Part shown: one piece after another, positions 1-64,000 of the stretch
Position numbering within the stretch: position 1 is the first letter of the stretch
Layout of the letters: the number at the start of each line of letters is the position of its first letter
DNA from: Octopus vulgaris
Lineage: Eukaryota
Length of the DNA stretch: 64,000 bases
NCBI GenBank assembly: GCA_951406725.2
Contig: OX597825.1
Coordinates: 55,304,001-55,368,000, forward strand
Reading direction: 5' to 3'
Made by a program: the position numbers and the translations under genes
Notes under the pieces: model-generated
Told to the model about the DNA's origin: nothing
Databases searched by the model: none
Seen by the model: only the letters and a program-made list of their open reading frames with translations

Positions 1-53
1 TATATATATATATATACACATATATATATATATATACACACATATATACACAC

Positions 54-88
<35 letters not shown>

Positions 89-445
89 CATACGTACATA
101 TATATACATACATATATATATATATACGTGCATATATATACATACATATATATATATATACATACATATACATATATATATATGCATATATATATATATA
201 TATACATATATACACATATATATATGCATATATATACATATATATATATGCATATATATATATACATATATACACATATATATATATATATGCATATATA
301 TATATACATATATACACATATATATACACACATATATATATACACACATATATATATACACATATATATATACACATATATATACACGCACACACACACA
401 CATATATATATATACATACACACACATATATATATATATAGATAC
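1..445. repeat. Compound (TA)n/(CA)n microsatellite
   Basis: Continuous TA/CA/CATA units; source of spurious ORF 128..475. Confidence 0.97.
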
Positions 446-1129
446 ATTTTTTATATAATTTGTTTATATTTCTAGCATTCCCAACTCATAGATGTTGAGT
501 TCAAACTCACCACAAGAATATTGTGTTTCATGAAGAACAAATAGCAATGCATTGCCAAAGTTTGCCTGGCTGCTATGGGAATATTAGCTGTGATACACCA
601 TAATCATATTCAAGAGTAACTTTAGTTTATCCCCTTAGTATCGTTAAACCAAGGAGCTAAGCCATTAATTCCATAAAGTCCTCTATGAGTCAACTGGAAA
701 TATTAAACAGTTTTAAATTACTGCAGAGGATCATCAATGAATGTTTTACATTATGAGATGATGTAAGGACATAAATAATGTTTAGTTTCATCCTGTTCAA
801 TCCTGAAACAAAATCCCATTGGCCACAACTGACTTTGACTTTATTTTGTAGGTTTTACCAGGAAAACATAAGACATTAAAACCAGGAAAACACAATGTAA
901 TAGTGAAACATAACTTAATATAATAAGGTTATATTGGAGTTATGGTTTAATATTACATGCATTTAGTGACTTCTTTGTTCTGATATCTGTGACAAATGAG
1001 TTTCAGGTCACCAAGAACTGTTAACTGAAATAGATTAGCACCTTATCCCAGTGTTCATGATGTAGTCATCTCTGTTCTGGGATGTACAGCTTGAGTCTGG
1101 TGTCCTGCTCTAGGGACACCAAACTCAAG

Positions 1130-1700
1130 AAACAGAGGTGTGAGTGATAGAGGCATGAGTGAGAGAGACATGAGTGATAGAAAGTTATGAGTGATAGAGA
1201 CACAAGTGATAGTCAGTCATGAATGATAAGCAGTCACAAGTGATAGACAGTCATGAGTAATAGATAGTCACAAGTGATAAACAGGCATTATTGACACAGA
1301 CAAGCATGACTGACACAGACAAGCATGACTGACACAGACAGACTGACAGACATGACCGAGACAGACAGGTACGGCTGAGATTGACAGGCACAACTGAGAC
1401 TGACCGACATGAGTGAGATGTACAGCCATAAGTAACAGACAGGCATGAATAGTAAAGGTATGTGTGATAATGGCTTGAGTAATTAATAAGCATGATTGAT
1501 AAAAGCAAGAGAACAATAGAGATGGCTGTGAAAGAGGTGTAAGTAATAGGGACAGGAGTGAAAGAGGCAGAAGAAATAGTGATTTGTGTATTAGGGGACA
1601 TGAATGATTGAGGTATGAATGGTAGAGATAAGAGGGATGCATGAAAGAGAGATGACTAATGACAGAAGGTATGGTGACCTAACAAAGTGATAATAGAGGA
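1130..1700. repeat. Degenerate minisatellite, ~18-20 bp unit (GACAGGCATGAGTGATA-like)
   Basis: Recurrent catgagtgatag / cacaagtgatag / agcatgactgacacagac units decaying rightwards. Confidence 0.75.
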
Positions 1701-2136
1701 AGAGCCAGGAGGTGATGATGTGTGTGCGATTGCATGGCAGAGAGAGAGAGAGAGTGTGTGTGTGTGTGTGTGTGTATGCGCATGTGTGTGTGTATGCGCA
1801 TGCGTGTGTTTGTCTAAGTGATTTCTAATGAGATGTAGAAACACGAGATTTGTCAGATGCTCAGTGTGAAATCATAACGAACTGAATAAACCACTGGAAG
1901 TTGTTACGGTGGTTTATCAACAGTTAAGATTTTCACAGAGACATTACATTAGATATATTTGCTAACCATATACAGTATATGATTTCCTAATACATATTTA
2001 TTCATAACCCTGCTGTGTTAATACATCTGTGGGTGTGTGTGTGTGTATATATATATGTTTGTTTATGAGTGTGCATCATCAAAGTTCAACGTCCATTTTT
2101 CCATGGCTGGTATGTATCTATCTTATCTTTATCTAT

Positions 2137-2173
<37 letters not shown>

Positions 2174-2184
2174 TATATATATGC

Positions 2185-2650
2185 ATGCTGACAAATTATT
2201 TACAGCTTTTGAAAAGCAACTGTTTGAAAATGAAATATATCCATTTGACATACAAGATATCCCTGATAACATATGGCAACATACTTTGCAGAAAATTGGA
2301 CTAATTTTAAGAGAAAATATTTCAACATAAAACAATTATCGACCCATGACTTCGCCAAACATGAATAACTAAAAACATCAGCATCAAAAAATTTTTTTAA
2401 ATGCGTTCATTCTGCAAGATCTTAGAAATTTTTAACAGGCATGTCCAGATCGGTTTCTTCAAGGAAAACGTTAAAAAATTAAATTGCAGTCAAAAAGCAA
2501 CCTTCCAGGTCATTAAACAAGCAATTTACGTTTACAAAGAAGATATTTGTGATGAGAATCTACCAAGAACTTAAGAACTTTTTCATTGATAAGCCTGGTG
2601 GATCAAAGAAATCTTTTCTGTACAGTATGATTCTATCACATTCTACAAAC
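2185..2650 (+). pseudogene. Helitron RepHel fossil (N-terminal part of PIF1-like helicase)
   Basis: From 2461: KENVKKLNCSQKATFQVIKQAIY, then after a stop/frameshift FFIDKPGGSKKSFLYSMILS. Matches Helitron helicase LN.EQ..AF..I...FFIDGPGGTGKTFLY (Walker A). Confidence 0.75.
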
Positions 2651-2741
2651 AAGACAGCTAGATGAGACAATAGCAACTGCCTTGTCCTGTTACCACATAT
2701 AACAAAACATATAAGTAGAAATTTCTTTGATATCATTTATT

Positions 2742-2840
2742 CTCCATTACACGTGTTTCATTTACTAATAAGAATTACAGAATTTTATATGTTAAATAAA
2801 CATGCAAGAAATTTCCTATTAGAAAATCTTCAGGCAAAAA
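2742..2840 (-). ncRNA. Type-I hammerhead-ribozyme-like motif (Penelope-like type)
   Basis: Minus strand: CTGAAGA (2833-2827), stem II tttctaata/tattagtaaa, GAAAC-ACGT-GTA (2759-2748); stem I decayed. Confidence 0.65.
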
Positions 2841-3074
2841 TAAAAAAGTATATTATATAGATAATAAATACCAAAAAATTTCCACTTTCATGTTTTGTTA
2901 TACAATAACACTGTAAATAATATTTCCATAATTCTCAGTTTTAATATGTATTTAGACTAAAATACAGCAGCAACTGTGACCACATATTGGATTGTAATAA
3001 TAGAATAAGCAGATACATTTCAAGAGAAAACAGCTGGGATTTACCCTAACTACCTGTATTACATACATACACAC

Positions 3075-3123
<49 letters not shown>

Positions 3124-3329
3124 AGTGTGTGTGTGTATTCATTTACACTTTTACTCATTTCAGCCATATGGCTGTGGTCATGTGATATATATACATTTAT
3201 ATATAAAGTACTTACACAAGGCCCCTCAGCGATGACATCAAATCACTCCCTCTATCTTAACTATCACCAGTCACAAGTACTATCCATCATTCTCTGTCTC
3301 TTACATTACTCCTCTATCAGTCACTGTTG

Positions 3330-3378
<49 letters not shown>

Positions 3379-3574
3379 GTTACACTCCCACTTTCATTAC
3401 TCCATCTTCCATCAGCCTGCCTCCTTCACTCTCACTCTTTCTTTTCCTACATGTATATAGCTGCCACATTTGTCTCTCTGACATTACCTCCTCTTTTATT
3501 ACCTTTTCACCCTTCATCATTGTTTCAACTACCAGACTCCCTTTTCTTTCACCCTCACATTCTGGTTCTGTCAG

Positions 3575-5790
3575 AAAATACTCTAAAATACTATTTATGG
3601 AACAAATGATGCTCCACAGAATCAAGAGCAACAATATTTTGGACCTCTGCTCTACAGACAACATACATATGAAAGTGACACCAAAAACATTCTCAGATTA
3701 TATCATGGTAGAATTAAACAATGTGTGATCCAAAAACAATCATAGATACATGCCCTTCAAGAAATGCAAAAACTATTAAGCCCAAACTTCCAAAAATTAA
3801 ACTGGAAATTGATAATGCAAGCCATGTACATTACATTTCTTTGAAAGAGAAGGAGCCAAGAAACAGAAAGACATTATTCTTACAGACAGAGATGTTCTGA
3901 TGAAACAGAAAAAGATTACTAATCATTTAAAATGAATAACTTAAAGACAGTGAAAGGTCCCACTAAAAGAAAAAAGAAAAGAAGAAGGCAGGAAGAGAAA
4001 CCATGGTTACAAAACATTTTTAAATGAATCCAAAAGCTTTCTTTAAATTAGCAAAAGAATCGCCCTCAGTCTATTACAAAGTGGTACCATTATCCCAAAG
4101 AAATAAGTCATTTAGTGCAGACCAAAATGGATGAGTGAAATATTGAATGAACAATTTGAAAGCATTTCATCTCCATGCTAGAAGACTTGTAAATGAATAA
4201 GCCAGATGAGTTCTTTGACACTATAGCTCTACATAGGGAGGTGGCAACCATAATTACATTGACCATAGATGAAAGGAACTTAAATTTAGTAGCAGGCATC
4301 AATGGTTTTTAAATAACTCTCTTAAACAGATGCAAGAAAACTCATTGTTTTCTTGCAAAACCATTGTAGATATTTTTTAGGACTTCCTTGCATGTGGCAA
4401 ACTCGCTAAAAAGAAAGAAGAACCAATAAGCCCAATCGATAAAGGAGGAAGTGGAGCAGATACTAAAAATTACAGATAACTCATCAAACTTCATACATTA
4501 GCAAAGTCATGGAGTGAGTTATCAGAGGAAAGATGATTAGAAGAATTTTTAGACGAAAATGACTTGCTCACAGACATCTGGCACAGCTATTATGGCATTA
4601 TGACTGAGTACTGGTAGAGTAATTCATTCATACAAGAGTGGAGTGGTTGTGATATCTCTCAACTTTACAAAGACCATCAATAAAGCTGATCATGGAATGA
4701 CATGTCATAAACAACTAGAATAGGTACAGAATTTCTGAAAGGGAGAAGTTAGGCAGTTGCAGTCAATGTAGCTCCCTCAGAAAAGATATTAATTTTGGGA
4801 GGAGACACTCAGGGAAACATTTTGGGTCTATTGCGAAATGTGGTGGCTCTCTTGAACATGCCCTTAGTCATACAAACAGCTACTCTCACTAGATTTATTG
4901 ATGATACAAAAATATGACAGACAATCAAGAACTGTGATGAAGTCATGAATCTACAAAGAGATCTTAGTGCAATATACAAATGGGCTGAAGTAAAGAACAT
5001 GCAGTTTAATGTTGCAAAAATTCAAGAACTCAGCTGCAATCTCATGAGGGAAAACAATCCCAGAGCATATTATCAGTGCATGAGGCTGAAAGTTAATATC
5101 AATAATGATGCTTTGTCTGAGGTGGATATTACAAAGATGTAACAATATGCAGGCAAATGGATAGATGAATTCTAGGCTTATTCAGAGTGACAGAACTGGA
5201 AATCATGCTGGTCCTGTGGAAGACATTTGTTTTTAGCTATCTGGACTGTTAGCAAAGTGCAGATAGCTCTGAATGCTCTAACTTAGCAAAGTAATGGAGG
5301 AACTTAAAGCAATTCAATGCTATCAAAACCAAGAATGTTGACTCATTGCAACAAAGGATTAAGAGAGCTGAAAGAATTAAGATCCGTCTTCCGGGTAAAA
5401 AGGCAGGAAACATATGTAGTGATATATACAGAAGATACTGCAAAGTTTCACGCCAAAGTCTGGGATTGAAAGCTACAGCAATCACGGAAATGGATGCTAT
5501 TTCACTGTACTAAAGGTTTCACTCACCTTCTTAGTAGTTAGGTTCTGGGACTGTATCAGTTTAGATCAACAAAACTTTAGTGTATTACCAAAAAAATTAA
5601 GAGCGGAGAGAGAGGATTTATAGAAAACTCTGAGACTTCAGACAAAACTAAGTCACAGCTAGAAATGCATGTGAAGACAGAGGTCTTAAGACTCTTCATT
5701 CATCAGAGACCAACCACAAAGAGAGGATAGTGGAAATGCCAGGAATAATAATGGCAATGCACATTCTAGCATTGCAGCCAATAAGCTGAA
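3575..5790 (+). mobile_element. Decayed CR1-group LINE ORF2 (EN C-terminus plus RT)
   Basis: EQMMLHRIKSNNILDLCSTDN (EN end); PIDKGGSGADTKNYR at ~4432; FIDDTK (YADD-type motif) at ~4894; LQRDLSAIYKWAEVKNMQFN; many stops and frameshifts. Confidence 0.85.
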
Positions 5791-5839
5791 ACAAGCAAAA
5801 CACTAAAAACTATACACACACAGGTATGTATATATACAT

Positions 5840-5872
<33 letters not shown>

Positions 5873-5877
5873 CATAT

Positions 5878-5908
<31 letters not shown>

Positions 5909-7565
5909 CATACATACATATTATATACACATCTATAGCTGTGAGTGGGTATGAGTGTGCATATATGCATATATATAAACATGTATATATACAGATATAC
6001 AGGCATAGTGCTATCTATCTATCTATCTATCTCTCTATATATATATACACACACACATATACATACATATGTATATATATGCGTATATACACACATAGCA
6101 TAAAACAGACACATCTACACACATACACACACAAAATAACACAGAGTGTTTGTAATCGTGCATGTCACAGAGGACAGTATGTTATTTAAAAGAAAATTAA
6201 TGTAAACAAAATATGAAATATATAATTTCACTTAAATAATTCTATTTAAATTGAATTAATCCTTCGAACATACATCGTTCTCAAAGATTTACATCTTATC
6301 TTCATTCCTGTGTTCTTGTACTTAGGAAACCCTTATCGGATTCCAATTCCAAAGGATTTAGCAAATATGTAAAAATAATTTTCTCCACCTCCTTTACCAT
6401 CTCTCTAGTTTTCTCAATGATTTTCTCTCTTTCATTTGCCTCTTACTATATGTCTGCACATATGTACACACACACACACACACGCACACACACACACATA
6501 TATATATGTGTATTATACATACATATGTATATGTATGCATATATATATATATGTTTGTGTACATATATATTTATGTGTGTGAGTACATATATATTCCTAT
6601 GTATATACATATAGATACACACACACACATATACTCATATATATGAGTGTATCTTATTGTACACGTGCAACCTTATATATATGCTTGATTGTGCTCATAT
6701 ACACAGAAAGAGTCTATTCACATTCACCTACACATATATGTATATATAAACATATTGATATCAATGATGATATATGCACACACACATTGTGTATGTGTGT
6801 ATACATATATACACGTACATTATGTTTGTGTGTTTGTGTGTGTGTGTGCATCTGTATGTATGTATACTCATTACATACGCACAAACGTGCTAGAATAAAC
6901 AATTTTCAAAAGAAATCAGAAAGAGAAATTAGTCAGTGTACATCTTCATTGAACTCATGTAAAATTATATTAATATTTATGAAGATTATGATAAATATTT
7001 ATATACACCCTACTCCTTTACAGATAAACATATACACACACACACATATATATACATATATTCTTGTACATATGTATGTTTGTGCATTCATATATACACA
7101 CACATAACATACATTATATACATGCATGCATTCACATACACTTATTGATATATTACAGAATGAAATTCTAGGCTTTCCTATCAACACTGATATCAGATGA
7201 GTGAGCATTGGAGAGCGTTGCAGTTTTTGACTGGAATCATTCCTCGTTGGCCTATATGTAAATATGTATATGAGTATATGTCTGTGAATACATATATGTA
7301 TGTGTGAGAGAGAATGTGTGCTTACATGTGTGTGTGTATGCATAGTAGCATGTACAATATATGTGTTTGTACATATATGTTATTGTGTTTGCATATATCC
7401 AATATTCCAGTCCCAATGAAAATTTATAGATTTGTTTTTCCTGCTCCTAATTAGAAATATAAACTAAAGTTAAATAAGATTTTCTATTGATATATAAGGG
7501 GTTGAGCAAAAAAAATTTAAGTACAAAAGGAATTTTATGTTGCAGTGTTTGTGTTTTTCTAAGAA

Positions 7566-7810
7566 ATTATTATTATATGAAAAATATAAGCTTATTTTAC
7601 TGGGAATGATGGAAAGTGTCAGCTGTCCACAGCCAGCGGACTAAGGTGACCCTTGGTTTTTGATCATGCTTCAAGAACCCAGTGAAGAATTCTTGCAGTC
7701 CTAAGCAATGTTGATTTTTGTAGGTGTTCTACCTTCACACTCGCCCTGATCTTTTTCCACAGGGGTTCTCTGGTAGTAACACTCCCTAATAATTATGTTT
7801 ACTTGTTTAC
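7566..7810 (-). mobile_element. 3' end of R4/Dong-clade (RLE) LINE
   Basis: Minus strand VKVEHLQKSTLLRTARILHWVLEA* (QKS.LL.TARIL C-terminal motif), short 3' UTR, ends in (AAT)n. Confidence 0.7.
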
Positions 7811-7936
7811 TCCACCTATGTCTTGTAGCATGGCTAGCAGTTGCTGGATTACGACCAGGCCTACTCTGCTGCACATATCATCATCATCATCATCATCACC
7901 ATTATCAACATCATTATTATTATTTTTTTTATCACT

Positions 7937-8372
7937 AAGGCAGCAAGCTGGCAGAATCATTAGCATGCTAGGTAAAATGCTTAGTGGCATTTTGTCCATG
8001 TTTGTGTTCTGAGTTCAAATTCCACCAAGGTTGACTTTGCTTTTTATCCATTCAGGGTCAATGAAAGAAGTACCAGTCGAGCACTGGGGTTGATGTAATC
8101 AACTAGTCCCCTCCTCCACAATTTCAGGTCATGTACCTTTAGCAGAAAGAATTATTAAGGCAGCAAACTAGCAGAATCATTACCTTGTCTTGCAAAATGC
8201 TCAGCAGCATTCCATCCATCTTTACATTCTGAGTTCAAATTCTACCACAGTCAACTTTACCTTTCATCTTTTCAGGGTCGATAAAATAAGTACCAGTTGA
8301 GTACTGGGGTTGATGTAATCAACTAGCCCCCTCCCCTAAAAATTTTAGGCCTTGTGCCTGTAGCAGAAAAGA
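7937..8372 (+). mobile_element. Two tandem copies of tRNA-headed SINE family A (7937-8156, 8157-8372)
   Basis: A-box-like TGGCAGAATC, B-box GAGTTCAAATTCC, core GACTTTGCCTTTCATCC..GGGTCGATAAAATAAGTACCAG, (ATT)n tail; same family recurs about 20 times in the window. Confidence 0.9.
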
Positions 8373-8429
8373 TTGTTATTATGATTATTGTTATTATTAT
8401 TATAATTATTACTATTATTATTATTATTT

Positions 8430-9170
8430 AATGGTATGCTCAAAAGTGCTACATCTGGAATCGATGTCCTTGATAGCAAATCACATCTAATTTCCTTGGA
8501 TATTGAGAGCCTATCAAACAATCCTTGCTCTTCTTAACAGAGTAGATTTCTGTATTAATAGTTCTTGTAGTTACTCAGACCTCAGTAAGGAAGCTACCAA
8601 GTGTGTTAACAGTACTTAGGATTACTTTTGCAGAAATCCTCCACAGTCTTTGCATTCCCCTAGCTAAATTTCACAATTTTCTGGGGTTTTTTTTTCACCT
8701 GTTATTAGACAGCTACATTCATATCAGCAGAAACAGCCATTTCTGTGAAGATGCACTCTTTTAACACCTTGTCCCAGATGATAATATCTAGTTGTTTTCC
8801 TTGAATCTCATGGTCAGTCTGTACAATAAAGTCCCATAATATCTTAAACTGGTCATTCTTTGTCATGCTTCCAAGTTGGTGACCGTATCATGTTCAGCTC
8901 ACATCAAAACCTCTTTGATGTAATATATCCCAGTATAATGTTCTGGCTGCATGATCATGTCTCTGTTTATATTTCTTTGCCAAAGAACAAGTAATTATGA
9001 ACACAATGGTCTCATCTTCCTCTTTACACATTCTGCACATAACATTTTTCATTTGTTCATCATGACTGACTTTGAGCAGCCAAAATGAGTCCTTTTCCTT
9101 TCATGAGTTCTCTTTTCTTCAGTCATTACCAAGATTCATCTGCTGTAAAATCCTGCAGATATTGCACTCA
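8430..9170 (-). mobile_element. R4/Dong-clade LINE 3' fragment (zinc knuckle plus RLE endonuclease)
   Basis: Minus strand CRMCKEEDETIVFIITC, YKQRHDHAARTLYWDI, KILWDFIVQTDHEIQGKQLDIII, QKSTLLRRARI; ends at (AAT)n. Confidence 0.85.
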
Positions 9171-9554
9171 CAATTACAAGATTGTGTTTTTAATTCCCAC
9201 ATCTTAGCCAAAATTCTTCATTTCACATTGTTCCGGTTTACTAAGCTGTAACTGGGTAATCCTGCAACAGACTGGCATATCATTCAGGTGGTATGTTGTG
9301 ATCTCAGTCACTTATTCACCATGGAAACCAGGTAACTGTCCCTATGAGCTCAAGGACACAAAACACTAATGTTCAAGGGTTACTTTAACATGGATCATAA
9401 TGAGATATTACACACAATGCAGAGCCATGATTCACAATGACTTTTGTTCAAATCCTACCATGGTCAATTTTGACCTTGTCGTCCTGGGATTCATAAAACA
9501 AAATACTAGTCATGGACATGGGACTGATTTATGCAAATAAGCTCATTCATTCAT

Positions 9555-9900
9555 TGCAGCTGTCGAATTAGTGTTATTATATGGCAGTGAAACATGGACA
9601 CTGACAAAGAAGTTATCAAACAGGCTAAATGGATGTTACACAAGGATGCTGTGAATGGCCCTAAATGTGAAATGGCAGCAATATATGACAAATGAATGCC
9701 TTTATGGAGACCTGCCAAAAGTTTACGAGAAGATCAGGTGAAGACAGCTGCAATTATCTGGTCACTGTATCCAAATTAGTCTTGAGTAACCCACTTCATG
9801 GTGATGAAAGAAGAGGAAAACGTCATCACACATCAACAACTTGATTGCAGACACTGGTCTGGAATGTATCCATGATGTCAAGGCAGTGATGAAGGATCAA
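9555..9900 (+). mobile_element. RTE/RTE-X LINE C-terminal fragment
   Basis: VLLYGSETWTLTKKLSNRLNGCYTRML*MALNVKWQQYMTNECLYGDLPK..IR*RQLQLSGHC. Confidence 0.85.
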
Positions 9901-10131
9901 AAAGTGTGGTGGGTGGACTTTGTTGCTGCAGCCTGGGTTGGAACACAGCCATAGAAAGAAGCATATTCTCCAAACAAAAGAAGATAATTCTGTATGTTTT
10001 GGAAAAATAGATTTCATTAGTGGAAATATAGGAATAATCTATGACCATTGGTACTAGCAACTGATTTTTTTATATGAAATGTTCACTCAGTTTATCCATG
10101 TCAGTGTATATTTATTATTAATAAGTAAGTT

Positions 10132-10345
10132 AAAGTGGTGAATTGGCAGAATCCTTAGCACACTGGACAAAATGCTTTGCAGTATTTCAACTACCTTTAC
10201 ATTCTGAGTTCAAATTCCATCAAGGCTGACTTTGCTTTCATCCTTTTGGGATGGATAAAATAAGTACAAGTGCAGGGGTCAATGTATTTGACTAGCTCTG
10301 TCTCCAAAATTTCAAGCTTTGTGCCTATAGTAGAAAAGATTATTG
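10132..10345 (+). mobile_element. SINE family A copy
   Basis: Same head, B box and core as 7937 copies. Confidence 0.85.
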
Positions 10346-12079
10346 ATAAGGAAGTATAAGACAAGATTCCGTTTTGGGATTAATTTTTTAGCCTTTTTAT
10401 GGCAATAATATCTGTTACTTGTTTAAATTTTACACTCATGCACATACATTTATAAGCACATCTGTGTGAATATATGTGTGTGCATGTATGTGTATCAAGC
10501 ACTAACTGCAAACAAATGTCACAATCATGTGAGTGGTGCCAATCATTTGCAATCTTTCATGAAAAACGTGTCAGGTCATTATGATGTTCATGTTCACAAA
10601 ATTTAGAGAAATATTACCTAGCTTGGAAGTAGATGAGGATTGGCAAAAAGAAGAGCAACCAACTATAGTAAATTTGCCTCAATGAATTGTCTGCCCCAAA
10701 CAAGCATGGAAAAGCTACTTTTGGTGTTAGTGTCAGTTTTTGTAGTTGCTGTTGCTGTTATAGCTACTCTCACTTATTCTTATCACTGTCTGATGATGAT
10801 GATGATGAAGGACAATGATGATGATAATGACAATGATTATGATGGTGATGATGATGATAATAACAATGGGGACTACTACTGTTGTCAACAATGTTGATGA
10901 TCGTGATGATCAATAGATATTAAATTCATGTGCAATCATTACTCTATATTGTATTATGACCAAGAAACAGAGAGGTAGCTTTAGTCTTTAGTCAAAACTC
11001 TTAGTACTGATACTCTATACAGGAGAAAACTAAAAAAAGAAGAAAAAAATGATAACATCCATCATTGAAGCACACAATCAACAAATATAGAATGAATGCA
11101 TGACTAACATGGGAAGTTTTAGGGCAATTATTATAGACAAGATATTAATTTCAGGGATTTCAGGTGCTGAAACAAATGTCTACATTTACAGACCTACTCA
11201 ACTCACACCATCTCAAGGGAAAAAAAATCATAAATATATAAATAAAGGCATGAAGGAATAAATAATTAGAGAGTTGACAGAAAATGGAAGACACATAATA
11301 TAATTGTCTCTCACGAGTCTCAACAGAAATGCAATAATAATAATAATAACAATAATAATAATAATAATGTGTGCGTGTGTGTGAATGTGTAAAGAATAAA
11401 AACCTATAGTAATGACAACTGAAGAAACAATATCGTGATTAGCTAAATATGAATCTTTTTCTAAGATGTAATCAACCATAATTTCTTTGCTTTCATCTCT
11501 TTGATGTCATCTAGTTTTTACTCCTCCCCATCCTTCTTGCCTTCTTTTATTCCCACACATCCCCTTTTTCTCTTTTCTCTCTATGTTTACTCTCTCTCTC
11601 TCTCTTTCTCTTCTCTGTCTCTCTCTCTCTCTCTCACTTTTTCTCTCCCCTTCTTTTTCTTCAGGACACTTTGCTTCTCTTCTGCAATTGTTGATTTAGA
11701 AAATAAAGGTGTCCTCATTGTTGCTATTGTTGTAGTAATTTTTGTTGTTGGTGTTGCTGTTGTTGTTAATGCTGCAGTTGTAATTGTTGCTGCTGTTGTT
11801 GTTGTTGTTGTTAATCTTTTTCCTATTATTGTTTTATAGTTATCGTTGATATAATTGTTACTGTTGTTGTTCTTGCTGATGCTCTTACTGATGTGATTGT
11901 TGTTGTTGTTGTTGTTGCTGCTGATACTTTTGTTACGGTTGTTCTTGTTGCTATGGTTGTAGTCACTGTTGTTACGATAATTGATGTTGTTGTTGTTGTT
12001 GTTGATGTTTTAACAACGTACTTCCTCTCGCTTTGATTTAGCTTTACTATTTTTATTGTTATTGTTGCAGCAACAGCAA

Positions 12080-12118
<39 letters not shown>

Positions 12119-12660
12119 TAGTAGTAGTAATGGTGGTAAAACTGCAGTCATTCTTGATGTTCTTGTCATTGTTGTAGTAAAACTTTCGGTGCTAGTGTCA
12201 TTGCAGTTTTTGTGGTTATTGTAGCTGTAGTTGTTATAGCTACTCTTACTTATTCTTATCACTGTCATCAATCTCACTAGCTGCATAGTACATTATTTAT
12301 TTATTCATTTATTTATTTGTATCTGTATTTATAGAGTTCAGTCATTTATTCTTTCTCGCCTTCTTTCACTTCCTTCCCCTTCTATTGTTTCCTCTCTCTC
12401 TCTCTCTCTCTCTTTATCTATCAATCTAGCTCTCGCTCTCTCTCCCTCTCACCCTTTCACTCCGTCCTACTTTCACTTTCTTTCCAGTTGAATAACAAAA
12501 GAATCCTCATTTGGGTAGATTCCATAATTTTTCTTAATTGTCTTTGATTGAACACTTCCAGACTGTCTGAGTTTCCAAACTAAAACGGATTGTCATGTCT
12601 TTTTACAGTTGATACACTTCCCATTTCTCTCCCCTCTCTTTCTCACCAGCATTGTGTATG

Positions 12661-12709
<49 letters not shown>

Positions 12710-12788
12710 TAATACATACATAGATATATACATGAGTACATTTCTGTGTATATCCGTGTGTGTACGTATTCAAACACACACACACATG

Positions 12789-12821
<33 letters not shown>

Positions 12822-12955
12822 TTATATACACATATATATATATATATAATTATCATTTATTGTTAGAAAATGAAGTTTCCTGAATCATAACTCTGAGTAT
12901 TATGTTGCTAATTACTTAGATATTTCAAGAAGAGAGGCAACATCACAATATTTAA

Positions 12956-13405
12956 CCCTTTTAAGGAGGCGAGCTGGCAGAAATGTTAGTACACCATATG
13001 AAATGCTTAGTGGTATTTCGTCTGTCTTCATATTCTGTGTTCAAATTCTGCCAAAGTCGACTTTGCCTTTCATCCTTTCAGGTCAATAAATTAAGTACCA
13101 CTTGCATACTGGAATTGATATAATCAACTGGCCCCCTCTCCAAAAACTTTGGGCCTTGTGCCTAGAGTAGAAAAGAATATTTAACTCTTTTGATACCAAC
13201 CCGGTTGAAACCACCCTCTCTCTGTAGTACAAATGTCTTGTTTTCATGAGTTTTTAATTAAAATCTTCCACTAACTCATAGTCACAATTTATGTTCCTAA
13301 CACCAGCTTAATAATACCTAAGTTATTTTACTAAATTCTTTTTTATATTTAAAATTAATTGAAAGAAACACAGAACATCTCAAAATGAATACAGCAACAA
13401 AAGGG
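12956..13405. mobile_element. piggyBac-type MITE (TTAA|CCCTTTT...AAAAGGG|TTAA) interrupted by a SINE
   Basis: TTAA at 12952-12955 and 13406-13409; CCCTTTTG/CAAAAGGG termini; related copy at 61757-61977. Confidence 0.75.
12963..13175 (+). mobile_element. Full-length SINE family A with 16-bp TSD
   Basis: TSD aatatttaaccctttt (12947-12962) / aatatttaactctttt (13176-13191). Confidence 0.92.
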
Positions 13406-13789
13406 TTAAGCAAGAAATTTTATAAACACAACATAATCTGAATAGCCATTGTGATTTGATTTGTTACCAACAACCTTTAGAAAATGTAGGGTTTTCTGAA
13501 AAATCAATTTAAGAGGAAATTCTAGCAACATGTGCATATATTCAGATACTCAGGAAGATACCTCACCACCTCACTCTTCAAATAAATCTGGTAGTTAAAG
13601 GATGATGATTTTTAACTATCATCAAAGCAACTGGTCCATTACAGAACAAGAGGTCCCCAAATAAATGGCTATGAAAGGTGTAATCCTTGTTTCTCTGAAA
13701 TCTACATTTTAATATAGTCATTTGAAACAATGGGCAAAAAATCTGAATTGGGGATTCCTCACAGGCACCTCCATTGACATTTTGAGGAA

Positions 13790-14240
13790 TTTCCAAATAG
13801 CTGGGTAACTTTCTCTCTTCCACACTACATCTGATTCTTCTATTACTGAGTTTTCTCTAAGCTTCTTCATGCTCAGATATTCTGTTACATATCTAGAAGA
13901 ATATCTTTGCTTTATTTCTTTCCAGTTGTTACTCATTCTCCTCTTGAACTGCCCATATTTTGTTACCATCCAGAATCACACTTTGTAGACAAGTATCATA
14001 CAACCTATCCTTCATTACAAAAAAAATTTCAGTGTTGCCAGCAAAGATAATACTTAGCAAACTTTTCACACCTTGCTCTTATTCTGACATCTTTCCACAG
14101 CTAATTAGGTTGCCTAGGAATCAGAATCTATTAAGATCATCTACGGAGCCTTTGGAGAATTTGAAAAACTGTCACAGATGTTGCTACTGCTAATTGTGTC
14201 AGTGAATTTGCTACATACATAAGCCTTTCTTTGTCAGCCT
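13790..14240 (-). mobile_element. RTE LINE fragment
   Basis: Minus strand MKDRLYDTCLQSVILDGNKIWAVQEENE*QLERNKA, like the other RTE C-termini in the window. Confidence 0.7.
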
Positions 14241-14261
14241 GCCTTGAAACACAAAACAACA

Positions 14262-14490
14262 CTTGGCTTAGTGGTTAGGGTGTTGGACTCATGATTGCAA
14301 GTTTGTGGTATCTATTCCTGACTGGGCAATGTATCGTGTTCTTGAGTAAAATACTTCATTTCATATTGCTCCAGCCCACTCAGGTGGTAAAAGTGAGTAT
14401 TCCCATGATGAACCAGCATCTGGCCCAAGTGGGGAATATATAATCAGAGAATACAGGAAACCAGGCCTATGAATCAATATAACTTAGAAA
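14262..14490 (+). mobile_element. tRNA-headed SINE family C
   Basis: A box TGGCTTAGTGG; GTGTTCTTGAGTAAAATACTT core; similar to 30857 copy. Confidence 0.75.
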
Positions 14491-15908
14491 GGAATTTTTT
14501 CCTTTTTTTTAAAAATCCTTTTGGAACTCACAGCACCATTTGGTTACATTTGGTACACAGTGCAGTGGCCCTAACTATTCCATTCTTGCATATTGAAAAT
14601 GACCGTATGTATGTATACACACACATACAGACACAGTTATCCTGCCTATCTCTCACTCTCTCCTTCAGCCTTCATTTTCTTTAGTGCTACATATTTCTTC
14701 AACACCATCATCAATATCATTACTAACATCAACACCACTAGTGGCAACAATACTCATCTTAACATGGGTGTCTCTATGTGGTCATTGATCTTCTAGAAAT
14801 AGCAGCCAAATAACCCTCAAATTACTATCATCTTAAGAAAAAGTTTATGTTGGCAAACATAGTCCTGAATTCTTCTCCATATAGGAAAAAAGATGGAATG
14901 GTCATAGTTGGAATGTCTGATCACTGGAATGCTTAGTCAGGGATGACCTGGAGCTAAAACATCAACCACCACCACTTTTACTACCACCACCACCAACAAC
15001 AACACCTGTACTACCAATAATGCCAGCACTTTATATTATAGTTTAGAATCAGTTGTTTTTAAGCATATATTTACCATTCTTCAATTTGATGCAAATGAAC
15101 AGTTGTGAATGAACATATATATATATATATATATGCATGTATGTTTGAAAGCCATCTGTTTCTATTCTATTCTCAGTCTATTAGCAACTATTGTTCTCTC
15201 ATCTCCTACTCCACACTCTTTCTGTCACTGATGCAGACTTTTATATATTGTTATATTGTTCTATAAATGTTAGGTGAAGAAGATGGAGATGGTAGTGGTG
15301 GCATTGGTAATGGTTGTGGCAGTGGATGTGATGGCGGTGGTGGTGGTGATGTGATTTTCATGGTAGTTTGTATTTGAGTTGAAGGTAGTGCTGGTGGTTG
15401 TTGGGATTATGATGATGGAGTTGTGATAGTGGTGGTGACAGTTGTGTTGGTGGTGGTGGTGGTTGTTGTTGTTGTTAAGGTGATGGCAATAATAGTCTTT
15501 GTGATGATGGTGACAGTAGTGGTGGTAGTAGTGAGTGGTATTCTGATGGTGATGGTAATTAATTTTGATGGCAGTTGCAGTTATGCTAATGTGGTGATGG
15601 TAGTTATGTGATGGTGGTGCCTGTTAACATAATGGTAAGTGAATATTAATGAAAAATAACAATTCTAAAACCAATGTTTCCACTTCCGTGCCATATTATA
15701 ATTTGTGTATGTGTGTGTGTATCTATCTTTCTCTATGCGTTTGTGTGTGTGTGACTATAAGTAATGCTCACCATTAGAATTTCCTCTTAATCTATAGAAA
15801 TCACTGTGAACTAAAAGTAATAATGTTTTAGCCATGATTACAAAAACACTGTGAGATTGTTTGTTGATCCACCCCTGAACACCCCAATTTCACATGGCAT
15901 TGTCATGG

Positions 15909-16018
15909 ACAAGGGAGTGCTAAAAAGTTTCTGACTTTGGGTAAAAGAAAATAGAAGAGGATCATTTAATTATGATCTTCTTCAACATGCTCCCCTCTCA
16001 GATTCACACACTTATAAC
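15909..16018 (+). mobile_element. mariner-type terminal fragment
   Basis: CAAGGGAGTGCTAAAAAGTTTCTGACTT resembles mariner TIRs (CGAGGG..CT.AAAAGTT); truncated by SINE. Confidence 0.45.
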
Positions 16019-16019
16019 A

Positions 16020-16857
16020 ACCTCAGTGTTCAACTGGTACTTATTTTATCGACCATGAAAGTGTGAAAGGTAAAGTCGACTTTGGCAGAATTTGAACTCA
16101 GAGCATAGCAATGGGCAAAATATCACTAAGCATTTCATCCAGTGTGTTAACAATTCTGCCAGCTTGCTGCCTTAATAATAATGATGATGATGATGATGAT
16201 GATGATATTTCATGTAAACATTATAAAGAATGGTTTAAAATTTTGGCATAAAGCCAGCAAGATCAGGTGATACTTATTTTATCAACTCTGAAAAGATGAA
16301 AGGCAAAATTGACCTTAGTGGAATTTGAACTCAGAACGTGAAGACAGACAAAATACTGCTAAGTGTTTTGTCCAGCATGCTAACGATTCTGCCAGCTCAC
16401 TGTCTTAATAATAATAATAATGATATTTCATGTAAATGCTATAAATAATCTTTTCTACACTGGACACAAGGCCTGAAATTTTGGGGGAGGGGACCAGTTG
16501 ATTAGAATGACCCCAGTATGTAACTGGTACTTAATTTATCGACCCCAAAAGGATGAAAGGCAATGTCAACCTTGGCAGAATTTGAACTCAGAACATAAAG
16601 ATAGATGAAATACCGCTAAGCATTTCGTCTGGCATGTTAACGTTTCTGCCAGCTCCCCACCTTAAATATTATAAATAATGGTTTAAAATTTTGGTAAAAG
16701 GCCAACAAGATCAGGTGATACTTATTTTATTGACCCCAAAAGGATGAAAGGCAAAGTCGACCCCGGCAGAATTTGAACACAGATTATAAAGCATCAGAAG
16801 AAATGTTACTAAGCATTTTGTCTGATGTGCTAATGTTTATGCCAGCCTCACACCTTA
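16020..16857 (-). mobile_element. Head-to-tail array of four SINE family A copies
   Basis: Copies at ~16020-16173, 16230-16407, 16447-16664, 16680-16857, separated by AAT/GAT repeats; spacer gatatttcatgtaaa duplicated. Confidence 0.9.
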
Positions 16858-17963
16858 ATAACAATAATAATAATTATAATAATAATCCTAATAATTATTA
16901 TTATTGCTACTGTAGGAAAGGGAGAGAAGTGGGTATTTCTTGTTAATTGCAGTGAAATGTTTCATTATTGATGAAACACAATGCAGGGTGGAGGAATTAT
17001 AAAAATCAGGGTAACTACATCAGTTTGTTTTGAGGAATACCATGTCCATTGTTGTTACAGTTAAACCAATCAAAGTGAAGTCAACACATGACAATGGAAC
17101 ATGGGTGAATGAAGTTGATTGGCTTGTCCTTTGTTATTTATACTTCTTTTGCTCCCTTTTTTTTTTTTTGTTTTTCTTTTTTCAATAGGGGTGGAAAGAA
17201 GAGTAAGGAATAAAGCGATGAGATGAGATGAGATGAGAGATGGGATGAGAGAGATGAGTTGGGATAATAAACCATACAACTGATGCGATTCTCTTTGGCA
17301 GTAACCATTATGAACTCTGAAATTCTCCATGTGTGTGTATTTTTTATTTTTTATTTGTGTGTGTATGTGTGTGTGTGCATGTGTGTGTTTGCTGTTTTCA
17401 ATTCTGCAGAACCATTAGTCTTCAAGATTCTGAGTTTAAGGGATTTTTAAAGAATTTAAGGGCTTTTAGCCTAATTACAGTCAGTTTTTGAAATCAATTC
17501 TGTATTAATTGAAGCACCTGATTACTTGATTGAAAACAAAAGAGACAAACAGAAAACAAACACAAGTGAAAGGCATCAAATTTTCATGATTCTCTTCTGT
17601 TTAAATGGCAAATTGGTTTCATTCCTACCAACCCACATCTACCAACCGGAACCTCCACCACACCACTGCTACCAGTGCCACCACCATCACCCTTGCTAAG
17701 TATTGATCCATCAGCATTATGCAGTCTTTATTCTATTATATTTCAGTGATTTTCATTAATATTTTTGAAAGTAAAGATCCACTTATAATTTCCAGTCATG
17801 TCTGACTGATATTTCAGAGTTCTGTCTGTCTATGTCTCTCTCTCTCTACTACTACTACTATGACTCCTCAACTAGCTAACAACGCACCTCAGCACCCTTG
17901 ATGCTCACTCTGAATATACCCTTTCATCATCTCTATTGTTTCTTACCTTACAATGCTCTACAC

Positions 17964-18579
17964 CAGTGATTTCAACTAAGCTCCATATGGCCCTTGAATA
18001 TACATCATCATCATCATCAACATCATTTAATATCTACCTTCCATACTCATATGAGTAGGATGGTTTGACAGGAGCTGGCCAGGCAGAAGCCGGCACCAGA
18101 CTTCTATGACTGCTTTGGCAGGATTTTTATTGCTGTATGCCCTTCCTAACACCAACCACCCAGCAGAGTGGACTTAGTGCTTTTTATGTGGCACAAGCAC
18201 AAGCAAGGTCAGTTTTGACAAAGTTTCTACAACTGGTTGCCCTTCCAAATGCCAACCACTTTACAGTGTGGACTGGATGCTTTTTATGTGGCATTTGCAC
18301 TGACAGGGTCACCAAGTAACTCACAACACAAAAGACCTTTGAGAGGGGAGGGGGCATTGGATTTTTGTTAAAATTTATCTGTAATAAATTGATTATACCT
18401 CTACAATATTCAAAATATTTTAACAATTGTTTTTTCATACAATTCCTAATAATATTTAATGATAACATAACATGGTAACATAACATGGTATTTTTAAATA
18501 TCGAATGGCTAGGAGGTTCTATCCCAGTAAAATTAAGAATCAAAGAGATTCACTAGTTAAAAATGGTTGAAAACCACTG
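17964..18579. mobile_element. hAT (Charlie-like) MITE with nested RTE 3' UTR fragment (~18003-18350)
   Basis: TIRs CAGTGATTTCAAC / GTTGAAAACCACTG; 8-bp TSD ctctacac (17956-63) / ctctgcac (18580-87). Confidence 0.75.
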
Positions 18580-18711
18580 CTCTGCACTATACACTCCATT
18601 CTTCCTGCATTTTCTTCCCTCGTCTTTTATTGCATCAACTGGAGAGTGTGGAGGGGGGGGGATGAAACCACTACTATAACTACCACCACTACTACTAACT
18701 GACACTGTCTG

Positions 18712-19025
18712 TTATGATAATGAGAGTTCCATTTGATCCAATCAACAGAATAAACTACTAGTGAAATTAACGTGCATATGGCTGAGTACTCCACAGACAC
18801 AGACACACATACCCTTAACGTAGTTCTTTGGGAGATTCGGCATGACAGAATATGACAAGGCTAGCCTTTTGAAATACTGGTACTACTCAATTTTGCCAGC
18901 TGAGTGGACTGGAGCAATATGAAATAAAGTGTCTTACTCAAGGACACAATGTGTCACCAGGAATTGAACTCACAACCTTGCAATCGTGAGCCAATTACTC
19001 TAACCACTAAGCCACATTCCTTCAC
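18712..19025 (-). mobile_element. tRNA-headed SINE (family C head, different body)
   Basis: Minus strand TGGCTTAGTGG A box, GAGTTCAATTCC B box, TGTGTCCTTGAGTAAGACACTT core; second copy 58130-58410. Confidence 0.8.
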
Positions 19026-20514
19026 AACCACCACTATAACTATGCAATAAATACCATCACAAACTCCACTAGTTACCACCAGAACTACTATGATAAACAA
19101 TGACTACAACCACCACCACCATCACCAACACCATTGGTGATGTTTTAATGAAGAACTCTAAAAGCAAGGACTCGACCTGCTAGAGATAGCAGCAAGATGT
19201 CTCTCAATCAAACCCTAGCATTTTAAAAGAAAGATACACTGGATGTGATCCTGGCTGCTGAAATTGATGGGATGGTTGTGGATGGATTGTGTTTAATTGT
19301 AAGTCAGGCTTGACCAGGATTTAGACAACCACAACACTAACAAAATTATTACAGTTATACCACAAACACCACCACCACTAGTTCAACTACACCAAGACCC
19401 ACACATACACACACCAACAGATTGAACATCAACCAAAACCATCACCATCACTTCAGAAACGCCAACCCCTCAACTACCACCAATACCATTACTAAATCAG
19501 AAATATTATTAGCTCTACCATCATTGCTATTACTACTAACACAATACAAGAAATACAACCAGAGCTATACCAGCACAAACTACTACCACCACTACCACAA
19601 AGACACCATTGCTAGTACCAACACCGAACACTACCAACTACAGACACAAGACAAACCACTACCACATTCAACTCTACTGCTACCACTACTTCTATCATAC
19701 TAGAATATCATAAAACTCTCCCCCACCACTACCACTATGATGCCATATCCATTGCCACCACCACTACCATCAAGAGCATTGCCAAACAACAGACATCAAC
19801 AACACCACCACCACTACTACAGCTGCCATCATGAATGTTACTACACTAAACACTACTACTGCAACTACCACACCACAACCATCATCACCACCACCACCAT
19901 GACACCATGCCCATTGCCATCACCACTGCCATCATGAATATTACCATGCAACAGACACCAACACCACCAATACCACCACCACCACCACTACAACCGCCAC
20001 TGCCACCACCACCATGTAACACACACACCTCCTTCAAGAACAACGTTCCCCCCCACCACCATCACGATGCTTTGCCAATGCTACATTGCAAAGGTTAAGA
20101 GAGTCTGCTACAGTGCTATCTGTTGTGAAATCAGCTGTTCTGATGTGTAATAATGTGTTAATATGATTGAGTAGCAAAGCACAAATAATAGAAGTAAAAT
20201 GTTGTTTGTTTTATGGTTGATTTACTCAGAGTTTGTTAGTGGTGGGGCAAAGAGGAGTATGGGATTTCAGGGTTATTATCATTATTATTATTATTATTAT
20301 TATTATTCAGTTTTACTGTCGTTTTGTTGTTGGGTTACTTGACCATGGACTTGTACAATAAGTGGTGTGAGAGTAACCACTGTGGAACCACTTGGAAAAT
20401 AGTTGTGAGAGCAGGGAAAGAAGAATATTGGGGCTGAAGTAGGAAAGGTTCTGAAGATGGAGAAAGTGGGGCTGAAGTGTTGGCTGGGTTGGGTGTAAAG
20501 GAATTCTTAACAAT

Positions 20515-20925
20515 TGGGCATGATTATGTGATAAGAAGTTTATTTCCCAACTACATGGTTCCAGATTCAGTGCCACTGTGTGACATTTTGGTCAAGCATC
20601 TTCTATTAAAACCTGAAGCCAACCAAAGCCTTGTGAGTGGATTTGGTGAGGGAAACTAAAAGAAGCCTAACATGTGTGTGTGTGCATATGTGTGTGAGAC
20701 TTCATATCTGTTCTTGCCCCACACCACCACCACTTGACAACAGGTGTTGGTGTGTTTATGACTCCGTAACCTAGCAGTTCGGCAAAAAAGACCAATAGAA
20801 TAAATACCAGGTTTAATAAAAGATATGTACCAGAGTCAGTTCCCTCAGCTAAACATTTTCAAGGTTGTGCCCCAGCATGGCCACAGTCTAATAACAAACA
20901 AGTAAAAAGAAAAAAAAAGATAAAA
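20515..20925 (+). mobile_element. SINE family B with internal (TG)n
   Basis: Head similar to 39398-39561; tail CCAGCATGGCCACAGTC..AAACAAGTAAAAAGA; 3' part also at 23757-24058. Confidence 0.75.
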
Positions 20926-21325
20926 AGCATTGTGCTTTCACACATCTTTGAACTACTTCTATTCGGATTGTATAGGAAGATCCTGACATCTATGAAACCA
21001 AGACTTCTATATTTAATGTGTAGGACTTCTTGGATGTCACTGTTACAAATGTCATCATCATCATCTGTTGCAAACATCACCATCATCATCATCATCACCA
21101 TTATCATTTGACATCTGCTTTTCTAGATGAAATTCATTGAAGCAAATTTACTATGTTTGAATGTTCTTGCTGTTGCCAACCTTCACCTGTAAGGTAATGT
21201 TCTCTTTTAGTCCAGTAGTCCAGATGACTTTTCATGGAATATTGCAACCAAATGACACCACTTGTATGATGATAATATTTATTTGCAACTAGCACACAAT
21301 ACGAAGACATACACATACAGACTAT

Positions 21326-21379
<54 letters not shown>

Positions 21380-24300
21380 AATATATATACATATATATAG
21401 ACAGACAGACAGACAGACCGTCAGAGGTAGGTAGGTATGCAGGTAGATGGGTATGTAGATAGATAGATGACAGCATGGAAAGCAGACTTTAAATGATGAT
21501 GATACATATACACACACATGTACAACAGGGATCTTTTCAGCTTCCATCTATCAAATTCACTCACAAGGCTTTGGTTAGCTCTAAGCTATAGTAAAAGACA
21601 CTTGTTCAAAGCATCACACAAATCTGAACTTGAAACCATGAAAGCACAAAATAAACTTCTTAATCTCCAAACTTTGTATCTTAGTATCTGAAATACTGAG
21701 AGATTCCTCACTGTGAGACAAGGTTTCAAATATGGCAGTGGGATGTATAGCCAATCATATCAACCCTCCAGTACTTTATTTTACTGACCCTTGAAGAGTG
21801 AAAGGTGATGTTAACCTCAGCAGTATTTGAACTCAGAAAGTTTGAAATCATAAACTGGCAGGAAAAAAAGAAGTAAAGCATTACAAGATTATAGGAAGAT
21901 TTTAAGAAATGAGATAGCAATAAAAAAATAAAATAAAAAATCAGCACCAGGATACCGAGTTCTGTTCTATCAAAAGAAATATCTCAGTAAGAATTCTCTC
22001 AAGAGAAATTAGAATTAGAAAAAAAGAAAGAGAAAAAATAGAAAAAATGCATTTTTGAATTAACAAAACTGTAAGGTATTGTTGTGTCGTATAAATGCTA
22101 TAATAATGACAATAATAATAATAGTAATAATGTGATTCTCTAAAATTGAACCATAATTTCACAGATTCTAGATGTTACTAACTGATTACAAGAATATAAT
22201 TTCAGATATTAGAATGAATCTGGAATTATATTACATTTTACCAATTTGATATCTTTATCTCTTAAACGATATTAAATAATATCTCACAAGTTTGCTGAAA
22301 GAGGAATCTTCTGATATAAAAAGGGTGAAAAATAATTGTATATTCATGAATTCACACAAAGTTTTTACTTTTCTATTCTTTAATAAGGAGAAAAGGTAAT
22401 ATATCTTTAAATATTTTCACATCTAGGAAGGTTGCCAATGTAAGGGAAGTTTTCCAGTGTACGGAGAATTTGCAAGTTCAGAACATGATGCAAATGTACT
22501 GGGTCTAGTTTCTCTAATTCCAGCTAAATCTTTTACCGAAACAAACAAAAAACAAATCTAATTCTTAAAATAATCTTTAAAAATATTTTTGGAAAGGGTT
22601 TGAAAGATTTATAAAAATACACATTGTATAAAATATTCTGAAGTTGAATGCCAAGTCTAATGCTAGTTAATTCTATCAGAAGCTTTGTCAATGTTTAAGA
22701 GTTTACTGAGGCATGTAGAATACCTGCGTTGCTTAAAAACATGACAAGAGAATAGAAGAGATGCAAACTGAATGAAAGACTATAATATAATTTACAGCTT
22801 CTGTACAAGGCTATAAATTTGATGGGGAAGAAGTGGGCAATACTACACAACATAAGCATAGAAATGATGATTGAAATACACCAAAAAAAAATTGATGTAC
22901 TTTGGCTGATACATCTAGTATTAAACTTCAGATAAATAAAATTTAATGTCAGCTATAAACTATGGTTGAATTTGAACTAAGAAAATAAAGAGACAAAACT
23001 AATAACTGCAAGACATTTTATCCACTCTACCACCTCTAACTTCCATTAGTATAGGATAATTAACAAACAAATAACGAAGAGGTTAGGGAACCTCTGTGGG
23101 TTAAATCATTAATTCTCCACACTAAGACGTCATAGCTCTGCTACTCAAGACATACAATTATTATATCACAGAAAAGAACCCCAAAATGGATTCTTCAAGG
23201 TGAGCCAATAGGACATCAAGAGATAGACCAAGAAGAAGACAACAGGATAATACCTATAGTTTGTAATACTTGGGAAACTAACCAGAAAGTGTAATGACTC
23301 TTGCTTCTGATAGGTCCCTATAGGGGAGGTGCCTGAAGTCCCTGCTCCCATGGCCCTTCCAAGAATAGTGAGCAGAAAAGATGGATGAATATCACACTGG
23401 TAAATTTTAGCTCATTGACTCATAATAAATTTTACTCCAATGAAATAAACAGGGAATTTCTTTTATTTCACCGTTTACTGTCTTTATTTCAGTAACATTT
23501 AAATATTCTTCATGCCTGTGATATGGTGATTTCTTGTGCTTGGAAAGAACATGTCAAGGTAGGTGGATTCATAGTCATGGCCAATGCCAGTGATACATGA
23601 AAGATACTCATGCTAGGGACACATAAAGGGTACCCATGCCAGTAACACATAAAAGACACCCAGTACACTATTGGAGTGGGTGGTGTTAGGAAGGGCATCT
23701 AGTCATAGAAAACAAGCCAAAACAGATTGGAGTCTGGTGCAACTCTCTGGCTTTAGTAAGTGGAAACTGAAAGAAGCCCAAAGAATGTATATATATTTGT
23801 GTGTGTGTGTGTGTGTGTGTGCATGCAGATGTGTGCACGCATGTGTGTGTATCTTTGTGTTTGTCCCCTACCACTGCTTGATAACTCATGTTGATTTGCG
23901 TATATCACCATAACTTAATGGCAGAAGAGACTGATAGAATAAGTACCAGGCTTAAAAAGAATAGGTACTAAGTTCAATTCATTCAAGTAAAAATTCTTCA
24001 AGGCAGTGCCCCGACATAGTCATAGTCCAATGACTAAAATAAGTAAAAGATAAAAGATACTCTACATTTAGAATATCATCATCATAATCATCATAACAAT
24101 CTTCATTATTGTCATCATCATAATCATCATCACTTTAACTTGCAATTTCTATGCTTGCATGGGTCAGATGAAATTTGCTGAGACAGATCTGCAATGGCTG
24201 GAGGCTTTTCTAGTCACCAAACCTCACTTGTTTCTAAATGAGGTAATATTTCCCCATAACTGGCTACGTTTCCATGGAAGATTAGAAATTAATGATACCT

Positions 24301-25156
24301 CCTGGGTAACAGGAGGTATCATTAATAACACTGAAGCAAAATAACACCAAATATATAGTGCGTGTGTTTTTATTGGCTAAACTGGCAAAATGACCATTCT
24401 GAAATATAACAATATCTGTTTCAACACACGACTTCACATAAAAAATCTTGCACAACAAAAATATATATATATATATGAAGCACTAATTTGCATATTCTAG
24501 TTCTTCTGATTATTTATATATAAGTATATGTGTGAGTGTGTGAGTATATATATACATATATATACACACATACAAACATATATATAATGTATATATATAT
24601 ATATATAATCTTATGATTAAAAGAAATACAAATCTTGTAGATACAGCTACCCAGCATTTCTGGTCAAAATAATAATTTTATTCCACCATTTACCAAATTT
24701 CTGTTTTTTTATTTTGAGATTATCTTTACTCTCTTAGTTGATTAGGTGCATTTCTACTTGCTGAGACACTACCGCATAATACATATATGCATACGAACAC
24801 ATATATATATATACTTATATATTTGAATACATATATACATATATATATATATGCATACATATATATATATACACACACATATATATATGTATATATATAT
24901 ATATGGCACTGAGTCTACAGTGTACCATAGCCAGTGCATGTTTCCCCATTTCTCCATTTCTATCGTGTATTTCAAGACACCTGAGGAATATAGTAAGAAT
25001 GGGTAACTTGGGTGTGTAAGTGGCATGGAGATTTTGGCTTTGAATAAATAAACAAATAAATTTTACAACATGTACTGAATATTTATTTCTCGCGTCTGTA
25101 CATCCTAGAGCACATACATGCAGACAGATCGTGTTTGTGTATGTAAGTATAAATGC

Positions 25157-25193
<37 letters not shown>

Positions 25194-26382
25194 TCACGTG
25201 TAGCTGCAATTGTGTGCTTTGTCTGTAGGCATTGCAAGTGAACATATGTGGGTGCATGTTCTAAACACATCGTAAGAAAATATACTTTGTAATTAACTAA
25301 TATTACTTAACTCTGTGTGTATATAAGCAGGAATCTTCCAGAAGACATTTTCAGATAAGAAAATTGCTATTTCTGATTGTCTAACATCAAATGTGTCAGG
25401 TACTTATTTTTTTTATATATTTTTATATATAGATAGATATTTTTTTTATGTACAGCTATTTCTCTTTCATGTATCTTTTTTTTCCATTTTCTTCTGTCAA
25501 TTACCAGTTCCTAATTGTATATAGTCTTGTATATAGCTGCTTCTGAACTAAATTATTGCAGACAGTCATATAATGTATCTATCTATCTAGCAAGCTTTCA
25601 CCCATGTCAACGTTGCCATGGGTTAAGAAGTTCTGATTTACAACCATGTAATGTGGGGTTTCATTCTCACAGCACATCACTTTGGGCAAGCATCTTCTAC
25701 CATAGCCCGAAGTTGGCCACTGCCTAAGGAATGAAATAATTTATCCATCTGTGTATCAAATATCTATAGCTCAGGCTATCAGTCTTTTCATCTATCTATC
25801 TATACCTATTCTACCTAATCATCTATTTATTTGCCTGTCTATGTGTCAACTTATTTATCTAACTACATATATATATTCACATACACACACAAACACCTAT
25901 CTATCTATCTATCTATCCATGTGTCTATTCATTTACCTACGGTAAGCATGTCTATCTCTATTCTTGGTTCCACAACCATTCTTTACCATTATTATCCAAA
26001 CTAATAAAATATTCCTCTTATACCCCACCACCTTCAACTCCTTCTCTCTCTCTCTAGCTCCACTTCCACCTACCACCACCCTTTTCCTTTACATGATATA
26101 TACCTACTAAAATCATCTCCTACATCTGACAACATTGTTTTACAACTTTACTTATTCAAATTCCCAAACTTTCCCTCCAAACAAAGATTAAGTAGATCTT
26201 TTGGAAGGGTCCCAACAGACAATCGTCATAGATAGCTGCTTATTGTCTGTAACAGAACACAGAAAATAAAACAGGACTGTGATAATAAAGGAGAATATGC
26301 AAATACTTCTATATATAAACTAATCGCAAATAAAAACACAATCACCTTTTTTTATTATCATCATTTTATTTTATTTGTTAGT

Positions 26383-26419
<37 letters not shown>

Positions 26420-26900
26420 AATGTATATTCAGTTATAGAGTCGCAGCAATATATTCACCATTGGCCATTGAAATGTAAATAAGTATTGGCTAAGTCTAGC
26501 TTTGTTATTTGTGTAAAGTCAGTTATATTTTAATATGTATTCATAACGTTTATAAATGTTTCTTTTATCAAAATTTTTTTCGAGACTAATTGTAAAAAAA
26601 AAAAAGTAAATAAAATTTTTAAAAAGTGAAACAAAGTAACTTTTATTTTTTTTTTGTTATATTTTTTTCCTGTTGCTGTTTATGAAACAACATTGAAAAA
26701 AATCTTTTTTTAATTTTTTTTTTATGAATTAAAAGAAAATAAGGTTTCACAACTTCATACATTCCTATGAATTAGTTTAAATATTCTACCATAGATCTTG
26801 ACTTCTAGAAGATTAATAATGACTTTGGAGATGCATTTAGAATTTAGAAACAGTAACTGCACCAGCAGCAGCAGCCTCAGCAAGAGGTTTCTCTCTTTGA

Positions 26901-26984
26901 ATGGAAAATCAAGAAAATATTTCTATTGAAGACCAAAGAGCATACATCACAAACAAAATGGTAGAATCAGAAGAAATTGGTGAG
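26901..26984 (+). CDS. Candidate first coding exon, MENQENISIEDQRAYITNKMVESEEIGE (product unknown)
   Basis: ATG directly after in-frame TGA; 28 open codons ending GAG|GTAAGA (strong donor, phase 0); lies in ~1 kb without recognisable transposons. No homology recognised. Confidence 0.3.
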
Positions 26985-27280
26985 GTAAGATGTCAGTAAA
27001 TAATATTACAATTAATTCAAGCTCAGGAATAAATGTTTTATGCCATGAGGAAGAAAAGAAATCTAACGTCTCAAACAAAATTCTTTTTTAGAGAGAGACT
27101 GAGAGATTACATCATCAATGAATTGACCATCGTTTCACCGATTGACCTGCAGACTTATTTGTATACAAAACCAATTTAGGATTGCCCACTTCACAATATA
27201 TGACAATCTAGTTGATACTCAGTAGTCATTGCATATAAGGCAAATTCAAAAGGAAAACAAATTATAATAATAATAATAAT

Positions 27281-27713
27281 CCCTTTGACTATCAGTACAA
27301 GGCCTAGAATTTTTTAGTGGAGAGGGTTAGCCAATTACATCGACCCCTGTGCACAACTGGTCCTTATTTCATATAAATGAAAGCAAGGTAGACCTCAGAA
27401 GAATTTGAACTCAGAACAGAAAGACAGACAAAATGTTGCTAAGCATTTTGTCCAGTGTGCTAACACTTCTGCCAGCTTTCCCCCTCATTAGTAATAATGG
27501 TTTCAAACTTTGACACAAGGCCAGCAAGTTCAGGGGAGTTGTTAAATTGATTACATCAACCCCAGCATGTAACTGGTGCTTATTTTATTGACTACAAATG
27601 GATGGAAGGCAAAGTCAACCGAGGTAGAATTTGAATTCAGAACATAAAAACTGATGAAATGCTAGTAATCATTTTGCCTTTCAAGTTAACAATTCCACAA
27701 GTTCACTGCCTTC

Positions 27714-27775
<62 letters not shown>

Positions 27776-28620
27776 CCTTTCTACTGGAAGCACAAGGCCT
27801 CAAATTTGAGAGAAAGGATTAAGTCAACTACATCAACCCAGTGTGACACTGATACTTATTTAATCAAAAGCAAAGCTGACCTCAGCAGAATTTGAACTCA
27901 GAATGTAGCGGCAGATGAAATACCTATTTCTTTACTGCCCACAAGGGGCTAAACACAGAGGGGACAAACAAGGATAGACAAACGGATTAAGTCGATTATA
28001 TCGACCCCAGTGCGTAACTGGTACTATTTAATCGACTGGTACTTATTTCATCGACTCCCAAAAGGATGAAAGGCAAAGTTGACTTCGGTGGAATTTGAAC
28101 TCAGAATGTAGCGGCAGATGAAATACCGCTATGCAGTTTCCCTGGCATGCTAACAATTCTGCCAGCTCACCATCTTAATAATAATAACAATGTTGATTAT
28201 TTCTACTCTAGGCACAAGGCTTTGAGAATTTTGGTGGGGAAGTGGGCTAGTTGATTACATCGGCCCTAATGCATAACTGGTACTTATTTCATCGACCCCA
28301 AAAGGATGAAAGGTAAAGTCGTCCTCAGCAGAATTTGAATGCAGAACGTAGAGGCAGACAAAATACCACTAAGCATTTTGCCTGGCATGTTAACGATTCT
28401 GCCAGCTCGCCCCCATAATAATAATAATAATAGTAATAATAATATGATGATGATAATAATAACAACAGTGGTTTCAAGTTTTGGTACAAGGCCAGTAATT
28501 TGGGGAGAGTAATTATACCAACCTGAATACTTAACTGGGACTTATTTTATTCATCCTGAAATGGCAGAATTTGAACTCAGAACATAGAAAGCCGGAAAAA
28601 ATATAGCTAAGTATTTTCTT
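27281..28620 (-). mobile_element. Head-to-tail array of six SINE family A copies
   Basis: Copies ~27281-27486, 27500-27712, 27776-27925, 27926-28176, 28198-28414, 28470-28620, mostly joined by (AAT)n. Confidence 0.9.
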
Positions 28621-29242
28621 TGACACTTTGGTTCAGTCATTCCATCATCCATAAAACAATAACAATGATGATTTCTCTATTTTCCACAAGGACAATGAAT
28701 TAGGACACACTGCATAGTCACGTTATTAAAAAAGTGTTAACATGGAATTGATTAAGCAGTATAATGTCCCTAGAATAGGGCTACCAGTTAAGCATCAATC
28801 TAGGAACCCCACAGATCCTAAATTACTCAGACTCTGAAAAGATAACCCACTCCCAGCTATCAATCCAACTAACAAAAGGATGCTGGGAGCAGGCCAGTTT
28901 ATATGTACCATAATCACCACTTTCACTCAAATTTCAATAAATTTTACTGGATTCTAAATTTTCCTCTTCACCTTCTTCTCCAAGCAAAATTTACAATAGA
29001 GATAAAGACATGAAATGCCAACATTATTAAGAATGAATGAAAAGAATTACAATATATATAATAATGATTTTACAACATATGATAGCAAAACAATCATGTA
29101 TAATATTAAAACATTTTGAAACACTGAAACAGCACAAACAGCAAATGTAATAAGAAGCTATGAAATTTTATAACCATGCTCATGCATATATTTTAAAAAG
29201 GTGTGTGTAACATATATATATGTGTGTGTATGTATATATGTA

Positions 29243-29278
<36 letters not shown>

Positions 29279-29279
<1 letters not shown>

Positions 29280-29434
29280 CTAAGGGTGTTAGAAACACCT
29301 ACATCGCTGGAAATAGGAGCTAAGTGCTGTAATGCTGCAGTCAAACCATGTAATTGTATACATACAAACAGGGTTTGTAATTGCCCGGTTTAGCTCTTAT
29401 TTCGAGCAATGTAGGTGTTTCTAACACCCTTAGT
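29279..29434. repeat. Foldback/MITE-like element with 45-bp inverted arms
   Basis: 29279-29323 is the reverse complement of 29390-29434 with 3 mismatches; abuts (TA)n. Confidence 0.85.
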
Positions 29435-29555
29435 AATATCTAATGGCAATTATAGCTTTCCTTTTTGGTAAAACATTGCACATTACTGCCTATATTAATC
29501 ATGTGTCGGAAGTAAAAGAATTTGAATAACACCTGCATTTAACTCCATTTATATA

Positions 29556-29720
29556 TCTATTATATAAAATCCGTTCTGTCTGTCTGTGTGTGTGTCTTCT
29601 AGGATCTCGGGTATCCTCCATCCGATTGTGCTCAAATTTGACATGTAGATACCAACAGTATCAGAGCATGCATAAGTCTTGAAAAAAATTACAAAAATCG
29701 ATTCCAGGTGAGAATGCAAT
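29556..29720 (+). mobile_element. 5' end of non-autonomous Helitron (may extend to ~30249)
   Basis: A|TCTATTATATAAAAT, (CTGT)n/(GT)n, CCGATTGTGCTCAAATTTGACATG: typical Helitron-N 5' layout. Confidence 0.6.
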
Positions 29721-30130
29721 TGATAAAGCCCTGGGAATGTGCATTTGTACACGCAAGTACATCAGCTGTTGAGAACGATACTACGTGTACACCAGAAAAA
29801 TGCACAAAAATCATCATGCTTTTCCATCTAGATTTACCTCCAGCTAACCCATTTGGATGCATCGTTTTTGTCCTACTTTTCTTCCGTCAACCTGTACATA
29901 ACTGCACCTTCCACTTTTTGTTGTTTCTGTACTGCTTAAAGGCACGTTTCTTTCCTGCCAAGCTTACTATTTATACCATGTTTGTGTTCTCCCAGTCAAC
30001 AGCCTTATCATTACTGCTACTTTAAACTCTTCGGTTGCATATTTGTGTGAATAAAATCGTTTTTCTTTGGAATAGAAAAGAAGTCTATTTTTATTTCTTC
30101 TTTTGCTGGTGTCTCAAATTTAGGTTAAAT

Positions 30131-30190
30131 AAGTGTTTCTCAAACGGGAGGCCTATGGGATGGTTGGACAATTTGTTTTGAGAAAATTTG
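30131..30190. mobile_element. 60-bp hAT relic
   Basis: AAGTGTTTCTCAAA / TTTGAGAAAATTTG termini; 8-bp TSD-like ggttaaat / gtttaaat. Confidence 0.5.
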
Positions 30191-30245
30191 GTTTAAATGT
30201 TTGACAACTCAGCACCATCCATTGGACGGGGGTGGGGGCCTTTTG

Positions 30246-30299
<54 letters not shown>

Positions 30300-30340
30300 C
30301 AACCAAACTGGACAATCAATTCATAAATTATTTCATGAGG

Positions 30341-30430
30341 TCATCTTACACATGTTTCAGAGAAGATTATAGTTGGATTAAGTAGTCTGGGCCAGGTAAG
30401 TTTTCTACATCTTCACTTCATCAGAGTTTC
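30341..30430 (-). ncRNA. Type-I hammerhead-ribozyme-like motif, intact core
   Basis: CTGATGA (30424-30418), stem II agtgaagat/atcttctct (8 of 9 pairs), GAAAC-ATGT-GTA (30358-30347). Confidence 0.7.
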
Positions 30431-30856
30431 CTGAAAAATCTCTAGTTGGTTGGTTGATATGCATATGTGTGCATGTTTATGTATGTATGTAGGCATATGA
30501 TGCATATGTACTCACATGAGTTCCCAAACTCAAACATACACACTCATGTATATGCACATTATCGTCATTTAATGCATGTGTTTGCGTGTGTCTATGAATA
30601 GTCAAAATGTGTAGGGTGAATATATTTTTAGAAATATAATATATACATATTACATTTTATGCTACTAAACTTCATGCTAAATTGTGCATCATTCAAAGAG
30701 ATATGATTTGAAGGAAGATTTTCTTTGAAATGGTAGTTTCATGTTATTCTTTATCAGTGGTAGCTTGATGACAATATTCACATGTAATAATATGTGAGCA
30801 GAAGAGGTCATGTAACTTGTTTATATACACATAACCCATGCCAGCATGGGCAACAT

Positions 30857-31163
30857 GGAGGCACATGGCCTAGTGGTTAGAGCAGCGGACTCACAGTCGA
30901 GGGATTGCGGGTTCGAATGTCAGACCGGGCAATGTGTGTGTTTATGAGCAAAGCACTTAAGCTCCACGTGGCTCCAGCAGAAGATAATGGCAAACTTCTG
31001 CTGACTCTTTCGTCACAACTTTCTCTCACTCTTTCCTCCTGCAACTTGCAGCTCACCTGCGACGGACCGGTATCCTGTCCAGGTGGGGAACCTATACACC
31101 AAGGAAACTGGGAAACTGGCCCTTATGAGCCAGGCATGGCCCAAGAAGGAGCAAACAAACAAG
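30857..31163 (+). mobile_element. Well-preserved tRNA-derived SINE family C
   Basis: A box TGGCCTAGTGG, B box GGTTCGAATG, V-domain-like CCTGCGACGGACCGGTATCCTGTCCAGG, (AAAC)n tail. Confidence 0.88.
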
Positions 31164-33738
31164 CATGGACAACAGAGAGTAAATGATGATGATGAAGAGT
31201 GCACATATACACATTTGCATATATATATATATGCACACATACACTTATATATGCACAATTACACTTATATATGCACACATATACTTATATATGGTTCAAG
31301 GAGTGCCCATAATGTGGTGCAATACTACCAAGAGTTTGCACAGTGTGACCCACAAATTCCTAGATTGGTTGTGTTTTGGTATTTCTCTGGGGTCATGTAT
31401 TTTAGGATACTCAGCATTCAGTTGCAACTGTTACAGTTTGTCAGGAGTACACCATACAGTGTAGAATAGAAGGCTTAGATTAAAGCTATTCCCATGGTAC
31501 AAGGAGTGTATGGAAGGGCTTGTCTCCATAATACTTTGTAGCAGGGGAAGTTAGCTAGTAAGCTGAACAGAGAGTATGGAAGCCACCACTCATTGATTAG
31601 CTGTTTGCACAATGTCCAACACAGGGAGCACATACACAATCTTTATTGGTTACAGGAAACCCCTAATATTAAGGAAATTAAGTGAAATAATAAATATTTG
31701 CTAAGCATATTTGCTCAATATAGTTTTGTTGAGAAAAGGTAATTAAATATGCCTATATCTATGAGACACCAAAGCTGAACATGATCTGAATTTTCAGTGA
31801 TAAGTATGAGGGGAGAAAGAGAGTGGGGAGAGAAAGGAGAGAGGGAGAGAGAGGGGGAAAGAGAGAGAGAGAAATGGTTGGTAGGAAAAGTACAAGAGAT
31901 AGAAGCATATGAAGTAATAGAAAGGGACAGACAGAGAGAACAGTCATTCATATAACTGGTTGTGTTTGCAAGGTGTCCAATAGAGAGATCATACACGCAG
32001 AGTTGTGGTAGATAAGGGAGACCTTTAATAATATTAATAGATTAACAGAAATAAGACATACACACTTCATTTACAACTTATCACACTTGCTTCCTGTGGC
32101 TTCCTTAAGAAATGAGGAATAACATACAACATTTATGAATCGTCAGAGCTCATCATTGCTGATTATCCGGTGGAATGAATTTTCAGATGAATCACTGGGG
32201 AATGGAGAGAGAGAGAGACATGTGGACAACATGTGATTAGTGCTTTTATTTACACACTAACCAATGGGGAGCATGCACATAATTTTTAGTATATGTACAC
32301 ACACACACACAAAAACACACATATATATATATCCTGCTGATTGATATGTTTCTTCTTTTTACCTTTTTCCAAAATACACATACTCTTCAAACCTCAATTA
32401 CTTCAAATGCAGAAAGTATGTCAAAATAAATTTAATATTTTGACCAGTAAACACTGGGTAGCTGAATTTTACAGGGCTTTTATATATTTCTTATTTATGA
32501 TGATGATGATGATGATAAATAGCTGTAAATGAAAAGAGATGGAAGAGGTTGTCAAGAACTATAACTATTTCAAAAGTACATCAGATGTATCTTACATAAC
32601 ATTACAATTATCCTGCAACTGTCCAGATGTGCTTTTTCCTCGAGTACATATGACTTTTTACTTGGAAATAATCTGCTGCAGAAGAGAATGCTAAAACTGG
32701 GCTAGTAGAAAAAAAATTATAAAAACGGAAGTGGAGATCAGACTCAGCAAAAGAACCAAAGGAAGGCTTTAGTCATCAATTACCTTAGCAATATAGATAA
32801 TCTCTTTAATAAGCATTTTGATATGCTTAGTATGCATACATCTACATAGTTTTTCTCTCTCCTTTCTTATATGTGTGAGTGTAGCCCAGTATATCCATGG
32901 GTGTATACATGCAAATAACCTTAAACTATCGCCTTATTTTTGTCATTTTTCTTTATATGTTTTTCGCTGTCTTTCTTTTCACCATATGAGCTTTTATTAA
33001 TCATTTTTCATCAATACTATCATTGAACCCATGTATATATTAATGAGATTATAATCTATTGCACCTGCTACAAGAATTTGTGTAGGATAACAAAATGAAA
33101 CCACACCCCTATCTATCTCACTAAGGCAATCAATGAGTAAAGCACACCATTGTTTCTTTACAAATATCATTCGCCACTCTTAATTTTTAATTTTTTTCTG
33201 CTAGCCAATTTTTTGCCATCTCCTCTGCAGCAGACAAAAAAACTTTTATGCACCTTTGCAAAAAAGCACACCTGGACATTTACAGAACACATGCACTGTT
33301 ATATAAAATGCATTTCATGTGCTTTCGAAACAGTTGTAGTACTTAATAAACTCTTTTATGTCATTCATTTACAGATTTGATTACTGCCTCATAAGCAATG
33401 GTTGTTGCTTTTGAAATGGAGTAGTATAGGTCCTGTCATCTTATCAAAATTTTCTGTCTAATCTTGATATGGGATGAACAGTCTTTGATGCATTGATTAA
33501 TAAACTTTATCGATCACTTATTGAGCCATCTGTGTTTTCTATTCTATACAAGCCAGGTTTATGTTGGTGACTAACAAACTACATTTTACCATGATCACTA
33601 AACCAATCATAAGCATTATGTATGTGTGCATGTGTGAGTATGAATGCATGTAAATATATTTATGAGAATATAAATAAATGTATGTATATATGCATGTATA
33701 TATATGTATATATATATATATAACATATATGTATATAA

Positions 33739-33780
33739 ATAAACTAGTACTTTTATGTGTTACACAATCATCAGGTTTAT
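33739..33780 (-). ncRNA. Minimal type-I hammerhead-like motif (G12 to A)
   Basis: ataaac-CTGATGA-ttgtgtaacacat-AAAA-GTA-CTA-gtttat: perfect 6-bp stem I, 4-bp stem II, palindromic stem III AGTACT. Confidence 0.65.
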
Positions 33781-33934
33781 GTAGTGACAGTCTTGTTCCA
33801 CAATTGACAACATATATGTGTGTAGGTGTATACTTTTGCATATATTTGTATATATATATATATGTGTGCGTATATGTATATGAATATATATATCTATATA
33901 TGCATGTATACATATATGTATATTTGTATATATA

Positions 33935-34804
33935 CACACATGTTAGAATAAATAGACACCCCATAAAACATCGTTTTCTGTTTATTCTAACTCGTAAAGG
34001 TTTATATTTCTTATTAATTGACATTTTATGTTTTAGATTCTATATGTGACTGCTTAATCATGTCATGTACAAAGGAAGCTTTGGAACTGTCTGAATTTCA
34101 AAGAGGCCATATTGTGGGTCATTCTGGCGGTGGATATAGTCAGCATAAAATAGCACAAAACCTTGGGATCCCACTTTCTACAGTTAATAAAGTGATTGTG
34201 CAATTCATCAGAGAGGGGAAGGGGTTCACATCACCTTGTCCAGATCAACCAGGGCCGTTTGACAGGACTCTTCTCTTTGCTAAGAGAAGTGTGGAGAATA
34301 ATCCTCATTTCAAGACCTCTGACATAGCAGAGCAAGTTGATGGCAGTCCCAGAACAGCTGTCAGGTATCTCCACAAATTTGGTTACTATGGCAGAGCAGG
34401 AAGAAGAAAGCCACATCTTTGGCCAGCCAATATGAAACAGGGAAAAAATTGGGCCAGTGAGATGGTAGAGAAGCCATTAGCATTTTGGGTCACAAGTCCA
34501 GATTTGATGTGTTTCCTAACAGTGGTTGAGTGTGGGTTTGGAGACTCTGTGATCAAGAATTTGATGTGAAAAGATTGCAACCAGCAATGAAACACAGCAG
34601 CTATTCTGAAATGGTCTGGGTAACAATTTGGAGCAATGGTTGATCAGAGCTGGTGGAGTATGAGGGAAAGAAAAACTCAAATAAATGTGTCCATATTGCA
34701 GAAAGGACTGCTTCCAAACTTCTCGAGTGGTGAAATGATTATGATTAAAGAAGATTCTCTATTTGTGGAAGATGGGATTCCTTGTCACACTATTAAAATG
34801 ATCC
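33935..34804 (+). mobile_element. Tc1-like DNA transposon, transposase pseudogene (ATG 34060), 3' truncated
   Basis: [32 protein letters not shown] (HTH), [23 protein letters not shown] (QDNAPCH-like); frameshifts. Confidence 0.9.
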
Positions 34805-35107
34805 AAAGACAGCTATGCTACATGGCAGTGAAACAAGGGCTGTGACTACTGAGTATATCAAGACTTGAAAGAAATGAAGCCAGATGTTTTGGTCCCCCAT
34901 CATCCCCTCTGTGAGTCCCAATGATTGTAGATCCTTTCTCACCACTTCATCCCACATCTTCCTGGGATGCCCTCCATGCCTTCCACATGTTCCTTCTATA
35001 ATTAGAAATTAGCACCTCTTGATGCAACTGTCCTCATTCATATGTATTACATAGTCATACTAATGCAGTCTTCTCTGTTGCACACTACATCCGATGCTAC
35101 ATACACA

Positions 35108-35108
<1 letters not shown>
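34805..35108. mobile_element. Rearranged RTE fragment (+ piece 34805-34883 joined to - piece 34883-35108)
   Basis: TAMLHGSETRAVT..LERNEA on +; RTE C-terminus on -; close match to 38435-38820. Confidence 0.8.
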
Positions 35109-35143
<35 letters not shown>

Positions 35144-35146
35144 ATG

Positions 35147-35179
<33 letters not shown>

Positions 35180-35615
35180 TATATTAAATTAGAGATAAAA
35201 CCACTATTAGGCAAATCAAACAATGAAAAACTTAAGCCAATACATAAAATTAATTAATTTATATTATTTTAAATATATATCAAAAGTATTAAAAGTTTAA
35301 TAAAAGATAATGAGTAAAACACTACGATCGTTTCATGGCTGTCCAATTCATAATAATTCGAGTTATGGTTACAGTCAATCTTCAGGTAATTGAAATATTT
35401 ATCTAAGCGAGGTTTAAACTTTTAATACTTTTGATATATATTTAAAATAATATAAATTAATTTTATGTATTGGCTTAAGTTTTTCATTGTTTGATTTGCC
35501 TAATAGTGATTTTATCTCTAATTTAATATAACATAATAATTTACTATAAAATTGGATTCAATCCTAAATCTGATTTTTCCCTGTAAGTTTGGATTTATTC
35601 CCTAATATTTTATTA
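35180..35615. mobile_element. Foldback element in (TA)n with ~120-bp inverted arms around a hammerhead motif (Penelope-like)
   Basis: 35180-35300 is the reverse complement of 35414-35530 apart from a 4-nt indel and a substitution; TA tracts on both sides. Confidence 0.75.
35316..35391 (-). ncRNA. Type-I hammerhead-ribozyme-like motif, intact core
   Basis: aattac-CTGAAGA (35385-35379)-tgactgt/acagcca stem II-GAAAC-GATC-GTA (35334-35323)-gtgttt. Confidence 0.75.
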
Positions 35616-35640
35616 TATATATATATATATGTATTTCATG

Positions 35641-36412
35641 ATCATCATCATTTAATGCCTGTTTTCCATGCTGGTTTAACTGAGGTCTAGAAAGCCAGTG
35701 GCTACACCAGGCTCCAATCTGATCTTGCAATGTTTCTACAGCTGGATGCCCTTCCTAATGCCAACCATTCCAAGAGTGCTTTTTACGTGCCACAGGCACG
35801 GGAGTCAGGCAGGGGACACTGGTTTCGATGATGTTCGCATAGTGCTTTTTGCATGCCACTGGCACGGAAGCCAGTCAGGGGGCACTGGCTATATATATAT
35901 GTATGTATGTATGTATATCATCATCATCATCGCTTAACATCAGCTTTCCATGCTAGCATGGGTTGGACAATTTGACTGAGGACTGGCGAACCAGATGGCT
36001 GCACCAGACTCCAATCTGATCTGGCAGAATTTCTACTGCTGGATGCCCTTTCTAATGTCAACCACTCTGAGAGTGTAGTGGGTGCTTTTACGTGCCACCA
36101 GCATGAGGGCCAGTTAGGCAGTACTAGCAACGGCCATGCTCAAATAGTATTTTTTACATGCCACCTGCATGGGAGCCAGTTCAGCGGCACTGGCAACGAA
36201 CTCGCTCAAATGTTTTTTCACATACCACCAGCACAAATGCCAGTAAGGCGACGCTGGTAACAATCACACTCGAATGGTGCTTTTTATGTGCCACTGGCAC
36301 AAAAGCCAGTTAGTTGCTCTGGCAACGATCACACTCAGATGGTGCTCTTAGCGCTCCAATAGCTCGGATGCCAATCATCGAATTTGATTTCAATTTCACT
36401 TGCCTTAACAGG
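35641..36412 (-). mobile_element. Two RTE 3' UTR copies with internal subrepeats
   Basis: TTGGCATTAGGAAGGGCATCCAGC..CCATGCTAGCATGGAAA..(GAT)n tail; repeated GCTTTTTACGTGCCAC.GGCAC units. Confidence 0.8.
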
Positions 36413-37732
36413 AAGAAGGACAACAAAAATCAAGACAGAATGAGTATCTCAAGTCATTTAGAATATTTAATTAAGGTAATGTGAACATGAATATATATCT
36501 CCTAACTCAGAAGCCTACTATGGATCCCTAGTTCCAGCCTCAGCTGTGAACCTAACAACTGACCGACTATAGCACTTACTTGGCATATCTATTTGTTTAG
36601 ATCACCAGTGAATTAAACTTATCATATTCTATGTGTGTGTGTGTGTATACATGGGTGGGTGTGTGTGTGTGTGTATATATACATGGGTGGGTGGGTGTGT
36701 ATATTTATGTGTGCACGAGTGAGAGTGTATGAAGTATGTGTGCATTTATATACATAAATGGGTAACAGGAGAGATGCATATGTATGTGCATAAGATAGAC
36801 ATTTAGATATGTAGGTATATACCCAATAAGCTTGTGATCTTCAGAAATTTTAACACTTAAATGCTAACATACTTCTGGGAACATTTTGTGTGTATGTGTA
36901 TATGTGTGTGTGTGTGTATACATAAATTTATATATGTGTGTGTGTGTGTGTGCAAAAACGAATTATCAGAAAATATTCATTATAATTATGTAATATCTCA
37001 CATCTTCATATAACAGAAATCATTACTGATAATTATGGCTTGGTTCCTGCAAACATCTTTAACTGGAAGACGAAGCTTTCCAAGACAGAAAATTGCAGAA
37101 GAAACAAAATCTAACTATGCCATCTCCAAAACCACCACTCTCAGAGACACCACCACCACCACCACTACCATTACTCTCCATATAAATGCCAACACGCTAA
37201 CAATATTCTAAGGAAAAAAATGTTATAAATCCATAAATATATATACATATATGTGTGTGTATAAATTAATAAGAATACAAATAATTTTGAAAACATACAC
37301 TAAAGTATAAAGTAGGTATACCACCACCACTGCCAAAAAAAAAATTAATAAAATTTATTTAAAAAAATGAAAAATATATTCATGAAGGTAAAACTGATTC
37401 GATGAAAAGCTTAAAATATTTAGGAATTTCAGTGTGCCAGGAAAAATAGTTTTCATGTGACAGGGATTACATATGCATAAATGCACACGCACACATATAT
37501 GTATATATATTCTTATGTGCATATACACAGACACAATCACATTCATTTACATGCATGCGTGATATATACACACGCACACACATTTATATACATACATATG
37601 AATATATACATGCACATACATATATGTATATATATTCTAATGTGTACACGCCCACACATTTATATACATACACATACATATGAATATATACATGTGCATA
37701 TACATATATACACACATATGTATATGCACAAT

Positions 37733-37787
<55 letters not shown>

Positions 37788-37847
37788 GCATATAAAATAT
37801 ATAGATATATATATATGTTTATATAAGTGCATAACATTATATATATT

Positions 37848-38820
37848 ATCATCATTTAATGTCCATTCTCTATGCTGGCAGGAGTTGACAGTTTGACAGG
37901 AATTGGCCAGCTGGAGAGCTGCCCAGGTTCCATTTGTCTATTTTGGCATGGTTTTTGTGGCTGGATACCCTTCCCAATTCCAACCACTTAACAGAGTGTA
38001 CTGGGTACTCTTAACAAGGCACCGGCACTGGCACTTTTACATGGCACTGGCATGGGTGCTTTTACATGGCACCAGCACACACACACACACATGCATAAAC
38101 AATATATACATCATCGTTATTTAAAGTCTGTTTTTCATGCCGGCATGGGTTGGATGGTTTATCAAAAGCTGACCAGCTGAAGTGCTGTTCAGGCCTCACG
38201 TTTGTTTTGTCATGGTTTCTATGGCTGCATGCCCTTCCTAACACCAATCACTTTACAAAGGGTACTGGATGCTATTACACAGCACTGGCATGGGTGCTTT
38301 TTACATGGCACCAGCACTTATGAACCCACAAGATTAGGGATGCTCAGCTGGAGAGGGTTGCAAGGATGAGCCTCTATGCAAGAGCAGCCATGCTTTTACT
38401 TAGCTTGATGTGTCTTTTCAAGTACAGCAAACTCCCAGATGTCTTGGTCCCTTGTCATCTCCTCTGTGAGACCCAAAGTTTGTAGATCCTTTCCCACCAA
38501 TTCCTCCCACATCTTCCTAGGTCTAAGCCTTCCACATGTTCCTTCTATAATTAGAAATTAGCACCTCTTGATGCTACTGTCCTCATTCATATGCATTACA
38601 TAGCCATACCAGTAGTCATCACTGTTGCACACTACATCTGATGCTACATACACCCAGTTTTTCTCTCAGACCACTTACACACTGTCATATATGCACACTG
38701 ACATTACCCATCCAGCAAAGCATACTGGCTTCATTTCTTTCAAGTCTTCACATATCCTCAGTAGTCACAGCCCTTGTTTCATTGCCATGTAGCATAGCTA
38801 TCCTTACACAGGCAATGTGG
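37848..38820 (-). mobile_element. RTE LINE 3' end (ORF C-terminus 38820-38440 plus 3' UTR to 38109) and a second 3' UTR copy (37848-38075)
   Basis: IAMLHGNETRAVTTEDM*RLERNEASMLCWMGNVSV contiguous with the GAAGGGCAT..(GAT)n UTR, which ties that repeat family to RTE. Confidence 0.85.
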
Positions 38821-39030
38821 TACCTTTGCATTTGTAGCAGTTGGCTATAATGCTGCTACACCAATCATTGTCCCTCATGGACAACCTGACCAGGTTATAC
38901 CCCACTCCCCCGGGGATTTTAAACATCAATTATTTTAATTTATACATCTATACATATTATTAAACTATACATATTATTAAACTAACTCCCAAAGTTTTTT
39001 TATTTGCTCTCTGTTTATTTCCTCACGTTC

Positions 39031-39066
39031 CTTTCTTTTGAAGAGCATAGGCTCAAAACATAAAAG
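39031..39066 (+). ncRNA. Decayed minimal hammerhead-like motif
   Basis: cttt-CTTTTGAA-gagc atag gctc-AAAAC-ATA-aaag: stems I and II intact, core hit by apparent CpG decay. Confidence 0.45.
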
Positions 39067-39397
39067 ACTTTCTCACCTTCCTGAGCATCAAACTAATATA
39101 CCTACTTGCTGTTTATACACCTGTCTTCAACTTCCGTTTTTCTGTAAATTTCAACTATATATATATATATATATATATGGTTCAAATTTACAGAAAACAT
39201 GTGACAGGTGAGGGAACAACATATATATTCAGGAGTGAACATTCCATCTTAAAGATACCATATTTGGTATTAAGAGAATTTTTGTAAGGAGAGATCAGTT
39301 AGTCATATTCTTGCCATATTATTTACCATTTTCATTATTTTAATGCCAACTTTTCCATACTCACATTGGGGGTACAAACACACACATATATACATAT

Positions 39398-39561
39398 ACG
39401 ACGGGCTTCTTCCAGTTTCATTCTACCAAATCTACTCACAAGGATTTGGTCGGCCCGAGGCTATAATAGAAGACACTTGCCCTAGGTGCCATGCAGGGGA
39501 CTGAACCCAGGACCATGTGGTTTGTAAGCAAGCTACTTACCACACAGCCACTCCTGCGCCT
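39398..39561 (-). mobile_element. SINE family B 5' part (tRNA head plus CORE-like GGGCAAGTGTCTT)
   Basis: GGCGCAGGAGTGGCTGTGTGGTAAG A box, GGTTCAGTCCC B box; other copies 21525-21660, 58730-58900. Confidence 0.85.
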
Positions 39562-41219
39562 ATATATATATATACACACATACAACAAGCTTCTTTCAGT
39601 TTCTGTCTAACAAATTCACTCATAAGGCTTTGATATATATATTTATACTGCTATATGTACACATATATATATTTCTCTATATATGTATTTGTGTAGGTAT
39701 ATATAACCCATAATTGTATGGAATATGGGCACTAAATATTGATGATGATGATGATGTGTGTGTGTGGGATTCCTTTGAGCCTATGTATACATGTTAAAAA
39801 AAAAAGCAAATCTTCAACATAATTAACATGTGATACATATGTACATAGCATGTAACTAAATTATACATCTGAAAATGTTAAAAATTAGGTGCTACAACAT
39901 TCCCATATATATATTGTATAGATCTGTATGCAAATCTATATAGATCTATATGTATACACACTGATATATATACATATATGAATCATCTTCCTCATCGCCA
40001 CCACTACCATCATCCTCTTCATTATGATATTTCTTTCCCAAGCTGGCATGAGCTTGAGAGGTCTTCTCCAGCACAGTACCTCATCCATTTTTCCTATCCT
40101 TTATCATCAATCTCTGTGATGTTTAAGCTTTTGAGATCAGGCTTCACTTCTCCCCCCACCCACCCACCCACCCACACATGTCTTCTTATAGTCGCCTTTA
40201 TTCTTTACCTAACTGTCAGCAACCATCCACATCACGTGTTCCAATCAGTGTTGCCTTCTTCTCGCTCATACACAGCATCTGCTTCTTCTTAAATCAAAGT
40301 TTTTTTCTCAGTCCAATTGTGCTCATTTGTTTATGTATGCTAATAACACATACCCAGCAGAGCAAGCTTGCGACATTTCTTTCTAGCCCAGGCATATCAG
40401 CTGCATTATAATATTAATACACACATACACACACACATATCTATATACACACATACATGAACACACACATACATGCACAAAAGAAGTGAATGGATTGTTA
40501 ACATTGGTGAATGGTTGTAATAGTAATGTGTGTTGTTGACTATCTATTTGGTTGGATCACTTTTTCTTCTGTTTTCTCACTGAACACACATATATCATCT
40601 TCAATGAGAGAGTCCATCATATATACACATACATTTATATATATAATATGGATTAAATGAATGACAATGAAACAAGAACTGCATAATCAACTTCATTAGC
40701 TTACAGCTGTTTTTGCTATATGAAGCAGTGTACTCACAAAATGAACATTTCAGGTACTCAGTATTATACCATGTACACCAGGTTCTAATCTGATTTAGTA
40801 TTGCTTCTACAACTGGATGCCCTTCCTAACACTAACCACTCCAAGAGTGTAATGGGTGCTTTTTTGCATGCCACTGGCATGGGTGCCAATTACGTGACAC
40901 CAACATCATGTTATGATTTCACTTGGCTTGATGAGTTTTCTCAAGCACAGCATATTGCCAAAGGCCTTGGTCACTTATCATTGGCTCAATAAGGCCCAAT
41001 ATTTGAAGGGTGCTTTTTATGTGCCACCAGCACAGGTGCCTGTTAATTAACATAGGCAAACTGTCTAACGCATGCCAGCCTGGAAAGCAGATGTTAAATG
41101 ATGATGATGATAGTTTCTGAAGAGTATGAATACTGAATTCTAACATCACATGCTCCAGCATGGCTGCAGTCAAATTCGAAACAAGTAAAAGAAAGAATAT
41201 CTGTTGTGGTGGATGGATC

Positions 41220-41400
41220 TTCTTGGATATAACAATGTGCAACATATCTCAGTCCTCTGTCATCTCCTTCAGATATTTTGAGATTAGCCTTCAATACATC
41301 ATTCCATGTCTTTCTAGGTCTCCCTCTTCTACAGGTTGCCTCTACTTTAAGTGATTGACTGACTGACATGGTTTCCAAACAGTGACAACACAGGTCCAAG
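41220..41400 (-). mobile_element. RTE C-terminal fragment
   Basis: VEATCRRGRPRKTWNDVLKANLK. Confidence 0.8.
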
Positions 41401-41419
41401 AAGAATTGTCAGTCTAGAG

Positions 41420-41701
41420 AAGTGATTCTCAAAGTGGGCAGTACTGCCCCCTTGGGGATGGTGGAAAGATCCAGGGGACGTTGAAGAAAAGTTGAATGAT
41501 AATGGGACGGCCAAAATGGGGTGATGGATGTGAAAAACAATATATTAATGGTTTAAGTTTAAGTTTCCTTTGTGAAATACAGTTGTTTTGAATTTGTTGC
41601 AGAAAGTAGTCTATATTTGTGGTGAGAGGGTGAGGGGGCCCTAGGAATGTGGCCTGAGTACCAAGGGGTGGGTGCAGCCTGAAGGAGTTTGGGAACCACT
41701 G
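41420..41701. mobile_element. hAT (Charlie-like) MITE
   Basis: TIRs AAGTGATTCTCAAAGT / AGTTTGGGAACCACTG; TSD gtctagag (41412-19) / gtctagac (41702-09). Confidence 0.88.
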
Positions 41702-42322
41702 GTCTAGACTTATCGATGGCATGTCAATATCCCAAGAGGGAATGTCTCAATAAAAGCCTCTGAATACACTTTCTAATATGGTCGGTGTTACAAATGACAC
41801 CAAGTCAAAGACAAATTGCCAAACACAGAACTTAGGAGTAAGAACTAACTTGGACCTTGGTCACTGGATCAAACGATTGCTAACATGGACAACAGACAGT
41901 AAAGTGACAGTGGGGATGATGAAGGCATATATGCACAACCACACATATACATATATATATATATAAACATATTTATCTCTTTGGAGATATTGGCAATTCA
42001 TTCTCATTTTCTCTCAGAAATACGGGTAGTAATGTAGTGCCTCTATAATATGAACCTGTTCTACCCCAATCTCTTCTCCTATCTAATATAAGGGTACTAT
42101 ATGGCTACTTGGGGCTTGTAGATTTTGCGAGCTGCAGTGCAACCTAAATAATGCCAGTGGCACAACAAAGGCATCCAGTACACATTGGAAAGTGTGTTGG
42201 TATTACGAAGAGCATCCAGATGTAGAAATCATGTCAAAGCAGATACTGGACCCAGCAGATTCTTGTTGAAGTCAAAGCATTCAACCTATGCCCGCATAGA
42301 AGATGGACATTAAATGATGATC

Positions 42323-42369
<47 letters not shown>

Positions 42370-42736
42370 TATACATACACATGTACATGTATATGTGTGT
42401 ATATGTACAAATATATATGTATATATATGTGTATATATATGTATATATGTATATATATATATATGTTTGTGTGTATGTATGCATGTATGATGCATGGCTG
42501 GATGCATATATATATATATATATATACATATATATATGATTGTACAGAGAGAGGGAGAGGGGGGTAAGGGAGATTAACGCATATACACATCTATTCATAT
42601 GTATGCCAGCATACATATATGTCAGATCAAGGGTTTTTTTTTTATCATTTCATCTATTTCTTTTAAGGCTTTCTCTGAGAAACTCATAATTTTTTCAAAG
42701 AGATGATGAGATTATTCTTTATACATCACACACAGA

Positions 42737-42782
<46 letters not shown>

Positions 42783-43428
42783 GGCTGTTGTTGTTGATGT
42801 TAATTTTGTATTATCATTTTCATCATAAATATTAATATTTTTATTTTTAAATAAAATTATTAATATTGTAACAATTACTGTTGTTGTGGTTGTTATTATT
42901 ATTATTATTATTTATCATTGTTATTGTTATAGTTGTTATTTTCCCTCTTGCTCTCTATGTCATTAACAAGTTTCAATTTACAGCAAAACAATTTTTATTT
43001 CTGTTTCCTTAACTACCCCACGCATTATTTTATTTATTAATTTTTTTTTTGTCACTTCACAATTTTAAATTCTATTAAATATCATTTTACAATTTCTTGT
43101 TTTCAACATTTATTTTTTTTTACTTTTAGATATTTCTCTATTCTTAAAAATTATTTTTAAAATGAACACAGTCAGACACTCTTGCACACACACACACACA
43201 CAAACGTTATAAATATATATATATATATATATATGTATATTCTGTTATTTTTTTTACTTATTTCAGTCATTTGACTGTGGCCATGTTGCAGAATTGCCTT
43301 TATAATTTTATATATATACACACACATATATAAGATGCATGTGTGTGTATATATGTACTGTATATATATGTATCTATACACACAGACACACACACACACA
43401 CATGTATATGTGTGTGTATAAATATATA

Positions 43429-43870
43429 CAGGGTGTAATGGGTAAATTGTTGCCATTTTATATCTTTAATTTCATGCATGTGCATTGTTTGCTTTTTTTG
43501 TTGACTACACAGTATAGTAGAGTCAGTTGGGCACTGTCTGCAAAGAAAACAGCACCATGATGTAATTCACTCTACCAGAAATTTGGAAACAACATGCTGT
43601 ACTACTTGGCATTTGCACTAGAAGCTCCAATACAAACATTTCAGAGCGTTTGGTGTCAATCTGAGTCCCCAAAGCAAGTACCAAGAGTGATAAAAAGCAA
43701 ACATCCAGTCAACATCATGGTATTTAGAGTGATCACTAGTGATGGTGACATTATGCCTCCATTCATCTTCCCACCAGCCTCAGACTCAACAGAGAGGCCT
43801 TCATCAAGTGCCTGGAGGAGGTAGTGCTGCCCTGGGTCAAAAGGCTGGCTGCTGATAGACCCTATGTTTT
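43429..43870 (+). mobile_element. maT/DD37D-type mariner-superfamily element, left end plus deleted transposase
   Basis: TA|CAGGGTGTAATGGGTAAATTGT TIR; KHPVNIMVFRVITSDGDIMPPFIFP. Confidence 0.8.
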
Positions 43871-44957
43871 GAATGCTGTTTTGAACGCTCCTTTATTTAG
43901 TAGATGAACCACTATTATGGCATAACCCCAGCTGCAACTAGTTGTGTGCTGTCAAGTTCATAAGCATCAGCAGAGGCAGAGACAAATAACAAATACACAC
44001 ACATACACATGCACACATGTGTGTATATATTATACACACACTCACACACACACACACATATATACACAGATACGCATGTACACAGTTATATGACGGGGTT
44101 CTGCAGAATTCCAAATTCCATGGCCAACACTAAACAGTAGTGAGAAACCTGCCCAAGATGCATTGCAATGGAAACAAGCACTAAGTCACTTTGCTGAAGA
44201 ATATACAGTTTTAACACACAGCCATGCATCTCTCTTTCTCTCTCTCTCACTGTGTATGTGTGTGTACATATATATGTATGTGTGTGCATGTACATACAAA
44301 TATGTGTATTTGTGTGCATGTGCATACAAATAATGAGTATATATATATATTTAAACATGGATATTCAGTCCACATATACACCCACAGTTACATTTATATT
44401 GATATGGACAAACACACACACAATATTTTTGTGTGTGCATATATATATACACACATACATGTACACATACAAGTTCTTTTTTAATACTATCATCAAATTG
44501 TTGTAAGTGTTCATTAAAAATAAATTTACTCTCTGTTTATTAAATTTTCATGAAAATATGAAAATTCTTAAAGATGGTTGGAAGGGAAACAATATGGAAC
44601 AGATTTAAAGGACAATAACTACACAAAAGAATAAACCTAATTCGTTACCATGGTTATGTACTGGTTGTAGGAGTAATGGTAGGGAGAGAGAAAGAGAGAG
44701 AGGCAGAGAGTAAGATAATGAGAGAGAGAAAGTGAGAGAGAGAGAGAATATAAGAGAAGGATAAAGAAAAGAGGGAAAGCGAAGGAGAGGAAAGAGAGAA
44801 GAGTGTGGTTAAACGTGAGAGAAACATGGAAAAGAAAATGTAATTGTTATCACTGAGAATTATAATCTTATAGAATATGTCAGGTATAGGAGAAATGTAT
44901 GTGCAAGAAGATATATATACATGTGTGTGTGTGTGTGTGTGTATTTATATATTCATT

Positions 44958-45044
<87 letters not shown>

Positions 45045-45299
45045 ATATATATATACATCCACATATATATATATATATATATACATACACATATATATAC
45101 ACACATGTATATATACATATATACATACATACACACACACACACATAAAATCACATAACACACACATGTATGTATGCATGTATGCATCTATGTATGTACA
45201 TACATCAATATATACATATCTATCAGCTTGTGTGTGTATATGCATACATTATAAATATCCATGTGTATGCATAGCCATTTATACAGACATCATATATAT

Positions 45300-45490
45300 A
45301 TCATCATCATCCTTTAACGTCCATGTTCCATACTGCATGGATTGGCTGGTTTGACAGGATCCAATGTATCCAATGTCTGTTCCAGGATGTTTTCTGCAGC
45401 TGGATACCCCTCCTAATTCCAACCACTTTACAGCATGGACTGGGTGGTTTTTTCATTCCACCTGTACTATTGAGGTTACCATGAATCCTA
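45300..45490 (-). mobile_element. RTE 3' UTR fragment
   Basis: Same tail family as 35641-36412. Confidence 0.7.
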
Positions 45491-45839
45491 GGGATAAGGT
45501 GGTCAGCAGTTTCATGCTAAGGGATGAGGGGATTACTATGAGAAAGGTGAGAGGTTCAACAGTTTCTTGTGGAGAGGTCTGAAAGAAGGGGACAGGATGA
45601 GAAAATGATCAGGAGGAGCTGCATGAGATAGATACTAAGGATCAGGTGCCAAGGTGTTCTTCACAAAGATTGGTTGAATAGATTTGAGTGTCGGTTAGCA
45701 AGATTGTATGAGGGGACTGATGGCAGAGAAGGGGGAGCAGCAAGAGTAGCGAGATGATATAGCCACGAGGTAGGGGTAGGTATAATGTATGAGGACTGAG
45801 GAGGGTAACTGTAACATAGGTGGAGACTGTAACTGCCAG

Positions 45840-47340
45840 AGGTCCTGGTCCTTAGTCATCTTTTATCTCAGGCTCAGGGTCTTAAGGTCAGTTTTGACCA
45901 CTTCATCCCATGTATTTCAGGGTCTCCCCCTTTCACAAGTTCCAGCTACACTGAGCAATCAGCACTTAGCACAGGTGTCCTCATTCATATGCATCATATG
46001 TCCATACCAGCATAGTCCTTTTTCTTGAAGACAACATCTGATTTCTCTTATACCCAGCTACCTTTTATACTAATTCTTTCATCCACATTCACACTGCACA
46101 TTCAATGGAGCATGCTTGCTTTATTTCTCTCCAGTCTTCTCAAGTTATCTGCATCCAAGGTCCATATTTCATTGCCATAAATTATTGCAGTTCTAACACA
46201 AGCATCTTACAATCTGCTCTTCAATGTTAGTGAAAAAATCTTTGTGGCCAATGGTGGTAAGTAGCTCCCTGAACTACTATACTTTCAGGCTAACCACTCC
46301 TCTTACTAATTACATCTCCTAGGTATCAAAAGCAATCAACTACTTCTAATGAGGCATCTGGGCAATTAAGAGATTCACTTCATGGTGTACTCTTCAGTAC
46401 TACTCCAGTGCATCTATCACATATGAAGTTTACATTTTCAGATAGTCTTCCAGTGATTTCATAACATCTTTTGTGTGTCCATAGCTTACATTGAGTACAG
46501 TATATGAAATTCAAGCCAATCTGTTTTCTATATACTGAGCAAGGTCATTTCTCTAAGGGTATCTGGGTTATGTTTTCTTTCCTACTTACTAAAACCCTCA
46601 ATTTCAGATTTAGCTTCCATGCCTGTAATTTCTTCTCTAATTCTTTTGTAGATTCGGCTATGACAACTAGATCATCTGCATCTTGGAGCCCCATGGGCAG
46701 TTCACCTTAAAATCCTCTGTGATGGCTTGTAGGACTATGATGAATAGGAGAGGACTAAGGACTGAACCTTGATGGATTCCTACTATCATGCTGACTCACC
46801 ACTGAAGTCATTATCAGCTTTCACTTCATTTACTGCATCTTTGTACATAGCACTGAACCACCTATGCAAGCCATTCATTTGAACCTAGTTTCCTCAGAGT
46901 CCACCAAATTACTGAACAGGTTACACTGTGAGATGTTTTCTTAAATTCAACAAAAGCCAAGAACAGCAGTTCATTTTTAGCCAAGTATTTCTCTTGCAAT
47001 TGCCTCAGTAGAAAGACTGCATCTGAGGTACCTTTTCCAGGGACAAAGCCAAACTGCATTTCATCCACATTTATTCAGTCTTTCTCTATGTCTTTCATAA
47101 GTTGGTCCAGAAGTTTGATTACTCTATAGTTGCTATGCTACTCTTTAAGGCAACATCTTTGCCCTTATGGCAGTTTTCATAGCAATACTGCTAAGCAAGT
47201 CATCACCTCTGAATCACTTGATTAACTTATTCAGGTGGTAATCTTGTATCCCACTTCCCTAGATATTGTAAGCATCACTGCTGACTATCCTTCATGGAAA
47301 TGCAGCTTTCCTCTTTTCATATCCTTGATTACTTTATCCA
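45840..47340 (-). mobile_element. RTE LINE RT fossil
   Basis: MDEMQFGFVPGKGTSDAVFLLRQLQEKYLAKNELLFLAFVEFKK; GIHQGSVLSPLLFIIV; ADDLV motif; GRP*NTWDEVVKTDL. Confidence 0.92.
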
Positions 47341-49125
47341 CTAATATTTACATTATCTATCTATGACACATACACACACATACATACAAACACACATATA
47401 TATATGTACATATATAACAGTATATAGATGTGTGTGCTTTTTATATATACACAGACACACATATACATGTGCACACAGACACATATATATAAGCACACAA
47501 CATATACATATATATGTATTTATGCATGTGTATTTGTATGTATACATCTGTGTATGTTTGCATGCATGCATGTGCATATATAAATACATTACAAACACAC
47601 TCACACATTTGCACTCACACACACACACAAAGAGAGGGAGAGAGAGAAGGAGGGAGAGGGTGAGAGAGAGAGACACACACATATATAAAAGTATTTTTCA
47701 AATTGCTATATCTGAAAAAGAGAATATCGGTACAAAGAATAAAATGTAAATATTGTAATTATAGTAGAATATATTCCATTCTGTATGAGAGAAAAAGAAC
47801 AGCAGTAGTATGGAGGAAAAAAGAAATATGATAGCTAAGGAATTTAGATGACATAAATATATCAAGAAAATTGTCCGTTCTGTTTGGTGGGACTGAGTTT
47901 TCTTTGTCGTCTTTTGATTTTTGAAAATTCTGTTTCAATATGAAGGCGGAATTATGAAGAACTCCTGTGAAAATTGGCAGGTAGATAGGATGGATTTTGA
48001 AAGGACTGGAATTATAGACATTGCACAGGAAGATACGGAAGAACACAGCCATTAGCTGTTAGCAAATTAAAAATATTGAGACAATCTTGGACGTCAGGAA
48101 GAAGAAAACAAACTTCTTTGCATTTTAAAAGAAATATTTTTATCATTTCATATCCAATGTTGTTATATTTACCAGGATCAGCCTGTTAATGTTTTGGCAG
48201 AATTGTTTGACAACAGCTCAGTCCTGTCTTTGTTACAGCTAACAATCCAACCATGAGCATCATTTGAAAGACTGTTCCACCCATTGATTTCTTTTTATTG
48301 TTCTTTTACTCACTCACATAACTCCTTCATTATCAATCCACTTGATACTGCTAGTCATCAAAGAATACCAAGGTGCCTGATACTACCCACATTTGCATTC
48401 TTTCTTTTCTTCTTTCAATGGTTTCAGTCGTAGGAATGTAGCCATGCTGGAGCACTGTTTTAACTTATATTCTATTGGTTTTGTCATTGTTTTATGGAAG
48501 AGAAATTGTCTTTGATTGAGTTTGTAGCAGCTGATTCAGGATATTTATATTAAAATTTAAAATCATCATCATTTTGATATATCAATAAAAATACTTTTTT
48601 GTCATTTTACATGCCCAATCTAAAAAAACCCAATTATTTTAGAATTTTATTGAAACAATGAAGTGGAGAAATATTTTTAGATAGAAAGGTAGTAGAAGGT
48701 TGAATCTGGTAGGTAGAAGCAAATTTAGGTTCTTAGCTCAGGGACGACAATATGTTACATATTAATTTATTTGTGCAGTCAGTAGAAGTATTGTGACTTG
48801 ACATAACCACATGTATTAGTTTGTAAATGTGAAATATTTATCTCTAATTTAGGGACAAAGTCAGAAATTTTTAAGGATTAGGTTATTAGTCAATTTCAGT
48901 GATCCCTGCACTTGATTAATATTTTATTTCATTAACTGTTAGGGAAAGACGTAAGGTAAATTTGACCATGTAAAAATTTGAACCCAGAACTTAAAGAACT
49001 TGAAGAAATATAGCAAGGCATTTTGTCTGATGCTCAACTGATTCTGTTGACATTTACAACTGCACAGTATTGCACGGCTGTATAGTAATACTGCTAAGTT
49101 GTTCTGTGGGAACACTCTACAGTAC

Positions 49126-49185
49126 AGTGATATCACAATATTGTACTGTGATATCAATATCATAGTACAATATTATGATATCACT
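49126..49185. repeat. 60-bp nested palindrome/hairpin
   Basis: agtgatatcacaatattgtactgtgata / tatcatagtacaatattatgatatcact arms with 2 differences. Confidence 0.8.
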
Positions 49186-50221
49186 ATGTAATATACTATG
49201 AAGTCAATTATATCTATTCTAGAAACAGAGCTGGTGCTGTCTGTGAAAGGATGAAAGACAAGGTTAAGCTCAATGGTAAGGATGTAAATGAAGAGATTGC
49301 TAAGTAGTGCAACACATTTTGCCTCTTACTGGCAAATCTGGCAATGCAAAGCAACAACAATAATGATCATAATAAACCTTTCAACTATAGGTACAAGGCA
49401 GGAAATTTTGAGGGAAGAGGCTAGTCAAATATATCAACTGCAGTAGTGAATTGATGCTTAGTTTATCAAACTGGAAAGGATGAAAAGCAAAGCTGACTAT
49501 GGCAGCATTTGAACTCAGAACAGAATAATAATAATAATTGTTTCTAATTCAGGCAGAAGGTCAGAAATTTGAGAAGAGGAATCAGTCTCCTCACTGAACC
49601 CTTCTTTTATTTTATAGTTTCTAGTCTCTGGAGAGATGAAAGGTTAATTTGACCTCAGTGGGTTTTGAACACAGAAAGTAAAGAGAATAAATACTGCAAG
49701 ACATTCTGTCTGACACTATAGTGACTCTGTCATTCCATGGTAATGATGATGATGACAGAAAAATACGATGTTGATGATAATAATGATTAGGTTGATGAGA
49801 TAATGAGGACAACATCTGTGATGGTGATGATGATGACAATGACACTGATGATGATAGCAATGGAAAAGACAATGGCAATGACAATGACGATAAGGATATT
49901 GATGATAATAATGAGGACAGCATTGATGATGGTGATGATGCTGATGACAAGGATGATAATAACAATAAATGTGAGCGATGATGATGATGGTAATGACAAG
50001 GATGGTGATGGTGATGACCACGGCAACAACAATGACAATGTACATGATGATAATAATAATTCACTCTTACAAATAAATTCTGCCAGCAAGAGCCAGTACA
50101 AAATGACAGCTGAAGGGAGGGATTGAAGTAAATATTATCATTACTAATAATAATAAAGATAACAATATTATATTTATGCATATCTGTTCTCTTTTTCTGT
50201 GTGTGCATGTATATATATATA

Positions 50222-50255
<34 letters not shown>

Positions 50256-51148
50256 TGATTTCAAACCCTATAACAGTTATTTCCAGCTATTGCTTGTAGC
50301 TGAAATTTACTTCAAACACGTAAGTTGTTTTTTCACTTCTTTCTTAATGTGTTTTTTTTCCCTTTTTCAAAAAGTATTTACTTTATTATATTTTTGCCGG
50401 TTTTATTTCGCATTCTAAGAATGAATTTCTCCTGTGGGCAGAGTGAAGTTTTCTCTCTATGTTTTGTTGTGCATCTGTGCAGCAACAGGTCACGTTATGC
50501 AACTAGTATGTGTGCAAAGGAAATTATATTCTGTGCACATCAAAGTAAAGGAGTAAATGCATGCAACAGTTCTTTTTTTTATTTCCTTTTATTATATTTT
50601 TTTGTTCCGTTTTTTTTTTTCTACTTTGGAATAGGGATATTATCTGCTACCTGGTGGTAACAAATGGACAAATTTACCATTTCTTTTGTTTTCAATATGC
50701 TCTTTCTCCAAAATGTAAAATGTACAACCACCTGACGCCATGCACTATCTACAATGCATGCACACACACACACACACAAACTTACACATGTGTAAATGTA
50801 TACTCATACATACATATTTTTATGTATATATGTGTGTATATATATATATATATATAGTACACACACATATATATGTAACATCCTGCTTTTAGGTTTACTC
50901 AGAGTAATAGAAGTGGTGGTCACAGAGGAGTGACAGACATGATAAAACACCAAAGCTAAATATTCTAGAGTATTTAGCTTCACCTCCGCAGGGTCAATAA
51001 ATTGTTATTTGATGCCCAACTCGCATTCTTTCCAGCAGTCAAAGGGTCATAGGCCAATTCTGCCATTCATCCATTGAGAGAGTGATAAACTGTAATAAAC
51101 TGAGTTTATTTCATTTAAATTCATGCAGTCTAAGGTATATATATATAC

Positions 51149-51183
<35 letters not shown>

Positions 51184-51238
51184 TGTATATGTACAGAGGG
51201 CAATGGGTAGATATAGACATATATGTATATTTATATAT

Positions 51239-51573
51239 AGAGTCTGATGGGTAAGGTGTTGCTATTTTATATCTTTAATTTCGGGCATGTGCATTGTTTG
51301 TTTTCAATTTTGCGAACTACACAGTATGGTAGCGTCAGTTGGACACTGTGAGAAAACAGCACCATTGTGCAATTCACTCTGCCAGAAATTTGGAAACAAC
51401 ATGCTGTACTGCTTGGGATTTACACTGGAAACTCCAAAACAATCATTTCAGAATGTTTGGGTGTCAATCTGAGGACATGTACTAAGAGTGATAAAAATCA
51501 TCTGTTAAAATGAGATGTCAGTGTTGTATTCATATTTGTGTAATTTAGACGACAGTTTATTCACCGCACCCTG
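51239..51573 (+). mobile_element. Internally deleted maT-type element (both ends present)
   Basis: Left part matches 43429-43665; right end TTATTCACCGCACCCTG|TA matches 55500-55519. Confidence 0.8.
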
Positions 51574-51669
51574 TATATATCAATCTAGCTGTGTGTGTAC
51601 AATGTACTGTTCCATGACGGTAAGACCAGCAAAAAAAAGACTCCATCTGGTGAGAGGTAAATTATATAT

Positions 51670-51863
51670 AATAGACATAATACTAATAGTTTCATATGTT
51701 GAGAAATGCCTCAAACATATTCATCGGGCACAAACCACATACCATAATGTACTAGTTCAATTTTTTTGTTTGTTATGATATGTGTTTTGTACCTGATGAA
51801 TTATTTCTTGACATATGAAACTATTAGTAGCAGTAGCACATAAAAACATGTACTGTGTCTATT
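51670..51863. mobile_element. Foldback element with two opposed hammerhead-like motifs
   Basis: 51670-51747 is an inverted copy of 51773-51863; + motif CTGATGA 51793-99..GAAAC-TATTA-GTA 51817-29; - motif CCGATGA 51727-21 with stem II atatgtt/aacatat. Confidence 0.75.
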
Positions 51864-52220
51864 GAATATATATATATTTGTAAAATCTATTTGCAAACTA
51901 AACGCGGTGGTCCCATAGAGGATAATGTTATTGTTGCTCTTAGCCCCAGGAAGATATCTCCTCCAGCCGGCTAATGACACATTGTCTGTGTCCAATTAGT
52001 ATTTATGAGAGGAGGTCATATAATACATATACATATATATTTATATATATAATATACATATGTACACACATACATATATGTTAATATATTTATACATAAT
52101 ATATATATGTACGCACATACATGTGTATACATATATATACATATAATAATATAAATAATATATATATACACACATGCATCTATGGGTACAGGATGTCTCC
52201 AACATGAAATACAAAACCAA

Positions 52221-52383
52221 ATGAGTTCAATACACAAACAATGAAAGAAACAAATGGAAAACAAATTGAATGACAATGCTCAAAATGAGAAGATGGACAG
52301 CCGACAAGTGATGAAGGGTTGTTCTTTATGTTACTTGTCCTGTTTTCCATTTGTTTCTCTCATTGTTTGTGTATTGAACTCAT
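52221..52383. repeat. Foldback with 43-bp arms next to (TA)n
   Basis: 52221-52263 is the reverse complement of 52341-52383 with 1 mismatch. Confidence 0.88.
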
Positions 52384-52466
52384 ATATATATATGCATATG
52401 TATGTGTGTTTATATATATATATATATATATACATATGCATATGTATGTATATATATATATATATA

Positions 52467-52508
<42 letters not shown>

Positions 52509-52697
52509 TATGTATGTATATATATATATAAGAGAGTAACCACTATGTGGTCGACTCTAGCACTAAAAATAGATCTGCTAGGTTTCAATCATATCAAAGG
52601 GAAATGGAATTTAATTAAATTTAAAATATTCAATCAAAATTTACATTTCCAGTGGTCTAACGTGCAACAAAATTAGTTAAGAAGACTATGTATTAGT

Positions 52698-53317
52698 TAT
52701 ACGATATAGTGCATATTTATACACATAAGGAATCCACTTAGGGTGAGATTCAACACATTATAGAAACACAAAAATAACGGATAAAATTCGACAGGAATAA
52801 ATTTGGAAATGAAAAACATTTACCATCTCGTACCCCTGACCAAATTGGTTTCTGATCTTCTTTTAGCAAGTCGGGGGAACTCGCAAGGTCCGATCTTTTC
52901 AGCGAGGTCCAACCTGGGGTTAAAACATATAAGACAGAAGACAAGCATTGCTACCTGTCCGTTTATGAATCTAACTTTTCAAATTTTTCTGCGTAATCGC
53001 AGAACTGCAGGACTGCGATTACGCAGAAAAATTTGAAAAGTTAGATTGTATAAACAGGAGACAGGTAGCAGTGCTTGTCTTCTGTCTTATATGTTTTAAC
53101 CCCAGGTTGGACCTCGCCGAAAAGATCAGACCTTGCGAGTTCCCCCGACTTGCTAAAAGAAGATCAGAAACCAATTTGGTCCGGGGTACGAGATGGTAAA
53201 TGTTTTTCATTTCCAAATTTATTCCTGTCGAATTTTATCCGTTATTTTTGTGTTTCTATAATGTGTTGAATCTCACCCTAAGTGGATTCCTTATGTGTAT
53301 AAATATGCACTATATCG

Positions 53318-53321
<4 letters not shown>
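52698..53321. mobile_element. ~620-bp near-perfect inverted repeat (10-nt loop) carrying two hammerhead-like motifs
   Basis: 52698-53002 is the reverse complement of 53013-53321; loop aactgcagga; mirrored ORF pairs in the ORF track; TA tracts at ~52530 and 53321. Confidence 0.95.
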
Positions 53322-53349
<28 letters not shown>

Positions 53350-53497
53350 TATTATTTGTCTGAACGCTACGCATCCATTTCCAATTAAGTTTATCTTTAT
53401 ATATACATATACACACACATATATATATATACATATATACACATATATGTACATATATACACATGTACATATATATATGTATATGTACATATATATA

Positions 53498-53552
<55 letters not shown>

Positions 53553-54061
53553 ACATTATATATATATATAAACTCAAGTAGTTTATATAGAAGACTCCAG
53601 TCTGGATTGTGTTCTCTGCTGAATTTAGAAACATGTCATAGAATGCCAGCTAATACTTGAAACTCACAGCAAAGCAAGAATTAATGGTTTGTTTTAGATG
53701 TTCTGTTAGCAAATTAGACAACCTGTGAACGATCTATCCCTCACCCATAAATATAGTATTTCATAGGTGGTTATAAACATCTTGTTCATGCTTCTAATAT
53801 ACTTAAAAAGAAACAAAAACAATTAGTTGTAACTGCACTTAAGATACTTATAAGAACAAGAATTAAATGTGCAGGTATTAACAGAATGTGAGCCATGTAA
53901 AAAGCTGATAAAGCATATTTTTGGTAAAGAGATCAGTAACTGAAGTCATGATTATACAGAGACTGATTTACATTAATACGTCAATACAAGGTAGGGAGGG
54001 TCATGTTTGGGTGCTTAAAATATAGGACTACTAAGACTTTATCATCACCATCATCTTTTAA

Positions 54062-54275
54062 TCTTTTCTACTCTAAGCACAAGGCCTGAAATTTTGGGGG
54101 AGGGGGCCAGTCGATTAGATCGACCCCTGAACGCAACTGGTACTTAATTTATCGACCCTGAAAGGATGAAAGGCAAAGTCGACCTCAGCGGAATTTGAAC
54201 TCAGAACATAAAGACAGACGAAATACTGTTAAGCATTTCACCCAGCATGTTAACGCTTCTGCCAGCTCGCCACCT
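54062..54275 (-). mobile_element. Well-preserved SINE family A
   Basis: Full head to tail with CpGs retained; further copies ~49377-49522 and 59000-59180. Confidence 0.92.
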
Positions 54276-54974
54276 TCCATTATCCTTTAACACCCATCTT
54301 CCATGCTGGCAGTTTGATAGCATTTGATGGGTTTGAGAGATACATCATACTTCAGTGTCTACTTTGGCATGGTATTTACAGCTGGATGCTTTTCACAATG
54401 TCAAACATGTAAAAGCAATATAAACAAGTGTACATTTTGCACCAAAAGTCAATACGGGAATACCTCCCATGGCATCTACTGTAGTAAAATTTTAACAACA
54501 GAACACTCACACTTAAGTGGGGATAAATATTATCTCTTGGTATTAATACTATTTCTCACACCAATAAACATTTCTTAACAATCTCAATGGCTAATCACAA
54601 CTCCAGTGCCAGTTCTGGCACTGTTACTCTATATATTGTTTTCAGGTAGACAAGTGACTGTTATCTCTAGTGGTCGAGCATCCATCATTAACAAGACCGA
54701 GAAAGGTCAAAATCATGTGATCTGATGGTCTCAATACTGGAGGTAGCGGGTATTTATCTCCTCACTAACTATATAAATAAGAGTGCACTTTGCACCAGTA
54801 GGTGATATGAGTTTCTCTCAAGATACCTACCACAGTATAGTTTCTCCTAAAGAACATCCACTGTTAAGTGGGGATCAATATTACTTCTCAGTATTAATAT
54901 TGTCTCTGTTGCTAATATATATTTTACGGAGGGTACTGGGTGCTTTTCTCATGGCACCAGCACTAGTGAGGTTG

Positions 54975-55519
54975 CCATTTATCTTCCCACAAGATCTCAG
55001 ACTCAATGCGGAGGCCTACATCAAGTACCTGAAGGAGGTAGTGCTGCCTTGGGTCAAGAGGCTGGTTGATGGAAGATCCTATTTCTGACAACAGCCCTTG
55101 CACCATGCTACACAAGCAGGAGAATCCAGTCATGGCTGTCAGACAATTTCCGTGACCACACCACTCCTAACATCTGGTCACCTATCTCCCCAGACTACAA
55201 ACCCCACTTGATTATTATGTGTGGGGTACAGTTGAGTGAGGGACCAACAACTCCTTGTAACACCAAAGATGAACTGAAGGCAAGGATTATGGCAGCATTC
55301 AATAATTTAAACAAGGAGACCATCCAGAAGAGTTGCAGGAAGTTCCGAAGTCGTCTGGAGGCTGTGGTTGAAGCCAATAGCGATTTTATTGAGTGAATTT
55401 GCTCTTTAATATTTCAAGATGCTTTTATGCAATTTTGGTAAATATATCTATTGAAATGAGATGTCAGTGATATCTTCATTTTTGTGAAATTTGAACGACA
55501 ATTTATTCCCTGCACCCTG
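54975..55519 (+). mobile_element. maT/DD37D-type transposase C-terminal pseudogene plus right TIR
   Basis: LNAEAYIKYLKEVVLPWVK; WSPISPDYKP..DYYVWG (WPPNSPD.NPLDY-like); CNTKDELKARIMAAF..FRSRLEAVVEAN; TIR ..CCCTGCACCCTG. Confidence 0.88.
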
Positions 55520-57696
55520 TGAATAACTCATACCAGACTGGAACATGGACATTAAAAGATGATGATGATGATGATGACGATGCTACATATATGTATGCAC
55601 ACGTGTGTGTGTGTGTGTGTGTGTTAATGTCACCTAGTCTTGATATGTGATAGTTGCAAATGAGTCTCACTGTTATTCAAGTGTTGTCATTCATTTCTTA
55701 TGTTCTGTGAAAACATGTCAGACCATGGGGGAGATATTACCCTGCTTAGCAATTATAAAGTTTGGCAACAGGAAGGGCATGAGACCAGAGAAAACTGGCA
55801 TCAATAAACACTGTAAAACCCATAGAAGAATGGGAAAATGGATGTTATGATGATGTCACACACACACACACACACACACAAATGTATGTATTTATGTCTC
55901 CTTAACAGTGCATCACAGAGACACGAGTCAATGTTGTCATTTCTAAATGATACTTGGTTTTCTGAATGTAACAGCAATATCCCCCTTTTCATTTAAATGA
56001 GTCTAAGAATGAATCATATTACTCTTTACAGAGCCTTCCAAGTGCTGGAAGAATGGGAGAAAGTAACCCTCAGATATGAGACATCTGATCCTAATAGATC
56101 CTAATACCTACAACAGAGTGAACCCTACATGGAGTAAGGGACAGATGGTGGTGTTAAAACAAGTAAAGAATTATGCCTAAGGAATAACAAATTCTTGAGT
56201 CCCCAAAACAACACATACCTCAACGCTAATAAAAGGGTCCCCACAGTGAAAAAGATCAATAATTCTCCTTTCCATCTTAGTGCCAAAAGGCTGTTCAAAG
56301 ACAGATGATTTGTAAAATTTAAAAATGTTATTTTAGAATTCATGCAAGCCAGTGGAGGTCTACATTGACAAGACTCAACACTGCAAACATATGCAAAAAA
56401 AAAAAATGCTATATTAGAAAAAAAAAAGCACCTGATGTTTCTGCCAGAGATTTTCATTCATGTTTGTTAGTTTTTCCTGCTTCTAATGTTCCTCACTATT
56501 TTGTGGGAGATGTGGTGAATTAAGCAGAGGAATTGCAGAAATGGTAAAGTGCCAGACTAAAGAAAAACAAAAATTATTTCTAGTAATCTTCATATTTATT
56601 TTGTTTTTTAAATAACCATTTGGTGTTTTTTTTCAGCATTTATTTTGTTCATATTAATTAAGCAACATATATCTTATTCCTCTTTTTGGTTTTTGATTGC
56701 ATTTAAGAGGAATTTTTTTTTCTCTAGCCTCAAAAATGTTAGAGATTTTAGCTCCATCTTATTGCATTCTAAGTTCAAATCCCAGCGAGAGACGTTGGCT
56801 GTACCCTGCATCATTTTACAGTCAATAAAATAAGTACCAGTCAAGTACTTGGCACCAAATTACATCCAAACCACACCACTCAGTGCGCACAAATTATTTG
56901 GCTTCATGCCAAACATAAAAACTATTTTTCCAAAAAAAAACCATTTTCCTTTCTTTTGCATTTTAAAATTTTTTTATTATTTCTTAATAGATATGATGCA
57001 CTGAATTCACAACTGAATGGTTTCAGAGAGGAAGGGCATCCAGCTGTAAAAAAACCACATGCTTCGATTAATTTTCAAAGCAAGAATAAACGAAACTCTA
57101 GAATCTGCAGTCATATGTATTTTTTGTATTTTTGCACTTTTACATATTTTAGAAGTTTTATATTTTTTGCATTTTGCAGATTTTTTTCACATTATAATTA
57201 GTTGATATAAATTTAGTAACCCATATCTTTAACCTCCATCTATGCAAACATCGACAAATTAATGTACAAATAATTGAGGAATTTTAGTTTAGTTGTGTTT
57301 AAACATATAGCTGTAAATGTATACACATGCATGTGTACATATGTGTGTATGTGTATATATAAATAGAGAGACAGACAGACAAACAGACAGAGAAATACAT
57401 ACACACATACATATATGTATCTATGTATTTCTTGTGTGTGTGTGTCTGTGTGTAAATGTATCTTTAGGTTTCAAGTTTTTTTGTTTCCATTTAGTTATCA
57501 ATTTAAAGATGCCTTTTGGGTTTTTTTCTTATCATGAGAAGAAAATACAGAATTTGGAAGTAAACCAACGAATTTAAATATAATGCTTGTAATTCATTTT
57601 CTTTCCTGATATGTGTGTGTCTGGGTGGATAAATATAGTGGTTGTGTGTGTGTGTGTGTGTATGTATTTATGCATGTATGTAGATATATATATGTA

Positions 57697-57760
<64 letters not shown>

Positions 57761-58129
57761 CACACACATATGAATTTAATTTGAAAAACACTAACTTTAG
57801 TATATATCATTATCATATAAATATCCACTTTTCATGCTTGCATGTGTCAGGCACAATATGTTGAGGCAGACGTTCTATGGTTGGATGCCCTTCATGTTGC
57901 CACATCTCATCTGTTTCCAAGCAACCAGACATGTTCCCCTGTGACCAGACATGTTCTTCATAGAAGATTCAAACAAAAAATATCACTTCTACGCCCATGA
58001 TGGTCACTTTCAACTATCATGTGATGTCAAAACAAAGGTGATACATACATATCTATATATATACATATATATATATATATGTGTTTGTGTGTATGTATGT
58101 ACATATATATATATATATGTGTAATAGAG

Positions 58130-58410
58130 CATTGTCAGTTACAGCAATGTGGGTCCCAGCTGATATGATCAACAGAACAGCTTGCTCATGAGATTAACAT
58201 GCAAATGGCTGAGTGCTCCCCAGACACGTGTATCCTTAATGTGACAAGGCCATCCCTTTGATATACAGGTACTACTCATTTTTGCCAGCTGAGTAGACTT
58301 GAGTAATGAGAAATAAAGTGTCTTGCTCAAGGACACAACGCGTCACCGGGAATTGAACTCACCACCTGATGATCATGAGCTGAATGCTCTAACCACTAAG
58401 CCACACACCT
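58130..58410 (-). mobile_element. SINE, same family as 18712-19025
   Basis: TGGCTTAGTGG head, GAGTTCAATTCC B box, shared body. Confidence 0.8.
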
Positions 58411-59382
58411 GCATTATATGTGTGTGTGTACATACATATGTTGGAAGCTCAACAGGGTCCAATCCACCAAAGCCCATTAACTTGGCTGTGGTTTCACTAG
58501 ATACTTTATATAGGGACAGTGGGAAGCGCAATCTGTTTATGTACATCACTAATTAGATGATGAGGTATTTAGCCATAGAAAATCTCTCTCAATGAATTTC
58601 ATCAAATCCGTTTAAGCATAAAAAAGTGGGTATTATGATGGTGATATATTTGCTAAGAAGGCTTCTTTCAGTTTCTGTCTTCCAAATCAACACGCATACA
58701 AACACACACGCACACACATATATATCATAAGCACAGGCACGGCTGTAGGGTTAAAAATGTTGCTTTCCAAACATATGGTTTCAGGATCAGTCCCACTGTA
58801 TGGTACCTTGGGCAAGTGTCAGCTACTATAGCTCTAAGCCAATCAAAGCTTTGCCTTGTGAAAGGATCTCATGGTTAAAAACTGAAAGAAGGCCATCATA
58901 TATATATATATAGAGAGAGAGACAGAGATAGACAGAGAGAGAGGTATGTATGTGTGTCTTTATTGTGACATAACATGATAGTTGTAAATGATACTTTCAA
59001 GGGAGAGGGTAAGTCTATTACATCAACCTCAGTGCTCAACTGGTACTTATTTTATTGACCCTGAAAGAATGAAATGCAAAGTTGACCTCAATGGAATTTG
59101 AACTCAGAACACGAAGATACCTGAAATGCTTGCTAAGCTTTTTGCCTGGTGTGCTAACAATGCTGCCAGCCCACCACCTTAATGATAATAAATATTACAG
59201 TCATACGAGCTGCATCTTTCATTTTCAATATTCTGCAGAAACACATTTGGCCAAGGGAAAATATTACCTTGTTTAGAAATATGGACAGGTTTAGGGAGAG
59301 GAAGGACATTCAACCGTAGAAAATCTGCCTCAATAATTTTCACCTAACCTGTTCAAGCATGGAAAAGTGAGCATGATGATAC

Positions 59383-59414
<32 letters not shown>

Positions 59415-59576
59415 GGTGATGATTGATAATGATACATACACAATATGGGCTTCTTTCTGTTTCTGTCTACTAAATCCACTCACAAGAATTTGGCTGGTGC
59501 AGAATACACGCAGCACAAGGATAAAATTGAAGTAGAAAAACTGTTTGGGAGTTATCTGTGCTAACAAGAAATTCTC

Positions 59577-59880
59577 TCACAAAGTGAAAGGTTGGTTATA
59601 TAATGCATTTTTATGAAAGCATGATGATGCGTGGCATTGGAATCTGGTCATTAAATACGGAGTATGTGAGACGCTTGAGAGAAAATGCAAGGTCAGTAGT
59701 GGAACACAGATGAGAAGGGAGAAAAATTGGGAATGTGAAGAACTAAAATGGTAGTGTGCCAAAAAGAAATTTAGCTGCTCTGGAGGTGTGATGTGTATGG
59801 AGGGCATCAGTTTGATGAAATGTCAAGGAAGACATAGGAAGATGTGGTAAAGGCAGAAGATCACAGGAGGGTGAATTCCA
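59577..59880 (+). mobile_element. Old RTE fragment
   Basis: KVKGWLYNAF..IWSLNTEYVRRL and a decayed R.RKT.EDVVK. Confidence 0.6.
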
Positions 59881-60266
59881 GACAAGAGGTTACAAGTAAA
59901 TGGTGAGAGGCTGGACTGAAGAAAATCTCATGCAAACATTAAAACAGAAAAATTATTCAAATGATGATACTACTGTTGTTATGATGCTGCCATTACTGAT
60001 GGTGAGGAAGAGGATTCACTACCTTATTACTCAGAGTTTTATATCATATGCACACTATTCAGCCAATGTTACTGTTGTTACTGTCAGTAATAGTAGTAGA
60101 GGTAGTGGTAATAGTAGCGGTAATAGTAGAATATTGTAACCATGGTAACCAACACTGTCAGCATTATCATGAACACAACCATCACTATCACCATCATCAT
60201 CATCCTGTCATCGTCAGCACTACCACAGTCATTAATATTAATGCTGTTCACAATGTTGCTATAATA

Positions 60267-60313
<47 letters not shown>

Positions 60314-60949
60314 TATTATTATTATTACTATTATATTTTGAAGCAGATGGATGTCTCAAGAGACAGCCATGAAAAAATTGATTATTAACAAATTTTATAG
60401 GATGTTTAATTTTTATTTTTATTTTCGTTCTTTAATGTTTATATTTTTTTACTATTTTACAAACAGGGGACTTCGATACATTTGTACATCATTCCCAATA
60501 TCAAGTCTGTCTTTTAGACATTTTATTTGCTTTCAAAAATATTTCATGTTTTTGCATTCTATTCAATATGGTTTCTTCCTTGAGGGGGGCAGTAAGAGGT
60601 GCTAATAAGAAAGGAAGTAGCATTAGATACACCTCCATTAGAAGAAAATTTTCAAATACATTTCAAACTTACAAAAGCAAAAACATAAGAGAATTCAAAA
60701 AAAAAAAAGAAAGAAAAGCAGAAAAAATTTTCAATGATCCACTCACAAATATGCAGACAATAACACTTTTGCACCCGAAAATGCAAATTTGCATGATATA
60801 AATAAGAGTACTAGCAATGAACAGCAGCATCACGAACTTGAGCTTTACTAACAAAAATACTAACAGTTCCTTTACAAACATTATGAGCCAAGAGAAGGTT
60901 TCAGACATGATTTGTATTCAGTTAAAAACAAAGAGCCATGGTAGCAGCA

Positions 60950-61700
60950 TATTATAAAAGTGTCTGCCTCCTTGCCTGAGGAATTCTGGAATGAGGGAGG
61001 TAATATGCTTCCACTTTGCGTGGGCCAGGGGAAGTTTCTACATGTCTATGAATAATCACTCAAAAGAAGCTCTGAATGATGTATAGCATGACAGAAGCTC
61101 CATGATTAGATGTTGAGTATCTTCCCATAAGCTGATACTGCAATTCACAACTTGACATAACTCAAGTGTCACAAGAAAGAACATTGTTGGTGATTGACTC
61201 TTGGCTCATCACTTTTTATGGCACAGTAAGGGCAAGTGATGAATACTGATGTAGTGCTATGGAATGAAATATGGTTGCTGGGTACATACAAAACATACAG
61301 GTCAGGATGACATCCACACCCTCAAAACCATAGAACAATCTTGTAAGTATGCCCTCATTTGGAGTGTAAGGAGAATGGTGATAAGGTTGGAGGTGCAGGA
61401 TGATAGAAAGTTCAGCTGTTATGTGTGATAACAAGTCATTTGAATGATTTCTACCCAGAGGAACTGAAAACTTATAGGAAATGGGTAACAACAGAGGCAG
61501 CAATAAAAACAGCTGTTATCAGAGTTCTAGCTTTGAGGATAGCAAAAGAAATTGCCTCCTCCTCAGTGCCAGAAGTTGATGGCCAAGGATCCTTGCTCCT
61601 AGTTACAATGAGTAGTACCTCCCCATGATAGGAAGGAGATGGAGGATGGACATGGATGGTACACTAACAGAGGAAGTAATAGGGAAAGATTTCAAGAAAA
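60950..61700 (-). mobile_element. Possible very old LINE endonuclease remnant
   Basis: EEAISFAIL and SVPLGRNHSNDL loosely resemble APE C-terminal motifs (PLG.SDH). Confidence 0.3.
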
Positions 61701-61756
61701 GACCTCTTCTATCTCTTAAAATTATAATAATATCTCCCTTTGGAACTACATGGAAT

Positions 61757-61977
61757 TTTAATACCAACCAGCCTGATTCTGGCCCCTGGTTCTGTGATAC
61801 AAAATTCTTGTTTATAAAAGTGATCTGAATTAAAACCTGCCATCAAAATTTCAACTAGATTTATGTTTCAGACACCAAATTAATAAAGATAAAGTTATTC
61901 TATTGAATTCTTCATTATTTTAAAAATTAATTGAAACAAAAGCAGTGTATTTCGACAGAAATGTGCTAACAAAAGGG
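61757..61977. mobile_element. Second piggyBac-type MITE copy
   Basis: Colinear with 13190-13405; ends CAAAAGGG|TTAA. Confidence 0.7.
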
Positions 61978-62879
61978 TTAAATAACCAATGAGGATCAAT
62001 TTGAATGAACATCAGGAAGAACACGGAAATGATAATGTGCAGATTGAAGAGAGATGGGTTTCCAACTCTGTAAAACAAAAATCATAGACTATAAATAAGA
62101 AACAAGTTTAACAATCTATAAACAGTTATATTCTAGCAACCAGGATGACAAGGCCCTTTCTAACCCACTCTTAGCATCTGAACTGCCTGAGAACACTTCT
62201 TGAGAGTGAATATTTTCACTACACATTTACAGAGGTCAAACCAACAGGAGGGAATCATGGTGGGGGAGTGCTCTGATCAAGCTCAAGGTGTGGCAGTTTC
62301 CAATTCATGTGTGGGCCTGCATGAATTGCTTCCCTTATTTTTCTATTATGTTTATTATTGATTGATGTATATATTTATTTGTTTATTTCTTGTTAGTTAT
62401 CTGTGTTTATATAACCAATTTTAAATATGTCCTAATATATTGTCTGTATAACATTGTTGCCCTGTACACATTTTTATATAATTATATATGTTTATGTATA
62501 TATATATGTATGTATGTATATGTTACATTTACTTACGTCTTTGTACTACCTTTTGTAACATGTTGTTGTGTGTATGAATTGGTCCTGCTGGCAAAATAAA
62601 TGAATTATTATTAACATTATTATTACTACTATTTGAATTATTATTGTTATTACTATTAATGTTGTTGCTGTTTTTATTGTTGTTGTTGTTATTGCTGGCT
62701 TTTGTGTCTATTGAAATAATGTTTCCAGTAAATTTTATTTCACTTTTCATATTTATTAGTTTTAAACTTTATTTTATTTTACACTTAATTTGCGTATGTT
62801 TATCTACCGGTGCGTCTGTATATGTTTGTGTATTTGTGTAAGTGTATGTGTGTATGCATACATCACAATATATAGAATG

Positions 62880-62901
62880 GCATGCATTTAAGCACAGTCA
62901 T

Positions 62902-62941
<40 letters not shown>

Positions 62942-63890
62942 GAGAGAGAGAGATACACAAACACAATGTATACACCATACACACATACTCTAACCTCAGT
63001 ACACACCCTGACCTTAACACTCATATACACATCTTACCCTAAAATACACTCATATAAAGACATGTATATATATACATCCTTATCTACATATGTACACACA
63101 CAGTACCTTTAACAGATGCACTCATACACACTAATATACACAAGGGCATACATAGACAATTATAGACTAATACAAACACATACACAAACACATATAGACT
63201 AATATACACAACATACACACATGTATGCACGTGCATACTTTCAGGCACACACACATATCTAACACATACATATGCACACAGAAACTACATCATATGTACA
63301 AAGTAATACATAAAACCTAACACATACATCCAGAGAGACAGACATATATTAAAATAATCACAAAGATACATAGTCTAGCACACACAAACACACACATGAA
63401 CACATATACCCAAACATAAATAAAGCAAGCATAGACACATACTGACTTCCCTACAATACACACACATAAGTGCATACATAACCTGACACATAGAGACACA
63501 TATGGCCTCTCATACATACACACATGTAGGATAGCCCACTTACACGCACATGTATACAAAGACACAATGTCTAACATTCACACACACACACAATGCCTAA
63601 TATACATTCATTCATACACACATACAACCAAATATACACACAGATTAGCAAACTTACGCATACACACACATAATGCCTTACACATATATATATATATATA
63701 TGTATGTATGTATGTATATATATATATACATATACACACACACACACATATGAATTACTCCACACACTCGCACACAGATTCATATAACCTAACACACACA
63801 CACACACACACCCACAGAACATTGTTCCACACAATAAAGCAGCAGCAGTAGCAGCAGCAGTAGTAGTAGCAGCAGCAATAGCAGCAACAG
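62880..63890. repeat. Degenerate (CA)n field followed by (CAG/TAG)n
   Basis: Low-complexity sequence; explains ORFs 62842-63851. Confidence 0.9.
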
Positions 63891-64000
63891 TATTTCATTC
63901 CTTTAGAATATAGCCATCGTTTGCTGTATATTCTTCAATTACAATTACACATCTTTGTGTCAAAGAGATCAATTCTTGCTCCGTTATTGATTCTTGTTCC

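What the first reader, a model, noticed from the sequence alone, without database searches (positions are those of the whole stretch)
2742..53321. Recurrent hammerhead-ribozyme motifs in ORF-less, TA-associated foldback elements: a candidate Penelope-like/retrozyme system
Seen: type-I hammerhead layouts at 2742-2840(-), 30341-30430(-), 33739-33780(-), 35316-35391(-), 39031-39066(+), the pair 51676-51733(-)/51786-51840(+) and the variant pair 52832-52908(-)/53111-53187(+). Stem sequences look unrelated between loci, yet the core order CTGANGA-stem II-GAAA-stem III-NTH is kept. Stem III is short and mostly palindromic (ACACGTGT, ACGATCGT, AGTACT). Most sit in inverted repeats beside (TA)n. Established: minimal type-I hammerheads with palindromic stem III that act as dimers mark Penelope-like retroelements and non-autonomous retrozymes, and PLE insertions often carry inverted terminal segments. 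Inference: several distinct non-autonomous PLE families populate this genome at about one locus per 10 kb here. I found no PLE RT or GIY-YIG ORF in the window.
Basis: partly seen in the sequence, partly recalled or inferred. Interest (0 to 1): 0.8.

Follow-up and report, generated by a model that had tools for sequence, protein, structure and literature searches.

The report
Decayed Penelope retroelement tails with hammerheads
Most of the hammerhead-ribozyme motifs are real but each carries a defect, and they are likely the broken tail ends of several Penelope-like jumping genes that inserted beside TA repeats, a known kind of genomic debris rather than a new ribozyme system.

Summary
The nine motifs lie at the stated coordinates and form seven insertions. 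A generic type-I descriptor finds none intact and no excess over shuffles. A Penelope-type descriptor, written after seeing the loci, recovers five (2742, 30341, 33739, 35316, 51676) against 0.17 per shuffle, 0 of 200 shuffles as high. 51786 is the inverted sister of 51676. For 52832/53111, public contigs of the family carry the missing G8 and restore helix I. 39031 stays doubtful. Six of seven insertions have (TA)n within 160 nt downstream (background about 10%). Three show two 5'-truncated copies joined head to head, two of them with a one-sided extension, the published insertion layout of Penelope-like elements (PLEs). For the one family tested, other copies run on past the pivot, so it is no fixed foldback element. 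Layout and TA preference best match the Hydra clade, but no RT or GIY-YIG ORF was found, so clade membership is untested. Retrozyme membership fails: no tandem units. Small oddities: a family-level U4C core, extensions of 80-110 nt, and a young insertion whose two arms share a G8 deletion.

The parts
2742..2840 (-). Hammerhead remnant: both core boxes intact, long helix II with T.T at its foot, palindromic 8-nt helix III, helix I closing pair broken; no inverted arm found
   Evidence: (score 14)
30341..30430 (-). Hammerhead remnant: core intact, helix II 8 of 9 pairs by eye, helix I 3 of 6; (TA)24 run 45 nt downstream
   Evidence: (score 11)
33739..33780 (-). Compact hammerhead remnant: helix I 6 of 6, T.T foot plus 4-bp helix II, G12>A, 6-nt palindromic helix III; (TA)n 17 nt downstream
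   Evidence: (score 12)
35184..35614 (.). Head-to-head insertion: long arm (minus strand, from about 35413) carries the hammerhead and ends in (TA)n; short inverted arm 35414-35526 (96% alike) lacks it and runs on for about 80 nt more before another (TA)n
35316..35391 (-). Hammerhead remnant in the loop of that hairpin: core intact, T.T foot, palindromic 8-nt helix III, mismatches in helices I and II; starts 22 nt after the pivot
   Evidence: (score 14)
39031..39066 (+). Doubtful minimal hammerhead: 4-bp helix I, bulged A, 4-bp helix II starting G-C, but three core mismatches; (TA)12 90 nt downstream at the centre of a tail-to-tail inverted repeat (39138-39197)
   Evidence: not recovered
51663..51870 (.). 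Older head-to-head insertion, arms about 51663-51747 and 51773-51870, 25-nt spacer; both hammerheads point outward
51676..51733 (-). Hammerhead remnant, C at core position 4, strong helix II, 3' strand of helix I lost with a deletion of about 24 nt
   Evidence: (score 11)
51786..51840 (+). Sister copy: core intact, 10 nt missing from helix II, short duplication after the cleavage site; its downstream GCACA is complementary to the TGTGC helix I strand of the 51676 copy
   Evidence: read by eye
52587..53321 (.). Young head-to-head insertion: palindrome 52698-53321 (arms 98% complementary over 262 nt), pivot near 53009; the left arm runs on about 110 nt to 52587 (165 nt to the (TA)n at 52530), the right arm ends in (TA)n
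52832..52908 (-). Hammerhead lacking G8 (left arm); family contigs carry the G and restore the helix I closing pair
53111..53187 (+). Hammerhead lacking G8, C at position 4, helix I 6 of 6 (right arm)

Best explanation
The motifs are decayed type-I hammerheads that likely mark the 3' ends of at least six different endonuclease-bearing Penelope-like retrotransposon (PLE) families, left behind as short, likely dead, 5'-truncated insertions next to TA microsatellites. Inferred mechanism: the RT/GIY-YIG protein of a full-length element elsewhere nicks AT-rich DNA, primes reverse transcription near the 3' end of the element RNA and usually stops after a few hundred bases, at or shortly past the hammerhead. 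Priming on both DNA strands from two nearby start sites would give two truncated copies joined at their 5' ends, one with an extra 'tail'; this would be the 'foldback'. The self-complementary helix III fits dimer-dependent cleavage in the tandem precursor RNA of the parent element, not in these copies. After insertion the copies drifted. Shown here: motifs, defects, outward polarity, unequal arms, TA association, and for one family multi-copy presence, restoration of G8 and continuation past the pivot. Inferred: the parent ORF, the clade (Hydra is the best match), the priming mechanism and inactivity.
For: Descriptor excess 5 vs 0.17, 0 of 200 shuffles; only 6 of 120 phage loci preselected for both core boxes reach the same score. 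(TA)6+ within 160 nt downstream in 6 of 7 insertions vs 9.6% background, P about 2e-5; 5 of 7 for (TA)8+. All five motifs in head-to-head insertions point outward from the pivot. Contigs of four public runs (488, 648, 368, 478 laid): an inserted base that restores G8 in 1, 2 and 4 contigs of X2, X3, X5 (depth 408 of 435, 133 of 266, 101 of 169 set against the depth at neighbouring 52901); 52837 majority letter restores the helix I closing pair; two helix III length variants (deletion at 52842, insertion behind 52843) both give perfect palindromes; loose ends before 53009 (5 contigs in X1, 6 in X5) show other sequence upstream of the pivot; opposite-strand joints at three other places; 13 contigs of X2 end in (TA)n near 52587. 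Published layout matches: 5'-truncation, inverted 5'-truncated copy and one-sided tail (PMC8557442); opposite-strand min-HHR pairs 100-700 bp apart and mostly single motifs from truncated PLEs (PMC4209133); Hydra-clade table: T.T at the foot of helix II in 14 of 26 rows, helix III always AC...GT, the helix III of 51676/51786 identical to two rows, (TA)n preference in 26 of 27 families; AT-rich nicking, both strands extended, two RT start sites giving the tail (PMC11167929).
Against: No PLE ORF or remnant found, so the link rests on non-coding anatomy. Generic descriptor and Rfam show nothing; the significant descriptor was not blind. Only one family of seven was tested on outside copies; in run X1 no G8-bearing contig was listed, G8-less contigs exist in X2 (record 16), and a helix III variant that weakens the palindrome occurs in 3 contigs of X5. 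The family form still has C at position 4. Three insertions have no inverted arm and 39031 has a tail-to-tail repeat instead. Extensions of 80-110 nt exceed the published 30-40 bp tail. Six short window motifs found no match in the supplement that holds the published Octopus PLE consensus sequences. A U.U pair at the foot of helix II also occurs in an axolotl retrozyme (PMC7229834), so it does not diagnose the Hydra clade.
Confidence: 0.8

Rival explanations
1. Dedicated non-autonomous PLE derivatives or animal retrozymes: short ORF-less units that are transcribed, self-cleave as dimers, circularise and are mobilised in trans; the window copies would be their solo offspring.
For: No ORF at any locus; multi-copy in four organisms' runs; solo retrozyme monomers are described and retrozymes are proposed to derive from pLTRs (10.64898/2026.07.22.740005).
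Against: No hammerhead in a tandem unit (46 rows); paired motifs on opposite strands; every copy has a defect; summed contig depth falls roughly tenfold from the 3' part to the part upstream of the core, as for 5' truncation (weak hint); head-to-head plus tail is the PLE insertion layout.
Confidence: 0.1
2. Several of the motifs are chance look-alikes in AT-rich, repeat-rich DNA, picked by eye.
For: Generic descriptor not enriched; loosest PLE setting not significant, 23 of 200; no Rfam hit; folding z-scores unremarkable; 39031 needs three core mismatches.
Against: Five loci at score 11 or more vs 0.17; downstream TA bias; family variants restore G8 and keep helix III palindromic; the two 51676/51786 copies complement each other's defects. 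Chance remains a fair reading for 39031 alone (about even odds).
Confidence: 0.05
3. The palindromes are MITE/foldback DNA transposons with long terminal inverted repeats and TA target sites that captured hammerhead-like sequence.
For: Near-perfect 624-nt palindrome ending at TA; Tc1-type transposase remnants occur in the window.
Against: Arms are unequal, with one-sided extensions; other copies do not share the pivot and invert at other places; three loci have no inverted repeat.
Confidence: 0.05

Closest known systems
Hydra-clade EN+ Penelope-like elements, including Hydra-1_Obim of Octopus bimaculoides (Craig et al. 2021, PMC8557442; passages, section 11, Files S1 and S2 seen)
   Same: Type-I hammerhead roughly 60-200 nt from the 3' end, mismatch at the foot of helix II, 3-4 bp self-complementary AC...GT helix III, (TA)n targets, inverted 5'-truncated copy.
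   Different: No ORF seen here; the window families do not match the published consensus by six short motifs; helix II loops up to about 50 nt; one family with C at core position 4; extensions of 80-110 nt.
Minimal hammerheads of metazoan PLEs (Cervera and De la Pena 2014, PMC4209133; main text seen)
   Same: Many unrelated families per genome, mostly single motifs from truncated PLEs, opposite-strand pairs close together, palindromic helix III region.
   Different: Most window motifs have a real 3-5 bp helix III and lack the G10.1-C11.1 pair; only doubtful 39031 has the minimal layout with bulge and G-C pair.
Poseidon element of Anolis carolinensis (Frangieh et al. 2024, PMC11167929; abstract, main text and part of methods seen)
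   Same: AT-rich targets, copying on both strands, one-sided tail; hammerhead mutants still insert in vitro.
   Different: Tail 30-40 bp there; mechanism here is inferred only.
Animal non-LTR retrozymes (Cervera and De la Pena 2020, PMC7229834, passages; Li et al. 2026, 10.64898/2026.07.22.740005, first two of five parts)
   Same: ORF-less, type-I hammerhead, PLE-related.
   Different: Defined by head-to-tail 150-450 bp units with a complete ribozyme in consecutive units and circular RNA; none of this is present here.

Membership tests
Functional type-I hammerhead ribozyme | Intact core with paired helices I, II and III in the genomic copy | tested here: not met
   0 of 9 under the strict descriptor; defects listed; 2742, 30341, 35316, 51786 keep both boxes but have helix defects
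Functional type-I hammerhead ribozyme | Family form restores core and helices | tested here: inconclusive
   One family of seven tested: G8 and helix I restored in 3 of 4 runs, C4 remains; 51676/51786 complement each other
Functional type-I hammerhead ribozyme | Self-cleavage at the predicted triplet | not testable with these tools
   needs an in vitro assay
EN+ Penelope-like element | ORF with telomerase-like RT and GIY-YIG endonuclease linked to the repeat | tested here: inconclusive
   none in the window (low sensitivity, a visible LINE RT remnant scores only E 0.057); no genome held; the sequence upstream of the pivot in other copies is seen for 30 letters only
EN+ Penelope-like element | Type-I hammerhead near the 3' end, in sense | tested here: met
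EN+ Penelope-like element | 5'-truncated copies, inverted copy joined at the 5' end, one-sided tail | tested here: met
   head-to-head in 3 of 7 insertions, one-sided extension in 2; pivot not shared by other copies
Hydra clade of PLEs | Protein motifs (RWK, DKT, CxCX5C linker, no CCHH) and RT phylogeny | not testable with these tools
   no protein available
Hydra clade of PLEs | (TA)n insertion preference and Hydra-type hammerhead layout | tested here: met
   6 of 7 insertions; T.T foot in 3 motifs; AC...GT helix III in 5 of 6 supported families; neither feature is exclusive to the clade
Animal non-LTR retrozymes | Head-to-tail tandem units with a complete hammerhead in two or more consecutive units | tested here: not met
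   no direct repeat between motifs
Animal non-LTR retrozymes | Expression as small circular RNA | not testable with these tools
   only DNA-type contigs were laid
MITE/foldback DNA transposon | Equal terminal inverted repeats and an internal structure shared among copies | tested here: not met
   unequal arms; loose ends at the pivot and other inversion joints

The most novel reading that the evidence does not exclude
The 52587-53321 family is a recently mobile PLE whose hammerhead has a natural U4C core and a self-complementary helix III that changed length while staying palindromic, and this young insertion was copied from an RNA whose ribozyme had already lost G8. That would be in vivo evidence that PLE transposition does not need cleavage in cis while selection still keeps the dimer helix, with RT start sites 80-110 nt apart instead of 30-40. 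Gene conversion between the arms is the rival for the shared deletion.
Probability: 0.3. Interest if true: 0.45.

Novelty: new member of a known kind. Interest (0 to 1): 0.22.

Why it matters
As it stands it adds a few uncatalogued PLE families and shows that decayed hammerheads are a usable tag for PLE debris that Rfam misses. What hammerheads do for PLEs is an open question; a genome with about one tagged insertion per 10 kb offers material to test whether 5' ends pile up at the ribozyme and whether dead cores still transpose. It is not evidence of a new ribozyme or circular-RNA system.

Tried and rejected
No whole genome is held, so no genome-wide scan or consensus was possible. Rfam whole-window search by E-value listed 150 of 397 rows, all microRNA models on microsatellites; none at gathering score; no hammerhead family at four loci. 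Six-frame scans of long recoded stretches did not run; stop-free segments were scanned instead (segments under 42 aa or of low complexity were left out). Two scans of metagenome contigs for family motifs found 0. A scan of viral contigs with the generic core pattern gave 120 loci, used only as a control. Sequencing-run search for 52600-53320: 20 holders in 11 studies, best share 0.41, no RNA holder listed; small shares not used. Depth is no copy number and is bumpy at variant sites; a sharp drop exactly at the cleavage site could not be shown. The extra descriptor hits at 2182-2247, 24325-24422 and 61500-61572 are within shuffle range and were dropped. A Helitron-helicase reading of 2400-2700 (recalled motif) found no Pfam support. 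Earlier-findings look-ups by place, by sequence and by two word sets were empty. Searches for cephalopod hammerheads in print returned only PMC8557442 as relevant; the 2026 Octopus vulgaris repeat paper has no occurrence of 'hammerhead' or 'ribozyme' in its main text (PMC13282606, passages). Supplements of PMC4209133 and of the bioRxiv preprint were not seen and could hold related motifs.
Full report
Setting. The window is AT-rich (GC 0.30-0.41), full of microsatellites and without long genuine ORFs. It holds a dispersed short repeat family, a Tc1-type transposase remnant at 34018-34566 and a LINE remnant with RT and PHD matches near 46400-46800. It looks to me like octopus DNA; that label is recalled and comes from no call. 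No whole genome is held.

Observation. All nine motifs read as described and belong to seven insertions. A strict generic type-I descriptor finds none; with one core mismatch it finds 4 against a shuffle mean of 1.96, 3 of 25 shuffles as high. Rfam finds no hammerhead and no motif folds better than its shuffles. The published table of Hydra-clade PLE hammerheads (PMC8557442 File S2) shows why a generic descriptor fails: 14 of 26 rows have a T.T mismatch at the foot of helix II and all have a 3-4 bp self-complementary helix III. A descriptor that allows for this, written after I had seen the loci, gives 5 hits at score 11 or more (2742, 30341, 33739, 35316, 51676) against 0.17 per shuffle, with 0 of 200 block shuffles as high; its loosest setting is not significant, 7 against 4.01. 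Among 120 phage loci chosen for having both core boxes, 6 reach that score. Every window copy has a defect in core or helices.

The four motifs not recovered. 51786 is the inverted sister of 51676; each has lost what the other keeps, and the 5' helix I strand of one (TGTGC) is complementary to the GCACA downstream of the other (by eye). For 52832/53111 I laid contigs of four public runs on 52532-53050 (488, 648, 368 and 478 contigs laid). An inserted base that supplies G8 appears in 1, 2 and 4 contigs of runs X2, X3 and X5, with depth 408, 133 and 101 against 435, 266 and 169 at neighbouring 52901; none was listed in X1. The majority letter at 52837 restores the closing pair of helix I. Two length variants of helix III both yield perfect palindromes; a third, in 3 contigs of X5, weakens it. 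The majority letter at 52901 puts C at core position 4; a natural U4C variant with reduced activity is known from a viroid (PMC3088659, passages). So this pair is a real hammerhead family, and the window copies lack G8 in both arms. 39031 needs three core mismatches and stays doubtful.

Anatomy. Six of seven insertions have a (TA)6+ run within 160 nt downstream of the motif against 9.6% of random positions (P about 2e-5, giving two-armed loci two chances; 5 of 7 for (TA)8+). Three insertions are head-to-head pairs with all five motifs pointing outward: 35184-35614 (arms 96% alike, the arm without the ribozyme about 80 nt longer at its outer end), 51663-51870 and 52587-53321 (arms 98% complementary, left arm about 110 nt longer). 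39031 has a tail-to-tail repeat around (TA)12 instead; 2742, 30341 and 33739 have no second arm. In other copies of the 52587 family the sequence runs on past the pivot with different letters (5 contigs in X1, 6 in X5), inversions occur at three other places, and 13 contigs of X2 end in (TA)n near 52587 (24 of 320 loose-end rows were shown). The fold-back is therefore a property of single insertions. Pivots lie 22 nt (35316), about 14-40 nt (51676/51786) and about 100 nt (52832) upstream of the ribozyme; this echoes earlier notes on other genomes but is biased, since only copies that reach the ribozyme are seen.

Mechanism. Published PLE insertions are 5'-truncated, often carry an inverted 5'-truncated copy at the 5' end and a tail at one end (PMC8557442); opposite-strand minimal hammerheads 100-700 bp apart and single motifs from truncated PLEs are described (PMC4209133). 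In vitro, a lizard PLE protein nicks AT-rich DNA, extends both strands, starts reverse transcription at two nearby internal sites that delimit the tail, and inserts hammerhead-dead RNA as well as wild type (PMC11167929). I infer the same origin here. The paired motifs lie on opposite strands, so one transcript holds a single sense copy, predicted to be buried in the long hairpin at 51676/51786 and 52832/53111 and misfolded in the hairpin loop at 35316; cis dimers are not available.

Membership. It works like the 3' debris of an EN+ PLE, most like the Hydra clade (26 of 27 families prefer (TA)n, and an Octopus member is listed). The defining ORF was not found among 346 stop-free segments, a weak test, so neither PLE nor Hydra membership is proven, and six short window motifs match nothing in that supplement. 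Retrozyme membership fails on the tandem criterion. A MITE reading fails on unequal arms and unshared pivots.

Novelty and score. The kind of object is known, and earlier reports of this scan describe the same fold-back scars in other genomes (AI notes, not support). The families appear uncatalogued in the papers searched. Points worth keeping are the family-level U4C core, the long one-sided extensions and the shared G8 deletion in a young insertion. Interest 0.22.

Noticed in passing
window:34018-34566 (+): 183-aa stop-free Tc1/mariner transposase N-terminal remnant (HTH_23 E 3e-8, HTH_Tnp_Tc3_2 E 3.5e-6); further transposase-like pieces by eye near 43560-43900 and 54780-55390, which share DNA similarity.
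   Followed up: partly
window:45300-47100 (-): Decayed LINE with a weak RVT_1 match (46670-46795) and a PHD finger (46383-46544, E 2e-7); RTE-type by recalled motifs.
   Followed up: partly
window:3700-5700 (+), 8500-9200 (-), 9400-9800 (+): Further decayed LINE coding remnants seen by eye in six-frame translations; RVT_1 only E 0.057 near 4900-5030.
   Followed up: partly
window:7876-8390, 10112-10344, 13040-13176, 15995-16883, 27300-28617, 48945-49541, 54084-54291, 59001-59194: Abundant dispersed repeat of roughly 150-230 nt, more than 15 copies at 65-88% identity, often in clusters and often beside (AAT)n; SINE-like by recall.
   Followed up: no
window:29282-29431: 150-nt element with 42-nt terminal inverted repeats (93%) directly after a (TA)n run, no hammerhead found; MITE-like.
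   Followed up: no
window:2400-2700 (+): Frame with an FFIDKPGGSKKSFLY word resembling a Pif1/Helitron helicase Walker A (recalled), just downstream of the 2742 motif; no Pfam support.
   Followed up: partly
window:52532-52587: 56 nt between the family's common end and the (TA)n run; contigs that cover it continue with other sequence, so it may be the end of a second TA-associated repeat.
   Followed up: partly
window:39138-39240: Diverged inverted copy meeting the 39031 downstream segment tail to tail across (TA)12, the opposite geometry to the other three inverted loci.
   Followed up: partly
window:32672-33234: Diverged 52-nt inverted repeat (83%) about 460 nt apart, no hammerhead found.
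   Followed up: no
L019 (around 905-950): Viral contig with both hammerhead core boxes, paired helix II and a 3-bp helix III with tetraloop; possibly a genuine phage hammerhead.
   Followed up: no
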